NCBI RefSeq assembly: GCF_023055435.1
Contig: NW_025964334.1
Coordinates: 38,068,001-38,132,000 of the forward strand
Length of the DNA: 64,000 nt
Direction of reading: 5' to 3'
DNA from: Haliotis rufescens
Lineage: Eukaryota
Below the pieces are notes generated by a model. It made no database searches and was not told where the DNA came from. It saw only the letters and a program-made list of their open reading frames with translations. Position 1 is the stretch's first letter. Every line of letters starts with the position of its first letter. Shown here in pieces: positions 1-64,000 of the stretch. A program made the translations under genes and the position numbers.

Positions 1-788
1 CTATCGCTGGAACATTAATGTTACTAAAAGCTGCATAAAACAATACTCAGGATGACAACTTTTATAGACAAAGCAAACAAAACATAAATGTCTTTCCGAC
101 TGACAACATGTATCAAACTAAATGCATAGCGGATTCCAAGGCAATGCCCTGTTAGTCGGTTCCCGACCATTCCGCTTCCATTTTCCACATACCATGACCG
201 TTATCTTGTAACCATTCTGGTTCTTCTCAAGGGCAGCCGCCAAAGTCAGTAGACAGTTACGCAGTTCTATCATATCTACTTTGGATTAGGTATCTACGCT
301 GAGATGATAACATTAATAACTTTGGTATTTTGGACGAGACAGAGGAGTGTGTGTTATATGTACGTGTGTCTCCACGTGTGTGTACAGAGGGCCTGGGTGG
401 GGGGGGGGGGGGGGGGAAAGCTTCGTCTTAGTTTAAAAAAATGTGTCAGTAAGTAGTAGTAGTAGTGGTAGTAGTAGTAGTAGTAGTAGTAGTAGTGAGT
501 GTCAGAGTAGTAAACGCCTAAGACCTGCATCACTTTGGGCCTTCCTCTCTCAGAGGAATCTGGTGAGTTTGTAAGCATATCGCTCGTGAAATACAGTTTG
601 ACGTGGCCTTGTACTCGACCACTCATTGTAAATATAAAACCGTAGTCCTTGCCTGCAACGAATTTATCAGGAAACGAATGATCTTTTACCACAATTTGAA
701 AACAACCGCAGACTGAGATGCAAAGCGTTTGTCACCATATTACCAGGTGAGCTCCAGTTTGTTTATGCTTAGGCTCTGTGCATCACGT

Positions 789-1016
789 CATGCTTGCCGT
801 AAAAGGTGACTATGCTTGTCGTAAAAGGCGACTAACGGGATCGGGTGGTCAGGCTCGCTGACTTGGTTGATGCATGTCATCGTATCCCAATTGCGTGGAT
901 CGATAATCATGATATTAATCACTGGATTGTCTGGTCCAGACTCGATTATTTACAGACCGCCGTCATATAGCTGGAATATTGCTGAGTGCGGCGTTAAACA
1001 ACAAACCAACCAACAA
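789..1016 (+). mobile_element. SINE family A (Meta/MESC-like, no tRNA head), 5'-truncated copy
   Basis: 14-bp TSD tctgtgcatcacgt (775-788 and 1017-1030); core gcttgtcgtaa(a/g)aggcgactaa; tail gctggaatattgctgagtgcggcgttaaac plus CAAA/CAAC repeats. Confidence 0.9.
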
Positions 1017-1184
1017 TCTGTGCATCACGTACATCTAATGTCATTGTTAATATACATTACTCGACACCGTTTCGCTGTAAGGAGCTTGAATTGCAGAGAT
1101 TACCGACATCGCGAAAATGTCTGTTGTCATGACGCCGTGTTATGTTTTCTTTTTCCAGTTGTAAATAAAAAAGACTAAAAAAAA

Positions 1185-1555
1185 CCATTTTCCATAATCA
1201 TAGATAATCTCTGCTAAAAGCCGAGTCCATTGTACGATTCGGACAATATCACGTGCTTATGAATCACTGTCAAATAGTGTTCGCGAAAGAGTGGCACCCG
1301 TCACAAACACATGCAGAGGCAAGGCAATTGTTCACCTGAAAGAACACGGGAACATATGGTACAAGTTTATATAGGGAATTGCGTCGGACATCATTTTTGT
1401 CACTGATGGGTCAAATTTTGATATGTTCTTCAAAGGTCTGCAATAAAACCTTTTGGAAGCTTTGCCGAGGCCTTGAATGCTGTAATCGTGATCTTTTAAG
1501 CAGGAGTGGTATGACGTTCTTTGAAATCTACGTCAAAAGAGCATGCTCGATTGCT
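1185..1555 (-). mobile_element. Penelope-like retroelement 3' fragment
   Basis: Homologous to 51753-52145; reads NRACSFDVDFKERHTT...KRFY; shorter UTR-only copies at ~11695-11835(+) and 31375-31500(-). Confidence 0.72.
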
Positions 1556-1984
1556 CAATTTATCATCCAATACTGGCCTCTACTGGCGGTTACTGAAGTG
1601 GCGAGGTTTACTGAAAGATCGACTAGGTGAGATGAAGAGATCGCTCCTTGGATATATCGCTGCTATGAAATTGCATCACAAAGCTTTGCATATCGGTTAC
1701 CATGGCGTCATAATGACATCCCTAGTCTCTACGCCATCGTATATAAGAAAGCTACGACTCCTGGGAATTGTTTATCGTTCAATAAAACACTGCAGGGAGA
1801 ATACACCATGAGAGGCGCAGTCCCGAGTTGTTATTGTAAGATTTATTTCTTACATGAGATATTAACATTATGAGCAGCCCCTTTCAGGCTGTTAATAAAA
1901 TATACGGATATTCTCACAATTTTCACGCCAATTACCTTTTCTCCCAATACCGACTGTAGTGTATCTCTTCCACTTTGGATGCGA

Positions 1985-2215
1985 TCTTGGTCTTCAGCAA
2001 CCCATGCTTGCCGTAAAAGGTGACTATGCTTGTCGTAAGAGGCGACTAACGGGATCGGGTGGTCGGACTCACTGACTTGGTTGATGCATGTCGTCATATC
2101 CCAATTGCGTGGATCTATGCTCATGAAGTCTTTCACTGGATTGTCTGGTTCAGACTCGATTATTTACAGACCGCCGTCATATAGCTGCGGCGTTAAACAA
2201 CAAGCAAACAAACAA
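1985..2215 (+). mobile_element. SINE family A copy
   Basis: Near-identical to the other A copies; short deletion in tail. Confidence 0.85.
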
Positions 2216-3196
2216 AGTTAACATATTTTGTTATCAATCATGTATCACTTTAAAAAAAAGTGTCATGGCCGCACACTGGGAATCAAATGACGTCCCCTTG
2301 ATGACATTTCCGCACCGTGGCGAATCACGTCACGTTAGCTCACTGCACCCCTTTTTGTTGACACGCAAATGTCCTTCTTATTTCGCCAATTACCGGAGTC
2401 AAACAAAAAACCCGGTCTCCCCATTCACTTCATATCATTGTGTGCCTGAACAAATACATTCAACGACAGCTCCCTATTTATTCCAGTTTGTCAAACGTAT
2501 AGCGCCCCCTTGCTAAGTGGACGACAACCTCTAAGCAACGTGGGATAATTGCGTGCCATGTCATCAATATTTGTGCACAAATATGAGTGACGTAACTAAA
2601 TTTGTTGATTTTCGTGGTGTGAAGGACACGCGTTTTCGCGTACTATTTAGGATACAACTAATTGGCTACCTCATTACGGAACTGAATAAAACCCACAAAA
2701 ATGTGACAAAAAATGCTAACTATCAGTACAAAGATCAGTTCTATGTGGCGCCAAGCGGACGCCACGTTTTATAATTATCAGTACAAGGTCACAGCTTAAT
2801 GGAGGCTAGGTCAACTGTTACTGTCGGCTATGTCTTTGATGAGCTGAATATAGAAACAGTATAACGATATATAGGTACTCAGTTAGAGTAACATTTAGTC
2901 ACTGATATATAGTTATCTGATTTAAAAATATATAATATGTTTTTATTATAACATGATATACCATGATATAACAGAAACCTTGATCTAAACGGAGCTATAC
3001 GAAAGTCCCTCACTCACTGACCCACGCACTCACTCACACTTGTGTTATGGTATATAAATTCTTGTTCAGCTTCAACTTAACATTAAATTAGAAAATATAA
3101 ATATGTGTGACAGTATAAAGTTTTATCTACATTAGTTCGGTATACGTTGTCAAATGTTGTTTCAAACAACCGGTCGTGAAAACAGATAAATATGTT

Positions 3197-3475
3197 AAAA
3201 AACTTTGTTGTTTGTTAGTTTATTTGTTGTTTAATGCTGCGCGAAGCAATGTTCCAGCCAATGACGGCGGTCTACATAATTGAGTCTGGGCCAGACAATC
3301 CAGTGATTGACATCATGAGCATCAATCCACTGATTTGGGATACGATGACATGCATCAACCAAGTCAGCGAGCCTGACCACCCGATCCCGTTAGTCGCCTT
3401 TTACGACAAGCATATTCGCCTTTTACGGCAAGCATGGGTTGCTGAAGACCTATTCTAACCCCGTTCTTCGCGGGT
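3197..3475 (-). mobile_element. SINE family A, full length
   Basis: TSD taaatatgtt; reverse complement of A consensus. Confidence 0.88.
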
Positions 3476-4029
3476 TAAATATGTTTGTAATATGTAGATC
3501 TACAACTGTTTTAAGATCTGTAAGTACAGTTGAACGCAGAGTCGCTTCTTACAATAACCCCCTCTACTGTCACAAAGAAGGGGATTGACTGACATTATCA
3601 TCGTCTGAATGCTCAAACAACCATTATCCACACAAGCACATTGTCCCTCCACTACATTGCGGTCACTCTATCTCGAGGCACTCTCTACCCACTGCCGTCC
3701 ATTGTTGTTCCCCTTTGTCCCCGGGGCCACTGTAGCTGGTGTATACTTTGTAACACGAGAAAGGGGCTGGTTGGACAGGTGGAACCCTACTTGATCCCTG
3801 CCCGTTAGGGGACCCAACCCCCACTGGACGCTGGTACACGTTGAAAGGGGTGTTAGGGTACTCTCCACAACTCGTACTGTAGGTCTTAACTTAGACTGAC
3901 ATTTAGTCCCAGAAATAAAGTTATCTCATTTTAAAATCTGTATCTAAAAAATATAACAAATAAAAATCCAAATGGAGCCCAGAACATTCCTTAATTTCAG
4001 AGCTGAGGCACGTGGTTTACGTGTTTCCC

Positions 4030-4376
4030 GCGTTCCTCCGTGGTCTAGCGGTAGAGCGTCTGCCCAGAGAGTGGAAGGTCAGTGGTTCGATCCCCAGCGG
4101 CGTCATACCAAAAGCTGTTTGAATATGGTACTTGTTGTTACGCTGCCTGGCGCTCTGGCATTTAGGGGATATAAGAAGGACTGGTCGGCTCGGAGTCAGT
4201 ATATTGTCTGAGTGGAGTATTCATGTTAAACTGCGGCATGGTATCTCAGTGGGCGAACACGGTAAAACCGGCATTAGTCCAGACGGACTAGTACAGTCAG
4301 CCACACACGCACGCACGTACGCACTTCTTTGTATAAGTGCAATAATCTTGAACTTGACGTTAAACCACCTCACCTC
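4030..4376 (+). mobile_element. SINE family C (tRNA head plus V-domain-like core)
   Basis: A/B boxes, then gtcataccaaaag...atggtac...ctgcctggcgct resembling the V-SINE core; (CACCT)n tail. Confidence 0.8.
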
Positions 4377-4542
4377 ATTTCACCGTGGCTGTCTGTAGAT
4401 ACATGTGACAGATTTCCTTCCAATACATGATGGTTCCTGCATACAGCCGTGACATCAGTATGATGTTCAGAAGCGGTTTCTTTTCTCGATACTTCGGATT
4501 ATCTATTTTTAGCCAGTGACTGTGCAGGGATTGCCATATTAA

Positions 4543-4815
4543 GTTGGTTGGTTGGTTGGTTTGTCGTTTTACGCCGCACTCAGCAATATTCCAGCTATAT
4601 GACGGCAGTCTGTAAATAATCGAGTCTGGACCAGACAATCCAGTGATTGACATCATGAGCATCGATCCACGCAATTGGGATAGAAGACATGCATCAACCA
4701 AGTCAGCGAGCCTGACCACCCGATCCCGTTAGTCGCCTTTTTCGACAAGCATAGTCGCCTTTTACGGCAAGCATGGGTTGCTGAAGACCTATTCTACCCC
4801 GGATCTTCACGGGTC
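4543..4815 (-). mobile_element. SINE family A, full length, young
   Basis: Starts gacccgtgaagatccgggg on the minus strand; tattaagt on both flanks. Confidence 0.9.
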
Positions 4816-5013
4816 TCGTATTAAGTAACACCCTCTGTCTTCATATGGTGTAGGGTCATTGTTGCCCTATTTGGGGGGTTTGTTTCCATTCGTGAAAATG
4901 ATCAATGAAAAAAATGTCAAGCTGTTCTTTAATGCCAAATTATAGGCCGTCTTTAGTTGCATGTTTATATATATTTAGGCGACTGGGATTAATCGCATCC
5001 AGACGGGATGGAG

Positions 5014-5182
5014 TGAGTGCGTGAGTGAATATGGCTTTACGCTGGTGTTAGCAATATTCCAGCAATATCACGGCGGGGGACACCAGAAATGGGCTTCACA
5101 CATTGTATTGTGGAGAAATCGAACCCGGACCTTCGGCGTGACGAGCGAACGCTTTAACCACTAGGCTACCTCACTGTCCCCC
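5014..5182 (-). mobile_element. SINE family B (tRNA-Asp-like head, ~165 bp)
   Basis: A box tagcctagtgg and B box ggttcgatt; anticodon-like cgctcGTCacgcc; TSD gacg(g/a)gatggag; (CACT)n tail. Confidence 0.88.
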
Positions 5183-5266
5183 GACGAGATGGAGAGAAGA
5201 TACAGCTGCAATTAGTACTAAATACTACTCACTAGGGTGAAGTACCCACTCATTCACTCACTGATG

Positions 5267-5993
5267 TACGGTGGCCCATAAGGGACATCGAGTCTGTTTT
5301 TCAATATTTTGATATTTCACTTACTTTTATCGTAACCTTTTGCAAATTAACACAATTTGTCATACCAATATGTGATAAATCATTTATATAAACAACCGAA
5401 AACATGGAAAATGTACTTTCAAGTAGCCATTGAATCGCTGAAATGTGAAGCGAAAATGTCAAAAAATAAAAAGGAAATGTCAAAAACAAAAACGAAAATG
5501 TCAAAAACAAAAGCGAAAATGTCAAAAACTAAAATGAAAATGTCAAAAACAAAAACGAAAATGTCAAAAACAAAAGCGAAAATGTCAAAAAATAAAATGA
5601 AAATGTCAAAAACAAAAACGAAAATGTCAAAAACAAAAGCGAAAATGTCAAAAACTAAAATGAAAATGTCAAAAACAAAAACGAAAATGTCAAAAACAAA
5701 AGCGAAAATGTCAAAAACTTAAATGAAAATACAGAAAACTATTTCCACCGCGGTGGAAATAGTTTTCTGTATTTGCATTTTAGTTTTTGACATTTTCGTT
5801 TTTGTTTTTTGACATTTGCATTTTAGTTTTTGACATTTTCGCTTCAATTTTCAGCGATTCAATATCATCTTTATACATGATTTATCACATATTTGTATGA
5901 CAAATCGTGTTAATTTGCAAAAGGTTACGATAACAGTAAGAGAAGTATCAAAATATTGAAGAACAGACTACATGTCCCTTATGGGCCACCGTA
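5267..5993. mobile_element. Foldback MITE, IS3EU-like non-autonomous DNA transposon
   Basis: Ends TACGGTGGCCC...GGGCCACCGTA, 6-bp TSD ctgatg, ~120-bp imperfect TIRs, internal 21-bp tandem repeats, central perfect palindrome at 5750/5751. Confidence 0.8.
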
Positions 5994-6581
5994 CTGATGT
6001 ACACTTTATAAAGCGTACACCGCTATCATGGTGCATTTCGCAACACAACCCTATCTTTAAACTACTGATTACTCCAAACACATAGTTCGTCTTCGTCCAT
6101 CAATCACAGCGCCCCCTATCGGTACCAGAGTTCTCAAGGTGAAGTATGTCAGTTGAAGATGATGTACATGTCGGTGTTTTATTTCACATGTAGAGGTCAC
6201 TGGGTACACACGCTGCTACTGACGAATATACACGTGTTTGCTTCTCTCACATGATTGATGTATAGCTTTTCCTTTCACAATTTTGACACTTCAGGATAAT
6301 TGTTTCTTCGTTTGGGGTGCCGCGTTTCCTTCTTGAAGTTGTTGGGGGTGCCGCGTGTCTTCCTTGAAGGTGTCGTTACATAACACATGTACGTGAGTAG
6401 GTTTTCGTTATTGCAGGCGGATGGGCGATACAGGCTGGAGTGGCATAGTTAACAGAACAGACCACGTTAGAGGCTAACGTTAAATGTTATTGTTGCTTGC
6501 AGAATGTATCTCTCTGACGTCAAGTAGCTAATGGTATATTTCAGATCTTGATGCATCATCAAGTAAGATAACCATTATCAC

Positions 6582-6614
<33 letters not shown>

Positions 6615-6624
6615 ACGTTTTATA

Positions 6625-6849
6625 TGCTTTGTTGTTAAACGCCGCGCTGTTCTATCTATATGACGGCAGTCTGTAAACAATCGAGTTTCGACCCGACAAA
6701 CCGGTGATTGATACAATGAGCAACGTCCCAAACATTGGGGGCACAACGTCCATAATCAAGCAAGTCACTGAACCTGATCCATGTGGTAGCCCTGTACAGG
6801 CAGCATAGGTTGCTGAGGACCTAGTTTGACCCGGAGTCCCCGCGGGGTC
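6625..6849 (-). mobile_element. SINE family A, old diverged subfamily
   Basis: Diverged but colinear with the A consensus. Confidence 0.7.
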
Positions 6850-7044
6850 GCATCATCCGAACTTTCACCAAACAACGATCATTGCCCTGAGTTTACACTA
6901 GTCTGAATCTTCAACATCCGCCTGAATCATCCGTTAATTCTCATTCTCTATCATACATACCAGCAACAAGATAATCAGCATATAGATCGTCGTCGTCATT
7001 GGCATCATCACCACCACCATCATCATCATCATCATCAAGATCAT

Positions 7045-7076
<32 letters not shown>

Positions 7077-7093
7077 ACAAGATCATAACCGTC

Positions 7094-7224
7094 GGTGGGG
7101 AAGCCTATAGCTAGTGGTTCAAGCGTTCGCTCGTCACGCCGAAGACCCGGTGCAATGTGTGAAGTCCCCCGCCGTGATATTGCTGGAATATTGTTAAAAG
7201 CGGTGTAAAACTATACCAAGTCAC
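7094..7224 (+). mobile_element. SINE family B inserted in an (ATC)n tract
   Basis: TSD tcataaccgtc. Confidence 0.85.
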
Positions 7225-7827
7225 TCATAACCGTCATCATCATCACCATCATCACGATCATCGCCCTTTTCTTGACCGTGAAGCCCCTCGATATCTATGT
7301 TGTATTGGATGTGAGTGATGGAGTTGGGTAGGGTTTAAACAAGCAATGCTTCCATCGCGGTAGCAGTACTATCAGGCCAGCTGCCTGCATGGCGCTTTAT
7401 TGCTGCCTTAACATTGCCCAGATGGCATGACTGACCTTTAGTATATGCTCAACATACGAGAAATATTTTCAAAACGATGACGATTTCACTCTGTCTGGCT
7501 TTAAAGACTTACGAGTTTAATGAACTGATGAAGAAAGGGACACAAAAAACTACAAGTATGTAGTACTAGATCATTTAAAAAAACCATTTAATTTTATTTT
7601 TTTAAGGATGGAGAGTAGATACATAGACCTACAAAGATACCGTCGGTCAACGTGAGCTTTTCAGACGTCACACGGTGTAATTCAATAAAAAAAAACTACA
7701 TTTATCTGCATATTTTTGCGAAATTGAAAGGCATGTCTATCGTAGATAAAACAAGATTACATACAAAATACTGTGTTAGATAAAACAACAACCTTCAATT
7801 ATTTCTGTTGGGCATTCATGAACCCTA

Positions 7828-8034
7828 GACCCGTGAAGATCAGGGTTAGAATAAGTCTTCAGGAGTTCGTGCTTGCTGTAAAAGGCGACTTTGCTTGTTG
7901 TAAGAAGCGACTAACGGGATCGAGTGGTCAGGCTCGCTGACTTGGTTGATGCATGCCATTATATCCCAATTGCGTGGATTGATGCTCATGATGTCAATCA
8001 CTGGAAGAGTGCGGCGTTAAACACAAACAAACAA
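7828..8034 (+). mobile_element. SINE family A with internal deletion
   Basis: Starts gacccgtgaagatc; degenerate TSD cat(g/a)aacc(c/t)tag. Confidence 0.85.
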
Positions 8035-8569
8035 GCCATAAACCTTAGGATTCCTTTTTTTTCCTACTGCAAATATCTTTGAGCATGTCAACATTTCCAC
8101 AATTACATGTTCTGATGTGCGTTGGGGTATGTCTCAAAACTTAAGAAATTAATTCCGACATGGCACTTCAGAGCTTTTTGCAAAGACAAGAAAAGACACA
8201 GCACAAAAGCGTGTATTTGTGTCATTAAAACAATAGCCACGTGCATCAAGTCAAATGAAGATTATCAGCCACGTGGCGAGGAGTGAGGTGAAATGTTACC
8301 TCTCACTTAAACCTCATCCGGGAAAAATGTCTTTCTGGTGCTCAATTCCCTGTTATAAATTCGACGTTTCAAAACGTATAATTGCATTTTCAGGCGGCCA
8401 CGATGTGCAGGACATTGTTAGAGTGTATCTGTGATAAAACGTAGGTTTAAAACTTCTTGAAAGCAGCCATGTGGATTCAACTCACGGAGAGGCACAGGTC
8501 CCAGAAGACGCAGGGGTATGCCAACATACACGATCTGACACACGTGCACATGTGCACACATGCGCTGTA

Positions 8570-8760
8570 TCACTATCGTGGCAAGACTTTCAATTACTTG
8601 AAACCAAAAAAGATGGTAAGGAATTACCACGAGCTAGGTAAACAAGATGACAGGAATTGGATGTGACGGTATGGTATTCATGAGCGCTGGAATTAGAATC
8701 TATTCTAGCTGGATTCGTAAAAAACTTGGAACTTGGTACTTGGTGGTATTTGACACTTTG
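8570..8760 (+). pseudogene. Possible decayed hAT-type transposase fragment
   Basis: NKMTGIGCDGMVFMSAG...KKLG resembles the hAT-like GIGCDG catalytic-Asp motif; frames are broken. Confidence 0.3.
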
Positions 8761-9308
8761 AGTGGGTCTGTGACTGTCTCAGCGCACCTGACTGAAAGTG
8801 AACTCATGCAATGGATGGCCGATAGGACCTACTCCTCTGAAGCCGCTGGGCCAATGAAGCTGAAACTTAACATGCTAGATCCCACCACTGATGAAACAAC
8901 CATCTCTTCAATCGATTTTCAATATGGCTGAGTGGCGGCCATTTGTTAGGAATTAAACTTTATTCATATTTAGTTAGTGGTACAAAACATGCGTGTTCCG
9001 TTTTTTGTGTAATATTTCTATCTTTTGTTGTCTTTTGTGTTTCGACCATTCTCGTAAATTCTCTCACAATGCACATTTGGCTCCGTAAACGCCTTCTCTG
9101 AAACTGACAAAAACGAGGCAGCTCAATGATGACATGATAATATTTTGTTCACATCATAAGGATATTTGTGTTCATCATTTTTCATCTCTGTATGTTTGCA
9201 GAAAAAACAGCAAGTGCAATCTGCTACAGACCTGTAGCACTGTTTTCATAGATATTATAGTTGAAAATTTCTTTCTTACGTAATTTAATTATTGATCGGG
9301 CAGAATGA

Positions 9309-9566
9309 TACGGAAGCTTTTTAGGGCCATTTGCTTTTTTTCTTGATATTTCAAGATACCAAGTTGAAATTTCAAGAACACTAAGATGAAATTTCATGGT
9401 ACTTACTTTGTGATTCAAGATACTAAGTTGAAATTTCAAGATACACAGTTAACATTTCAAGATCATTGTCTTGAAATTTCACCTTATTGTGTATCTTGAA
9501 ATTTTAACTGTGTATCTTGAAATTTCTAAAAAAAGTAAAAACAAACGGCCCTAAAAGGCTTCCGTA
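9309..9566. mobile_element. Second IS3EU-like foldback MITE
   Basis: Ends TACGGAAGC...GCTTCCGTA; internal ~21-bp repeats (ttgaaatttcaagatac) in inverted blocks; TSD not recognisable. Confidence 0.65.
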
Positions 9567-12500
9567 TAAATTTAATTCAAATTAAAAAGATTAAGGCATG
9601 TTTCTCGTAACTTCTCCCGATGAAACTCTTTAAGAACTCACTGTTCTGCAAGAAGCGCATATGTTTTGTATTTTCCTCTGGCGCTGAAGCAGGGAGACGA
9701 CTTCCTCAGATTAACATTTCTTGTTCGTCTGTGAAGTAACTAAATATTGTTAAGTGTGTCGCAACCGCCCGGTCTGTTAAAATGTGCTTAAAGTTAAGAG
9801 TCTACTCGAGGAGCACCTGCTTGTGTTTGTCTGCTCACAGAACGGCAACTAGCTGCTCACTGTGATAACATACTGTGATGGTTGCGTAAAAGCAAAAAGT
9901 GAGGTTAAACTGTAAATTATCAATTAAAGATTGATTAGTTTCTAATTGTCCGTGTAGGCACATTTTGTTGGATTTTAATCCTTTAAAGTTGAAACTTGAT
10001 TAAATAGAAACTAATTGCCATGCATAATTATGTTCGCGAACTGGAGTTACCGGGGTTATGTAATCTTTACTATATGCTACTCAATCTTTGATAGGGATAG
10101 TCCTTTTATTACACGATACACTAACTGATTATTTACAATATGCTTAATGTATATATTATGTTAACAGATAGAGGATACCACAGCTCAGGGTATAATACAA
10201 TAATCGAATACATGTATTATAACTCCATCGGAGTAAACTGCCTGGTACATAAATATTGGATTGACCAAAAAATACAAACGTTATCAAAACGTTATAAGGC
10301 TGAAAACAGACGCCGAAACGCCGCCAACGTAAGGTCCAAAACACAACTACGCTACCCGTATCAAAAACATCCCCATCGAATAACCATTTCTTGTTGGTTT
10401 CATTCTTTACCACCATCAAACATGGGTGTATACTTCTTTTGCCCGGTAGTGTATATCCAATACCGCGGTCGACGTATTGCAAGTTATGTGCGATATTTCC
10501 GTTTGGGAAACATTCAAAGTTTCACTGCTGTCGTTTTATGATCGAATTAATTTCACTATAAAAATATTATTTCGTAGAAAGGGCATACACGATTGTACGT
10601 ACCGACTGGGGGTGCAGGAATATTGCTCGACATGAAGGGAAAGTTGACTATTGACTATTGAAAGTTGAAGTCATCCCTCTTGTCATACAGCCTTGTCTAT
10701 ACTTTATTGTCACTCTGAATCTTTGAGTAAAAAAATAACCGTTGCCGTGTCTTTGGAACTTTGTAGAAAATTAAATTTGTTCAATGAAGACTTGGGTAAG
10801 AAATGAAATTGCAACCACATGACCCCTACTATGTTTTAAATGTCGTTAGTTTGTTAGTGAGTGACTATAGTTTTACGCCGCTTTGAGCAATATTCCAGCC
10901 AAATCACGACGGGGGACGAAGGTAATGGGCTTCACACATTGTACCCACATGGGGAATCGAAGACCAGACACACAGTAACATACTGTAATATTCCGTGCAA
11001 GTTCAACTCTTTGCATCAACCGGCAAGTCATCAGGCGACATATTACACCTAACCACGACCTCCCACTTAACCTCAAGTAGGCCTGTGTAGGGCAGTTAGT
11101 CACATGTAGGCAGCACGGTCAACTCAGCACAAAGTCACATAAAACACAGTTTCTCATCACTTAAATTTTTTTTCGAAGTAGGTCGATTTAATTTTTTAGT
11201 TTATTTCGATTTATCAACCTTCTTTCAATGCAACAATGATTTCTGATGGTCAGGGCGGGTTACGTAAAAAGGTGGAACTTTCGAATGGAAAATGCGGAAA
11301 CGGATTTTGGCATGACAAATTTCGACTTGAAGGTCGGGCCGGTTTTTAGCGTCTTTCTTTGATGCTATGAGAAACAACATGTTGTTATATGGCCTTAATT
11401 CAAACGGTTTCTTATGTTCTTTTATCCCGATGCTCATCCGTAAACGGCAGGTTTCGTCTCACTGTGTGGGTACATACCTTATAATAAGCTATGGAGCAAA
11501 GGAAACTATGCATATCAGTTGATTTTATCAGAATCTTTGATCTTCAGTTAAAAATGTCTTTCGTTAGCGACATTATATCTAAAAGATTGAACTGTACTGG
11601 CAAGAACTGAATTAAAAACCGTAGCTTCCATCCTTCAACATAAACGTACGTCAGTCGTAGTACTAAGATCGTTTTTGTGAAACGAGTCCCTGCCACCGGT
11701 GGGGCAGGATATGCTTCGCGAACACCTGGTATAATCACTAGTTGATAATGATTCATAAACACATACTCATGATACAGTCGGAGCTGTGCGGTCGACTGCT
11801 TTTGGCAGTGATTTCTTATGTATATGGAAAGGGTTTTGTAGCTTTTGTTTACAGGTGACCATTTGCAATAGTGTGTCCCTCTGTGTGCGTGGAATCGCGG
11901 GTTCGAAAAAGCGGCGCTGAACCCAACTCACTCACTCACTGTCCCTGGCATCAGTGATGAATACCGTTAACAGCCGCGATACCCGAATTTACAAGCCTGA
12001 GACGTTGCACACGATACAATTTGCGTGCCCATCTACTACTCAAAATAAGTTAAGGATCACGAGATTCTTCCCTATTCCTATGACAGATTAATTGTAGTTA
12101 TGGAAAACAATCGGGTGGTTCTTAACATTTTTAGTAGTATATCTTATAGTGTTGTTTTGTACTCGCAACTTCATATTCCTACTGTATGATCGCTTCTGTA
12201 CCTGAAACTATTCTCCGTTAATGGAATGAAAACATTTCTGTGACAACAGGCGCCACGCGTCCTGTTTTCGTTCATTCACGCACGTCACACATCGTACACA
12301 TTGTGAAAAAATTCATATAAAAGATTAGTATGAATGACTGGTGTTTGTCTGAGCTGCTGCACGCATTCAACATACCATGAATGATGATGTAATCATACCC
12401 CTACGATCCTCGACCAGGGCGACAACACATGCACGGAGACCCGTACTGTTATGTTTGTGATGTATAAATCTACACACAGGTCGACCCTGAAACCCAAGAC

Positions 12501-13041
12501 CCACATGTAGCAGACAAGTGTATTAACCCTGGGTCTGCTGCAGGCGACGTATGCCACCCAAGGGAACTTTTATTTTATCCCCTACTGGAGTAGGCAGAAA
12601 GTGTCCCACCCGACTTTGAGTAATAGTATTGAACAGCTGGTTGATGTTTTTGCAAGGACTCAATTTTGGTAAAAGTCGAGTATACGAATTCTGGGGAAAT
12701 AGTTTGATTTTTGTTCCTGTTTAACATATGACTGTTTGTTAAAAGATAAGGTCATCGTGGGTTGGCAAAATACCCTTTTTTAATTTCCGCTTAATTTGGA
12801 GCTGTTAATGACCGTGCCTTACACCCAAACCGTCGTTCCCAAATAACAGATTGTCACTTTTTCTCCTTGACTTTCGCGAACACATGGTGTCATCACTGAT
12901 TTTCAGTGATCCATTAATATAATTTCACCTCTATTTTGTCTTTTAAGGCCAATTGGAATCTGTTTCGGTGGATAACCGAGTCTAATTATTCTCGTTATGC
13001 GTTGACGTTATATATAAGACTTGCATCATTACTTATCTGCA

Positions 13042-13307
13042 GACCCGTGAAGATCCAGGGTAGAATAGGTCATCAGCAACCGATGCTTGGCGTGAAAAGC
13101 CACTATGCTTGTCGTAAGAAGCAGCTAACGGGATGGGGTGGTATGGCTCGCTGACTTGGTTGATGCATGTCATTGTATCCCAATTGCGTGGATCGCTGCT
13201 CATGATATCAATCACTGGATTGTCTGACTCGATTATCTACAGACCGCCGTCATATAGCTGGAATATTGCTGAGTGAAGCGTAAAACATCAAACAAACTAA
13301 CAAACTG
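13042..13307 (+). mobile_element. SINE family A, full length
   Basis: TSD atctgca. Confidence 0.88.
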
Positions 13308-14004
13308 ATCTGCAACTGTGCATTCACAGGAACTTGTAGTAATACCAGAAAGTTCGGTCTGTTGTCTATGTCAATGCTAGTTTATGTTATCCCGATTTGC
13401 CGGCAGGGGTTTTTACTCGCCCTCTTCCTGGCAACAGGGAGACCCAGGCTCGTTTCCAAAAAAAGAGACACAATCAGAAGAAGAAGGGTGGTTCTAATGT
13501 ATTTTTATTGACCCGAAGGTCAATCAGTGATGGACCAGGACTCTAGCCACTAATTATAACATCTTACAGCTTTCTATGACAGAACTAATTACTTCCTCCA
13601 CTTTAAACAGAGTTAGAATTTACGACCACACACACACTCAAAAACCCCAATGTAATAAAACATGAAAAGCAAGTCAAAAACAATCTCAAATAAAAAAAAA
13701 CGCTAAAAACTAAGAGACCGCTCCAACCGAGTTCATGCCAATTAAAATTATTTTATTATAATAATTAACTAAGTTAAACAAAGTTTAATTATTTTTCGAC
13801 CTGCACAAGCGAGAAATCAGTAAATCATGAAATTACATGAAATATACACGAGTCTTTTCATTGTCGTGTCCTGGGGAATCTTGAGTAATGATTTGGGGGT
13901 GCGGCATGAACATGGGGGTCCCGGGCCGGCAACACGTGACACGCTTCACGTGAATTCCAGGCATTCTACTGATGTGATATCACTGCATACCTACTGACAT
14001 CACT

Positions 14005-14173
14005 GGAGCGGTGGGGTAGCCTGGTGGTTAAAGCGTTTGCTCCTTACGCCGAAGACCCGGGTTCGATTCCCCCGTGGATACAATGTGTTAAGCCCATTTC
14101 TGGTGTCCCCTGCAGTGATATTGCTGTAATACTGCTAAAAGCGGCTTAAAACCATAGTCTCTCACTTACTCAC
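14005..14173 (+). mobile_element. SINE family B
   Basis: Full head, body and tail; other copies or fragments at ~1-50, 10855-10965, 16465-16595, 22134-22243, 24885-24965, 25490-25640, 39400-39610, 41870-42005, 47400-47515, 53370-53460. Confidence 0.85.
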
Positions 14174-15009
14174 TAATAAAATGACCCTATACATGCTGTA
14201 TGACTGACAAGTGTGGATTTGACGTTAACTCACCTAGACGAAGTAAGTGTCACAGGCGGCAATATTCCAGCTGTATCACGGCTGTCTGAACTAGCCATAG
14301 CAATAACCGCCGACATGAACTAGCTTCCAGTCTGTGAAATTTTATGTTAACAATAAATATGTCAGTTAAAAAAATGTTTTAGTTATGATTTCGTAGTTTT
14401 ATCATCTGGCTTTGACTAAATGACATGCAGATGTTCGTCAGTCCCCGTGCATAACAGCTTACACAACACAATAAAGAAAAATATAGAATATTAATTATTG
14501 TAGAATAGGCATCGGTAACTCATATAAATAACTTTTTGAAATATTCTCACCAAACCAGAAATATACAGCTCTGTATTTTTGTGAGTTTTTAATACCTAGA
14601 ATAGGTGCTTTCTATTTAGGACAAGGCCATAGATTCATTCATACGTCATCAACCCCAGTTGTAAATGAACGGCGCCCTAAGTAGTACTTTTGCGGCGAGT
14701 GGTTTTCGCGACGGTACAGCAGTCTGTCTCTCGACCGGCAGATAAGCAGGGAGGGGGAACAGCCGGGGTGATATGTTGATCATGGCGACAAATTAATGTG
14801 TAAATACTTGAATACTTGACATACGTTTCATCCATCTGTTCTGACAGAATGCCACGGGCGCTGACATGTGACGGCCACACCTTTCACTCTCTCTGAAGGG
14901 CAGGGACACAGACCCACCCCCGGGCTGAACTCGTGGGGATATGCTGGAAGGAGGCACGGAATACATGTACCCGCCAGAATCGTGATCTACCCCAGGGAAT
15001 TATTTCAAC

Positions 15010-15283
15010 ATGGTGTTCAGGGTGGATTCAAACAATCCCCGCCCCCGGGGAAAACCGCAGGGTGAATTTGTGGATGTACGCGACAGTAGAAATTCCCATC
15101 CCCTGGGATTTGGAATATGGAAATATGTATTGTGCGTCGTTGTGTTATATGTGGGTATACCCCAGGGTGGGGCCCAGAACGCTAACCACATCGTTCTGAC
15201 CCCCCTCGGGAGGGGAGGGAAGGAGGTGGCCCTGCTCATTGTACCTGAAGTTGGATTAGAGAACACGGCGTATGAAGAATTAG
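15010..15283 (+). CDS. Alpha/beta-hydrolase-fold (Abhydrolase_5-like) protein, coding exon 1: signal/anchor segment and first beta strands
   Basis: ATG in caacATGG context; hydrophobic stretch GFGIWKYVLCVVVLYVGIP; IVLTP..VALLIVPEVGLENTAYEEL resembles this family's N-terminus; donor G|GTAAGA at 15284 (phase 1) joins in frame to 46054 giving AYEELAAVLQ. Confidence 0.8.
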
Positions 15284-15424
15284 GTAAGAGTTTGAAATCA
15301 TTCCGACATGACATACTATATGTACCACAATCATGCTTGATGCGAAAGGAGAAAACGTTAATTCTTTATCCATTATTGCGATTAATTTAATTCTCTGTCG
15401 TCAATGTACATTCACTTTGAATAA

Positions 15425-15642
15425 TTTGTTTTAGTTTAACGCCGCATTCATCAATATTCCAGCTATGTGTCGGCGGTTTGTGAAAAATCTAGTCTTGACC
15501 AGACATTCCAGTGATTGACGTCATGAGCATCAATCCACGTAATTCGATGTTATCAACCAAGTCACCGAGTCTGACCACCCGATTTATTTTGTTGCCTCGA
15601 CAAGCATAGATTACTATTCTTAACCGGAATCCCCGCGCGATC
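15425..15642 (-). mobile_element. SINE family A, diverged, at start of intron 1
   Basis: TSD ctttgaata. Confidence 0.75.
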
Positions 15643-16852
15643 TCTTTGAATATAGGATATTTGACGAGTTGAAATCATGATATGGAAGACAATGAAACTC
15701 TAAATTAATCAGTATCTGTTTGAACGAAGTCTAATATACCGATCGATGAACTATGATGCAACCCTAGTCTCCCGATGCCCTAGAAAAGTGAATTTTGGAT
15801 ACAACGAACTGGTTTCAAAGTCCCTGACAATGTCATATGTGTTTCATGAAAAGAAATAGTTTGTAGAAACCCATCATTTCCACTTGAGGCAGCTATAAAA
15901 GCTACTGTGTTACCCAAGTTTATGATTACAATTGGTTTTACAAACACATAGACTTCCACAAGCCTTAACAGAGAAAAAGATCAACACACGTTTTCTGACA
16001 ATTAGTAAAAATAGACATAATATTAGTCGTCGGCTTACATAACTTTACTTTTCCAACCGGCATATTTCCAACAACCTCTCCAATCTCCCATGCCTACGAG
16101 CACGTGCCTGTGAATTTATTGCTACAAGACGCGTGCTGTAATCCAATCTGAGAATGCCGAGGTCTCAATATGGTACACGTGTGGAAAACTCCGGACGGAA
16201 AACAATGCAATTATTCACATTACCAAACTATTTAGAGTCAATATTTGGGTGGGCACGTGTTTAGACTAAACATTTAGGATCCAGGAAAGGAAATTCGTGT
16301 TACATTATTGTTCGCATACATGTAAACGAGTGTATCTTTGGACAAGCAACAAGATCCTTTGAGACGGTAGACTAACATATAGTCCATGAAATCGTTTATT
16401 ACAAAATACATATCTCTCCTCTAAATTGTTTTTTCCCGGTGCTGATTTCATGTGTTGCCCATAGAGTGAGTGAGTGAGTTTGGTTTTACGCCGCTTTTAG
16501 CAATGTATCAGCAATATCACGACAGGGGACACCAGAAATGGGCTTCACACATTGTACCCAATCGAACCCGGGTCTTCGGCGTGACGAACTACCCGTGTGG
16601 CCTATGGAATAGAGCAGGAAATACTTCTTTTCATATTATCTGGTGATTTGTTTTCATAAAATACATCTATTACGCAGTCATGATGCAGGACTATGAATAA
16701 CACCGTGACAGGAATGTCCTCCGTGTTCCATGCGTGTCCTAAGAGCTGTCTCATGTAGACTTGGTAGTTACATTGTATGACCTGACCGATTCTTTGTCAT
16801 GGTGGGTGGTTACTCTTGCCGCCAACCACTGGTTCGCCAGGTCAGTATCATG

Positions 16853-17024
16853 TTTGTTTGTTTGTTTGTTTGTTGTTTAACGCCGCACTCAGCACTCGGT
16901 CGATCCACGCAATTGGGATACGGTGACATGCCTGACCACCCGATCCCGTCAGTCGCCTCTTACAACAAAGGTTACGGCAGGCATGGATTGCTGAACATCT
17001 ATTCTAACCCGGATCTTCACGCGT
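16853..17024 (-). mobile_element. SINE family A with deletions
   Basis: Head and tail match the A consensus. Confidence 0.78.
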
Positions 17025-17627
17025 CCAATATTATGGTGTATAGTCTAAAGGTGTAGGAATTACTATATATATTGTCGCCTTTGGATTGACAAAGCTTACA
17101 TAATTAGTGTTAATTAACACAGTCTCACGTGGGGGCGTTGGTCAACCCCTTGTTTATCTGACACACACTCAATTATTTACAAACCGTTATGATATAAACT
17201 ACCGGGCGGAAGGAAGGATACACTAAAAGATTACGTTATTAGAACGTTACTAGGCTGAAAACAGCTGTCGAAACACTGCAAAAGTCCATTACTATGATAC
17301 CTGTAGCAAATACATCACCATCGAATGACCATGTTTGTATGCACGTGTGACTTTGCTTGATTGAAACTAATCCCTTTTCTTGGCTTATCCTCGAGATGAA
17401 GTAATGAGTGTCTCTCTTCAGCACCACAAAGCAGTTATCATGTTTTGCCCTACGTTATGATCAAACTGTATCATATACGATTGCACGTTCGCGTCAGTCC
17501 TTGACTACAAGGGTCGTGAAGAAGAAGTGCTGGCTGCTTGTACTCGTCCGGACTAATGCCGATGATAAAACCATTGCAGCTCAAATACAGCCCGAAACAA
17601 GTCTGAGAAATGCTCTTGCTACTCCAG

Positions 17628-17938
17628 AGAGGTGAGATGAAATGCGGTTTAAGATAAAGGCACTTATATAAAGACGTGCATGCACGCGTGTGTGTGAGTT
17701 TGTGGCTGCTTGTACTGTCGGGACTAATGTCGATAATATAGTGCTAGCCCACTGAGAGACCATGCCGCAGTTTAACATGAATACCCCACTCAGACACAGT
17801 ATACTGACTCCGAGCCGACCAGACCTTGTTTTAGGCCCTAATGCCGAGCGCAGGGTAACAACAAGTACCATCTTTTAAATTCTTTTGGAATGATGCGGTC
17901 GGTGATCGAACCCCGGGCCTTCCACCATGGAGGCGGTC
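17628..17938 (-). mobile_element. SINE family C (V-SINE-like)
   Basis: Reverse copy of 4030-4376. Confidence 0.82.
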
Positions 17939-18526
17939 TACATGGGCTGGAATAACCTCACAGGGAATGTCGTGCTGACAGTGTACTTCCCGAAGATGAA
18001 GAATGTCGACGGCATAACACTGTTTAAGTGGTTCTCTTTTGACACTGATCAGTGTTTGTGAAAATAAAACAAGAAAAGATTTATTATCAAGGGTTCCTAA
18101 TATAGCCGCGCAACATCTCAGTGGATCAGCTGGCAACAGAATATTGTTCCAGGAGAGAAAGAAATCGCATCTTAACAACATGCGCGTTCCCTTTTTGTTG
18201 TTTCTGTTGGAAAGACAACACTGGTGACGTCATACTTTGTGCTTATTAACCTTCAAGTTATGCGTTAAATGTTGCTCTATTGGCGGATAGGATATAGACA
18301 CCAGTTGGTTACATACCGGTCAGAATAGGTGTCAGTAGCAGACTAAGTAAAATCAAGGGGTCATAATGGGAGACTTGGATGATGTCATAGTGCATGAGCT
18401 TGGGTCGTTGCTCATGCTATTAACCACTTCCTGGTCCATTCTCGATTATTTACAAGATGCTGCCACGTAGCCGGAATATTGTCGACCCCTGCGTAAAAGA
18501 ACATTCTCTCAGTTTTAAACAAGATG

Positions 18527-18761
18527 AGGGCGTGGGTGGCACAGTTGCATACGGACCCGCAATTCGTCCCTTGGGTTCGAATCCCGGTTCGCCCCGATTA
18601 TGTTTCTAGGTTTGTCAGTATCATACCCGTGCTCGTTGGTTTCACCAAAGTGGTAAACGTCTGAGACCTGCATCTTTTCGGGCTTTCCTCCCACATTAAA
18701 CTGACACGCCACGATATAACTGGAATAATGTTAAAAGCAGCGTTAAACACAACTCACTCAC
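18527..18761 (+). mobile_element. SINE family D (tRNA-Leu/Ser-like head)
   Basis: B box gggttcgaatccc; body ...cgggctttcctcccacattaa; shared tail plus (CACT)n. Confidence 0.8.
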
Positions 18762-19155
18762 TAACTTTAAAGTGATACTTTGCGGGAACAAATAACCACC
18801 TGTTGAAACCTATGGCTTAAACATTACTTTGCCTCTTTGTCTCGGGATTTTGAAAAGGTTCGAATCCGCGGACACTCCGGATCTAATCCTTGGCAACTTG
18901 GAATAGATAATTGTGAAAACTGACTAGTAGCTAGAACAGACATTTGAGTTGGGCGTGTTACTGGTGCATACAGTGTGCACAACCTAAATGTTTGGTATCC
19001 CCATAAACGTGTGTTGCATGACTTGCTAGTCATGATTGTGTAAACGTTGTTAAAGACAGACACCAACTTTAGGCCTAATAAAGGTTTATTTTGGCTCTGA
19101 TTACACTTAATTTAAAAAAAAGGGGAAAACTGTGAAGAAAGTTAGCAGTTTGGGG

Positions 19156-19623
19156 CAATCTCATTAAAATCAGATCTTAGTTCTCGCTACCGCTAAACAA
19201 AGATCTGAAGACATCCCATTACGACCGACCTTGCGCGAACTTTGACCGACCAATGGAATGACCAATGAGAAGGCAGCTTCCTCGTGCTTACGGCACTAAT
19301 TTCAAATTGGCGACTACGCTTCGAAACATATTTTGACAAATTCTCGATTACAAATTTGAAACCTGAACAAAAGAACATTCTGGAATGGCTAATAGATGGT
19401 CTAGATTGTATGGATTCAGTCGTTAAACCTGTAACTATCGTTCGGAGTTAAAGTTTTCGAGTTTGCAGGATTAAAAATCACATTCCGACTGTCACTTTCA
19501 TAATCTGGTAAGCGATGCTCTGATTGGTCGGATGAAAGGTCGTTCTGACGTGACCCTTAATGGGATGTCCTCAGATCTTTGTTTAGCGGCAGCGAGAACT
19601 AAGATCGGATTTTAATAAGATTG
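19156..19623 (+). mobile_element. AcademH-like non-autonomous DNA transposon with RecQ helicase relic
   Basis: ~65-bp TIRs CAATCTCATTAAAATC..., 10-bp TSD cagtttgggg; 19332-19412 reads FDKFSITNLKPEQKNILEWLIDGLDCM. Confidence 0.75.
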
Positions 19624-20256
19624 CAGTTTGGGGCATAATGTTTTTTGTGTGTGTTTTGTCTTTTGTCACAGAGAGTGCTGAATTAGCGTCAGCACAATAA
19701 ACTAGGACCGGACCTTTTATGTTTTATTGAAGATACCGAAGCTGTTTTCATAGGGAATCTGCAACCCTGAACTTACAAAGATTAAAAACCTGAATCAATG
19801 TTTCACTTTAGACATCCATAAAAACACGTTAGAAAAAAATCATACTTACAAAAAAAAGTAAAGGTATCAAGTATCATCCTAACATTTTTTTATGATCCTG
19901 TGTAACATGTTCGTCTTTTGAAGTTCAGTTTAAACCTCATTAACTCACATTTAGTGAAGTTTGAAGCACAGCCCTTGTATTTAATTCCGTTGCTAAATTG
20001 GGTACCAATATCCTTTGACGTAATGTTGTACAATGTGTGAAGGCAGTTCTAGGTTCTCGCCGTCGCGATATGGTTGGAATATTATGTTGCTAAAGGCGTT
20101 GCTTTATCTCATATCAAGTTACCCCGAAAACAGTCAATTTCACCCATCCAAGGTAATTTGAGATATTTCAACATGACGTTCATGACCATTAAAAGAAATT
20201 AATGTGATATAGTCTTGCTTAAACTTATTTCTTGTTATGCGTTAACTGAAATGTCG

Positions 20257-20514
20257 TTTGTTTGTTGTTTAACGCCGCACTCAACAATATTCGAGCTATA
20301 TGACGGCGGTCTGTAAATAATCGAGTCTTGACCAGACAATCCAGTGATTGACAACATGAGCATCGATCACAATTGGGATACGATGACATGCATCAACCAA
20401 GTCAGCGAGACTGACCACCCGATCCCGTGAGTCGCCTCTTACGACAAGCATAGTTGCCTTTTACGGAAAGCATGGGTTGCTGAAGACTTATTCTAACCCG
20501 GATCTTCACGGGTC
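20257..20514 (-). mobile_element. SINE family A, full length
   Basis: TSD ctgaa(a/t)tgtcg; followed by an opposite-strand partial copy at ~20572-20700. Confidence 0.9.
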
Positions 20515-23500
20515 CTGAATTGTCGAATCACAATAAGTAAATTACCATTAATTACAACAACAGAAAACCAGATTGCGTAGATCGTGGCCATGATGTCAAT
20601 CACCGGATTGCGTGTTCCAGACTCGAATAATTGCAGACCGCCGTCAAATAGCTGGAATATTGCTGAGTGCGGCGTTAAAACAACAAATAAAAATAACAAA
20701 ACACAAAAACCGAAAGTATTCATGTTTTCGATTCAGCATTTTGATTTTTGTAGCTGCTATGATGTACTTAATGTTGAAATGAGAAACCGGTGTCAAGGAA
20801 ACGGCCGCCGAATGAATAAATAGGATAACAAAAATAATCAGTATGTGCAGTCATTAGGAGAAACAGTTTCACAGGTGACGATCACCATGTCTTCGTGCAA
20901 CGTAACGTGATACTGTTTACAAAGAATGTTGATGTTTACCTACACAGTTCAGGACCTGTGGAGTCGGGAAATTGTTGCATAATATGATAATGTGCACAAA
21001 CCGTCTCGGCAACTCCCTAAATATTTGTCCCACAGCCAAACCGCTTATGTCATTTCGATAAACAGGACAAAGATGTTGATATCGTATCTACCGGCACGTC
21101 TCCGAATCAAGAGATGGTTGCTTAGCACTTCCGGTATGGTAGGACATGCGCAGGAGGATCTGGTGTCGAGTAAAAAGATGAAACAGCGCCGCCTATTGGG
21201 AAAACGTATCAGTACAACTCAAGACAGTTGTGACAACATCATTGCGATAGAACAACACGATGTCTTTGACTGTTTTCATAACCGCTTACTTTTTCTCAAC
21301 AGTTTAGGGGAGGTTGCGTGTTTGTTGATATCTCGGAAAAGGGCTAGAAATATGGATACTTGCAGGCAATGCAGTTTGAATGGAGAGAGGAAACGCCGAA
21401 ACGTGTGTTATTTCGTGAACAATGTTTGGTTAGAACTGTCGTACTCACGCTAGGGTGAGTGAGGATTGAAGCTGCATTCATGAGCATCTCTATGGTGATC
21501 TCGGGGTGGAATGAGTTTCAGTGCCGTGTGGTAACGTGTGAGAGCCGACTACATAAGTGCTCTGGACTGTAACGGCTCGTTGATTTCATTTTTGTCCTAT
21601 GCGACAAGCATAGTCGCCCTTTCGCATGGGTTGCTGAAGACCTATTCACCAAAACGAAAAATCGGCCACTGGGGTTAAATGGGCTCCCCGGTTTTATTTG
21701 GCAGTTTCCAAGTCAGTACGTTTCGCCTCGGATTTTTTAATGGCGTTACGGGCCTTTTCTATCTGCTCATCCGTTTACAGTGTCCGCAACATATGCCATG
21801 AATTAGTAGTAACATAGACTATGCCTTCAGTTGTCTATTCAGGGGATTAATCCCTGACAGATCTCCGGGGGCAGCAGGTGGCTTATGGTACCCAAACAGA
21901 ATGTCAGTAATAAAAAAGCTAGTTATCGACAAAACAAAATGTTCTAATAATTATTCACAATGTCAAGATCATAGGTCGTTTCACACACGCAACAATGTAT
22001 GCCATGTTGTTGTTTGGTCTGTGATTGGCCAACGTTTCAGCTTCATCTACGCTTGAATTGTCGACACGGCGGAAGATGACATATTCTTGCTAAACAGTCT
22101 TCTTCAGTCTTCTGAGAAAGGTTCTGAATGTACGCGGTAGGGTGGCACATGGGTACAATGCGTGAAGCCCATTTTGGTGTTCCCCGCCGTGATATTGCTG
22201 GAATATTGGTAAGAGTGGCGTAAAACTATACTCAGTCACTCACTGACTCAGAACGAACTCGCGAAAGTTTTTTTGGCTGCCATTTGGGTCGATTTCTCAA
22301 CACGAGCTTGGTCAATTTATCTCGGACAGACAGATCAGAGGGAAAACTCTGAAGCCAACATCACAGGATCTGGTAGTTGTAGACTTTGTACCATTTCCAG
22401 CTACACATGTGTTCACCATTTCAGCAAGAGAATCGTACAAAATCAACAATCCGCGTAAAACATAACGGATGCATAGCCGCTGAACACCCCTAGATGCTTT
22501 GTCACGCACCGCAGCGCTGGTAGCTTTTGGTCACGCCCACAAATGTTTGCTTTGGAAGCCGATTACAGAGGGTGTGATTTCAACACTTCTACTTCGACAT
22601 TTAAATACTTTCTACGAATGTCATGATTTTCTCTCTCTCGGAAATTGACTTCATATCTAGGAAAATTGGTATTCGCAACAAATCACAATCAATGTTTTCA
22701 CAATACTTGTCCAAAAAGTCTGTTCGTGTATTCGCAAGAATTACCAAGTATTTATAGATCCACAAATACAGCCTGACGCTAAATGAAAAGTGTTGATAGG
22801 AAGTTGGCGTTCTGCGTAGTTTAGGCCTATCATGGCATCCATTCATTCAACTATCGAAGCCTCATCTCTGCCGTCACATTTTCTTCTGCTAAAAACAACA
22901 CAAGACACTGAAAGATATGTGCCACCTTTTCACACTTGAGGATATTATGTGAGAGCTGTTCACACAGAGATACGCGGGCAGTGGTATCTAGACTGTACCC
23001 ATCTGCAGCTGTCGTCACAGCTGCCAGAACAGATGATCCCAGGATGCCTTGTGACCGGTACAGTCCGGATCAAATATAAGTTGCTATTTGTCGGTCAAAT
23101 TTGTGCGTGTTCTTGCGAATTCAAGGTTGCAAGTATAACTCAGTCTGTGTCACTGTAACGAAAGAACATAATTTATTTACTTTGATATTATTGCGAAACT
23201 TGTCCCAGAGAGTGTAGATGTATTCCATATGGCACGAGATTCCCCCGTGCACAGCACGTGTTGAAGACATAATGCGCGTCGAAAAAAGGCAATTGTCTCT
23301 ACTCAAAAACAAAAGTTACTTTTATCTAATTTATATATTAATAAAGGAAAGTTAGCTGTAATACTGATGGCGATGGGTTATACGGCTTTCCAGATTGATA
23401 AATCGACCATGTGTACTACAACTTCGAGGGTAGCTTGATAGCTTGACATTTAGTATCGAGATCAGATATTTTTCTCAGCTATGGGTGCAAAAAACAAAAC

Positions 23501-23847
23501 CAGATACTTTATTTTAATCTTTGAATTTGCCTTAATGTGGAAGGCAATTTTATCCCCCCCCCGTCATATAGCTGTAATATTGCTGAGTGCGGCGTTAGAC
23601 AACAAACAGACACTCGTGTAGATGACATGTATTGATTAGTATTATGTATGGGGGATGGGGGCAGAAAAGGATCAAACTTGGCCTTTGGGTTAATGATAAC
23701 AGTAAAAGAGCACAGTAGCCCCAAACACTTCCACCGTTATCCACTTGGCCCATGGGGATTTGTATGTTCATTTTCATATCTATACAGATGAATACAAGAT
23801 AGCAGACATTCGCTGACAAACATGTCGAACACCAGATGAATTGAATT

Positions 23848-24185
23848 GTGAAGATCCGGGTTAGCCTCGTGGTTAAAGCTTTTGCTCGTAACGCCTAAGA
23901 CCTGGGTTCGATTCCACACAAGGGTACAACGTGTGAAGCCCTGCCTTGATGTTGCTGAAATATTGCTAAAAGCGGCGTAAAACCATACTCAGGCCCTGCT
24001 TGTCGTAACAGGCGACTAACGGGATCGAGTAGTCTGGCTCGCTGACTTGGTTGATGCATGTCATCGTATCCAATTGCGAGGATCGAGGATCATGATGCGA
24101 ATTGTCTGGTCCAAACTCGATTGTTTAGAGACCGCCGTCATATAGTTATAATATTGCTGAGTGCGGCGTTAAACAACAAACAAAA
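23848..24185 (+). mobile_element. SINE family A interrupted by a family B copy (~23858-23990)
   Basis: A head gtgaagatccggg, then B body and tail, then A body cctgcttgtcgtaacaggcgactaac through tail. Confidence 0.75.
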
Positions 24186-25093
24186 TTGACCACTTTCTAA
24201 ATGACATTGTGTATATCCATAATAAGGTTTCGTTATTTAATCATATTTGTTCAAAAATAAGTATTTAGTTTGTGTTTCTTCAATTATTCCTTTTAGTCGC
24301 GGCAATAACGTTTATCAGATGACATTTGATGATAATTTTAGCGCTGCGTATTAATTTTACGAAATCTTCAGCCTTGCACAGTGACAATGTAAATATTCTT
24401 TTAAAATTTATGACTAAATTCCATCATCCGGAAAATAAGCTAAATCTCATTATCTAAGATTCAGTTGAAACAATTCCGTGGAGAAATATGATGACCGTGA
24501 GCTACAGAACATTACGAGACTAAACACATTTGTTAAGTAATAAACACTAGCCAACCGACGGCTTCGCATCTTTGAAGTTTAAAAACACAAGTGTCACTGT
24601 TATTGGTTCAGCAGACATTCAAGCACGTGACACCTCGTGCAGATGTCTCGCACGGGAAGCACGTGGAACACGAGCATCACATCTGTTGAATGAACACATT
24701 GTGATGAAACGTTAGCCTCCAAGGTTGCGTTTCGCAACAAGGGTCATTAGCCTCCTCTCTCGTTTGTAGTTCAAGGCTGTTTAGGAGTTAAGTATGTCAT
24801 GATGTAGGTTGCCGATAACGGGTATTCGTGTGTTCAATCTGAAATGTACGAATGTTCACAGTCATGAGAACTCTTATTATTGGACCAGTCCATTTCTAGT
24901 GCCCCCTGTTGTGATATTGCTGGAATATTGCTAAAAACGGCGTAAAACCTGAATCATTCACTCAGTATTGGAACCACGTCATATTTTAGGATGAGTTGTG
25001 ACGGGGGATACCTGGGTACAAGGCAACCTATGGCAAGTTTCTGGCACCCAGGATTGACAAGACTCAAGCTGCGTTAACCAATGTTAATCAAGG

Positions 25094-25411
25094 AGTGAGT
25101 GAGTTGGGTTTAACGCCGCTTTTAACAGTATTCCAGTTATATCGCGGCGTGCCCGCTTAATGTGGGAGGAAAGCCCGAAGTGATGCAGGTCTCAGACGTT
25201 TACCACTTCGGTGAAACCCACGAGCACGGGTATTGTGCTGACAGACCTAGAAACATAATCGAAGCGAACCCGCAATCATAGGTTTCTGGCGAGCCAAAGG
25301 ACGCAACTCTGCACAGCGAATCGCGGCGCCTTAGACGACTGGGCCACCCGTGCCCCCTTAGACGACTGGACCACCCGTGCCCCCTTAGACGACTGGACCA
25401 CCCGTGCCCCC
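25094..25411 (-). mobile_element. SINE family D with triplicated 27-bp 5' end
   Basis: TSD gttaatcaagg; head tggcccagtcgtctaaggcgcc. Confidence 0.88.
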
Positions 25412-25679
25412 GTTAATCAAGGGGGGAGAGAACCCGAAACTGAACGCGTAAAATATAGTGTTTTAAGTGAAAAACGACAATCTTATCCCATAGATTAAAA
25501 GATCAGGGTTCGATTCCGCACATTAACATAATACGTCAATTAACGTAATATGTTTCTGGTGTACAAAGTGTGAAGTCTATTCCTGTCCCGCGCCGTCACA
25601 TTGTTTGAATATTGCTGAAAGGGGCGTAAAACCATACTTACACATCAACATCCATCAAACATTTCGTATCTTTGTCACA

Positions 25680-25833
25680 AACTTGATTCATGCATGTCAT
25701 CGTATCCCAATTGCGTAGATCGATGCTCATGATATCAACCACTGGGTTCTCTGGTCTAGATTCGATTATTTACAATCCGCCGTCATATAGCTTGAATATT
25801 GCTGAGTGCTGCGTTAAACAGCAAACAAACAAA
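25680..25833 (+). mobile_element. SINE family A 3' half
   Basis: Matches the A 3' half; similar partial or diverged copies at ~26840-27065(+), 36020-36135(-), 42195-42298(+), 45390-45580(-), 49080-49270(+). Confidence 0.8.
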
Positions 25834-26334
25834 TATTCTTTGCGTTGGCAGCTGGTGTGAGACCCAATAGGCTTAGCGTCTACATCCCTGCCATAGATGA
25901 TTTTTTTCAAAGTTTGTTGCATGGTGTGACACTGTAATGCACTTATGCTGATTATTATTTTTGTGCCCCATGTATTTCACTTTTGATTTATATATTTCCG
26001 GTACACGCAAAATATCATACGTCAAACTGCTCCTCAAATTATGCAAATTGTTATGCAAATTAGGTTGGATTGCGACACCTCGCTATAAGCCGACCCGTCA
26101 CTGCACTGTTATGTCACTGGCAATTGCCTTTTTTGCATCCGTATTGTTAACCTGTGAATGTTAATCAGATATAATGCTCAATGAGGGCTGTTGGGTTGAA
26201 AGGTATGGCCCTTATCGTGATTATGTATAACTAAATGATCTTTCTCATTGTGGGAATTGATGAGGGATTGCCACTGATGACGCCCCTTCGGTATGTCGAT
26301 TTAGAAAAGATCGCGTAGGTGTGGTAAGAACACA

Positions 26335-26477
26335 GGTGAGGCGAGGTGAGGTGAGGTGGGGTGAGGTGAGGTGAGGTGGGGTGAGGTGAGGTGAGGTGGG
26401 GTGAGGTGAGGTGAGGAGAAATGGGGTTTAACGTCGCGTACAGGATTATCTCGCGTATATACTTATATAGCAACGTG

Positions 26478-26535
<58 letters not shown>

Positions 26536-26770
26536 TACTAGTCCAATTGTATATGCTAAGCCCACTGAGATACCATATGCCGCGGTTTAACATGAATACC
26601 CCACTCCGACACAGTATACTGACTCCGAGCCAACCAGTCCTTGTTTTAGCCCCCTAAATGCCTAGCGCAGGGTAACACCAAGTACCATCTTTTTGGGTGG
26701 AACCTTTTTGTTTTTTTCGTATGACGCGGGGATTGAACCCCGGGCCTTCCGGACACTCTACCACTAGGCC
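26335..26770 (-). mobile_element. SINE family C with expanded (GT)n and (GAGGT)n
   Basis: Same core; internal and tail microsatellites expanded. Confidence 0.82.
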
Positions 26771-29032
26771 CCAGGGGCGGCCACCCACTGACGAGACCCT
26801 GCTGATATGCTCACGCACATAGCAGCGCGAATCGTTGCGATCCGGATAGAATCGGTCTTCAGCAGCCCCTTCTTGTCGAAAGAGACGACTATAGCGGGAT
26901 CGGGTGGTCAAGGCTAGGTCGATGGTTGATGCATGTCTTCGTATCCCAAAAGCGTAGATCGCTGCTCAAGATGTCAATCACTGGATTGTCTGACCTAGAC
27001 TCGTTTATTTACAGACATCATATAGCTGGAATATTGTTAAACAACAAACAAACAAACAAAAACGAAAAACTTAAGTAGCTGATGAATCGTTACTTATTAT
27101 TGCCAGATCAACTATTAGCAGAACGCCATTCAACGACATTCAATCACGACTTTGATCGTATTTTCACCAGTTTATCCTTTTTTTTACCAGAGAGGTTTTC
27201 AGAAAGAATTTTTTTAAAACCCACAGTAGACAGCTTTGTATATGGTGATCAATCATTACTGTCACGAGGTAGCTGCCCAAGAATGTTATCCAAACACTTT
27301 ACACCTTGTCCTGAATGGTGTGATGGATTCAGCTGCAATGGTGTATGAATGTTTGTTACTTTAAGGGAGCTCAAGATTGTTCAAGGAATCCAAATTGAAT
27401 TACGATATGGCCGCCAGTTAGCCATCAGTGACTTTTTGCAAATACAAAAATATAAAAGCTTAACCGACCAGAGGCCTGCAACACGGTGGGTGAGATGAAC
27501 CTTATGTTGTACCAAGTCTGTGCAAGGCATCCTAATCGAAATTCAAATATGGCTGCTACTGGCCATATTGTAAAATTCACAAAATCGTGATAGCAATCGT
27601 GAGATCAATGAAACTAAAACTTGTTCCCATAAATGACGACACCCTGTTCCCGAGGGTCGAATCTGACGGCACCCGTATTGACAAAGTTCCAATGTTATGA
27701 AAGCTGGTACCCCTGCTGTAGTGGATCTCAACAGACATGTATGTTCCGGGTTCTTTTTGCGATTTTAAAAAAGAATTTACCTTGATTTTACCTGTTTAAC
27801 TAAACATTGAAACTTTTTTATGGCCGTTATTCAACCATTTATCTTTTAATTACTAAATCTAATGATGCTGACTGGTGTAGAATTCAACACGTATGTCCCG
27901 TTTTTATTTACAAAATGTAAAATCTTGACATTGTTTTGACAAAGCATAATTTGGCCCTGTAAACATTTTATCTTCTGCAAGTACCAGTCTGAGGGAGCTG
28001 AACTTTGGTGTGTGTGTTTCACCTTGTGATGACGCCATATTTGGTTCATATATTAAATTCTAGTGTCAGTTCATAGACCTCAGTATTGATGCAAAACCTA
28101 TTTATCTATCATTGCCAACACCAGCTTTTGTCAAGCGTCTGTCTTTGTTGACATTCAAATCTGTTTGCTACATATCCAGGTGAGCTACAGTGCCGAGGCA
28201 CTATTTTTATGTCTAGGCGTCTCACGAACACTAACTTGCCTGGGAAATTATTTTGCTGAGTTTTTGTGACAAAAACTATCGAGATGTGATAGTAAAAAAA
28301 ATAATCAAACATAGAGAGTGAAATGTCACTACATGTGCTTTAGAAAACAACCTTCTGTTGGGCGAGAGATAAAATAGTGAATCTTGAAGTAAACACCAAG
28401 TACTGCCCTGGAGATGAAGTCTGGTCCATCACCACTACCCCCTCCCTCTGCAGCAGCAAGCAGGATGCTTAGTTCCCGGATGTGGTGTGTCAGATGGGCT
28501 GCTGCGGGTGAAACGACAACAAACATGGAGAAAGTGTGCACCTCGCTGCAGCCGTTAAATCCTCTCAACGTAAACTCATTCCGACGTGGCAATATTTATT
28601 CCTGCATCAAGCAGCGCTGCACACACATGGCCGCAGTTCTCCATCCCCAGCACCTTACTGGATAAAAAACTTGACTTATGTTGTATCAAAGTGTATCAAC
28701 AACAAGTTTGTATTTGCAAAGCATATAAAGGAGCTTTTGAAGAACTTGTATTAAATGGTGTCTAACTGATTGTGAAAGGACCTTTCATCTTAAAACATTT
28801 ATCTTTGTTTTTACACATTTCAGTAAACTTTAAGTGTGTTTGTCCCTGTAGGAGCGGTTTTAATAGACATAGCAAAACACGACTCTGTTTTTGTGTGTGG
28901 GGGTTGAGTGCGCTGTTTATTTCACAAGTTTAATGATATCCATAAATAAGTTCAAGAAGGAAAATTCGGCGTTTCAAATTGAAGTCCAGGTTTGTGAGTT
29001 ACGTTTGTACTTATTTCATGATATGGGGAATA

Positions 29033-29263
29033 CACTGTCGGGCAAAAGAAAGTATGCACTTTAAACTTGGATAAGACTAAACAATTACAAACGTTATCAA
29101 AACGCGAAGGCTGAAAACAATCGCCGAAACACCGCCAACTTTAGGTTCCTAACACAACTATGATACGCATATGAAATACATCAACATCGAATAACCATTT
29201 CTTGTTTGTTTCACTTTTAGCCACAATCAAACATAGGTGTATTCTTTCTTTTGCCCGGCAGTA
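29033..29263. mobile_element. Tc1/mariner-type MITE (family E)
   Basis: TIR cactg(t/c)cgggcaaaagaaag with TA flanks; partial copies at ~10255-10451, 17250-17335, 35208-35375, 41625-41831, 47950-48118, 51170-51329. Confidence 0.8.
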
Positions 29264-29454
29264 TATTACCTCTGTTACTGTGATGTTATGCATAATTTTG
29301 CATAATTATAAAGCAGTTGCACATTGACTATCGGCTGAACACAGATTCCAAATATAGGCCTCTGCACATGATAGGTCGCAGCTCAAATACAGCCTGAAAC
29401 CAGTCTGAGATTGGCTTTATTTCAGCAGATACTGATGGGCCACTTGCTACTCTA

Positions 29455-29752
29455 TAGAGAGGTGAGGAGAAATGCGGTTTAACGTCGCGTTCAAGATTAT
29501 GGCACTTATATTGCTAGATTTTATAGTTCTAGCCCACTGAGATACCATGCCGCAGTTTAACATGAATACCCCACTCAGACACAGTATACTGTCTCCGAGC
29601 CGACCAGTCCTTGTTATAACATCTTAATACCGATCGCTCGGTAGGGTAAGTACCATCTTTTAACGTCTTTTGGTATGACGCGCCCGGGGATCGAACCCAC
29701 AACCTTCTGCTCTCTAAGCAGAGGCTCTATCCACTAGACCACGGAGGCGGTC
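29455..29752 (-). mobile_element. SINE family C
   Basis: TSD gctactcta (29446-29454 and 29753-29761). Confidence 0.88.
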
Positions 29753-31529
29753 GCTACTCTAGAAATCGTGAAGTCTTTTAGAATAACCTTTTGGTACAGA
29801 AATAAAGTAATTTTATTTTAAACTATATACACCTACAAAATCCAAAATAAAATCCAAATGAAGCCCAGAACTTAATTTTGCCAAATCATTCTAGACTTGC
29901 ATTGGATTCCATTTTAAATTTATTCTCCGGGGTCAGGGAAGGACCAGACGTCTCTGTAATGAACGAAATATCAGTGTTCGGAGCTAGGAAATGAGTGCTC
30001 AAAGCACTTAGGTTTTCGGTGGCGTGGATCAGTACTGTATTAAGAGATATCTCAAGCGGACCTTTGGCTATCAACATAGCAACAGCTTATACCCATGATG
30101 AGAATCGAACCGGTTCTTCGGCATGAAGAACCACCGCTTTAACCACAATGCTAGCTGTCTAAACTATAAATGTGATGTAGATTACATCTTATTTCATTTG
30201 CGTCATGGGCACATCGCGTAATCAAAATGTATAAACACAATGTAAATAAACGGAGCAATCAGTACCCGTGGATCAATAATATTTAGACTACTTCAAAGAA
30301 GGTACGCATGCCCTGCCCAGAGCTCGTGGGGGTCCACGTCCCCGTGGGTCTGTACGGGCAGACAGTAACACTGCTGATAGCTGTAAAACACACGGACCAA
30401 CCTCCATTGCAATTTGGAAATTCAAGTATCTTATAGGCGTGTTAAGTACGAAGTAGGATTTCAAAAAGGGTGGTACGTCTTAAATAGCCTTGATCCAAGT
30501 CTGTACTGATTGATAAGTCCATGGATGTACAGTAATTCTATCCTTATAAGTGGCAAGTTCAGATAAGCGGACAGTATAGGATGCCAGTCTTTTAAAGGGA
30601 CATTTTGTTCATTGTATTTATATAATCTAGGAATTATGACTTAAATTATACAACGTTGCCTTGGAGGATTTGCAAGTCTACGCCTTGAGGTGTATTGTCC
30701 TGCGTTCTTTGAAAGGTGGATTTAGTTTGTGTTCATTGTTGGTTGGTGTATTTCCGTTTTTGTTAATAGGCTGTGACTGTGTTTGGGACGCTGGTAGATT
30801 TATCTTAACGGACAGTTCAACAGGTAGGTTGCAGCCCCGTCTGGGCCTCATCCCAGTGGAGACGTGTGAAGAATGTTCCACTTGAACCTAGACATTGTAT
30901 CTGTTCAGGCTAATCATTAACTGTTGACGAGTCTACTTCATATGAGACAAACAAAGTGGTGTTTGAAGGACTTGAACAAAGTTGGTGGAAGTCCCCTTTT
31001 AACACTTTGTAAACGTAGGTTTATTTCGTGTGGCTGCTTTTCATCGTTGTCGCCATATTCAGTAGCTGCAGCAGAGACCATATGGTCTGTGGTTGCAGTA
31101 TTGTTTTTTAAAAGTTTCGTCATGTTATCGTCGCTATATGGCTGAAAAAAGGTGACTCACTCACTCACTCGTCATTTCAAATCATGATACCATAGTTACA
31201 TCCTGTATGTGCATTTGTTACTGATGCCACACCATGGCATACCCAGTCATATCATATAGTATACATACTTCACACGATGTGTCAGTATCCCCAACATTCA
31301 TCACACACAAAATCTTCATCCGAAGACAACGTGCACAACCCTATCCATGAAAAACACAAACTAAAAGCGACGAAACCCTTTCCACATGCATAAGAAATCT
31401 CTGGTCAAAGCAGAATCCATTGTACGATGCCGACTATATCATTATCGTGTCATCGTGAATCACGATCAATTAGTGACGATACCAGGTGTTCCCACGAAAA
31501 ATGTATTCCAAACGTTATTCACCCATTGG

Positions 31530-32060
31530 GCCAGTATCCCCAACATTTGTCACATCATGTGCCAGTATCAGACAAATAGACACACAATGTGCCAATACCA
31601 GACAAATAGTCACACAATGTGCCAATACCAGACAAATAGTCACACAATGTGCCAGTATCAGACAAATAGTCACACAATGTGCCAATACCAGACAAATAGT
31701 CACACAATGTCCCAATACCAGACAAATAGTCACACAATGTGCCAGTATCAGACAAATGGTCACACAATGTGCCAGTATCGCCAACATTCGTCACACAATG
31801 TGCCAGTATCACTGACATTCGTCACACAATGTGCCAATACCAGACAAATAGTCACACAACGTGCCAGTATCAGACAAATGGTCACACGATGTGCCAGTAT
31901 CGCCAACATTCGTCACACAATGTGCCAGTATCAGACAAATAGCCACACAATGTGCCAGTATCAGACAAATAGTCACACAATGTGCCAGTATCACCAACAT
32001 TCGTCACACAATGTGCCAGTATCAGACAAATAGTCACAAAATGTACCAGTATAACCGACA
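31530..32060. repeat. 30/31-bp minisatellite (gtcacacaatgtgccagtatcagacaaata), ~17 units
   Basis: Direct tandem periodicity; source of the spurious TMCQYQTNSH ORFs. Confidence 0.95.
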
Positions 32061-32639
32061 TTAATCGCACAATACATTAATCCGAAGACAACGTACATAT
32101 GAAAGGCATGAATACGAAAAAAGAGCAAAGCATGACGAGGCTCGCGTGTCATGGTCTTAGACTGTAGTATTACACACGTCTCCCTACAATTGCCTGCGTT
32201 CCAGTCACTGCGGGTGAAGTCACCCAAGTGCTTTCACTAACTCAGACTGGCGCTCACATGATACAACTACCCGCCATAGATTCCAGCAGTATGTCGTGTA
32301 ATTAACAGATGCTGACAAAGACAGACATCACCAATCATACACATAAACACGTAATGCATCCTATATAACCCGATGACTTGACATGCTGCGTGCAGATTCA
32401 TCTGCAATCTTCAGAGGACGTCGTGCGTGCTCAGGTCATGGAGGTCAGAGGGAAAAGTACCGTTATGAGAGGCATGTTTATTTCAGTACCATAGTTCAAA
32501 CGGTAAACAGATGGGGCTGATCCCAAAGGAACTGTGGTTGTTCCAGGAATGTGATCATAGGGTATAAAAATACTGGACTCGCGGATCCTAAAGCTGCTTT
32601 TAGGTTATATTCAGCTTATTTCCCCAAGGGAACTCCCAC

Positions 32640-34670
32640 GCCATCAACTACAGTCAGCGCTTTTCCAATGGTGAACTGCAGCATCATCGTCTGTTGTCAG
32701 CTTATTTCCCGTAGTGACCTGCAACATCATCGACTATAGTCAGCACTTTCCCTCTAGTGATCTGCAGCACCATCGACTATAGTCAGAACTTTCCCCCTCG
32801 TGACCTGCAACATCATCGACTATAGTCAGCGCTTTCCCTCTAGTGATCTGCAGCATCATCGACTATAGTCAGCACTTTCCCCCTCGTGACCTGCAACATC
32901 ATCGACTATAGTCAGCACTTTCCGCCTCGTGACCTGCATCACCATCGACTATAGTCAGCACTTTCCCCTCGTGACCTGCAACATCATCGACTATAGTCAG
33001 CGCTTTCCCTCTCGTGACCTGCAGCACCATCGACTACAGTCAGCACTTTCCCCCTAGTGACATGCAGCACCATCGACTACAGTCAGAACTTTCCCCCTAG
33101 TGACCTGCAGCACCATCGACTACAGTCAGCACTTTCCCTTCGTGACCTGCAGCACCATCGACTATAGTCAGCACTTTCCCCCTAGTGACCTGCAGCACCA
33201 TCGACTACAGTCAGCACTTTCCCCCTCGTGACCTGCAGCACCATCGACTACAGTCAGCACTTTCCCCCTCGTGACCTGCAGCACCATCGACTACAGTCAG
33301 CGCTTTCCCTCTAGTGACCTGCAGCACCATCGACTACAGTCAGCACTTTCCCCCTAGTGACCTGCAGCACCATCGACTATAGTCATCGCTTTTCCCCTAG
33401 TGACCTGCAGCACCAGCGACTACAGTCAGCACTTTCCCCCTAGTGACCTGCAGCACCATCGACTATAGTCAGCACTTTCCCCCTCGTGACCTGCAGCACC
33501 ATCGACTACAGTCAGCACTTTCCCCCTAGTGACCTGCAGCACCATCGACTACAGTCAGCACTTTCCCCCTCGTGACCTGCAGCACCATCGACTACAGTCA
33601 GCACTTTCCCCCTCGTGACCTGCAGCACCATCGACTACAGTCAGCACTTTCCCCCTCGTGACCTGCAGCACCATCGACTACAGTCAGCACTTTCCCTCTA
33701 GTGACCTGCAGCACCATCGACTACAGTCAGCACTTTCCCCCTAGTGACCTGCAGCACCATCGACTACAGTCAGCACTTTCCCCCTAGTGACCTGCAGCAC
33801 CATCGACTATAGTCATCGCTTTTCCCCTAGTGACCTGCAGCACCAGCGACTACAGTCAGCACTTTCCCCCTAGTGACCTGCAGCACCATCGACTATAGTC
33901 AGCACTTTCCCCCTCGTGACCTGCAGCACCATCGACTACAGTCAGCACTTTCCCCCTCGTGACCTGCAGCACCATCGACTACAGTCAGCACTTTCCCCCT
34001 CGTGACCTGCAGCACCATCGACTACAGTCAGCACTTTCCCCCTCGTGACCTGCAGCACCATCGACTACAGTCAGCACTTTCCCCCTCGTGACCTGCAGCA
34101 CCATCGACTACAGTCAGCACTTTCCCCCTCGTGACCTGCAGCACCATCGACTACAGTCAGCACTTTCCCCCTCGTGACCTGCAGCACCATCGACTACAGT
34201 CAGCACTTTCCCCCTCGTGACCTGCAGCACCATCGACTACAGCCAGCACTTTCCCCCTAGTGACCTGCAGCACCATCGACTACAGTCAGCACTTTCCCCC
34301 TCGTGACCTGCAGCACCATCGACTACAGTCAGCACTTTCCCCCTCGTGACCTGCAGCACCATCGACTACAGTCAGCACTTTCCCCCTCGTGACCTGCAGC
34401 ACCATCGACTACAGTCAGCACTTTCCCCCTCGTGACCTGCAGCACCATCGACTACAGTCAGCACTTTCCCCCTCGTGACCTGCAGCACCATCGACTACAG
34501 TCAGCACTTTCCCCCTCGTGACCTGCAGCACCATCGACTACAGTCAGCACTTTCCCCCTCGTGACCTGCAGCACCATCGACTACAGTCAGCACTTTCCCC
34601 CTCGTGACCTGCAGCACCATCGACTACAGTCAGCACTTTCCCCCTCGTGACCTGCAGCACCATCGGTTAT
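32640..34670. repeat. 43-bp minisatellite (gtgacctgcagcaccatcgactacagtcagcactttccccctc), ~46-47 units
   Basis: Head-to-tail units with no spacers. Confidence 0.97.
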
Positions 34671-37600
34671 GTTCAGTTCATTTCCCATCGCCATCTGCTA
34701 CATTCAGCACTTGTCCCATGGGGAGCTGGAGCATCCAATGCCGTGGGTCAGGCTCCGTTCCCCCAGCTGTGTCGGTGCACCATGTATACCTGCACACACG
34801 CACAAAGGTACCACTGTATGCCCTGCAGGTGCTTTCTTTGCAACCTTTATTGTCGAATTAATTGCCTCAACAATTGCTTTGCTGTAATCGATCGGGACTG
34901 AGTAAAAATATATCCTTAAGAGTCGTGATATGTATTTCATGGGAGGGCTTGAGTTCGTGGTAGGTTGACTTAATCTGTAACTTCAACCTATGGAAACGTT
35001 TACCTTAAACTCATATCTAAGGAGTGTTGGGGGTAGTCCAGACGCGCAAGTGTTTGCTCGTTCCGTCGTAGACCTGGGTTCGATTCCTTATGTATGAAGT
35101 CTGAAATTATGACCAGTTGTAGAAAAAACATGATTGTATTCTGTGTTTGGTATAATAGTTACGTCGTTTGCCCGATCTGGTACCAATCAGTGTGGGCCTA
35201 GATTATACAGTGCCGGGCAAAAGAAAGTATACACTTGAAAATTGGATTTAAACAAAACATTACAAAAGTTATCAAAACGTTACAAGGCTGAAAACAGTCG
35301 CCGAAACACTGCAAAGGTGCGGTCCTAAACACAACTATGATACTCGTATCAAATACATCCCCGTTAAAAAACCATTACCATCCATTCGTTGCGATTTTGA
35401 TTTAAATCATAATCATTCAGTTTTCAGAGGAATGTATGCTTGTTTGAATGGCCTGACCCCGTTCATCAAGGCGATATTGATGCTAAGACTGTTGCAGTCC
35501 ATACCCTAACACAGACTTACAACACTCTTAGCGCTGGTGTCACTTTGTGGAACTGATTGCTCTGGACTAATATTTATCAAAGTAGAATGACGATATCTAA
35601 CACTGGATAATCGAGAAAGAGACTTTTGGTTCCTTGTCTTCAAACAATCCCAATTTATTGAACATCTGATACGGGTACGCCGGGTGGCCATCTTGTTTAC
35701 AGAGTCGTGTGTTACAGCGTGGTTGGCTTTTGTACCGTGCACGTTCCATAAACGGCGTTAACGTGACCCCATTAGACCTTTGAACCCCGTGAACTCCGGC
35801 CATCGACGCCACTTGACGTGAGAAGGTGCGGCAGGGAGGGTGGGTGATTCGCTCGGTATGTTTTTGGTGTACTACCCTGTAAGGATTCCGGGGGCAGATA
35901 CGTCTCCAGTACACTATGCTTTCGTAGTATGAGGAATGAGTAGTTACAGTGTGAGATATAGCTGATTGTAGGTCTTCCTATAGAGACACCAACTCGGCGT
36001 CGATACAAGTTCTTAATTTTGTTTGTTTGTTATTTAACGCCATAATAAGCAATATTCAATCTGTATGAACGCCGGTCTGTGAATATTCGAGTACGGACCA
36101 GACAATCCAGTGATTGACGTTATGAGCATCCAATTCACCGAGTTGCGTCCCTTATGCGTGCCATTAACCAGTGGTTGTGGTTCGAATCCAAGATTCGCCC
36201 CGATTATGTTTCCAGATATGTCAAATTATCTGATGATTTATAACAGCTTTAACACGCCCCATGATGTTCATGCGTTCAAGAACTGCATACTAGCGCAATA
36301 CAACTCAACTGTTATTGCAAACAAAAACAACAAGAAGAAATCACTACATGAACAATAACGTGACGTGTAAGGATGCATGGATTATTAGGCCCTCTTGCAC
36401 AATCGTATCGCAGCTGTTAAAGTATGAGGAATAGCTGTCGTAGCGCTACTACTTCTATCGCTTTGTGCACATGGGCCTATATAGATGTATGAAGGCTTAT
36501 TTTTCAATTATGTCCAACGCTGATCAAACACGAGTGTCTTCATAATTAACGTCGACACGCCGGTCACAGCGTAAGACACATCTTCAGCCACCATGCTAAA
36601 ATCGGCGCCGTGTTTGAAACTGACCATTATTGACCGATATTAAGACCTGTCAATTATGAAATTGATCCGTCCGTCCGAGAAACGACAAACCTGAACAGCA
36701 GAACACCGAACGTCACGACCAGCACACACACACGGCCAATTATGGCCCAGGGGCTAATATTTGAGGGTGGGGCCCGATTCTGAAAGGCCATGGAGATAGA
36801 CGGTCCCATTATGAAATTTGACACACATAACAATTGGATTCCGTTTATCATTGCGAATAACCCACCTGACCTCTAAACGACATAAGTTCAGCTGATGCGT
36901 ATTTTTGGTAAATGAGGCGAATATGGTTCCCCTCTCAGCTCCTATGGGTCTGTTGTGACGCTAGTCCTGGTGGATTATTACAGAGTGCTATCATTCCGTG
37001 GCTCTTGTTCCACAAAGCTATCTAAGCGGCACGACCGGTGACTCAGACTTAAAGGTGTGAGGTCAGATTCCGAATACTTCAAACACACGCGCACGATACG
37101 TACTTATATGTTCAACCCAAATCTGATACTTCTAAAATGCAGCTTTCTGAATCTGGAAATAACATCCATGTTTTTTTCAATACATTTCGTTTGCGTATTT
37201 AATATCAAATATTATCACTGACTTTATCAGTCAGAAAACAATCGAGGCGAGATCCTGCTCGATGTGAACGGTTCCATTCTTTCATTGCCTCAACGTCGAA
37301 ACTCTACTGTGCAATGTTGATTCTCACGAGCTATACTGAAATATTGCCAAGCGCAACATTATTTTACTTTTATGACGTCTTCAGCTTAATGAGTGTTGTA
37401 TGCCACCGTCAATATTTCAGGAGTTTGACGACTGCGGCGACGGCTTATAAAAAATCAATCTGAAAATGAACCACCAGTGGTTGACATCAAGAGCATCAAT
37501 TTCGCGCCATTGTCAGCCAGTTCACACATCGTAGCCACCCCTTTTAAAATCGTTCCATACCAGCACGAGATGCTAGGGGCCCCTCCTGTGCCTCCGTTTC

Positions 37601-38257
37601 GTTACACGACAGCTGTTGTAGATACATCACAGGCAGTTGCAATGCATATTCCGCCAACGTACTCAGGCGCGGACCTCGGAGAAGACACCCAGACTCACTT
37701 CCGTGTTTTATTAATCCCTTTGATGTTCTCCGCCTGTTGTACATATCACCATGCGGCGGAACATGGACATATAATTGTCTTTATCCACAATAGCTGACAT
37801 TTCTTTGATGCCCCTTCTTTAAATATTTTTCTGTGTAGAAAATTAGCCACATTGTCAGCGGGATACCAAACGATAGTTAAAACATGAATCACAGTGGCCT
37901 GTGTTTGGTTTTCAGGCGTGCGTACAGTAGCTGTCGAGGACGTATGTACACAAACTAAAGCTTGCTGTTTTAGTCTTTCGATGCAAGGGTGTCTGCCTAG
38001 GTTCCATATCCCACATATCCCACATGGGTACAATGTGTGAAACCCTCTCGCGGTGCCCCCAGCCCACTCACTGCAGACAAAATACGCCTTTTTGACAGTT
38101 ACGGTTGTTCATCAGGCGAAGGTTCTGCTAGAAAGGTGTTTTTTTTGGTTGTGTATCATATTCCCCAGGGAGCTGAGAATGGACATTAAGTGCACACTGA
38201 TCCATTGACTAATAATGCCAGCGTTAGAGCATGCTTATTGGTGGATTTGGAACTCCA

Positions 38258-38259
<2 letters not shown>

Positions 38260-38296
<37 letters not shown>

Positions 38297-38299
38297 TAC

Positions 38300-38340
<41 letters not shown>

Positions 38341-38341
38341 T
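38260..38341. repeat. Compound microsatellite (ATT)n(AGT)n
   Basis: Visible directly; others include (TAG)n at 451-495, (ATC)n at 6570-6613 and 7005-7078, (GT)n at 45894-45941. Confidence 0.95.
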
Positions 38342-39861
38342 AACAAAACACATAAGAAACAGAGCCACTGCTCATAGGAACCTGTCTACAGATCAATGCG
38401 GCTTCCACATGAAAACAGTAACAGAAGCAAGTACAAGTAAACTATTCATAAGAAAACGAGTTTTTGGTGTTTTCGCACATATTTGTTTGGGTTTTTTTAA
38501 TCATGAATGTTATGAAGAACAGAAAGCTGACATCGATTCCATCATTTCTGACCTTGAGTTTCTTAAAAAAGGATGAACTCATTGATATACCAGAAGCAAT
38601 AAAAAAGATTTACAAATCTTTTACAAATCTGCTTATAGCTCAGTATGAAATAAGACAAGCGAAACATAAATAATTTTCTCATCTCGGCCCAGACTTTTAC
38701 AGTATTACATGCATGAAACAGATACATAGACATAAGCGCTACAGAAACCCATTTATACAAACTCATGTTAATAAATCTCGCTTTCCATCCTTAACGGCAT
38801 CATCCGGCACACTGAGTACAAAACCATATGTTTATCTACAATACTATTATGCGCTTTACTGCACACCTGACGCCTGTGATAGACAGTCGCGCCGTGGTGC
38901 TGATATCGTGAGAGACAGGTAAATTGTTGATTATGAAAATATTTTGATTTGCTCTTTGCAAGGTAAGCACGTGGATGGTGTAAAGGCTTTACTGTTACCT
39001 CTACTGAGACCTGAAATCTGTACATGCAACTGTCAGATGTGATAACGAGCTAATATATCTTTCTGAGAGTATTTTAAATGTTAATTTGCTATCATAACAT
39101 TAACCGCATTTTCATTAAAATTTAAGAGTAGATGATGTGCTGGTTGGTTGATTACCACATGGTTGTAATTTCCCTGAAACCACATATTACAGATACGGGT
39201 ACTAGCGTGTACGTTAGCTATCTAGGCGGGAAGCTGTGGATGAAACTTGATGTATTGAACAAGGTTAATGTTCACCTTACTCACTCTCAGAATGTAGACT
39301 AAGTCTAGTACATGGATGACAAACACATTAAAACACACAGGTATCTCTCAGACTATCTTCCTATTTATCTTTTGCTTTTTTTATATGTTATGGGGGTGGG
39401 GTATAAGGTTCAGTAGCCAAGTGGTTAATTTGTCAGTTCTCTCGCCGAAGACACTGGTTCGATTCTCGATATGATTACAACGTGAACTATTCCTGTTGCC
39501 CTCCCCGTGATATGGCTGCCATATTGCTAAAACCACGTGAAACCTCACCCACTCAATCACTCACACACTCGATCACACACTCACTCACTCACTCACTCAC
39601 TCACTCACCCATCCATGCTCAAAACATCACACTCCCAAAGTGACCCATTCCATGTGTTGCGTGTCTCAGCGTATTCAGTTGAAACCCGCAAAACCTTGAT
39701 TCGGTTTAGAATTAACACAACCCTCTGCGTCTATTGCTTCACGTTTTATTTTAAGTTCTCATATTACCTTGTGATTGCTGTATTGTAATGCGGTTACCGA
39801 TAGTTCGATGAATCGATACATACCGTGAAAGATAAATCCAGAACATTGCTGAGAACTGGTG

Positions 39862-39983
39862 GGTGAGGTGAGGTGAGGTGAGGTGTGGTGAGGTGAGGTG
39901 AGGTGAGGTGAGGTGAGGTGAGGTGAGGTCAAATGGAGTTCAGCGTCGCGTCCAAGATTATGCACTTATATAGCGACGTTCAT

Positions 39984-40030
<47 letters not shown>

Positions 40031-40276
40031 AGTCCGGACTGCTGCCGATTTATAGTGCTAGCCCACTGAGATACCATGCCACAGTTTAACATGAATACCC
40101 TACTCAGACACAGTGTACTGACTCCGAGCCGACCAGTCCTTGTTTTAGCTCCTTAATGCCGGGCACCAGACAGGGTAACAACAAGTACCATATTTTAGCG
40201 TCTTTTGATATGACGCGACAGGGGATCGAACCCCGGACTTTCAGCTCTCGGGACGGACACTCTACCACTAGACCAT
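39862..40276 (-). mobile_element. SINE family C with expanded microsatellites
   Basis: Same core and tail. Confidence 0.85.
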
Positions 40277-41341
40277 TACTGAACGGGGCAAAAGAAATAT
40301 TCATCCACCTTTGATGTAGTTGTGTTTTGGACCTTAAGTTTTCCGCCGGAACTTTTGTAGTTTTTTTTTGTCCTTTTCAAGTTTATCCTTTTTTTTGCCC
40401 TGAATCTAATCTAATGTCCTTGTATCCCATTTTTTTACAAAAAGATGTACGGCTGTCCAAGTCGGCTAAGGCGCCGTAATTAGGCAGTAGAGAGTTGCGT
40501 CCCTTAGGCACACCAGGAATCTCTGATTGTGCGTTTGAATCACGGTCACCCCGATTATGTTTCTAGGTTTGTCAGCACCATACCCACTGTCGTCGGTTTC
40601 ACCAAAGTGGCAAATGTCTAAGGGCTTTCCTTCCACATCGGGCGGACACGTGATGATATATACTCACCGCCAAAAGAAACGCACACCGTGAATGAAGCTT
40701 CTTACATAAATCACTAATTTCCTATTCCCGCGGAATACATAAATTAGTTATGTTTAGTATAGATCTATTGTAAGGTACTCGTATCCAACTTTGATCCCTA
40801 CAGTCATAACCCACGGGATTGTCACAGACATTCTGTCTGACGTGGGGTATTTATTACAATCAATGCTGACAAGGGCGATTGAAATGTTGTCTCACATTGT
40901 CCGGTACAAGTAATCAGGATTAGATTGCTGTAAAGGTCAAAGGTCAACCAGCTCCTCTGGACAACAAGTCGTGGGAAGTTTATCATAACTCTCGGTTGAT
41001 TGACGGGGAAATTAGCATGCCTGCTGCACGTGACATTAAATGTCCTGAGGTAAATAATACATTGTAACATGTCATGTTGGTGATGCATTATGGGTAACCA
41101 AGCAGTGCCGACAGTCTCAACCATTAGGTAATTGATATCACTTAAAATTAGTTTTCAAATGTCGTTCTTGCGACATAATTAGGATTATCATGCAGTTGAT
41201 CACCGTTCACAAATGCTATCCATATATATATGACTGTTCAATTATATGACTCCTTTGTCAGCTATGTGAACATGTTAAATAAAGCAGAGCCCCATATGGA
41301 CATATATGTTCCTTTTTAAGATTGTTCTTTATTACAAAGAA

Positions 41342-41612
41342 GGGGACACGGGTGGCCGCGATTTGCTGTGCAGAGTTGCGTCCCTTGGGCACGCCAGAAA
41401 CCTATGATTGTGGGTTCGAATCCCGGTTCGCCACGATTATGTTTCTAGGTTTGTCAGCGCCATACCCGTGCTCGTGGGTTTCACCGAAGTGGTAAACGTC
41501 TGAGACCTGCATCACTTCGGGCTTTCCTCCCACATTAAGCTGACACGCCACGATATAACTGGAATAGTGTTAAAAGCGGCGTTAAACCCAACTCACTCAC
41601 TCACTCACTCAC
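41342..41612 (+). mobile_element. SINE family D
   Basis: TSD tatt(a/t)caaagaa; other copies at ~40445-40660(+), 42833-43010(+), 47086-47280(-). Confidence 0.88.
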
Positions 41613-43028
41613 TATTTCAAAGAAACTGTCGGGGAAAATAGCATAAACACATGAAAATAGGAGTTTACCATAAAATTACAAACCAGTCGCCGAAACACTG
41701 CAAACTTATGCTCCAAAACACAACTATGATACCCGTATCCGAAATACATCACCATCGAGTAACCATGTCTTGTTGGTTTCATATTTAGCCGCCATCATAC
41801 ACGAGTGGATACATGCTTTTGTCCGGCAGTGTAGGAGCCACGATATACAATATCTCCTGTGGCGCTAAAGGGCGGTAGGGGTAGCCTAGCGGTTAAGGCG
41901 TTCGCTCGTAACGCCGAAAGGAACGGGTTCAGTTCCCTACATTGGTACGATGTCAAACCCATTTATGGCGTTCCCGTCGTATTATTGCTGAAATATTGCT
42001 AAAAGAACCTTGACGTATAAATCTTGCTTACTCAATTATCTGGACGAATCTTAGACATCAAAATCAGAAAAAAACCATGGGAGAAAATGGAAATGAACCA
42101 TTGTTATACAACCGAAAATTAATGATAATTAATACTTGAAAACACAACACAATCAAGCATAACAATACATATTTCAACAGTTGCTTAGATCCATGATCAT
42201 GATGTCAATCACTGGATTGTCTGATCCAGATTTGATTATTTACAAACCGCCGTCAAATAGCTGGAATACTGAGTTCGGCATTAAACGACAAACAAACATA
42301 GCAGCTCGTGTTTGACAGTGCAAACGCCACTTCGTGTTTGACAGTATAAATATCCGTTGTTTGACAGTACATGTATCAGCTCGTGTTTAATAACATGAAA
42401 TAACGCTACTCATAAATAGTTGACCTTTATAAAGGCCGCACTTGACACTGGGGGTACAGCTGTCACAATGCCTTGTTATCGTAATGAAAGACTAAGGTAA
42501 TAAATAGCCACTGTATTGTTCTGGGGTTGCTGTTTCAACACAGTTAAAAACGTCACAGAAGGCGATAAAAATGAAACAATTTATACATCTAATTGTAGTG
42601 GGATTTGAAACTTCCGGTGTCTTGTCAGTGTGGAAAAGAATATTCTTTTTAATTAAAACACCTTGTGAGTTGAAGATGATAAATGCTTTTGAAGTGTGGA
42701 ATATGAAGTTATTATTTAAACATACATGAATAAATCTATGAATAAGTTGCTTAAACGTAATGTTTGAGGTCATAATCAGGGACAGTTTCTGCATTTGTAA
42801 CAAAAGCATCTGTATTAAATACGTCGACACAACTCGCTGTGAAGAGTTGCGTCCCTTATGCGTGCCAGAGCCTGCTGATATTGGGTCGATTCTTTGCATT
42901 CATGGTCACGCCAGAAACCTATGATCGTAGGTTCGAATGCCGGTTCGCCCTAATTCTCCTGCCACGTCGTGATATGATGTAGATACTGTTGATAGCGGCG
43001 TTAAACCCAACCCAATGTCTTCAAGTAA

Positions 43029-43193
43029 TGAGTGAGTGAGTATGGTTTTAAGCCGCCTTCGGAAATATTTTACCAATATCGCGGTGGGGGACACCAGAAG
43101 TGGGATTCACACCCTGTACCCATGTTGGGAATCGAACCCGGATCTTCGGCGTGACGAGCGAACGCTTTGACCACGAGGCTACCTGACCGCCCC
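43029..43193 (-). mobile_element. SINE family B
   Basis: Full-length reverse copy. Confidence 0.85.
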
Positions 43194-44711
43194 TTGAAGC
43201 TATGAAGTGGGGTCTGTGTGTGATGTCTCCATGCTGGCCACGTGAAGCATGGGAAGTAAGCCAGGCCGAGATGTAGTAAGGAACATGTCAACTTGAACAT
43301 AGGAAACAGGATAACCACTGAACGGCATGTGTTATGTTGCGGAAGGAAAAGCTCCTCACGATCACATTTGTGTTTGTATGGATCAGGCATATCATTCTCC
43401 CGAGAAGACTGTTGAGGATCAGAGCGGAAGATTGTGTGAATATAAAAGTCAACGCCAGAGAACGACCACTGTCGATGATGCTAGTATGAAATACATTCCA
43501 TTCGGCTAAGAGAACAACCATTTGATGTAAGCCCCGCCCCAACCCCTCCCCCCTTCCCTGGCATGGTATGGTAAAGAAGACATCAGACCTCGCAGTGCTA
43601 GTTTCGCGTTGACCATTCTTCTGAATGCCAGAAATACTTGAGAAGTAATGTCTGTTTATCTTGATCCGTCTGTAGATGACCACCCGCAACAGATGCCAGA
43701 CAATGGACAATGGACCACCTCAGTTCTGCTTACAGAAATGGTATCTTGTGTCTGTTTTTATAGACGGAACGCCGTCAGACATAAACATCAAGTGACTGGT
43801 TTTCCTGCGGCGGGCAACGAAAGCTGTGTTGTTAAGGTTGAGTTAGGTACACCCAGAGAGAGTGATGATTGATAAATATACAATTAAATCCGATGGTGTT
43901 GTGTAATGGGACAAAAGAAAATAGTATAGAATAGTTCATTTAGCTGATGAGGCTGGACAAGGAAAGGATGACACGATGCAGACATAACTAAAATTGACAA
44001 TATCTTTTTCTCCTTTACCGCGTGAAGAATGTGGCGGTTCTAGTGTGAACCACGTCTCTTTGTTGGAACTCCGGGTCCGAATAGATCACCAATACCTCCA
44101 GTGTGTTTCTCATGGGATGCTTGTCAGAAGAGCCGACCAAACTGAGAATCAGATGGTTGCAATGTTTGACTGGCTGGTTGTGTGTCGGTGTGGAGAGTTG
44201 CCAATGCTGTCAGCTACTGGTACACATGACCAAGAGTCCAGTAGTTACTGGCTTCCAATGGGATATGTCTGATTGCGGCGGAAAATGACAGTCACTCGTT
44301 TTCTCAGACATTGCTTTAGGAAATGAATTTAATACGCCTGAGGCAATGTAGAATAGTGTTATGCTATTGCCATAAACAAGACGATCTAACGGTCATAGTC
44401 TGATGTCATTAGGGACAGAAACGACCATCATTAACATAATCATGTAGGAAAAGATAGCACTGGTACTTCAGGTGTTCACAAAGATCGAATGTATTGATAA
44501 AAAGATTTTTTTAAATGCAATTAACAACACTTATACGCCTTAACCACTAATATCCCACTACTCAAAAGAGTAATATACTTTTAAGTACAGGACAGATTAC
44601 TGATAGTAATCTGAAAGAATCGGGCCTGTCCTTAACTTCTTTTGAGTAGTGCTTTAGTTGATTTTAAAATATCCGTACATTGCAAAGGAGGCACGAACAT
44701 AATGAACAGGA

Positions 44712-44874
44712 GTGAGTGAGTGAGAGAGTGGGTATGGTTTTACGCCGCTTTTAGCAATATTCACGGCGGGGGACACCAGAAATGGGCTTCACACATTGTA
44801 CCCATGTCGGGAATCGAACCCGGGTCTTCGGCGTGACGAGCGAACGCTTTAACCACTAGGCTACCCGATCGCCC
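44712..44874 (-). mobile_element. SINE family B, young
   Basis: 14-bp TSD cataatgaacagga. Confidence 0.92.
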
Positions 44875-45889
44875 CATAATGAACAGGAAGCCTTCAAATA
44901 TCAACTAGCAATGCAATAATAATACCTCGACACTATAAGAAGCATACTGTATATTAGTTCCCCCTTTGACAATGGCTTATAGGAACGTCAGATTTTGAAC
45001 ATGTTCCCGTCACATTCTTAGGAACAACACTTATGACTGCAAATATAGAACAAAGCTACATCTACGATCGACACAATCTTTGTAATCCATTTATTACTTT
45101 CCCACGTTGATAACAACTACCACGTAAACAAAATGATGTGTCTGTTGTTAAGCACTCGCCGCTCTGTAGCCTGACCTTGACCTCGTTCCACCAAGCGATC
45201 TTAGCTCTTAGATCTCAGTGACTTACATACTAACGTAGACCTATCCAAGCCGTAACGAGAAGTTCGGTGAGTGGCGCTCTCGTGAAAGAGGAACCAAATG
45301 TAAGATAATATTTTACAGACGCTTTAAACAATTTTTGAAGACTTAGAGTTTGTTGTTTGGCGCCTCACTGAGCAATGTACCAGCTATATTATTGTTTGTT
45401 TGTTTATTTGTTGTTCAACGACGCACTCATCAAGATTCCAGCTATATGATGTCGGTCTGAATAAAACTGACATCATGAGCATCGATTTATTTAATTGGGA
45501 TACAATGATATGCATCAACCAACTCACAAGCCTGACCAGCCGATCACGTCGGTCGCCTCTTACGGCAAGCATTGCCGCCTGTTACGAGTCTTGTCAAGGA
45601 ACTTTCAACATTGATTCACGAAGGACAGATAATCCGTATTTCCGAGCGGCGAGTAGGTTGTTGTTTATATTTGTCCCTGTCTACTGAGATAAAGTAGGAA
45701 ACATGGGTCTCCTGGTCTCAGGTGGAGCCGTCACCTCACATGGCGTATTGTTAGAACGACGTCACATAAATAGTTTGTAACGTCAATTATTCGTGATGAT
45801 GTCTTGTTGCGAAGGGCATCTTTGCAAACAATGAACACAATGCTACAACTAGCCAATATATATACAATAAAGAATATAATATGTCCTCA

Positions 45890-45936
<47 letters not shown>

Positions 45937-46053
45937 TGTGTACAGGTATCAGTAGCCAGGCTGAAACTGTATGTCATACTGTTGGTACAGATGCCGTTAC
46001 TGATTCTGTATCGGGTGGATTATATCACAACAATCTGCATCTGCTTGTTTCAG

Positions 46054-46236
46054 CGGCTGTCCTGCAGTTCGAGAGCGGGATCACTCTGTGGGTGTGTCTG
46101 CTGGACACTAAGACAGACGGACCACTGACCCCGGACAGTCTAGGGGAGACGGTCATCATGGGTCTGGAGGAGCTGACGGTCAAGGGGATGAACGCAGAGG
46201 ACGCCGCCATCTTTGTTGCTGGCCACGGCCGAGGCG
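46054..46236 (+). CDS. Alpha/beta-hydrolase-like protein, exon 2 (nucleophile elbow IFVAGHGRG/G)
   Basis: Acceptor ctgcttgtttcag, donor G|GTGAGA; GC3-rich codons; translation AVLQFESGITLWVCLL...AIFVAGHGRG. Confidence 0.85.
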
Positions 46237-46574
46237 GTGAGAGAGTGATGAATGCCTGTTAATGTCAACCCAGAAGACACTGTTGCTGAACGAGTGCATG
46301 TTGTTTTACTTCCCCATAGCCAGAAAAAGCTGTATGGTGAATTAGGATCAAATTAAGATTACTGTTGGCTAAAACACAGGCAGTCTCATTGTCGTTGGCC
46401 CCACGCTGTCTGTGACCTGTTCCACAAAGCAGTCTTAGGAGACAAAAGTCGTTGGCCGGCAGACATTAGAAGAAATCGGACCACTGATTTCTTTGTTCCC
46501 ACAAGTTTGCATTGTCTACCATTATGTAATCCCCTGATGGTAGAATTATATCTTGGCTTTTGAACGCAAAACAT

Positions 46575-46862
46575 TCAAACCGTGTTTACACTTCACAAAG
46601 GAACCGCTCTCAAACCTTCTTCTTACTTTTAAGGAACCGCTCTCAAACCTTGTTTTTACTTTTACGGACCCGCCCTCAAACCTTGTTCTTACTTTTACGG
46701 AACCGCCCTAAAACGTGTTCTAACTTTTACGGAACCGCCCTTAAACGTGTTCTTACTTTTACGGAACCGCCCTTAAACATCGTTCATACTTGTACGGAAC
46801 CGCCCTCAAACCTTCTTCTTACATTTATGGAGCCGCCCTCAAACCTTGTTCTAACTTTTCAC
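46575..46862. repeat. 33-bp minisatellite abutting the exon 3 acceptor
   Basis: ggaaccgc(c/t)ctcaaaccttgttcttacttttac, ~8 units. Confidence 0.92.
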
Positions 46863-46869
46863 TTTTCAG

Positions 46870-47044
46870 GGGCCATGCTTGCAACATATGTAGCTGAGGT
46901 ACCAGATTTTTTCAGTGGGATTATATTGATGGGTACATATCTAAAACCACAGAAGAAGGCATCTGCATTTCCAGTCCCTATCATGACGATCACTGGAGAC
47001 CTCGACGGGATAACCCGGATAACGAGCGTGGCCGAAGCGTTTAG
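46870..47044 (+). CDS. Alpha/beta-hydrolase-like protein, exon 3 (GIILMGTYL...PVPIMTITGDLDG, acid residue)
   Basis: Acceptor cttttcag, donor AG|GTGAGT; phases match neighbours; P-x-x-T-I-x-G-D-L-D-G acid motif. Confidence 0.9.
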
Positions 47045-48328
47045 GTGAGTGTCGTTGACGTGATTCAGGAAGTGTGATCTCATAGGAGTGTGCGAGTTGG
47101 GTTCACTGCCGTTTTAACAGTATTCCAGTTATATCACGGGGTGCCAGCTTACTGTGGGAGGAAAGCCCGATGTGACGCAGGTCTCAGACGTTTACTTTTT
47201 TGGTGAAACCCACGAGCACGGCTATGGTGCGGGTGTGCTGCTGACAAACCTAGAAATATAACCAGGGCGAACCCATGATCTCATATGTGCTGATAATGAC
47301 GTTAACGCTGCCACGGAGAAACAGAACTAAACGTTTACCACATCAATCCATTGCGACTGTAAAACATAAGATTCCATACGTCTTTAAAAACGGAGACGTT
47401 GGGTACCGTAAGTCCGGTTCGATTCCCTACGAGGGTAGAATGTAGGAAGCCCGGTGTCCCCGGGAATATTGCTACAATATTACTCAGAGATGCGTAAAAC
47501 CCAACTCACTCACTCTGAAAGGCAATAATAAGTCAGTGAGTGCGTGAAAGTTCTTTTACGCCGTACACAGCACCAATACGGCTATATCTGGCGGTCTGAG
47601 CTATGCGGGTATAGCGAGTAGTTGAGAGTAGGAGTAACAGTCGGGATAGCCAGACCAGACATTGTAGCCACACAATCCTCATTTGCGTCAGCTAGACAAG
47701 CAGGATGTCCTGGTAACTTAGTTTATGAGCACCCAACTCCAACAACGCAGTCCCTCACAGTTAGGCTCCGAGCCTATCTCCTCGCCACTCCACGCATAAA
47801 TTCTTATAACTTGTAAATGTTGATTACAACTTTAACGATCTTAGCCAACAAGGGATCTATACTTTTAGATTGCAGATAGCGATCTTAAGTAAACTGAGCG
47901 GCAAATGAAAAGATACACCATGATGGGGGCTAAAAAGGAAGCAAACAAAAATAATTACTCGATGGTGAAGTATTTTATACGGGAATGATAGTTGTGTTTT
48001 GGACCTTAATTGTGCAGTGTTTCGGCGACTGTTTTCAGCCTACTCATGATTTGAAACGTTTGTATTATATTCGTCAAATCCAATTTTCAAGTGTATACTT
48101 TGTTTTGAACGTCAGTGTATGTACACTTATTGTAGCTCTAAGATTGTTGCAATTGAACCCAATACAATATATATATATACCTTCAAGGCAAATAGAACTG
48201 TTTTGACTTTTGTGCTTCTAAACTTTCACAATATGAGGCATACGAGAATGATCACAGCTGAGTTTGTGTGTATTTGATGCTTTTCATTGAGTTGTCTGAT
48301 TGTTTTGATGTAATCGGCCACTTCCCAG

Positions 48329-48611
48329 GTCAATGAGAGATGACGTGGCCTTTGACTCGGACCTCATATACCACAGCCCACTGGTCATTATGGACGGCTT
48401 CAACCACGGCGTCTTCTCGTCCGGTGAACTCCCTGGGAACATGCAGACTCTGGATATAAGGCCCGAAGGCTCCATAGAAGACGGCCAGCGATTGGTCACC
48501 AACTGTACGGCGTTGTTTATTGCCCACACAATGAACGCGCCTGCCGCTTTCGTAAAGGTGGCCAAAATACAGTTTAGAGAAGCATACGACAAAGCGGTAT
48601 TCATAACAAAG
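48329..48611 (+). CDS. Alpha/beta-hydrolase-like protein, exon 4 (VIMDGFNHGVF, histidine motif)
   Basis: Acceptor cttcccag with phase-2 join (AG+G = Arg); donor AAG|GTTCGA is weak, and an alternative phase-0 donor GCG|GTATTC lies 15 nt upstream. Confidence 0.85.
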
Positions 48612-49302
48612 GTTCGATAAATGGAAAATATTTGTAATTGATTGCAATGCTCTTTTGACACGTTCTTAACAAGACATTGTATTTAATGACTATTTTTAAT
48701 GGGGTTTTTTATCATCACAATATACCTCGTCTGATATGGATATGTGTTGAAACGCAGACGTTGTTTCTTTAATAACAGACTATACTACTCACCCTTTGAT
48801 AATCAGATATGTCAGATATATTTATGTATATACTACACATATTATGAGGAACAGTTTTGTATATCATGAAAGATTTTGTATACATTATTGTGTATTTGAA
48901 TTTATGTTTCAAGGTCGCAAAATAGATGATGTTTTTCTTTCACTCATTGTGACGCTATTTGTAACATTTCTCTCTCATAACTAGGAGCCTTTATCTTTTA
49001 TTTGAAAATAAATATTGATCGAGGTACACGACATTAACATAAGGGAATTACTTGTGCGTGTTATTCACAAATATCTCCGGGACTCCAGGAGGCTTGGTCC
49101 ACGAGGAGGCTTAATGGATCGGGTGGTGAGCCTCGATGGATTTGTTGATCCATGGAATCGTAGCCGGACGGCGTGGATCGTTGCTCGTAATATTAATCAC
49201 TGGATTGTCCGCTCTAGATTCGTCATATACTGGTTGCCGTCATATAGCTGGAATACATATCAACCAACACAAATATTTTTAACGTGTTCAATCCATTTAC
49301 AG

Positions 49303-49416
49303 CCGATCCTAGAGGTGAAGGAGATGACGCAGAACCCCGATGGTGAATCCTACTTCGTCAGGGTGGCGCAGAAGTGGTTGTCCGGGCTCCAGGGAGACCA
49401 GTCCACGAGGCTCACA
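49303..49416 (+). CDS. Alpha/beta-hydrolase-like protein, exon 5
   Basis: Acceptor catttacag, donor ACA|GTCAGT; 38 codons PILEVKEM...QSTRLT. Confidence 0.85.
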
Positions 49417-49750
49417 GTCAGTACCCCCGGGACCATGCTTTTCATCTATCTTATCATACAATGTCATGAAGATATTGTCATTTATCATCCACAACTGGCT
49501 CCCACAGGAGATATCGCTTGGATTAGATCAAGCGATATCTACACTGTAGATATCGCTGCAATGAAATTACATCACAATGCTTTGCAGACCATGGTGAAGC
49601 ATTGTGATGCCATTGGTAACCAGTGACGTCACAATCAAATGACATCACTAATTTCTCTGCTACTGAAGCTGTTAGCAGTACTTTTTACACTGAAGACACT
49701 GCTAATTACTGTCTACAAATTGAAAAAGTTGGAAGAATGATGTTGGATGA

Positions 49751-49910
49751 TAAATAAAATCTCACCCGAGTGTCTTTTGATATCAAATATATCAACACTC
49801 GTTGATAAAAGTGGCAAAAATCCTCGGCAAGCCTCGGAATTTTTCCACTTTTATCAACTCGTGTTGATATATTTGATATCAAAAGACACTCGGGTGAGAT
49901 TCTCTATTTA
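49751..49910. mobile_element. ~160-bp near-perfect palindromic element (Crypton-like MITE)
   Basis: Arms of ~75 bp; centre tcctcggcaagcctcggaa; no obvious long TSD. Confidence 0.6.
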
Positions 49911-50132
49911 ATGTGGACAGTTTAGATGAAAAAAAAACGCGAAAAAAAACACTATTATATGAAACTTTGAATTATGGCCCTTAGGTGCCGACACAATAAA
50001 CCATGTATGTTAAAATGTTTTAACTATGACATTCAGGATATACTCTTAATTAATAATTGAACAGTTATCACTGAAATTTTGGTGAAATCAGATATTGATT
50101 TTTGTTTATGTTTCATTTTCTGACCCCTTTAG

Positions 50133-50375
50133 GTGGAGAGTTACATTGTAGGGGAAGCCACTGAAATCCCGCCCTCGGTGCTAGCGGAGGGGCACCAATC
50201 AGTAGTCATAACGTTCTCTGACGTGTTGCGCGCGCAGACACAGGAAACCGATGACGATGAGAAACCGGAAGCACCCGTTGAGATAGCAGCCCGGATGTTG
50301 AGCCCTCAGAGGATAAAGAAAGAGTTGGGAGACACAAACATCACAAAGTTGTACACATGCAGGGATCTCAACTAC
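50133..50375 (+). CDS. Alpha/beta-hydrolase-like protein, exon 6
   Basis: Acceptor cccctttag, donor TAC|GTAAGC; 81 codons VESYIV...EIAARMLSPQRI...TCRDLNY. Confidence 0.88.
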
Positions 50376-50511
50376 GTAAGCATTAAAAGAATTGCGTAGT
50401 GGAAATCATACGAATAACAGGAAACAAAATGGAGTTGCTAAATCAAATAAGAAATTATATTCTTTGAAGGTGTTAAAATAAACTCGTTAATAAACATTCA
50501 TGATAAACTGC

Positions 50512-51118
50512 CAATCTCATTAAAATCAGATCTTAGTTCTCGCTATCGCTAAACAAAGATCTGAGGAGATCCCATTACGGGACACGTAAGAACGACCCTT
50601 CATCCGACCAATCCAAGAGTCGCTTACCAGATCATGAAAGTGACAGTCGGAATGTGTTTTCTTATCATGCAACCTCGAAGACGTAAACACGTTGTATTCC
50701 GAACGACAGTTACGGCCCGTACGACTGATTCCGACAAAATTATCGTCTATCTCTCGCGTCCGTGAGATACACATTTGAACGGAGGAGGCGTTGCTGAGTA
50801 CGTGGGGTTCACTGCCATACGATCTTAACCGTATATATGACATTCCGGAATGTTCGTTCGTTCAGTTTTCAAAATTTTAATCAAGAACTGTGTCAACATA
50901 ATTTTCAAGCATGGTCTGAAATGGAAGTCGCCAGGTTGAAACGAGTGCTGTAAAGCTCGAGAAAGCTGCTTTCTAATTTGCTGATGTCGACTTCATGTTA
51001 GCCATTTCAGTGGTCGGTCAAAGTACGCGAAAGATCGTTCTGACTTGACCCGTAATGGGATGTCCTCAGATCTTTGATTATTGGCAGCGAGAACGTCGAT
51101 CTGATTTTAATGAGATTG
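50512..51118 (-). mobile_element. Second AcademH-like element (intron 6)
   Basis: Same TIRs, 10-bp TSD gataaactgc; minus strand reads LKTERTNIPECHIYG*DRMAVNPT. Confidence 0.75.
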
Positions 51119-51752
51119 GATAAACTGCGCATGCTGACCAAAAGAATGTAGTCAATTGAATTTATTAACAAAAATTACATAACGTTACGTGGCGGAACGC
51201 AGAACCACTGCAAACTTAACACCAATATGAGACCCATATCAAATACTTCACCATCAAATAGCCATTTCTGGTTTGTTTCATTTTTAGCCACCATCAAACA
51301 TGGGTATACTTTCCTTTGCCCGGCAGTGTATTAGCTTCACTGTCTTCACACCATGGGTGTATATTTTCTTTTTCCCAAGAGTGTATTAGTTTTTCTGTTT
51401 CAATACAATTTGAAATGCTAATCTGACATGAGGCCATTTTCCGAAATGTTCCACTTCACCAAAACTGCTTGACCGTGCTTTAATCTTTGCGTCTTAATTT
51501 GTTTTCGAGGGGTTTTCAGTCCACAAGTATTATTGATTCGGTTAACTAAGTAAACATATATAATAATTATCACCTTTCCCTGTAAAATAAGTGACCAAAG
51601 CATCATGAAAAAAGTCAGCTTGATGCAGTGTACACCTGGTATAAGCTAAGCGCCATTCTTTTTTCCTCTTCTCGAACTTCCATGTATGTTTTGGAAATAT
51701 AATACTCAAAAGAAGTTGATCACATTTGGATAAATCAAAGCGATAAAACCCT

Positions 51753-52209
51753 TACCATATTCCATAGAAATCTCTGCTAAAAGCTGAGTCGATTGTACGA
51801 TTCCGAATATATCATGAGCATGTGTTTATGAATCACTATCACATAGTGATGATACTAGGTGTTCGCGAAAAGGTGAGCGTATCCTGCCCCACCGGTCACA
51901 CCTATCACAAACACAAGCAAAGGCAAATTCATTGTTCTCCCGAAAAAAACACGGGAATATATGGTACAAGTCAAAATAGGGAATTGCATCAGACATCATT
52001 TTTTCTCACCAATTTGGAAATGTTTACCATACAAGTTTTTGAAAGCTTTACTGAGGCCTTGAATGTTGTAACCCTGATCAAACAACTCTGTGCAAGAGTC
52101 GTATGACGCTCTTGAGATCTTGGTAGAAAGAGCATGCTCGATTGTATCTCAAAAGTTGTGAACAGTAAGCACCAAAGCCTGGAGCAGCTGGAATGTTGCT
52201 GGACAAATG
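51753..52209 (-). mobile_element. Penelope-like retroelement 3' fragment (RT C-terminus plus 3' UTR)
   Basis: Minus strand reads HLSSNIPAAPGFGAYCSQLLRYNRACSFYQD, then with frameshifts ...DQGYNIQGLSKAFKNLYGKH. Confidence 0.8.
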
Positions 52210-52638
52210 CCTAATATAAGATACTGCTGGTACTTCTTCTGCAGGTGGAACTGAAAGAGGAAGGAATAGAAAGGGTAGTCACATAGCTATTGCCGCGGAG
52301 CAGTATCAGATCATGCAGAGTCGGTTTGGGGGTTTCAATGAGTATCACTTTCTAAAATACAAATAAATGTGTTTCGTCATAAAAAAAGAAGAAGTATGAT
52401 TTCAAAGAAGGAGTGTTTTATATGGAAATCTACAGTAAGCGTCTTTAGGCATTTTAACAGATGTATGCTTAAAAGAACAAAATGTTTTGGTGGGTGTAAA
52501 GATGTCATCTTATTATGATTGGTAACTCCTCATACTTCCGAACTTGTTGTTGCATCATATCTTTGAAACAAATATTGGACCATGATAGCATCAACTCGTT
52601 CAGAATACGTTATGCAAATACTACCTTCCTATTTGCAG

Positions 52639-52941
52639 GGATCCTACCTGACCGCGTACAACAAGGCGTCAGAAACTGCCCGCAGACGTTTCGACAACAG
52701 CCACAAGGGCATTATTTTCCACACGGATATGTTGGTTCAGAGTGACCTAGCCTGGAAACTCACCCAGCTATTGGTTGAAGTCAAGGGGCACGAGCTTCAT
52801 GTGACGGCGATCTCGTACATGACGCCAAACTTAGATACTCTTGGAGAAAGAGCTGGTTTATATTACTGCAAAATACTTCCTCCCGACAGAGCTATAGAAT
52901 GGATTTATGTGGATTCACTGAGATTAAATATGCCGTCCTGA
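52639..52941 (+). CDS. Alpha/beta-hydrolase-like protein, terminal exon 7
   Basis: Acceptor ctatttgcag; ends ...GLYYCKILPPDRAIEWIYVDSLRLNMPS-TGA; total spliced CDS is 1575 nt and uninterrupted. Confidence 0.88.
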   Translation, partial: GSYLTAYNKASETARRRFDNSHKGIIFHTDMLVQSDLAWKLTQLLVEVKGHELHVTAISYMTPNLDTLGERAGLYYCKILPPDRAIEWIYVDSLRLNMPS

Positions 52942-53599
52942 AGTGCCTTGTGAAGCGTTCAGAGTTGACCATGGATGTGTTCGAGCGACGATTCTGGGAA
53001 CAGCTTCAGAAACGTGTTCTAAAAGGGTGTACTTATTGGTGTATGCACCAAGACGAACATGTAAAATGTAGAAGAGGAAACGGTGAAGTTTGGACAGTAT
53101 CTGGTGATGAGAGTGAACAAGTTCAGTGCAAGAACGCGTTGGGTTGGACTGTATAATATACCTCATTCCAAACAGCATTTAAAAGATATTTTACTTTTAT
53201 AAGACACTGCGTTTTTTATCTGCTCAAATGAACATAAACATTATTTATACCTTTCGTATAAATCCCTCAGCATTTCACCTGCTGGAGTTTGGTGTTCACA
53301 GTGTCAGAGTTTGTCATGTGTATTAAAGTCTAGGTAGAAAGAATACGTGGTCTTCTTGGACAGGTCAGTGAGGGTGTAGAGTAGTAGCCAAGTGGTCAAA
53401 GCATTCGCTCGCCGTGCCCACGATCAGGGTTCTATTCTCCACATGGGTACAGTTTGTGATCCTGCCTCGTTCCGCTTTGATGGAAGGTCACATAAAGTCA
53501 CACTCAGTCCACTCGATCACCATAGTCTTGCGGCAATAGGACATATTTTAGATCGATCTATAAAGTCATGGAGAGGATGTTTATTTCTTTATTGCTTAT

Positions 53600-53942
53600 T
53601 CTTTCTGGATTCTGTGTGCTTTCTGGATTCTGCATATTCTTTCTAGATTCAGCATGCTCTTTCTGGATTCTGCATATTCTATCTGGATTCTACATATTCT
53701 TTCTGGATTCAGCATGCTCTTTCTGGATTCTGCATATTCTTTCTGGATTCTACATATTCTTTCTGGATTCTGCATGCTCTTTTAGGATTCTGCATATTCT
53801 TTCTGGATTCTGCGTGTTTTTCCTGGATTCTGCATGCTCTTTCTGGATTCTGCATATTCTTTCTGGATTCTGCATGCTCTTTCTGGTTTCCTCATATTCT
53901 CTCTGGATTCTGCATATTCTTTCTGGATTCTGCATGCTCTTG
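53600..53942. repeat. 20-bp minisatellite (ttctggattctgcat(a/g)(t/c)tct)
   Basis: ~17 units; source of the hydrophobic spurious ORF at 53568. Confidence 0.95.
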
Positions 53943-56900
53943 TCCTATGACCTAGCAATGTTTTAATGCTTCATGGAATGAACATTGTCCATACAAAAGG
54001 CAAATCTTTTCAGCCTGGACAAATGTTCCTTGCTGTTACTACTTGACCTTTGACACAGATACCTTAGTTCCAATATCCATGAGCAGACCGAATTAATAAC
54101 ACCCACAGATTTTATGAAACTTCTATTGTTCAATAACAAAGAAACATTGGTATGAATAACAAGCATTGTTTTCATGAAATTCAGTATGTGATGTACAATT
54201 CTGGAGGTCATTAGAGACATCGTTTTAGAAAATTAGAAGCTTCTATTTGTTAAAACATCACCCATCCTTGACATAATCAAATCCTCCAGATTTGACGGAG
54301 GATGTCTACATTTGTTTACCTCATCATTCTGTAATGAGTGACCTACTGATGCATCTTATCAGTGTTATAAAGTACTTTGTCCCTCTTTAAATCATTCTTC
54401 AGTACCTGACTTTAGAAGAATATATTTCATCAAATCAAGTGCCATACACTTTTTGTGATGCATTAAAAAGCATTTTATTTATTGCTTGTTGTCTTTTTTT
54501 AACAAATGAATGCATAAATGTTGTAGCTGAACAAAATTGTAAGATTATGTAGAGAATTGAGTAGAACTCTATTAAAATGTTGAAGCACTTTCATAATAAA
54601 TCAGAGTTTTTTTTCTTTGCTCGTCAGTCATCTGTTACTCCAGAAACATTAATCAAAAGCAAGAACTGAGTTGGCATGTCTTGAGTTAAACCAATTACCA
54701 ACAACCACGAGAACAAGACTTGTGAACACTTTATTGGGGGAAGTAGCAAAACCATGGTGTTCCTGTTGGATGTAGATCAGTGCAACATTGAGACCTAGTG
54801 CCATGGGATGGTTACAATGATACTAGTAGTCATCATGATCAGCAGCTGTGACTCTTTGTAAAAACAACAAACACCACAGTGATTTATTTGCTTATAAACT
54901 GCTTTATATTCTGTCTAACAAGTGATTGTAAGACAGATCCATAACAGTGCCATGATAGTGTAACACAGGTGACATGTCAAGGCTCTCGCAGAGCAGCATC
55001 AGGTCACAGTTCAAGTTCCTGACAGGACCAAGTAACAGTAGAGGCAAGATGCTCATGTCATGCTCAACATCAAAACCTAGGATAAAACAAATCATGTCAC
55101 AGTCAATGTTGTCTTGTGCCTTGAAACCTCAATGTAATGTGGGTCAAAACACATACAGCAACGTAATAGCTAAAGACTTGCAGCAAATAGGAATCGACTA
55201 ATGTCAAGCATTTACATATCAAGGCAATGTTGACCTGGTAGATTATTTTCCAACATCAAAGGGCTTCTAAGATTTCTTGTATGGTTGTAGTTTTGTGCAG
55301 ATCTGACCAAAGACACCCTGTTGGGCGCAATAAAGAAAGTACATTCAATGAACGTCATTTCTTACATTCTGAGGCTATTGTTGTGATAATGCCCATAGCA
55401 AAATTCAAATCTACATAAGTCCTAGTTTCTCCCAACTGAACTGCAGTTGCAAAACCAACAGCCCAGAAAGTGTCAGTGTGTAAAACCAACAGCCCAGAAG
55501 GTGTCAATTTGTAAGAAATTAACTCATTAGAAGTAATCAACATTTTTATCAGGGACTGTGTTAATTTGGTTTTCATGACAACCCTTCTCTTTGCCTTCAG
55601 ATGCATATTCTTCCTCTGTCAAAAATCTTTTCATCAACAAAGACACAATGCAGAAAATTATAATTTTTCAGATAGTCAAAGATTTCGAATACAAGCAGGA
55701 CTACCCATTCTTTCCTCCAAGCAGCTCCTATTCTGTAATCTCTAAGTGTGCATGCGTTCAACACCATATATACACTTATCAGACCAAACATAATATTGCA
55801 AAGATGTGACGGAAGATGCTGATGATGTGGCATCAGTTGTGGACAGGACCTGCTCAGACAGAAAATGCAGCTACAGAATAAACTTAAAGAACTAGGTAAT
55901 GACTTGCTAGTGTGGAATACATATTAACTTCTAACGTCTTGCAACTTACATATGCACTGACCATGTAAAGTGTAACAATGATATTGGTAGCTTCATTTGT
56001 TATTATAAGATGTTTTCAGATGATGAGGTTAGGGAGCTGAATGTCAACAGTTCTCCAAATTCATCTGACACTGAGGAACTAATCCATTGCTTCTACAAAA
56101 TTGAGACTGGCACATGTACATACTTGTTACACATCAATCATTTCTCTGAAACTACAGGTCATGAATGTTCATAAATTGAGCAACACTGGAGGGTTGGAAG
56201 CATTGAGTAGAGAGATCAATGAATTATGTTCCATGTTGACTTAGAACTGATGTCCACTGCATGTCCTTTACACAGGCTATTTCTATATATAACCAAGGCT
56301 AATAAAACAATAGCATTAGCCTTGGTACGATGAAGGGAAAGGATACATGACCAAATGTTCTTGGAACATGATGAAGTCACCTCTGTTCCGATAGGTTCTG
56401 ACACAATAACAAGTAAATATAAATAGATATTTCTTTTATACAAGAAACAAACAATGAGCATAATTGTACATACTGGGTATCTGGATTAATACTTAGAGCT
56501 TGGGTAGAAATAATGGGAATATAGATGGTGGACCTTCATGTCAACATTCTGGCTTCTTGCCAACAGTTTTTTTTTCTAAAAAAATACAAGAAACTTGTCA
56601 AGAAAACGGCTTCTGTTCATATGCAGATGAACCAGGGAGAACTTTCAAAAACTGCAAGTGACGAATGATAGAATAAAAGATGCTACATAAAGTCAACAAA
56701 ATAAGACAATGAATAAGGAAGGCAGAAAACATAGCTTGCATACTCAAAGTGCACTACATTGGTTTCTTGAACTATATATCACTGCATATCATGATGAATA
56801 GAAAGTACTATCAGTATAACTGAAACATTATACCACTTCTAAATTAAACTTCACATGTTCATTACAGAATGCTCAAAAGTCGAGACATAAGGTTCTATGC

Positions 56901-58702
56901 AGAGTTTGGTCACATGAAGTTTTTCACTGAAAACATACAACTATAAATTAATTCTCTTTAGTATTATTCTACATGAAAGTATCAGTTTTCTCCAAACCAA
57001 AGGCCTTATCTGTCCAAACTATTACAAACAGTGTCCATCATTGATGACATCATTACGAGCATTCAGGGCAGCTTTTCTTCCTCAAGATGAGAACAGTGTC
57101 AAACAAATAGGCAATAAAATAGTTTACTGCCTCCACATTTCGCCAAAGCATTGCCTGGTAACCATTTGTTAACATTTCAGCACAACTTCTCAATTCTTTT
57201 CACAGTAATTGTACTTTCTTATACATGTATGCAAATGTTGGCTACATGTAAAAACAGTTGACCTGTGTCTCAAAGCTTTGAACTCTGTCATTTGAGATTA
57301 AATATGTTGCCTAAATGAAATAGCAATGAACCGATCTATAGTTGCTGGAAACAAACAACTCTCTGGGAAACCAGTAAAGGTCCATGAACTAGGGTTTCAA
57401 ATAAAGAAGTCACTTGAAGGATACTAATGTTAGGAAAACAAACGATCACAAGCATATGGTTTCAAGACCACATGTTACAGCAATCCTTCCTGGTAATCTG
57501 TAGGTGAGTACATTAAAACTATTTATTGAAGTTTATTCTTCTGTACCCCCTATTACTGACAAATGACTATTGACTGCTTGGTCAAACCAATGACACCCAG
57601 TGAAGCTTTCTTGAAACAATAGTTTGCATGAACCAAAACATCAACATGTTGCTCACTTGACATGCTACATGGTGCCTCTTGTGACAATTAGAATAGAGAG
57701 ACACAATAACCATCTGAAGCTTTCATATACAAAGTAAGTTACAGGAAAATACCATATTTAAATGAGATAAGCACAATATACAGTAGATTTAGGCAACAAC
57801 TTACACTACTTTCCTGGAGAATATTATGTCCAAGTATTCACCTCAAGAATCAGAAACAAAACTTCTATCAATGTTCATTTCTTAACAACAACTGCTCAAA
57901 CTGAACTTCTACAAATTTGTTAAGTTGTTAGGACGGACAAATGAAATTTAACAATTTATTTGCAAACAAGGAGTTTCCTGTTTAATTGCAGGAAGGTCGT
58001 CTTGGGCAGTACATAAAATTCTGTACAAAGATCTTGAAGATCTCCATGTAGTCTGTCCTACAGACCCTGAAACAAACATATCCAATACAGCCCATGCAAG
58101 TCTATAATAGTGGGCAAGTCTACATTACTGCAGTTTCAGCAAATGAAGCGAGCCTCTGGGCCTCTCTTTATTTCCTATCATAGCTATAATCTAACAACAG
58201 TTTAAAATATGTTCATTTCAGAGACTAGATGTTAGTCTTGGTCTCCTGGGTGTAATGACTGTAAGGAAATGGGCAATCATAATAAAAGAGGGAGGGCCAG
58301 ATATTCTGAATGTCCATAATCGTCTTGTCTTGTTTTCAATTCCTTGACCTGAAGTTCCAAAGTAGCTAACAATCATGAACATTACATAATTGGTTTATTA
58401 AGGTAAAACCCTCAGGAATTTCTTCATAGTGACCTCCCCTAACAAATAACCGGTGCCTGTTGTAACTTGATATCCAAGTTGTCATTTAACATACAGAAAT
58501 ATCAACGTACAGCCAAGTCTAGCCAACATGAAACAGAGCAACTAAATACCAAGCTAATTACAAAGAAAAGTAACTATTTCAATTTACTGCTTTCGTTTAC
58601 GGTATACAAATGACGTCTTTCTAATCTGTTAGAGAAAACCTGGAATGGCTACCACCCTCAGTTGCCACTGGAAATGCAGCAATTGTAGAATGTTGAGGTA
58701 TA

Positions 58703-58790
58703 TATACAACTCAAAAGAAGTTAAGAACTCTTTCATATTACTAGTTATATGAAATAATCAGGTGGCCCTTAACTTCTTTTGAGTAGTATA
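58703..58790. mobile_element. Mini Tc1/mariner-type MITE
   Basis: TIR actcaaaagaagttaag / cttaacttcttttgagt in TA context; related element at 44556-44651. Confidence 0.65.
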
Positions 58791-61379
58791 TGTTTCCATG
58801 GATGGTTCACCCTTTTGTTTATTGTACAGTGACTTTTTCTGCCCCTTTAGGGTATTTGGGTATAAACATTTTGCACTTATGTAAGACTTATTCAAAAAAT
58901 AATTGTTGATGCTTATTTTGTTGTGAGGAGCATATATATAATCAAATTTTAAACAAAACTGAAATAAATAGTTTTGAAATATTTTCCCTCTAACCTCAAA
59001 ATAAAATTAAAGAAGAAAAATTTGGTCATCATTGTCAACGAATGTTTGCAGATCAATTAGCAAAACAATGACAGTACACATACCCATTCATATTCAATTT
59101 CCATTCAAATACACCCCATGGAATCTGTTTCGGCACATAATCAAGACTGATTATTGTCTGGTGTTGACTTTTCATATTTACCAATAGCTCATTAAAGTAT
59201 TTAATAGTCCTATCTGTAAAAAAAGAGTCTCTTTTCATGTGGCATTTCGAAGCTGAAATATCAAAGAAGACAGAATTGGCCTGAAGATTTCAACTTCTTG
59301 TTTTATTATGATAATTTGATGGAACATTTCAGATACTGCTTGGATGAATATGGTACAAGTATATGCAGCCTTTAACAAAAACTATTGTAACTTTGTAACA
59401 ATATAAAAAAAAAGTTGAAATTGGTCTGTTTAGTTATTTGCATGCATGTTTAAGATCTAAATAAAGCTTGTTACTTTTGTTGAGACATAATTAAAACAAT
59501 AACCATCTCAGAAGTTGAATAAACAGACTTGCACCTCCTCTCATGTATGAACTCAAAGAACACTTTTTCTACGTGGACTCACCAATCAAATTTAATTATG
59601 ACCAAGAACCCTTTCATGACAACTGAACTGACAAAACTAGTTTCCTACCAACAACTTTGACATAATCATTCTCATAAATCCCTAACAACTTATTCTATTG
59701 GAAACAAAAACAAAGACTTCATATGGCATCCAGTTGATTGCACAGCCCGATATCAAGCAGGTAATGTAACATGCTACAAAAGTACTGATTTCCTAACCCC
59801 CGACTGAGGTTCAGTATATACATAACTTCCAATGACTATGTACAATGAATGAACACATTGGTACTCTAGAAATTGCAAAATGATGAACTGTTCAATTTCA
59901 ACCTTGCTTCATGGCTATTTACATCTTGCAGCGAGTCGATGCACTGCATGTAAACTAATCCCCTGTACTGTTCACAAAATACAACAACAGTGACAAATAA
60001 AGGTTGCACATTTTCCATAATGTCTAACAGTGTAATATGTTCTCTGGTATGCAGTAACTCTGCATTAGAAGGAAATAAGTGTAAATATTTTTTTTAAACT
60101 TCAAATTACTCATACTGAAATTAGAAGTCTATATTTACAAACAACTTTAACTGAAACATATGTATAATTTACATTACTAGGCCCCATTCCACAAAGAGAT
60201 CTTAGTGCTAAGTCAATCTTAACTCCATTGCTTTATAGGGCAACTGAATACATAAGTCAACGTCTGGGAGATAAAAAGTCATAATATTTGCAGAAAGTGC
60301 TGAAATCACACGCTCTGTAACTGGCTTCCAAAACAAACCTGTTTGGGGGCGTGGCCTAAAGCTGGTGGTGCAGCGGTGACAACTGTTTCCCTGGGCCCTG
60401 TTCCACAAAATAAATGCCTGTCAGGGATTAATTCCCTCAGTAAACAACTCAAGGCATCTTCAATGTTGTTAATAAGGTGACACAAGTTGTGGATACGGTA
60501 ATCAAATGAATGAGCAGACAGAAAAAAGACAATGTATTACAGAATCCGAGGCAGAAGCAGGCAGACTAGGTATCGACCTGATTGTCATGATCATTGAAAT
60601 GAGCACGTCAAACACTCAGAACCCGTTTTACCTCCAAAAAGGGGAATCCCCTTAAAGGAGAAATTTTTCGTTTGGGGGACGATTTTGTGTGTTGTTTTTT
60701 AAGGTCTTTTTTTCTATTTTTGCGCTTATCAAATTTCATTTTAGGCAAGCGTTTGTGATTAAGTATGCTCTAAAGTATTAAAATCCGCAAAGTCGCTATG
60801 TTGACATTACATGGCCTTTAACATAGGCTTGTGATTATCGTAGCGCTAGGATCGCTTTGTGTAACAGGACCAAGGTTATTTAGTGCTTATTTGCATCAGT
60901 GGAACAGCAGTTCCTTTAAACCTGAAGTAAATATAACATTAATTGCAGCAAGTGGGGGACAAGGTAATTTGATTTATAAAAAATAATGTGTCTCAAAAGA
61001 TTTTATTCCAAATCACAATTTTCAGATGACTTCAGTCATGAGACGATTAAGTAATCACAGAAAATAAGTAGACATAACATAGCTTATCCTATTTCAATGA
61101 TGATAACATTTAGCTATACAACAATTATCTAAATCAATTGCATTTTCACATCAAAAACAAATATCATTTTCTATAATCAAAATTGATCACTGATGCCACG
61201 TGGCAGAGAGAAAATATTTACATCATTCATGTCACTGTCAGTCATGAAACAGCAACATCATGTCAGACAATTACCCCATCATCTGACAAGGGCACATTGT
61301 CAACAATTCTGGAAAAAGAGCATATTGAGGGTATGGATACAAAGTCAAGGTTCCTGTTCCTGTTGGGACAGACAAGTGC

Positions 61380-61620
61380 ATGTCATGACTATGTATAGCT
61401 TGTCAATAACACGTCAATAGCATGTATATTACATGTTTGTATTGGACATCAATACAATGTAGAAATGTGTATGTCATGACTATGTATAACACGTCAATAG
61501 CATGTATATTACGTTTGTATTGTATGTTAATACAATGTAGAAATGTGTATGTCATGACTATGTATAACACGTCAATAGCATGTATATTACATGTTTGTAT
61601 TTTACATTAATACAATGTAG
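61380..61620. repeat. ~78-bp tandem repeat, 3 copies
   Basis: atgtcatgactatgtata...aatacaatgtag recurs at 61380, 61471 and 61549. Confidence 0.85.
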
Positions 61621-62307
61621 ATGATGATCAAAGACTTGGTTATACACACCTGTGTCATAACTGTTCATGATTCACGGTCATGTACATAACATGTCAATAT
61701 CTTATTTATAACCCAATGCATTGTCCAGATATAATACATGCCAATATCACACATCATCATGTGAATACTTGTATATTTCACACCGATATCATGTATACAA
61801 AATGTTGATCACATCAAATTCATGAATATTGCATGAAATGCATATTCCACACCAACATCATATATAACCCATGTCATTATGATATATATTCCATATCAGT
61901 AACATGGCAATAACACACCTCTATTCAAACCTGACATACACATGAACCTGCATCACAGTTGATTAAATAAATGTACATATACTTTCTAATCACAGATTCT
62001 ATGCCCCTGCTCGACTGATTCTGTCTTTGTCTTGTTTAGCTGAGGTATTCCATTTCTTTCTGGTCGGGACTGTTGGTGTCTGTTTCCCTCCATGCTTGTC
62101 AAACAAAGAGAGTAAGGCAGCTTATTTGGTGTAAACTCCTGACAGTTGACTTGAGGGCTGCTGAAATAGACACAAATCCTTGTCGTTAAGGAATATCATT
62201 GGTTATACATTACAATATTTTTATCTTGAGTGAATGAGTTTTTGGTCATCAGTTCCACTGGGAGGCAGAAGTATGGACACGGAAATGACGTTCACCATCT
62301 TCTAGAA

Positions 62308-62568
62308 CGTTTGTTTGTTGTTTAATGCCGCACTCAGCAACATTCCAGCTATATGATGGCGGTCTTTAAATAATTGAGTCTGGACCAGAGAATCCAGTGA
62401 TTGACATCATAAGCATCGATCCACGCAATTGGGATCGATGACATACATCAACCAAGTCAGGGAGCCTGACCACCCGATCCCGTTAGTTGCCTCTTATGAC
62501 AAGCATAGTCGCCTTTTACGGAAAGCATGGGTTGCTGAAGACCTATTCTACCCTGGATCTACAGGGCC
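62308..62568 (-). mobile_element. SINE family A, full length, CpG-decayed
   Basis: TSD cttctagaa; multiple CG>TG changes relative to other copies. Confidence 0.9.
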
Positions 62569-63125
62569 CTTCTAGAAAGTAATGTGACCAATATCTACAT
62601 GTCCTAAAGGTAAAGACAACTTGGCTGGAATCTTATAGGAGCGATATTTCAAGAATAGCATATTTCTTCAAATCAAGAACACAACAATGAGATGCAAGAG
62701 TTGATTACAAGATCTAAAAAATGGTCTGGTCTAAAAATCATTTTGCAGATATTTTATTTTCAGAGAATCTTTCACTTGTTGTGCATGGTATTTTCTCGAC
62801 TGTGATCCACAACCAGAATGTAGTACGTTAGCACGGCCCCTCACGACCTCATCTGTAGCTACTGGCTGTCAAACCTGCATCCCACTGATGTACAGCTTAC
62901 TGGGGCTGGTTATCACCTTGAATATTCATATCAATAATCAGAAATTGATTATAAAAACTAATGTTGTTTTACATATGACCACTGTATATGCTACTTGCTT
63001 GACAGCCGGCTTAGCCTACAACTAGTGGTGGAGTAATTGATTAAATAATCGGTCAATTGATAGATCTGGAGAATGTCAGCGATTATGGATGGTCTCGAGG
63101 GACTAATCGATGTTCATAAAAATGA

Positions 63126-63184
63126 ACGTCGCTATATAAGTGCAATAATCTTGGACGCGACGTTAAACCCAATTTCACCTCACC
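63126..63184 (+). mobile_element. Extremely 5'-truncated family C (or partner LINE) tail insertion
   Basis: 59-bp tail only, flanked by 12-bp TSD tcataaaaatga. Confidence 0.8.
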
Positions 63185-63843
63185 TCATAAAAATGACCTT
63201 GTGAAACATAAAAATAAACATTAAAAATTATTTTTTTATTGTTATGTTTTTAAATCAAGACAAAATCAGCTGAAATAATTTCCTGGTTCGTAAACTGCAA
63301 TGTAAACAACAGAGATACTCGCGCCACAAACTGGAAGTGGTAAAGGATAGAAGTGCAGGAATGTCCATGTCATCCAAGCTGAGGGAACCACTGAATAGGT
63401 CTAAATATAGGAGGATGTTTTCCATGTGGGTGTGACTACAAATCTAGTTCTGACGTAACATGCGTAAAAAAAGTTGCGTAAAACTAAACTGAATAAGATT
63501 TTTTATTTCCTTGGTTGGGCAAAGATTGAGGTCGGGAAACAACTTGGTTTTTACAGTCAAACCCCTGATGTAGACTATGTTGAATTGCAATGCAGTGATC
63601 AAATATTGCAGCAACACTACGCATTTAAAAAATCATGTAGATAAGATCCACCCTAAAAACCCTCCAAAATCTTCAACACAAGCTAGGATTTCTACTTCAT
63701 TGTAAATCTTAACAACAAAACTTATCAATCAAAGACCCCTAAAGCACAGAAAATAACATGATCAATTGCCATATTCATCGTCAAAGACATGAAACCAGTA
63801 TCCATTGTTGAATCAGAGTCACTCAGGCATGTGTCAGATGCTG

Positions 63844-63935
63844 CAACGGAATGTCAATATTCTGTCCCAAGCAATACAACGAAATGTCAATATTCTGTCC
63901 CAAGCAGATACAACGGAATGTCAATATTCTGTCCC
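63844..63935. repeat. ~33-bp tandem repeat, 3 copies
   Basis: caacg(g/a)aatgtcaatattctgtccc. Confidence 0.85.
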
Positions 63936-64000
63936 CAGCTGTCACTACTTCAAAGAAAAGGTTATTCTGTTTATGTATTGACCAAAATACAGGTTGATGA

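What the first reader, a model, noticed from the sequence alone, without database searches (positions are those of the whole stretch)
15010..52941. Alpha/beta-hydrolase gene with the catalytic serine replaced by glycine (probable pseudoenzyme)
Seen: seven exons splice into an intact 524-aa frame. The elbow reads IFVAG-H-G-R-G-G, with codon GGC at 46227-46229, one base from Ser AGC. The acid motif (TITGDLDG) and histidine motif (GFNHGVF) are retained. Established: alpha/beta hydrolases use a G-x-Nu-x-G nucleophile, and non-catalytic members such as neuroligins act as adhesion or ligand-binding proteins. Inference: a conserved non-catalytic extracellular binding or structural protein with an extra C-terminal domain (...YCKILPPDRAIEWIYVDSLR). 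The adjacent Arg suggests real remodelling rather than a single sequencing error.
Basis: partly seen in the sequence, partly recalled or inferred. Interest (0 to 1): 0.7.

Follow-up and report, generated by a model that had tools for sequence, protein, structure and literature searches.

The report
Ancient serine-less esterase copy in molluscs
This abalone gene is transcribed and encodes an esterase-shaped protein whose catalytic serine is a glycine, a change shared by its counterparts in snails, bivalves and cephalopods, so it is likely a long-kept non-enzymatic secreted protein that probably works through a second domain of no recognised fold.

Summary
Seven exons give 524 aa; the nucleophile position is Gly150 (GGC, 46227-46229), with Asp198 and His237 kept. 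Spliced contigs in 4 of 4 runs support all six introns. It is not a sequencing error: Gly is in 14 of 14 rows of one clade (support 100/100) spanning gastropods, bivalves and cephalopods. The protein belongs to an uncharacterised eukaryotic Abhydrolase_5 family; the closest solved relative is the bacterial esterase AroC (Z 22). Two Ser-type paralogues lie on the same contig. Other pocket residues drift, and conservation shifts to the C-terminal domain (5 of 5 sister pairs against 2 of 8). Corrections: Arg151 is not conserved, the C-terminal domain is family-wide, and Ser-to-Gly recurs in the family (13 changes on a 134-row tree). Best reading: a secreted pseudo-esterase with a plugged pocket. 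A Glu/His/Asp serine-free catalyst is not excluded (about 0.15).

The parts
14732..15009 (+). Transcribed 5' leader (part of exon 1) with 7 upstream ATGs opening frames of 1-15 codons
   Evidence: contigs start at 14732-14756 and run to 15283 without a break in 4 of 4 runs; ATG scan
15010..15283 (+). Exon 1 coding part, aa 1-91: polar N-region, one hydrophobic stretch (about aa 32-50, likely signal peptide or anchor), first strands, oxyanion loop
   Evidence: no signal-peptide predictor was available
15247..15249 (+). Glu80 (GAA), at the place of the oxyanion-loop Gly of Ser-type members (P-G-A; AroC G68)
   Evidence: E in 12 of 14 orthologues, G in 26 of 26 Ser-type rows; AroC mapping
15284..46053 (+). 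Intron 1, 30,770 bases, GT..AG
46054..46236 (+). Exon 2, aa 92-152, ends in the nucleophile elbow
   Evidence: the same phase-1 intron follows the elbow in both Ser-type paralogues
46227..46229 (+). Gly150 (GGC) at the nucleophile position
   Evidence: aligned to the Ser of AroC and of cutinases; Gly in 15 of 15 orthologue rows
46870..47044 (+). Exon 3, aa 153-211, with the triad acid Asp198 (47004-47006)
   Evidence: Asp in 14 of 14 orthologues
48329..48611 (+). Exon 4, aa 211-305, with the triad His237 (48405-48407) and linker helices
   Evidence: His in 14 of 14 orthologues
49303..49416 (+). Exon 5, aa 306-343, start of the C-terminal domain
50133..50375 (+). Exon 6, aa 344-424, C-terminal domain, Cys419 (50358-50360)
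   Evidence: this Cys is invariant in the 99-row alignment
52639..52941 (+). Exon 7 coding part, aa 425-524 and stop, C-terminal domain, Cys501 (52867-52869)
52942..53300 (+). 3' untranslated part; contigs run on past the end of the laid stretch
   Evidence: table 8

Best explanation
The gene is an expressed, conserved mollusc paralogue of an uncharacterised two-domain Abhydrolase_5 esterase family with Gly in place of the catalytic Ser; it likely cannot hydrolyse esters and likely serves as a secreted binding or scaffold protein working mainly through its C-terminal domain. Shown: gene model, splicing, fold class, Gly150, retained Asp198 and His237, Glu80, orthology across three mollusc classes, relaxed pocket residues, and higher relative conservation of the C-terminal domain. 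Inferred: (1) a Ser-type ancestor duplicated before gastropods, bivalves and cephalopods split, and one A-to-G change turned AGY into GGY; (2) without a nucleophile no acyl-enzyme forms; (3) the Glu80 carboxylate fills the oxyanion hole and the space left by the Ser, bonding to the backbone NH of residues 81 and 151 or to His237, so the pocket is plugged; (4) the His-Asp pair is kept because it holds the fold; (5) the protein is exported and binds an unknown partner through clade-specific residues of the C-terminal domain (W330, F371, R403, Y424, Y431, G448, Y484).
For: Gly in 14 of 14 rows of a clade with support 100/100 whose branching follows cephalopods, bivalves and gastropods (also recovered under a mixture model). 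Of 57 positions at least 85% conserved in 27 Ser-type rows, 39 are kept and 18 lost in the clade; 10 of the 18 lie in the oxyanion loop, the N-P motif, the elbow or the loop after the His (80, 81, 118, 148, 150-152, 241, 243, 249) (assignment to the pocket is by motif and by AroC numbering). Nu+2 is Gly in 27 of 27 Ser-type rows but only 2 of 14 orthologues, and includes Pro. The hydrolase domain is less conserved than the C-terminal domain in 90 of 91 orthologue pairs against 26 of 300 Ser-type pairs, and in 5 of 5 against 2 of 8 non-overlapping sister pairs (Mann-Whitney p 0.0016). Across the family all 26 Gly rows lost the G-A oxyanion pair against 16 of 95 Ser rows (9 independent pairs, median p 0.016). 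One cuttlefish-cluster orthologue lacks both Ser and Glu. Purifying selection: 12 synonymous and 2 non-synonymous among the 14 listed coding differences, both non-synonymous in the N-terminal leader. Paralogue Ser codons are AGT. Two invariant Cys and a hydrophobic N-terminus point to export. Precedents: Thr11 blocks the oxyanion hole in HbHNL at the residue before the NH donor (PMC3444685, passages); DPP10 has Gly for Ser and is non-catalytic (PMC4873792, passages).
Against: Asp198, His237 and His149 are 14 of 14 and Glu80 12 of 14 in the clade, more than a dead site needs, and pocket-motif columns are still more alike (0.45) than the rest of the hydrolase domain (0.34). Serine-free catalysis by the His-Asp pair is known in this fold (PMC10548524, passages). 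The model's coordinates could not be read, so the Glu80 position is not measured. No partner, tissue or localisation was determined. The Ser-type comparison set mixes paralogues and non-mollusc taxa. The synonymous count comes from cut tables.
Confidence: 0.6

Rival explanations
1. It is still an enzyme with a changed mechanism: Glu80 takes over as nucleophile (Glu-His-Asp, like the Asp-nucleophile hydrolases) or positions water or substrate for His237-Asp198 acting as a general base.
For: Glu80 in 12 of 14 orthologues with His and Asp invariant; an acid appears at this position in 13 of 26 Gly rows against 2 of 95 Ser rows, in several separate lineages. The same position switches mechanism in hydroxynitrile lyases. 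Dienelactone hydrolase has a catalytic Glu36 (PMC4108320, passages); that it is the equivalent position is recalled, not tested.
Against: After allowing for relatedness the acid link is not significant (2.4 of 9 pairs the same way, none the other way, median p 0.5). The cuttlefish-cluster orthologue has Gly there. Substrate-lining residues vary widely in the clade. Other Gly lineages have lost the His too (Tyr, Tyr, Phe).
Confidence: 0.15
2. It is a small-molecule receptor or carrier: the disabled pocket still binds an ester or lipid without cleaving it.
For: His149, Asp198, Asn236, His237 and Phe240 are kept; the fold is modelled with high confidence.
Against: Positions 81, 118, 151, 152, 176, 239 and 241 drift in the clade, and conservation is higher in the other domain.
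Confidence: 0.13
3. It regulates its active Ser-type paralogues by pairing with them.
For: Two Ser-type paralogues are in the same genome, Gly copies arose repeatedly in the family, and AroC crystallised as a homodimer.
Against: The gene lies 22 Mb from the paralogues, and its clade-specific conserved residues differ from theirs.
Confidence: 0.1
4. It is a sequencing error, a rare allele or a decaying pseudogene.
For: GGC is one base from AGC.
Against: Gly in 15 of 15 orthologue rows, spliced contigs, intact frame, excess of synonymous differences.
Confidence: 0.01

Closest known systems
[quoted passage not shown]
   Same: Best solved match by structure (Z 22.1, rmsd 2.5, 195 aligned) and by family profile (E 9.5e-14); same motif order P-G / G-H-S-L-G-G / L-D-G / N-H-x-x-F.
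   Different: AroC is a bacterial single-domain enzyme with Ser, active on esters (PMC12177695, abstract and section 2.6). This protein has Gly150 and Glu80, a hydrophobic leader and a further domain of about 210 aa.
Ser-type members of the same eukaryotic two-domain family (e.g. the paralogues at G000:C556:60.57 and 60.59 Mb; database name 'Alpha/beta hydrolase fold-5 domain-containing protein')
   Same: Same seven-exon layout, same intron after the elbow, same C-terminal domain and Cys pair.
   Different: They keep P-G-A and G-H-S-L-G-G; about 30% identity. None of them is characterised in the papers searched.
DPP10, a non-catalytic alpha/beta-hydrolase-fold protein with Gly for Ser
   Same: Gly at the catalytic Ser; extracellular; works by binding (PMC4873792, passages).
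   Different: DPP4 family with a beta-propeller and a membrane anchor binding Kv4 channels; no such domain here. Neuroligins and NDRG are recalled as further analogues and belong to other families.
[quoted passage not shown]
   Same: Show that a side chain at the oxyanion-loop Gly, or loss of the Ser, can mean a new reaction rather than none.
   Different: They have Thr or Asn and keep Ser, or have Ala at the elbow; none has the Gly plus Glu pair in the passages read.

Membership tests
Alpha/beta hydrolase fold-5 (PF12695) | Profile match above the curated cut-off | tested here: met
   P0001 (five substitutions from the window protein over aa 54-524) 29.2 bits against cut-off 27; the Gigantopelta orthologue scores 24.4, under the cut-off
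Alpha/beta hydrolase fold-5 (PF12695) | Alpha/beta-hydrolase core fold | tested here: met
   model pLDDT 94.2; Z 22.1 to AroC, 17-19 to chlorophyllase and cutinases
Serine hydrolase (Ser-His-Asp triad) | Ser, Cys or Asp at the nucleophile elbow | tested here: not met
   Gly150 aligns with the catalytic Ser
Serine hydrolase (Ser-His-Asp triad) | Triad acid and histidine | tested here: met
   Asp198 and His237, 14 of 14 orthologues
Serine hydrolase (Ser-His-Asp triad) | Open oxyanion hole with Gly before the NH donor | tested here: not met
   P-E-V instead of P-G-A; by sequence only, geometry not measured
[quoted passage not shown] | Fold kept, catalytic residue lost, gene conserved and expressed | tested here: met
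[quoted passage not shown] | No catalytic activity | not testable with these tools
   needs an assay
Neuroligin / cholinesterase-like adhesion proteins | Carboxylesterase type-B domain of about 550 aa plus membrane helix and cytoplasmic tail (features recalled) | tested here: not met
   hydrolase domain is about 230 aa, Pfam gives Abhydrolase_5 and not COesterase; the only strongly hydrophobic stretch is N-terminal
Asp-nucleophile hydrolases (epoxide hydrolases, dehalogenases) | Asp at the nucleophile elbow | tested here: not met
   Gly150
Any solved fold, for the C-terminal domain | Structural match | tested here: inconclusive
   model of orthologue fragment P0045, pLDDT 92; best Z 4.3 of 48,161 chains

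The most novel reading that the evidence does not exclude
Molluscs keep an ancient alpha/beta-hydrolase in which catalysis has moved from the elbow serine to a glutamate in the oxyanion loop, giving a Glu-His-Asp site, and the family has reached this Gly-plus-acid arrangement several times independently; it is capped by a domain with a fold not yet in the PDB.
Probability: 0.13. Interest if true: 0.75.

Novelty: new member of a known kind. Interest (0 to 1): 0.42.

Why it matters
Serine-to-glycine pseudo-hydrolases are a known kind, so the change alone is not surprising. This one adds a single-copy clade kept across three mollusc classes with no described function, a family in which the same loss recurs many times together with remodelling of the oxyanion loop (a natural series for studying how enzymes become pseudoenzymes), and a well-modelled C-terminal domain without a solved match. 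Active-type paralogues in the same genome make a clean side-by-side test possible. If Glu80 proved catalytic, it would be a new active-site arrangement for the fold.

Tried and rejected
Sequencing error or local allele: rejected by orthologues. Arg151 as a functional replacement: rejected, not conserved. Alternative donor at 49420: gives a frameshift, and contigs use 49416. The Ile-rich N-terminus of record P0001: contigs here run unbroken through 14732-15283, so the window's ATG 15010 model stands. Single origin of all Gly forms among 52 rows: rejected (AU p 5e-53, 25 against 27 rows; the group was defined by the trait after a first tree had been seen). A specific link between Ser loss and an acid at position 80 across the family: not significant after allowing for relatedness. 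C-terminal domain: no Pfam family, no Foldseek match at E 0.001 in PDB or viral libraries, best Z 4.3, no usable Atlas hit; this does not prove a new fold. A weak sequence hit of paralogue P0190 to a carbonyl reductase (E 0.0017) was not supported by the fold searches. The 'GPI inositol-deacylase' label on the Lymnaea orthologue is an automatic name; PGAP1 matched only 5 of 99 rows weakly. A pairing prediction with a Ser-type paralogue was not available, so nothing is known on that. No holder was on record as RNA in the run search. Literature: nothing on this family or these genes in searches for Abhydrolase_5 with mollusc, six orthologue gene ids, or pseudoenzyme terms; main texts only, so supplementary proteome tables and subscription journals could hold them. 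One cited review on oxyanion motifs was not held. Rows dropped: 17 fragments of 152 for the large tree and one more misaligned fragment; the Bulinus model has an aberrant N-terminus, aligning E and L, so I count Glu80 as 12 of 14.
Full report
Observation. The elbow is G148-H149-G150-R151-G-G, with GGC at 46227-46229; the acid is D198 and the histidine H237. Contigs from 4 of 4 laid runs (3 studies) skip the five downstream introns exactly. The same contigs, recognised by length and depth, cover about 14732-15283 and continue at exon 2 in adjoining record coordinates, which supports the 30.8-kb first intron. The runs are only guessed to be RNA, but intron-free contigs are best explained as transcripts. 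The base at 46227 itself was not read out from them.

Identity. The protein is 99% identical to a Haliotis cracherodii record over exon 4 and 87% to a Haliotis rubra record, so the window is from an abalone. These score above the Abhydrolase_5 cut-off. A model of the H. cracherodii protein (118-row alignment, pLDDT 94.2) matches AroC, 9EH6, best (Z 22.1, rmsd 2.5, 195 aligned), then chlorophyllase and cutinases. AroC is a bacterial fold-5 esterase (PMC12177695; abstract, passages and section 2.6 read). Its motifs align one to one with the family profile, and its numbering places G68, H125, L127 and F207, named in the paper as active-site residues, on E80, H149, R151 and F240 of the window protein (my mapping).

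Family. A profile search found 811 proteins at E 0.001; the best 150 were fetched. Of 152 aligned rows, 143 fill the nucleophile column: 108 Ser, 31 Gly, 4 others. Named members include molluscs, a hemichordate, a sea urchin, crustaceans and protists (30 of the rows were looked up). The C-terminal domain is family-wide. The window's genome has two Ser-type paralogues in tandem 22 Mb away on the same contig, plus a stray last exon; both have AGT at the Ser and the same intron after the elbow. A search with a member of another Gly lineage found no further copy (such counts are lower bounds).

The Gly clade. With the trait columns left out, 14 Gly rows form one clade (100/100; 100 under a mixture model) that divides into cephalopods, bivalves and gastropods (names; three of the rows are unnamed). 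Gly150, His149, Asp198 and His237 are 14 of 14. The change therefore predates the split of these classes. Among the 14 coding differences listed for the laid contigs, 12 are synonymous, against 23% synonymous sites (p 1.4e-6; tables were cut).

What else changed. Arg151 is not conserved. The clade-wide second change is in the oxyanion loop: P-G-A in 26 of 26 Ser-type rows becomes Glu80 in 12 of 14 orthologues; the exceptions are a cuttlefish-cluster protein with Gly and a snail model with an aberrant start. Of 57 positions well conserved in Ser-type rows, 18 are lost, 10 of them in pocket motifs. Conservation moves to the C-terminal domain: for Haliotis against Patella, identity is 0.40 (hydrolase domain) and 0.55 (C-terminal) in the Gly pair, but 0.60 and 0.49 in a Ser pair; sister pairs give 5 of 5 against 2 of 8 (p 0.0016). 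Orthology of the Ser pairs is not proven.

Recurrence. Ser and Gly change 13 times on a 134-row tree and 4 times among 52 rows, where one origin is rejected. All 26 Gly rows with both columns have lost the G-A pair, against 16 of 95 Ser rows (independent pairs, median p 0.016). An acid at position 80 is enriched (13 of 26 against 2 of 95) but not significantly once relatedness is allowed for. Gly is the likely outcome because AGY to GGY is one transition and the elbow residue has a strained backbone (strain: PMC3444685, passage; the link is my inference).

Mechanism. Without a nucleophile the acyl-enzyme route is closed (established for the fold). The residue before the oxyanion NH donor is the one whose side chain blocks the hole in HbHNL; a carboxylate there would be a natural plug. 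With the drift of pocket residues and the shift of conservation, this favours a non-catalytic exported protein acting through its C-terminal domain (0.6). Export rests on the hydrophobic N-terminus, two invariant cysteines and two glycosylation sequons; no predictor was run. Against this, His, Asp and Glu are all well kept, and the fold supports serine-free chemistry by the His-Asp pair (PMC10548524, passages), so a changed enzyme stays open (0.15). Ligand carrier (0.13) and regulator of the paralogues (0.1) are the other rivals. Model coordinates could not be read, so none of the geometry is measured.

C-terminal domain. A model of an orthologue fragment (P0045, 33% identical, pLDDT 92) shows a mixed alpha/beta domain with no clear solved match and no Pfam family. 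This is inconclusive for a new fold.

Known or new. Gly-for-Ser pseudo-hydrolases are known (DPP10: PMC4873792, passages; neuroligins and NDRG recalled). Earlier notes of this scan report the same pattern in other families (not checked). I found no paper on this family or clade (main texts only). Verdict: a real, new member of a known kind, with an unusual Gly-plus-Glu site worth an assay; interest 0.42.

Noticed in passing
G000:C556:60567800-60602120 (L007-L010, L015): Two tandem Ser-type paralogues with the same seven-exon layout, followed by an isolated copy of the last exon at 60608798-60609052.
   Followed up: partly
proteins P0018, P0026 (Mytilus), P0033, P0193 (Elysia), P0061 (krill), P0107 (Diphylleia): Separate Ser-to-Gly lineages in the same family; the two Mytilus proteins have also lost the triad His (Tyr).
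   Followed up: partly
window 49303-52941 (aa about 315-524): The family's C-terminal domain is confidently modelled, has an invariant Cys pair and has no Pfam or clear PDB match.
   Followed up: partly
window 14732-15009: Seven upstream ATGs with short frames in the transcribed leader.
   Followed up: no
window 29677-29749 (-): A tRNA-Ser(AGA) call inside intron 1; may be a tRNA-derived repeat.
   Followed up: no
window 31519-34665 and 46600-46859: Intronic minisatellites: 30/91-bp and 43-bp (47 copies) units in intron 1, a 33-bp unit in intron 2.
   Followed up: no
record P0001, residues 1-22: The database model has an Ile-rich start unlike the window's exon 1; possibly a gene-model artefact or another first exon.
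   Followed up: partly
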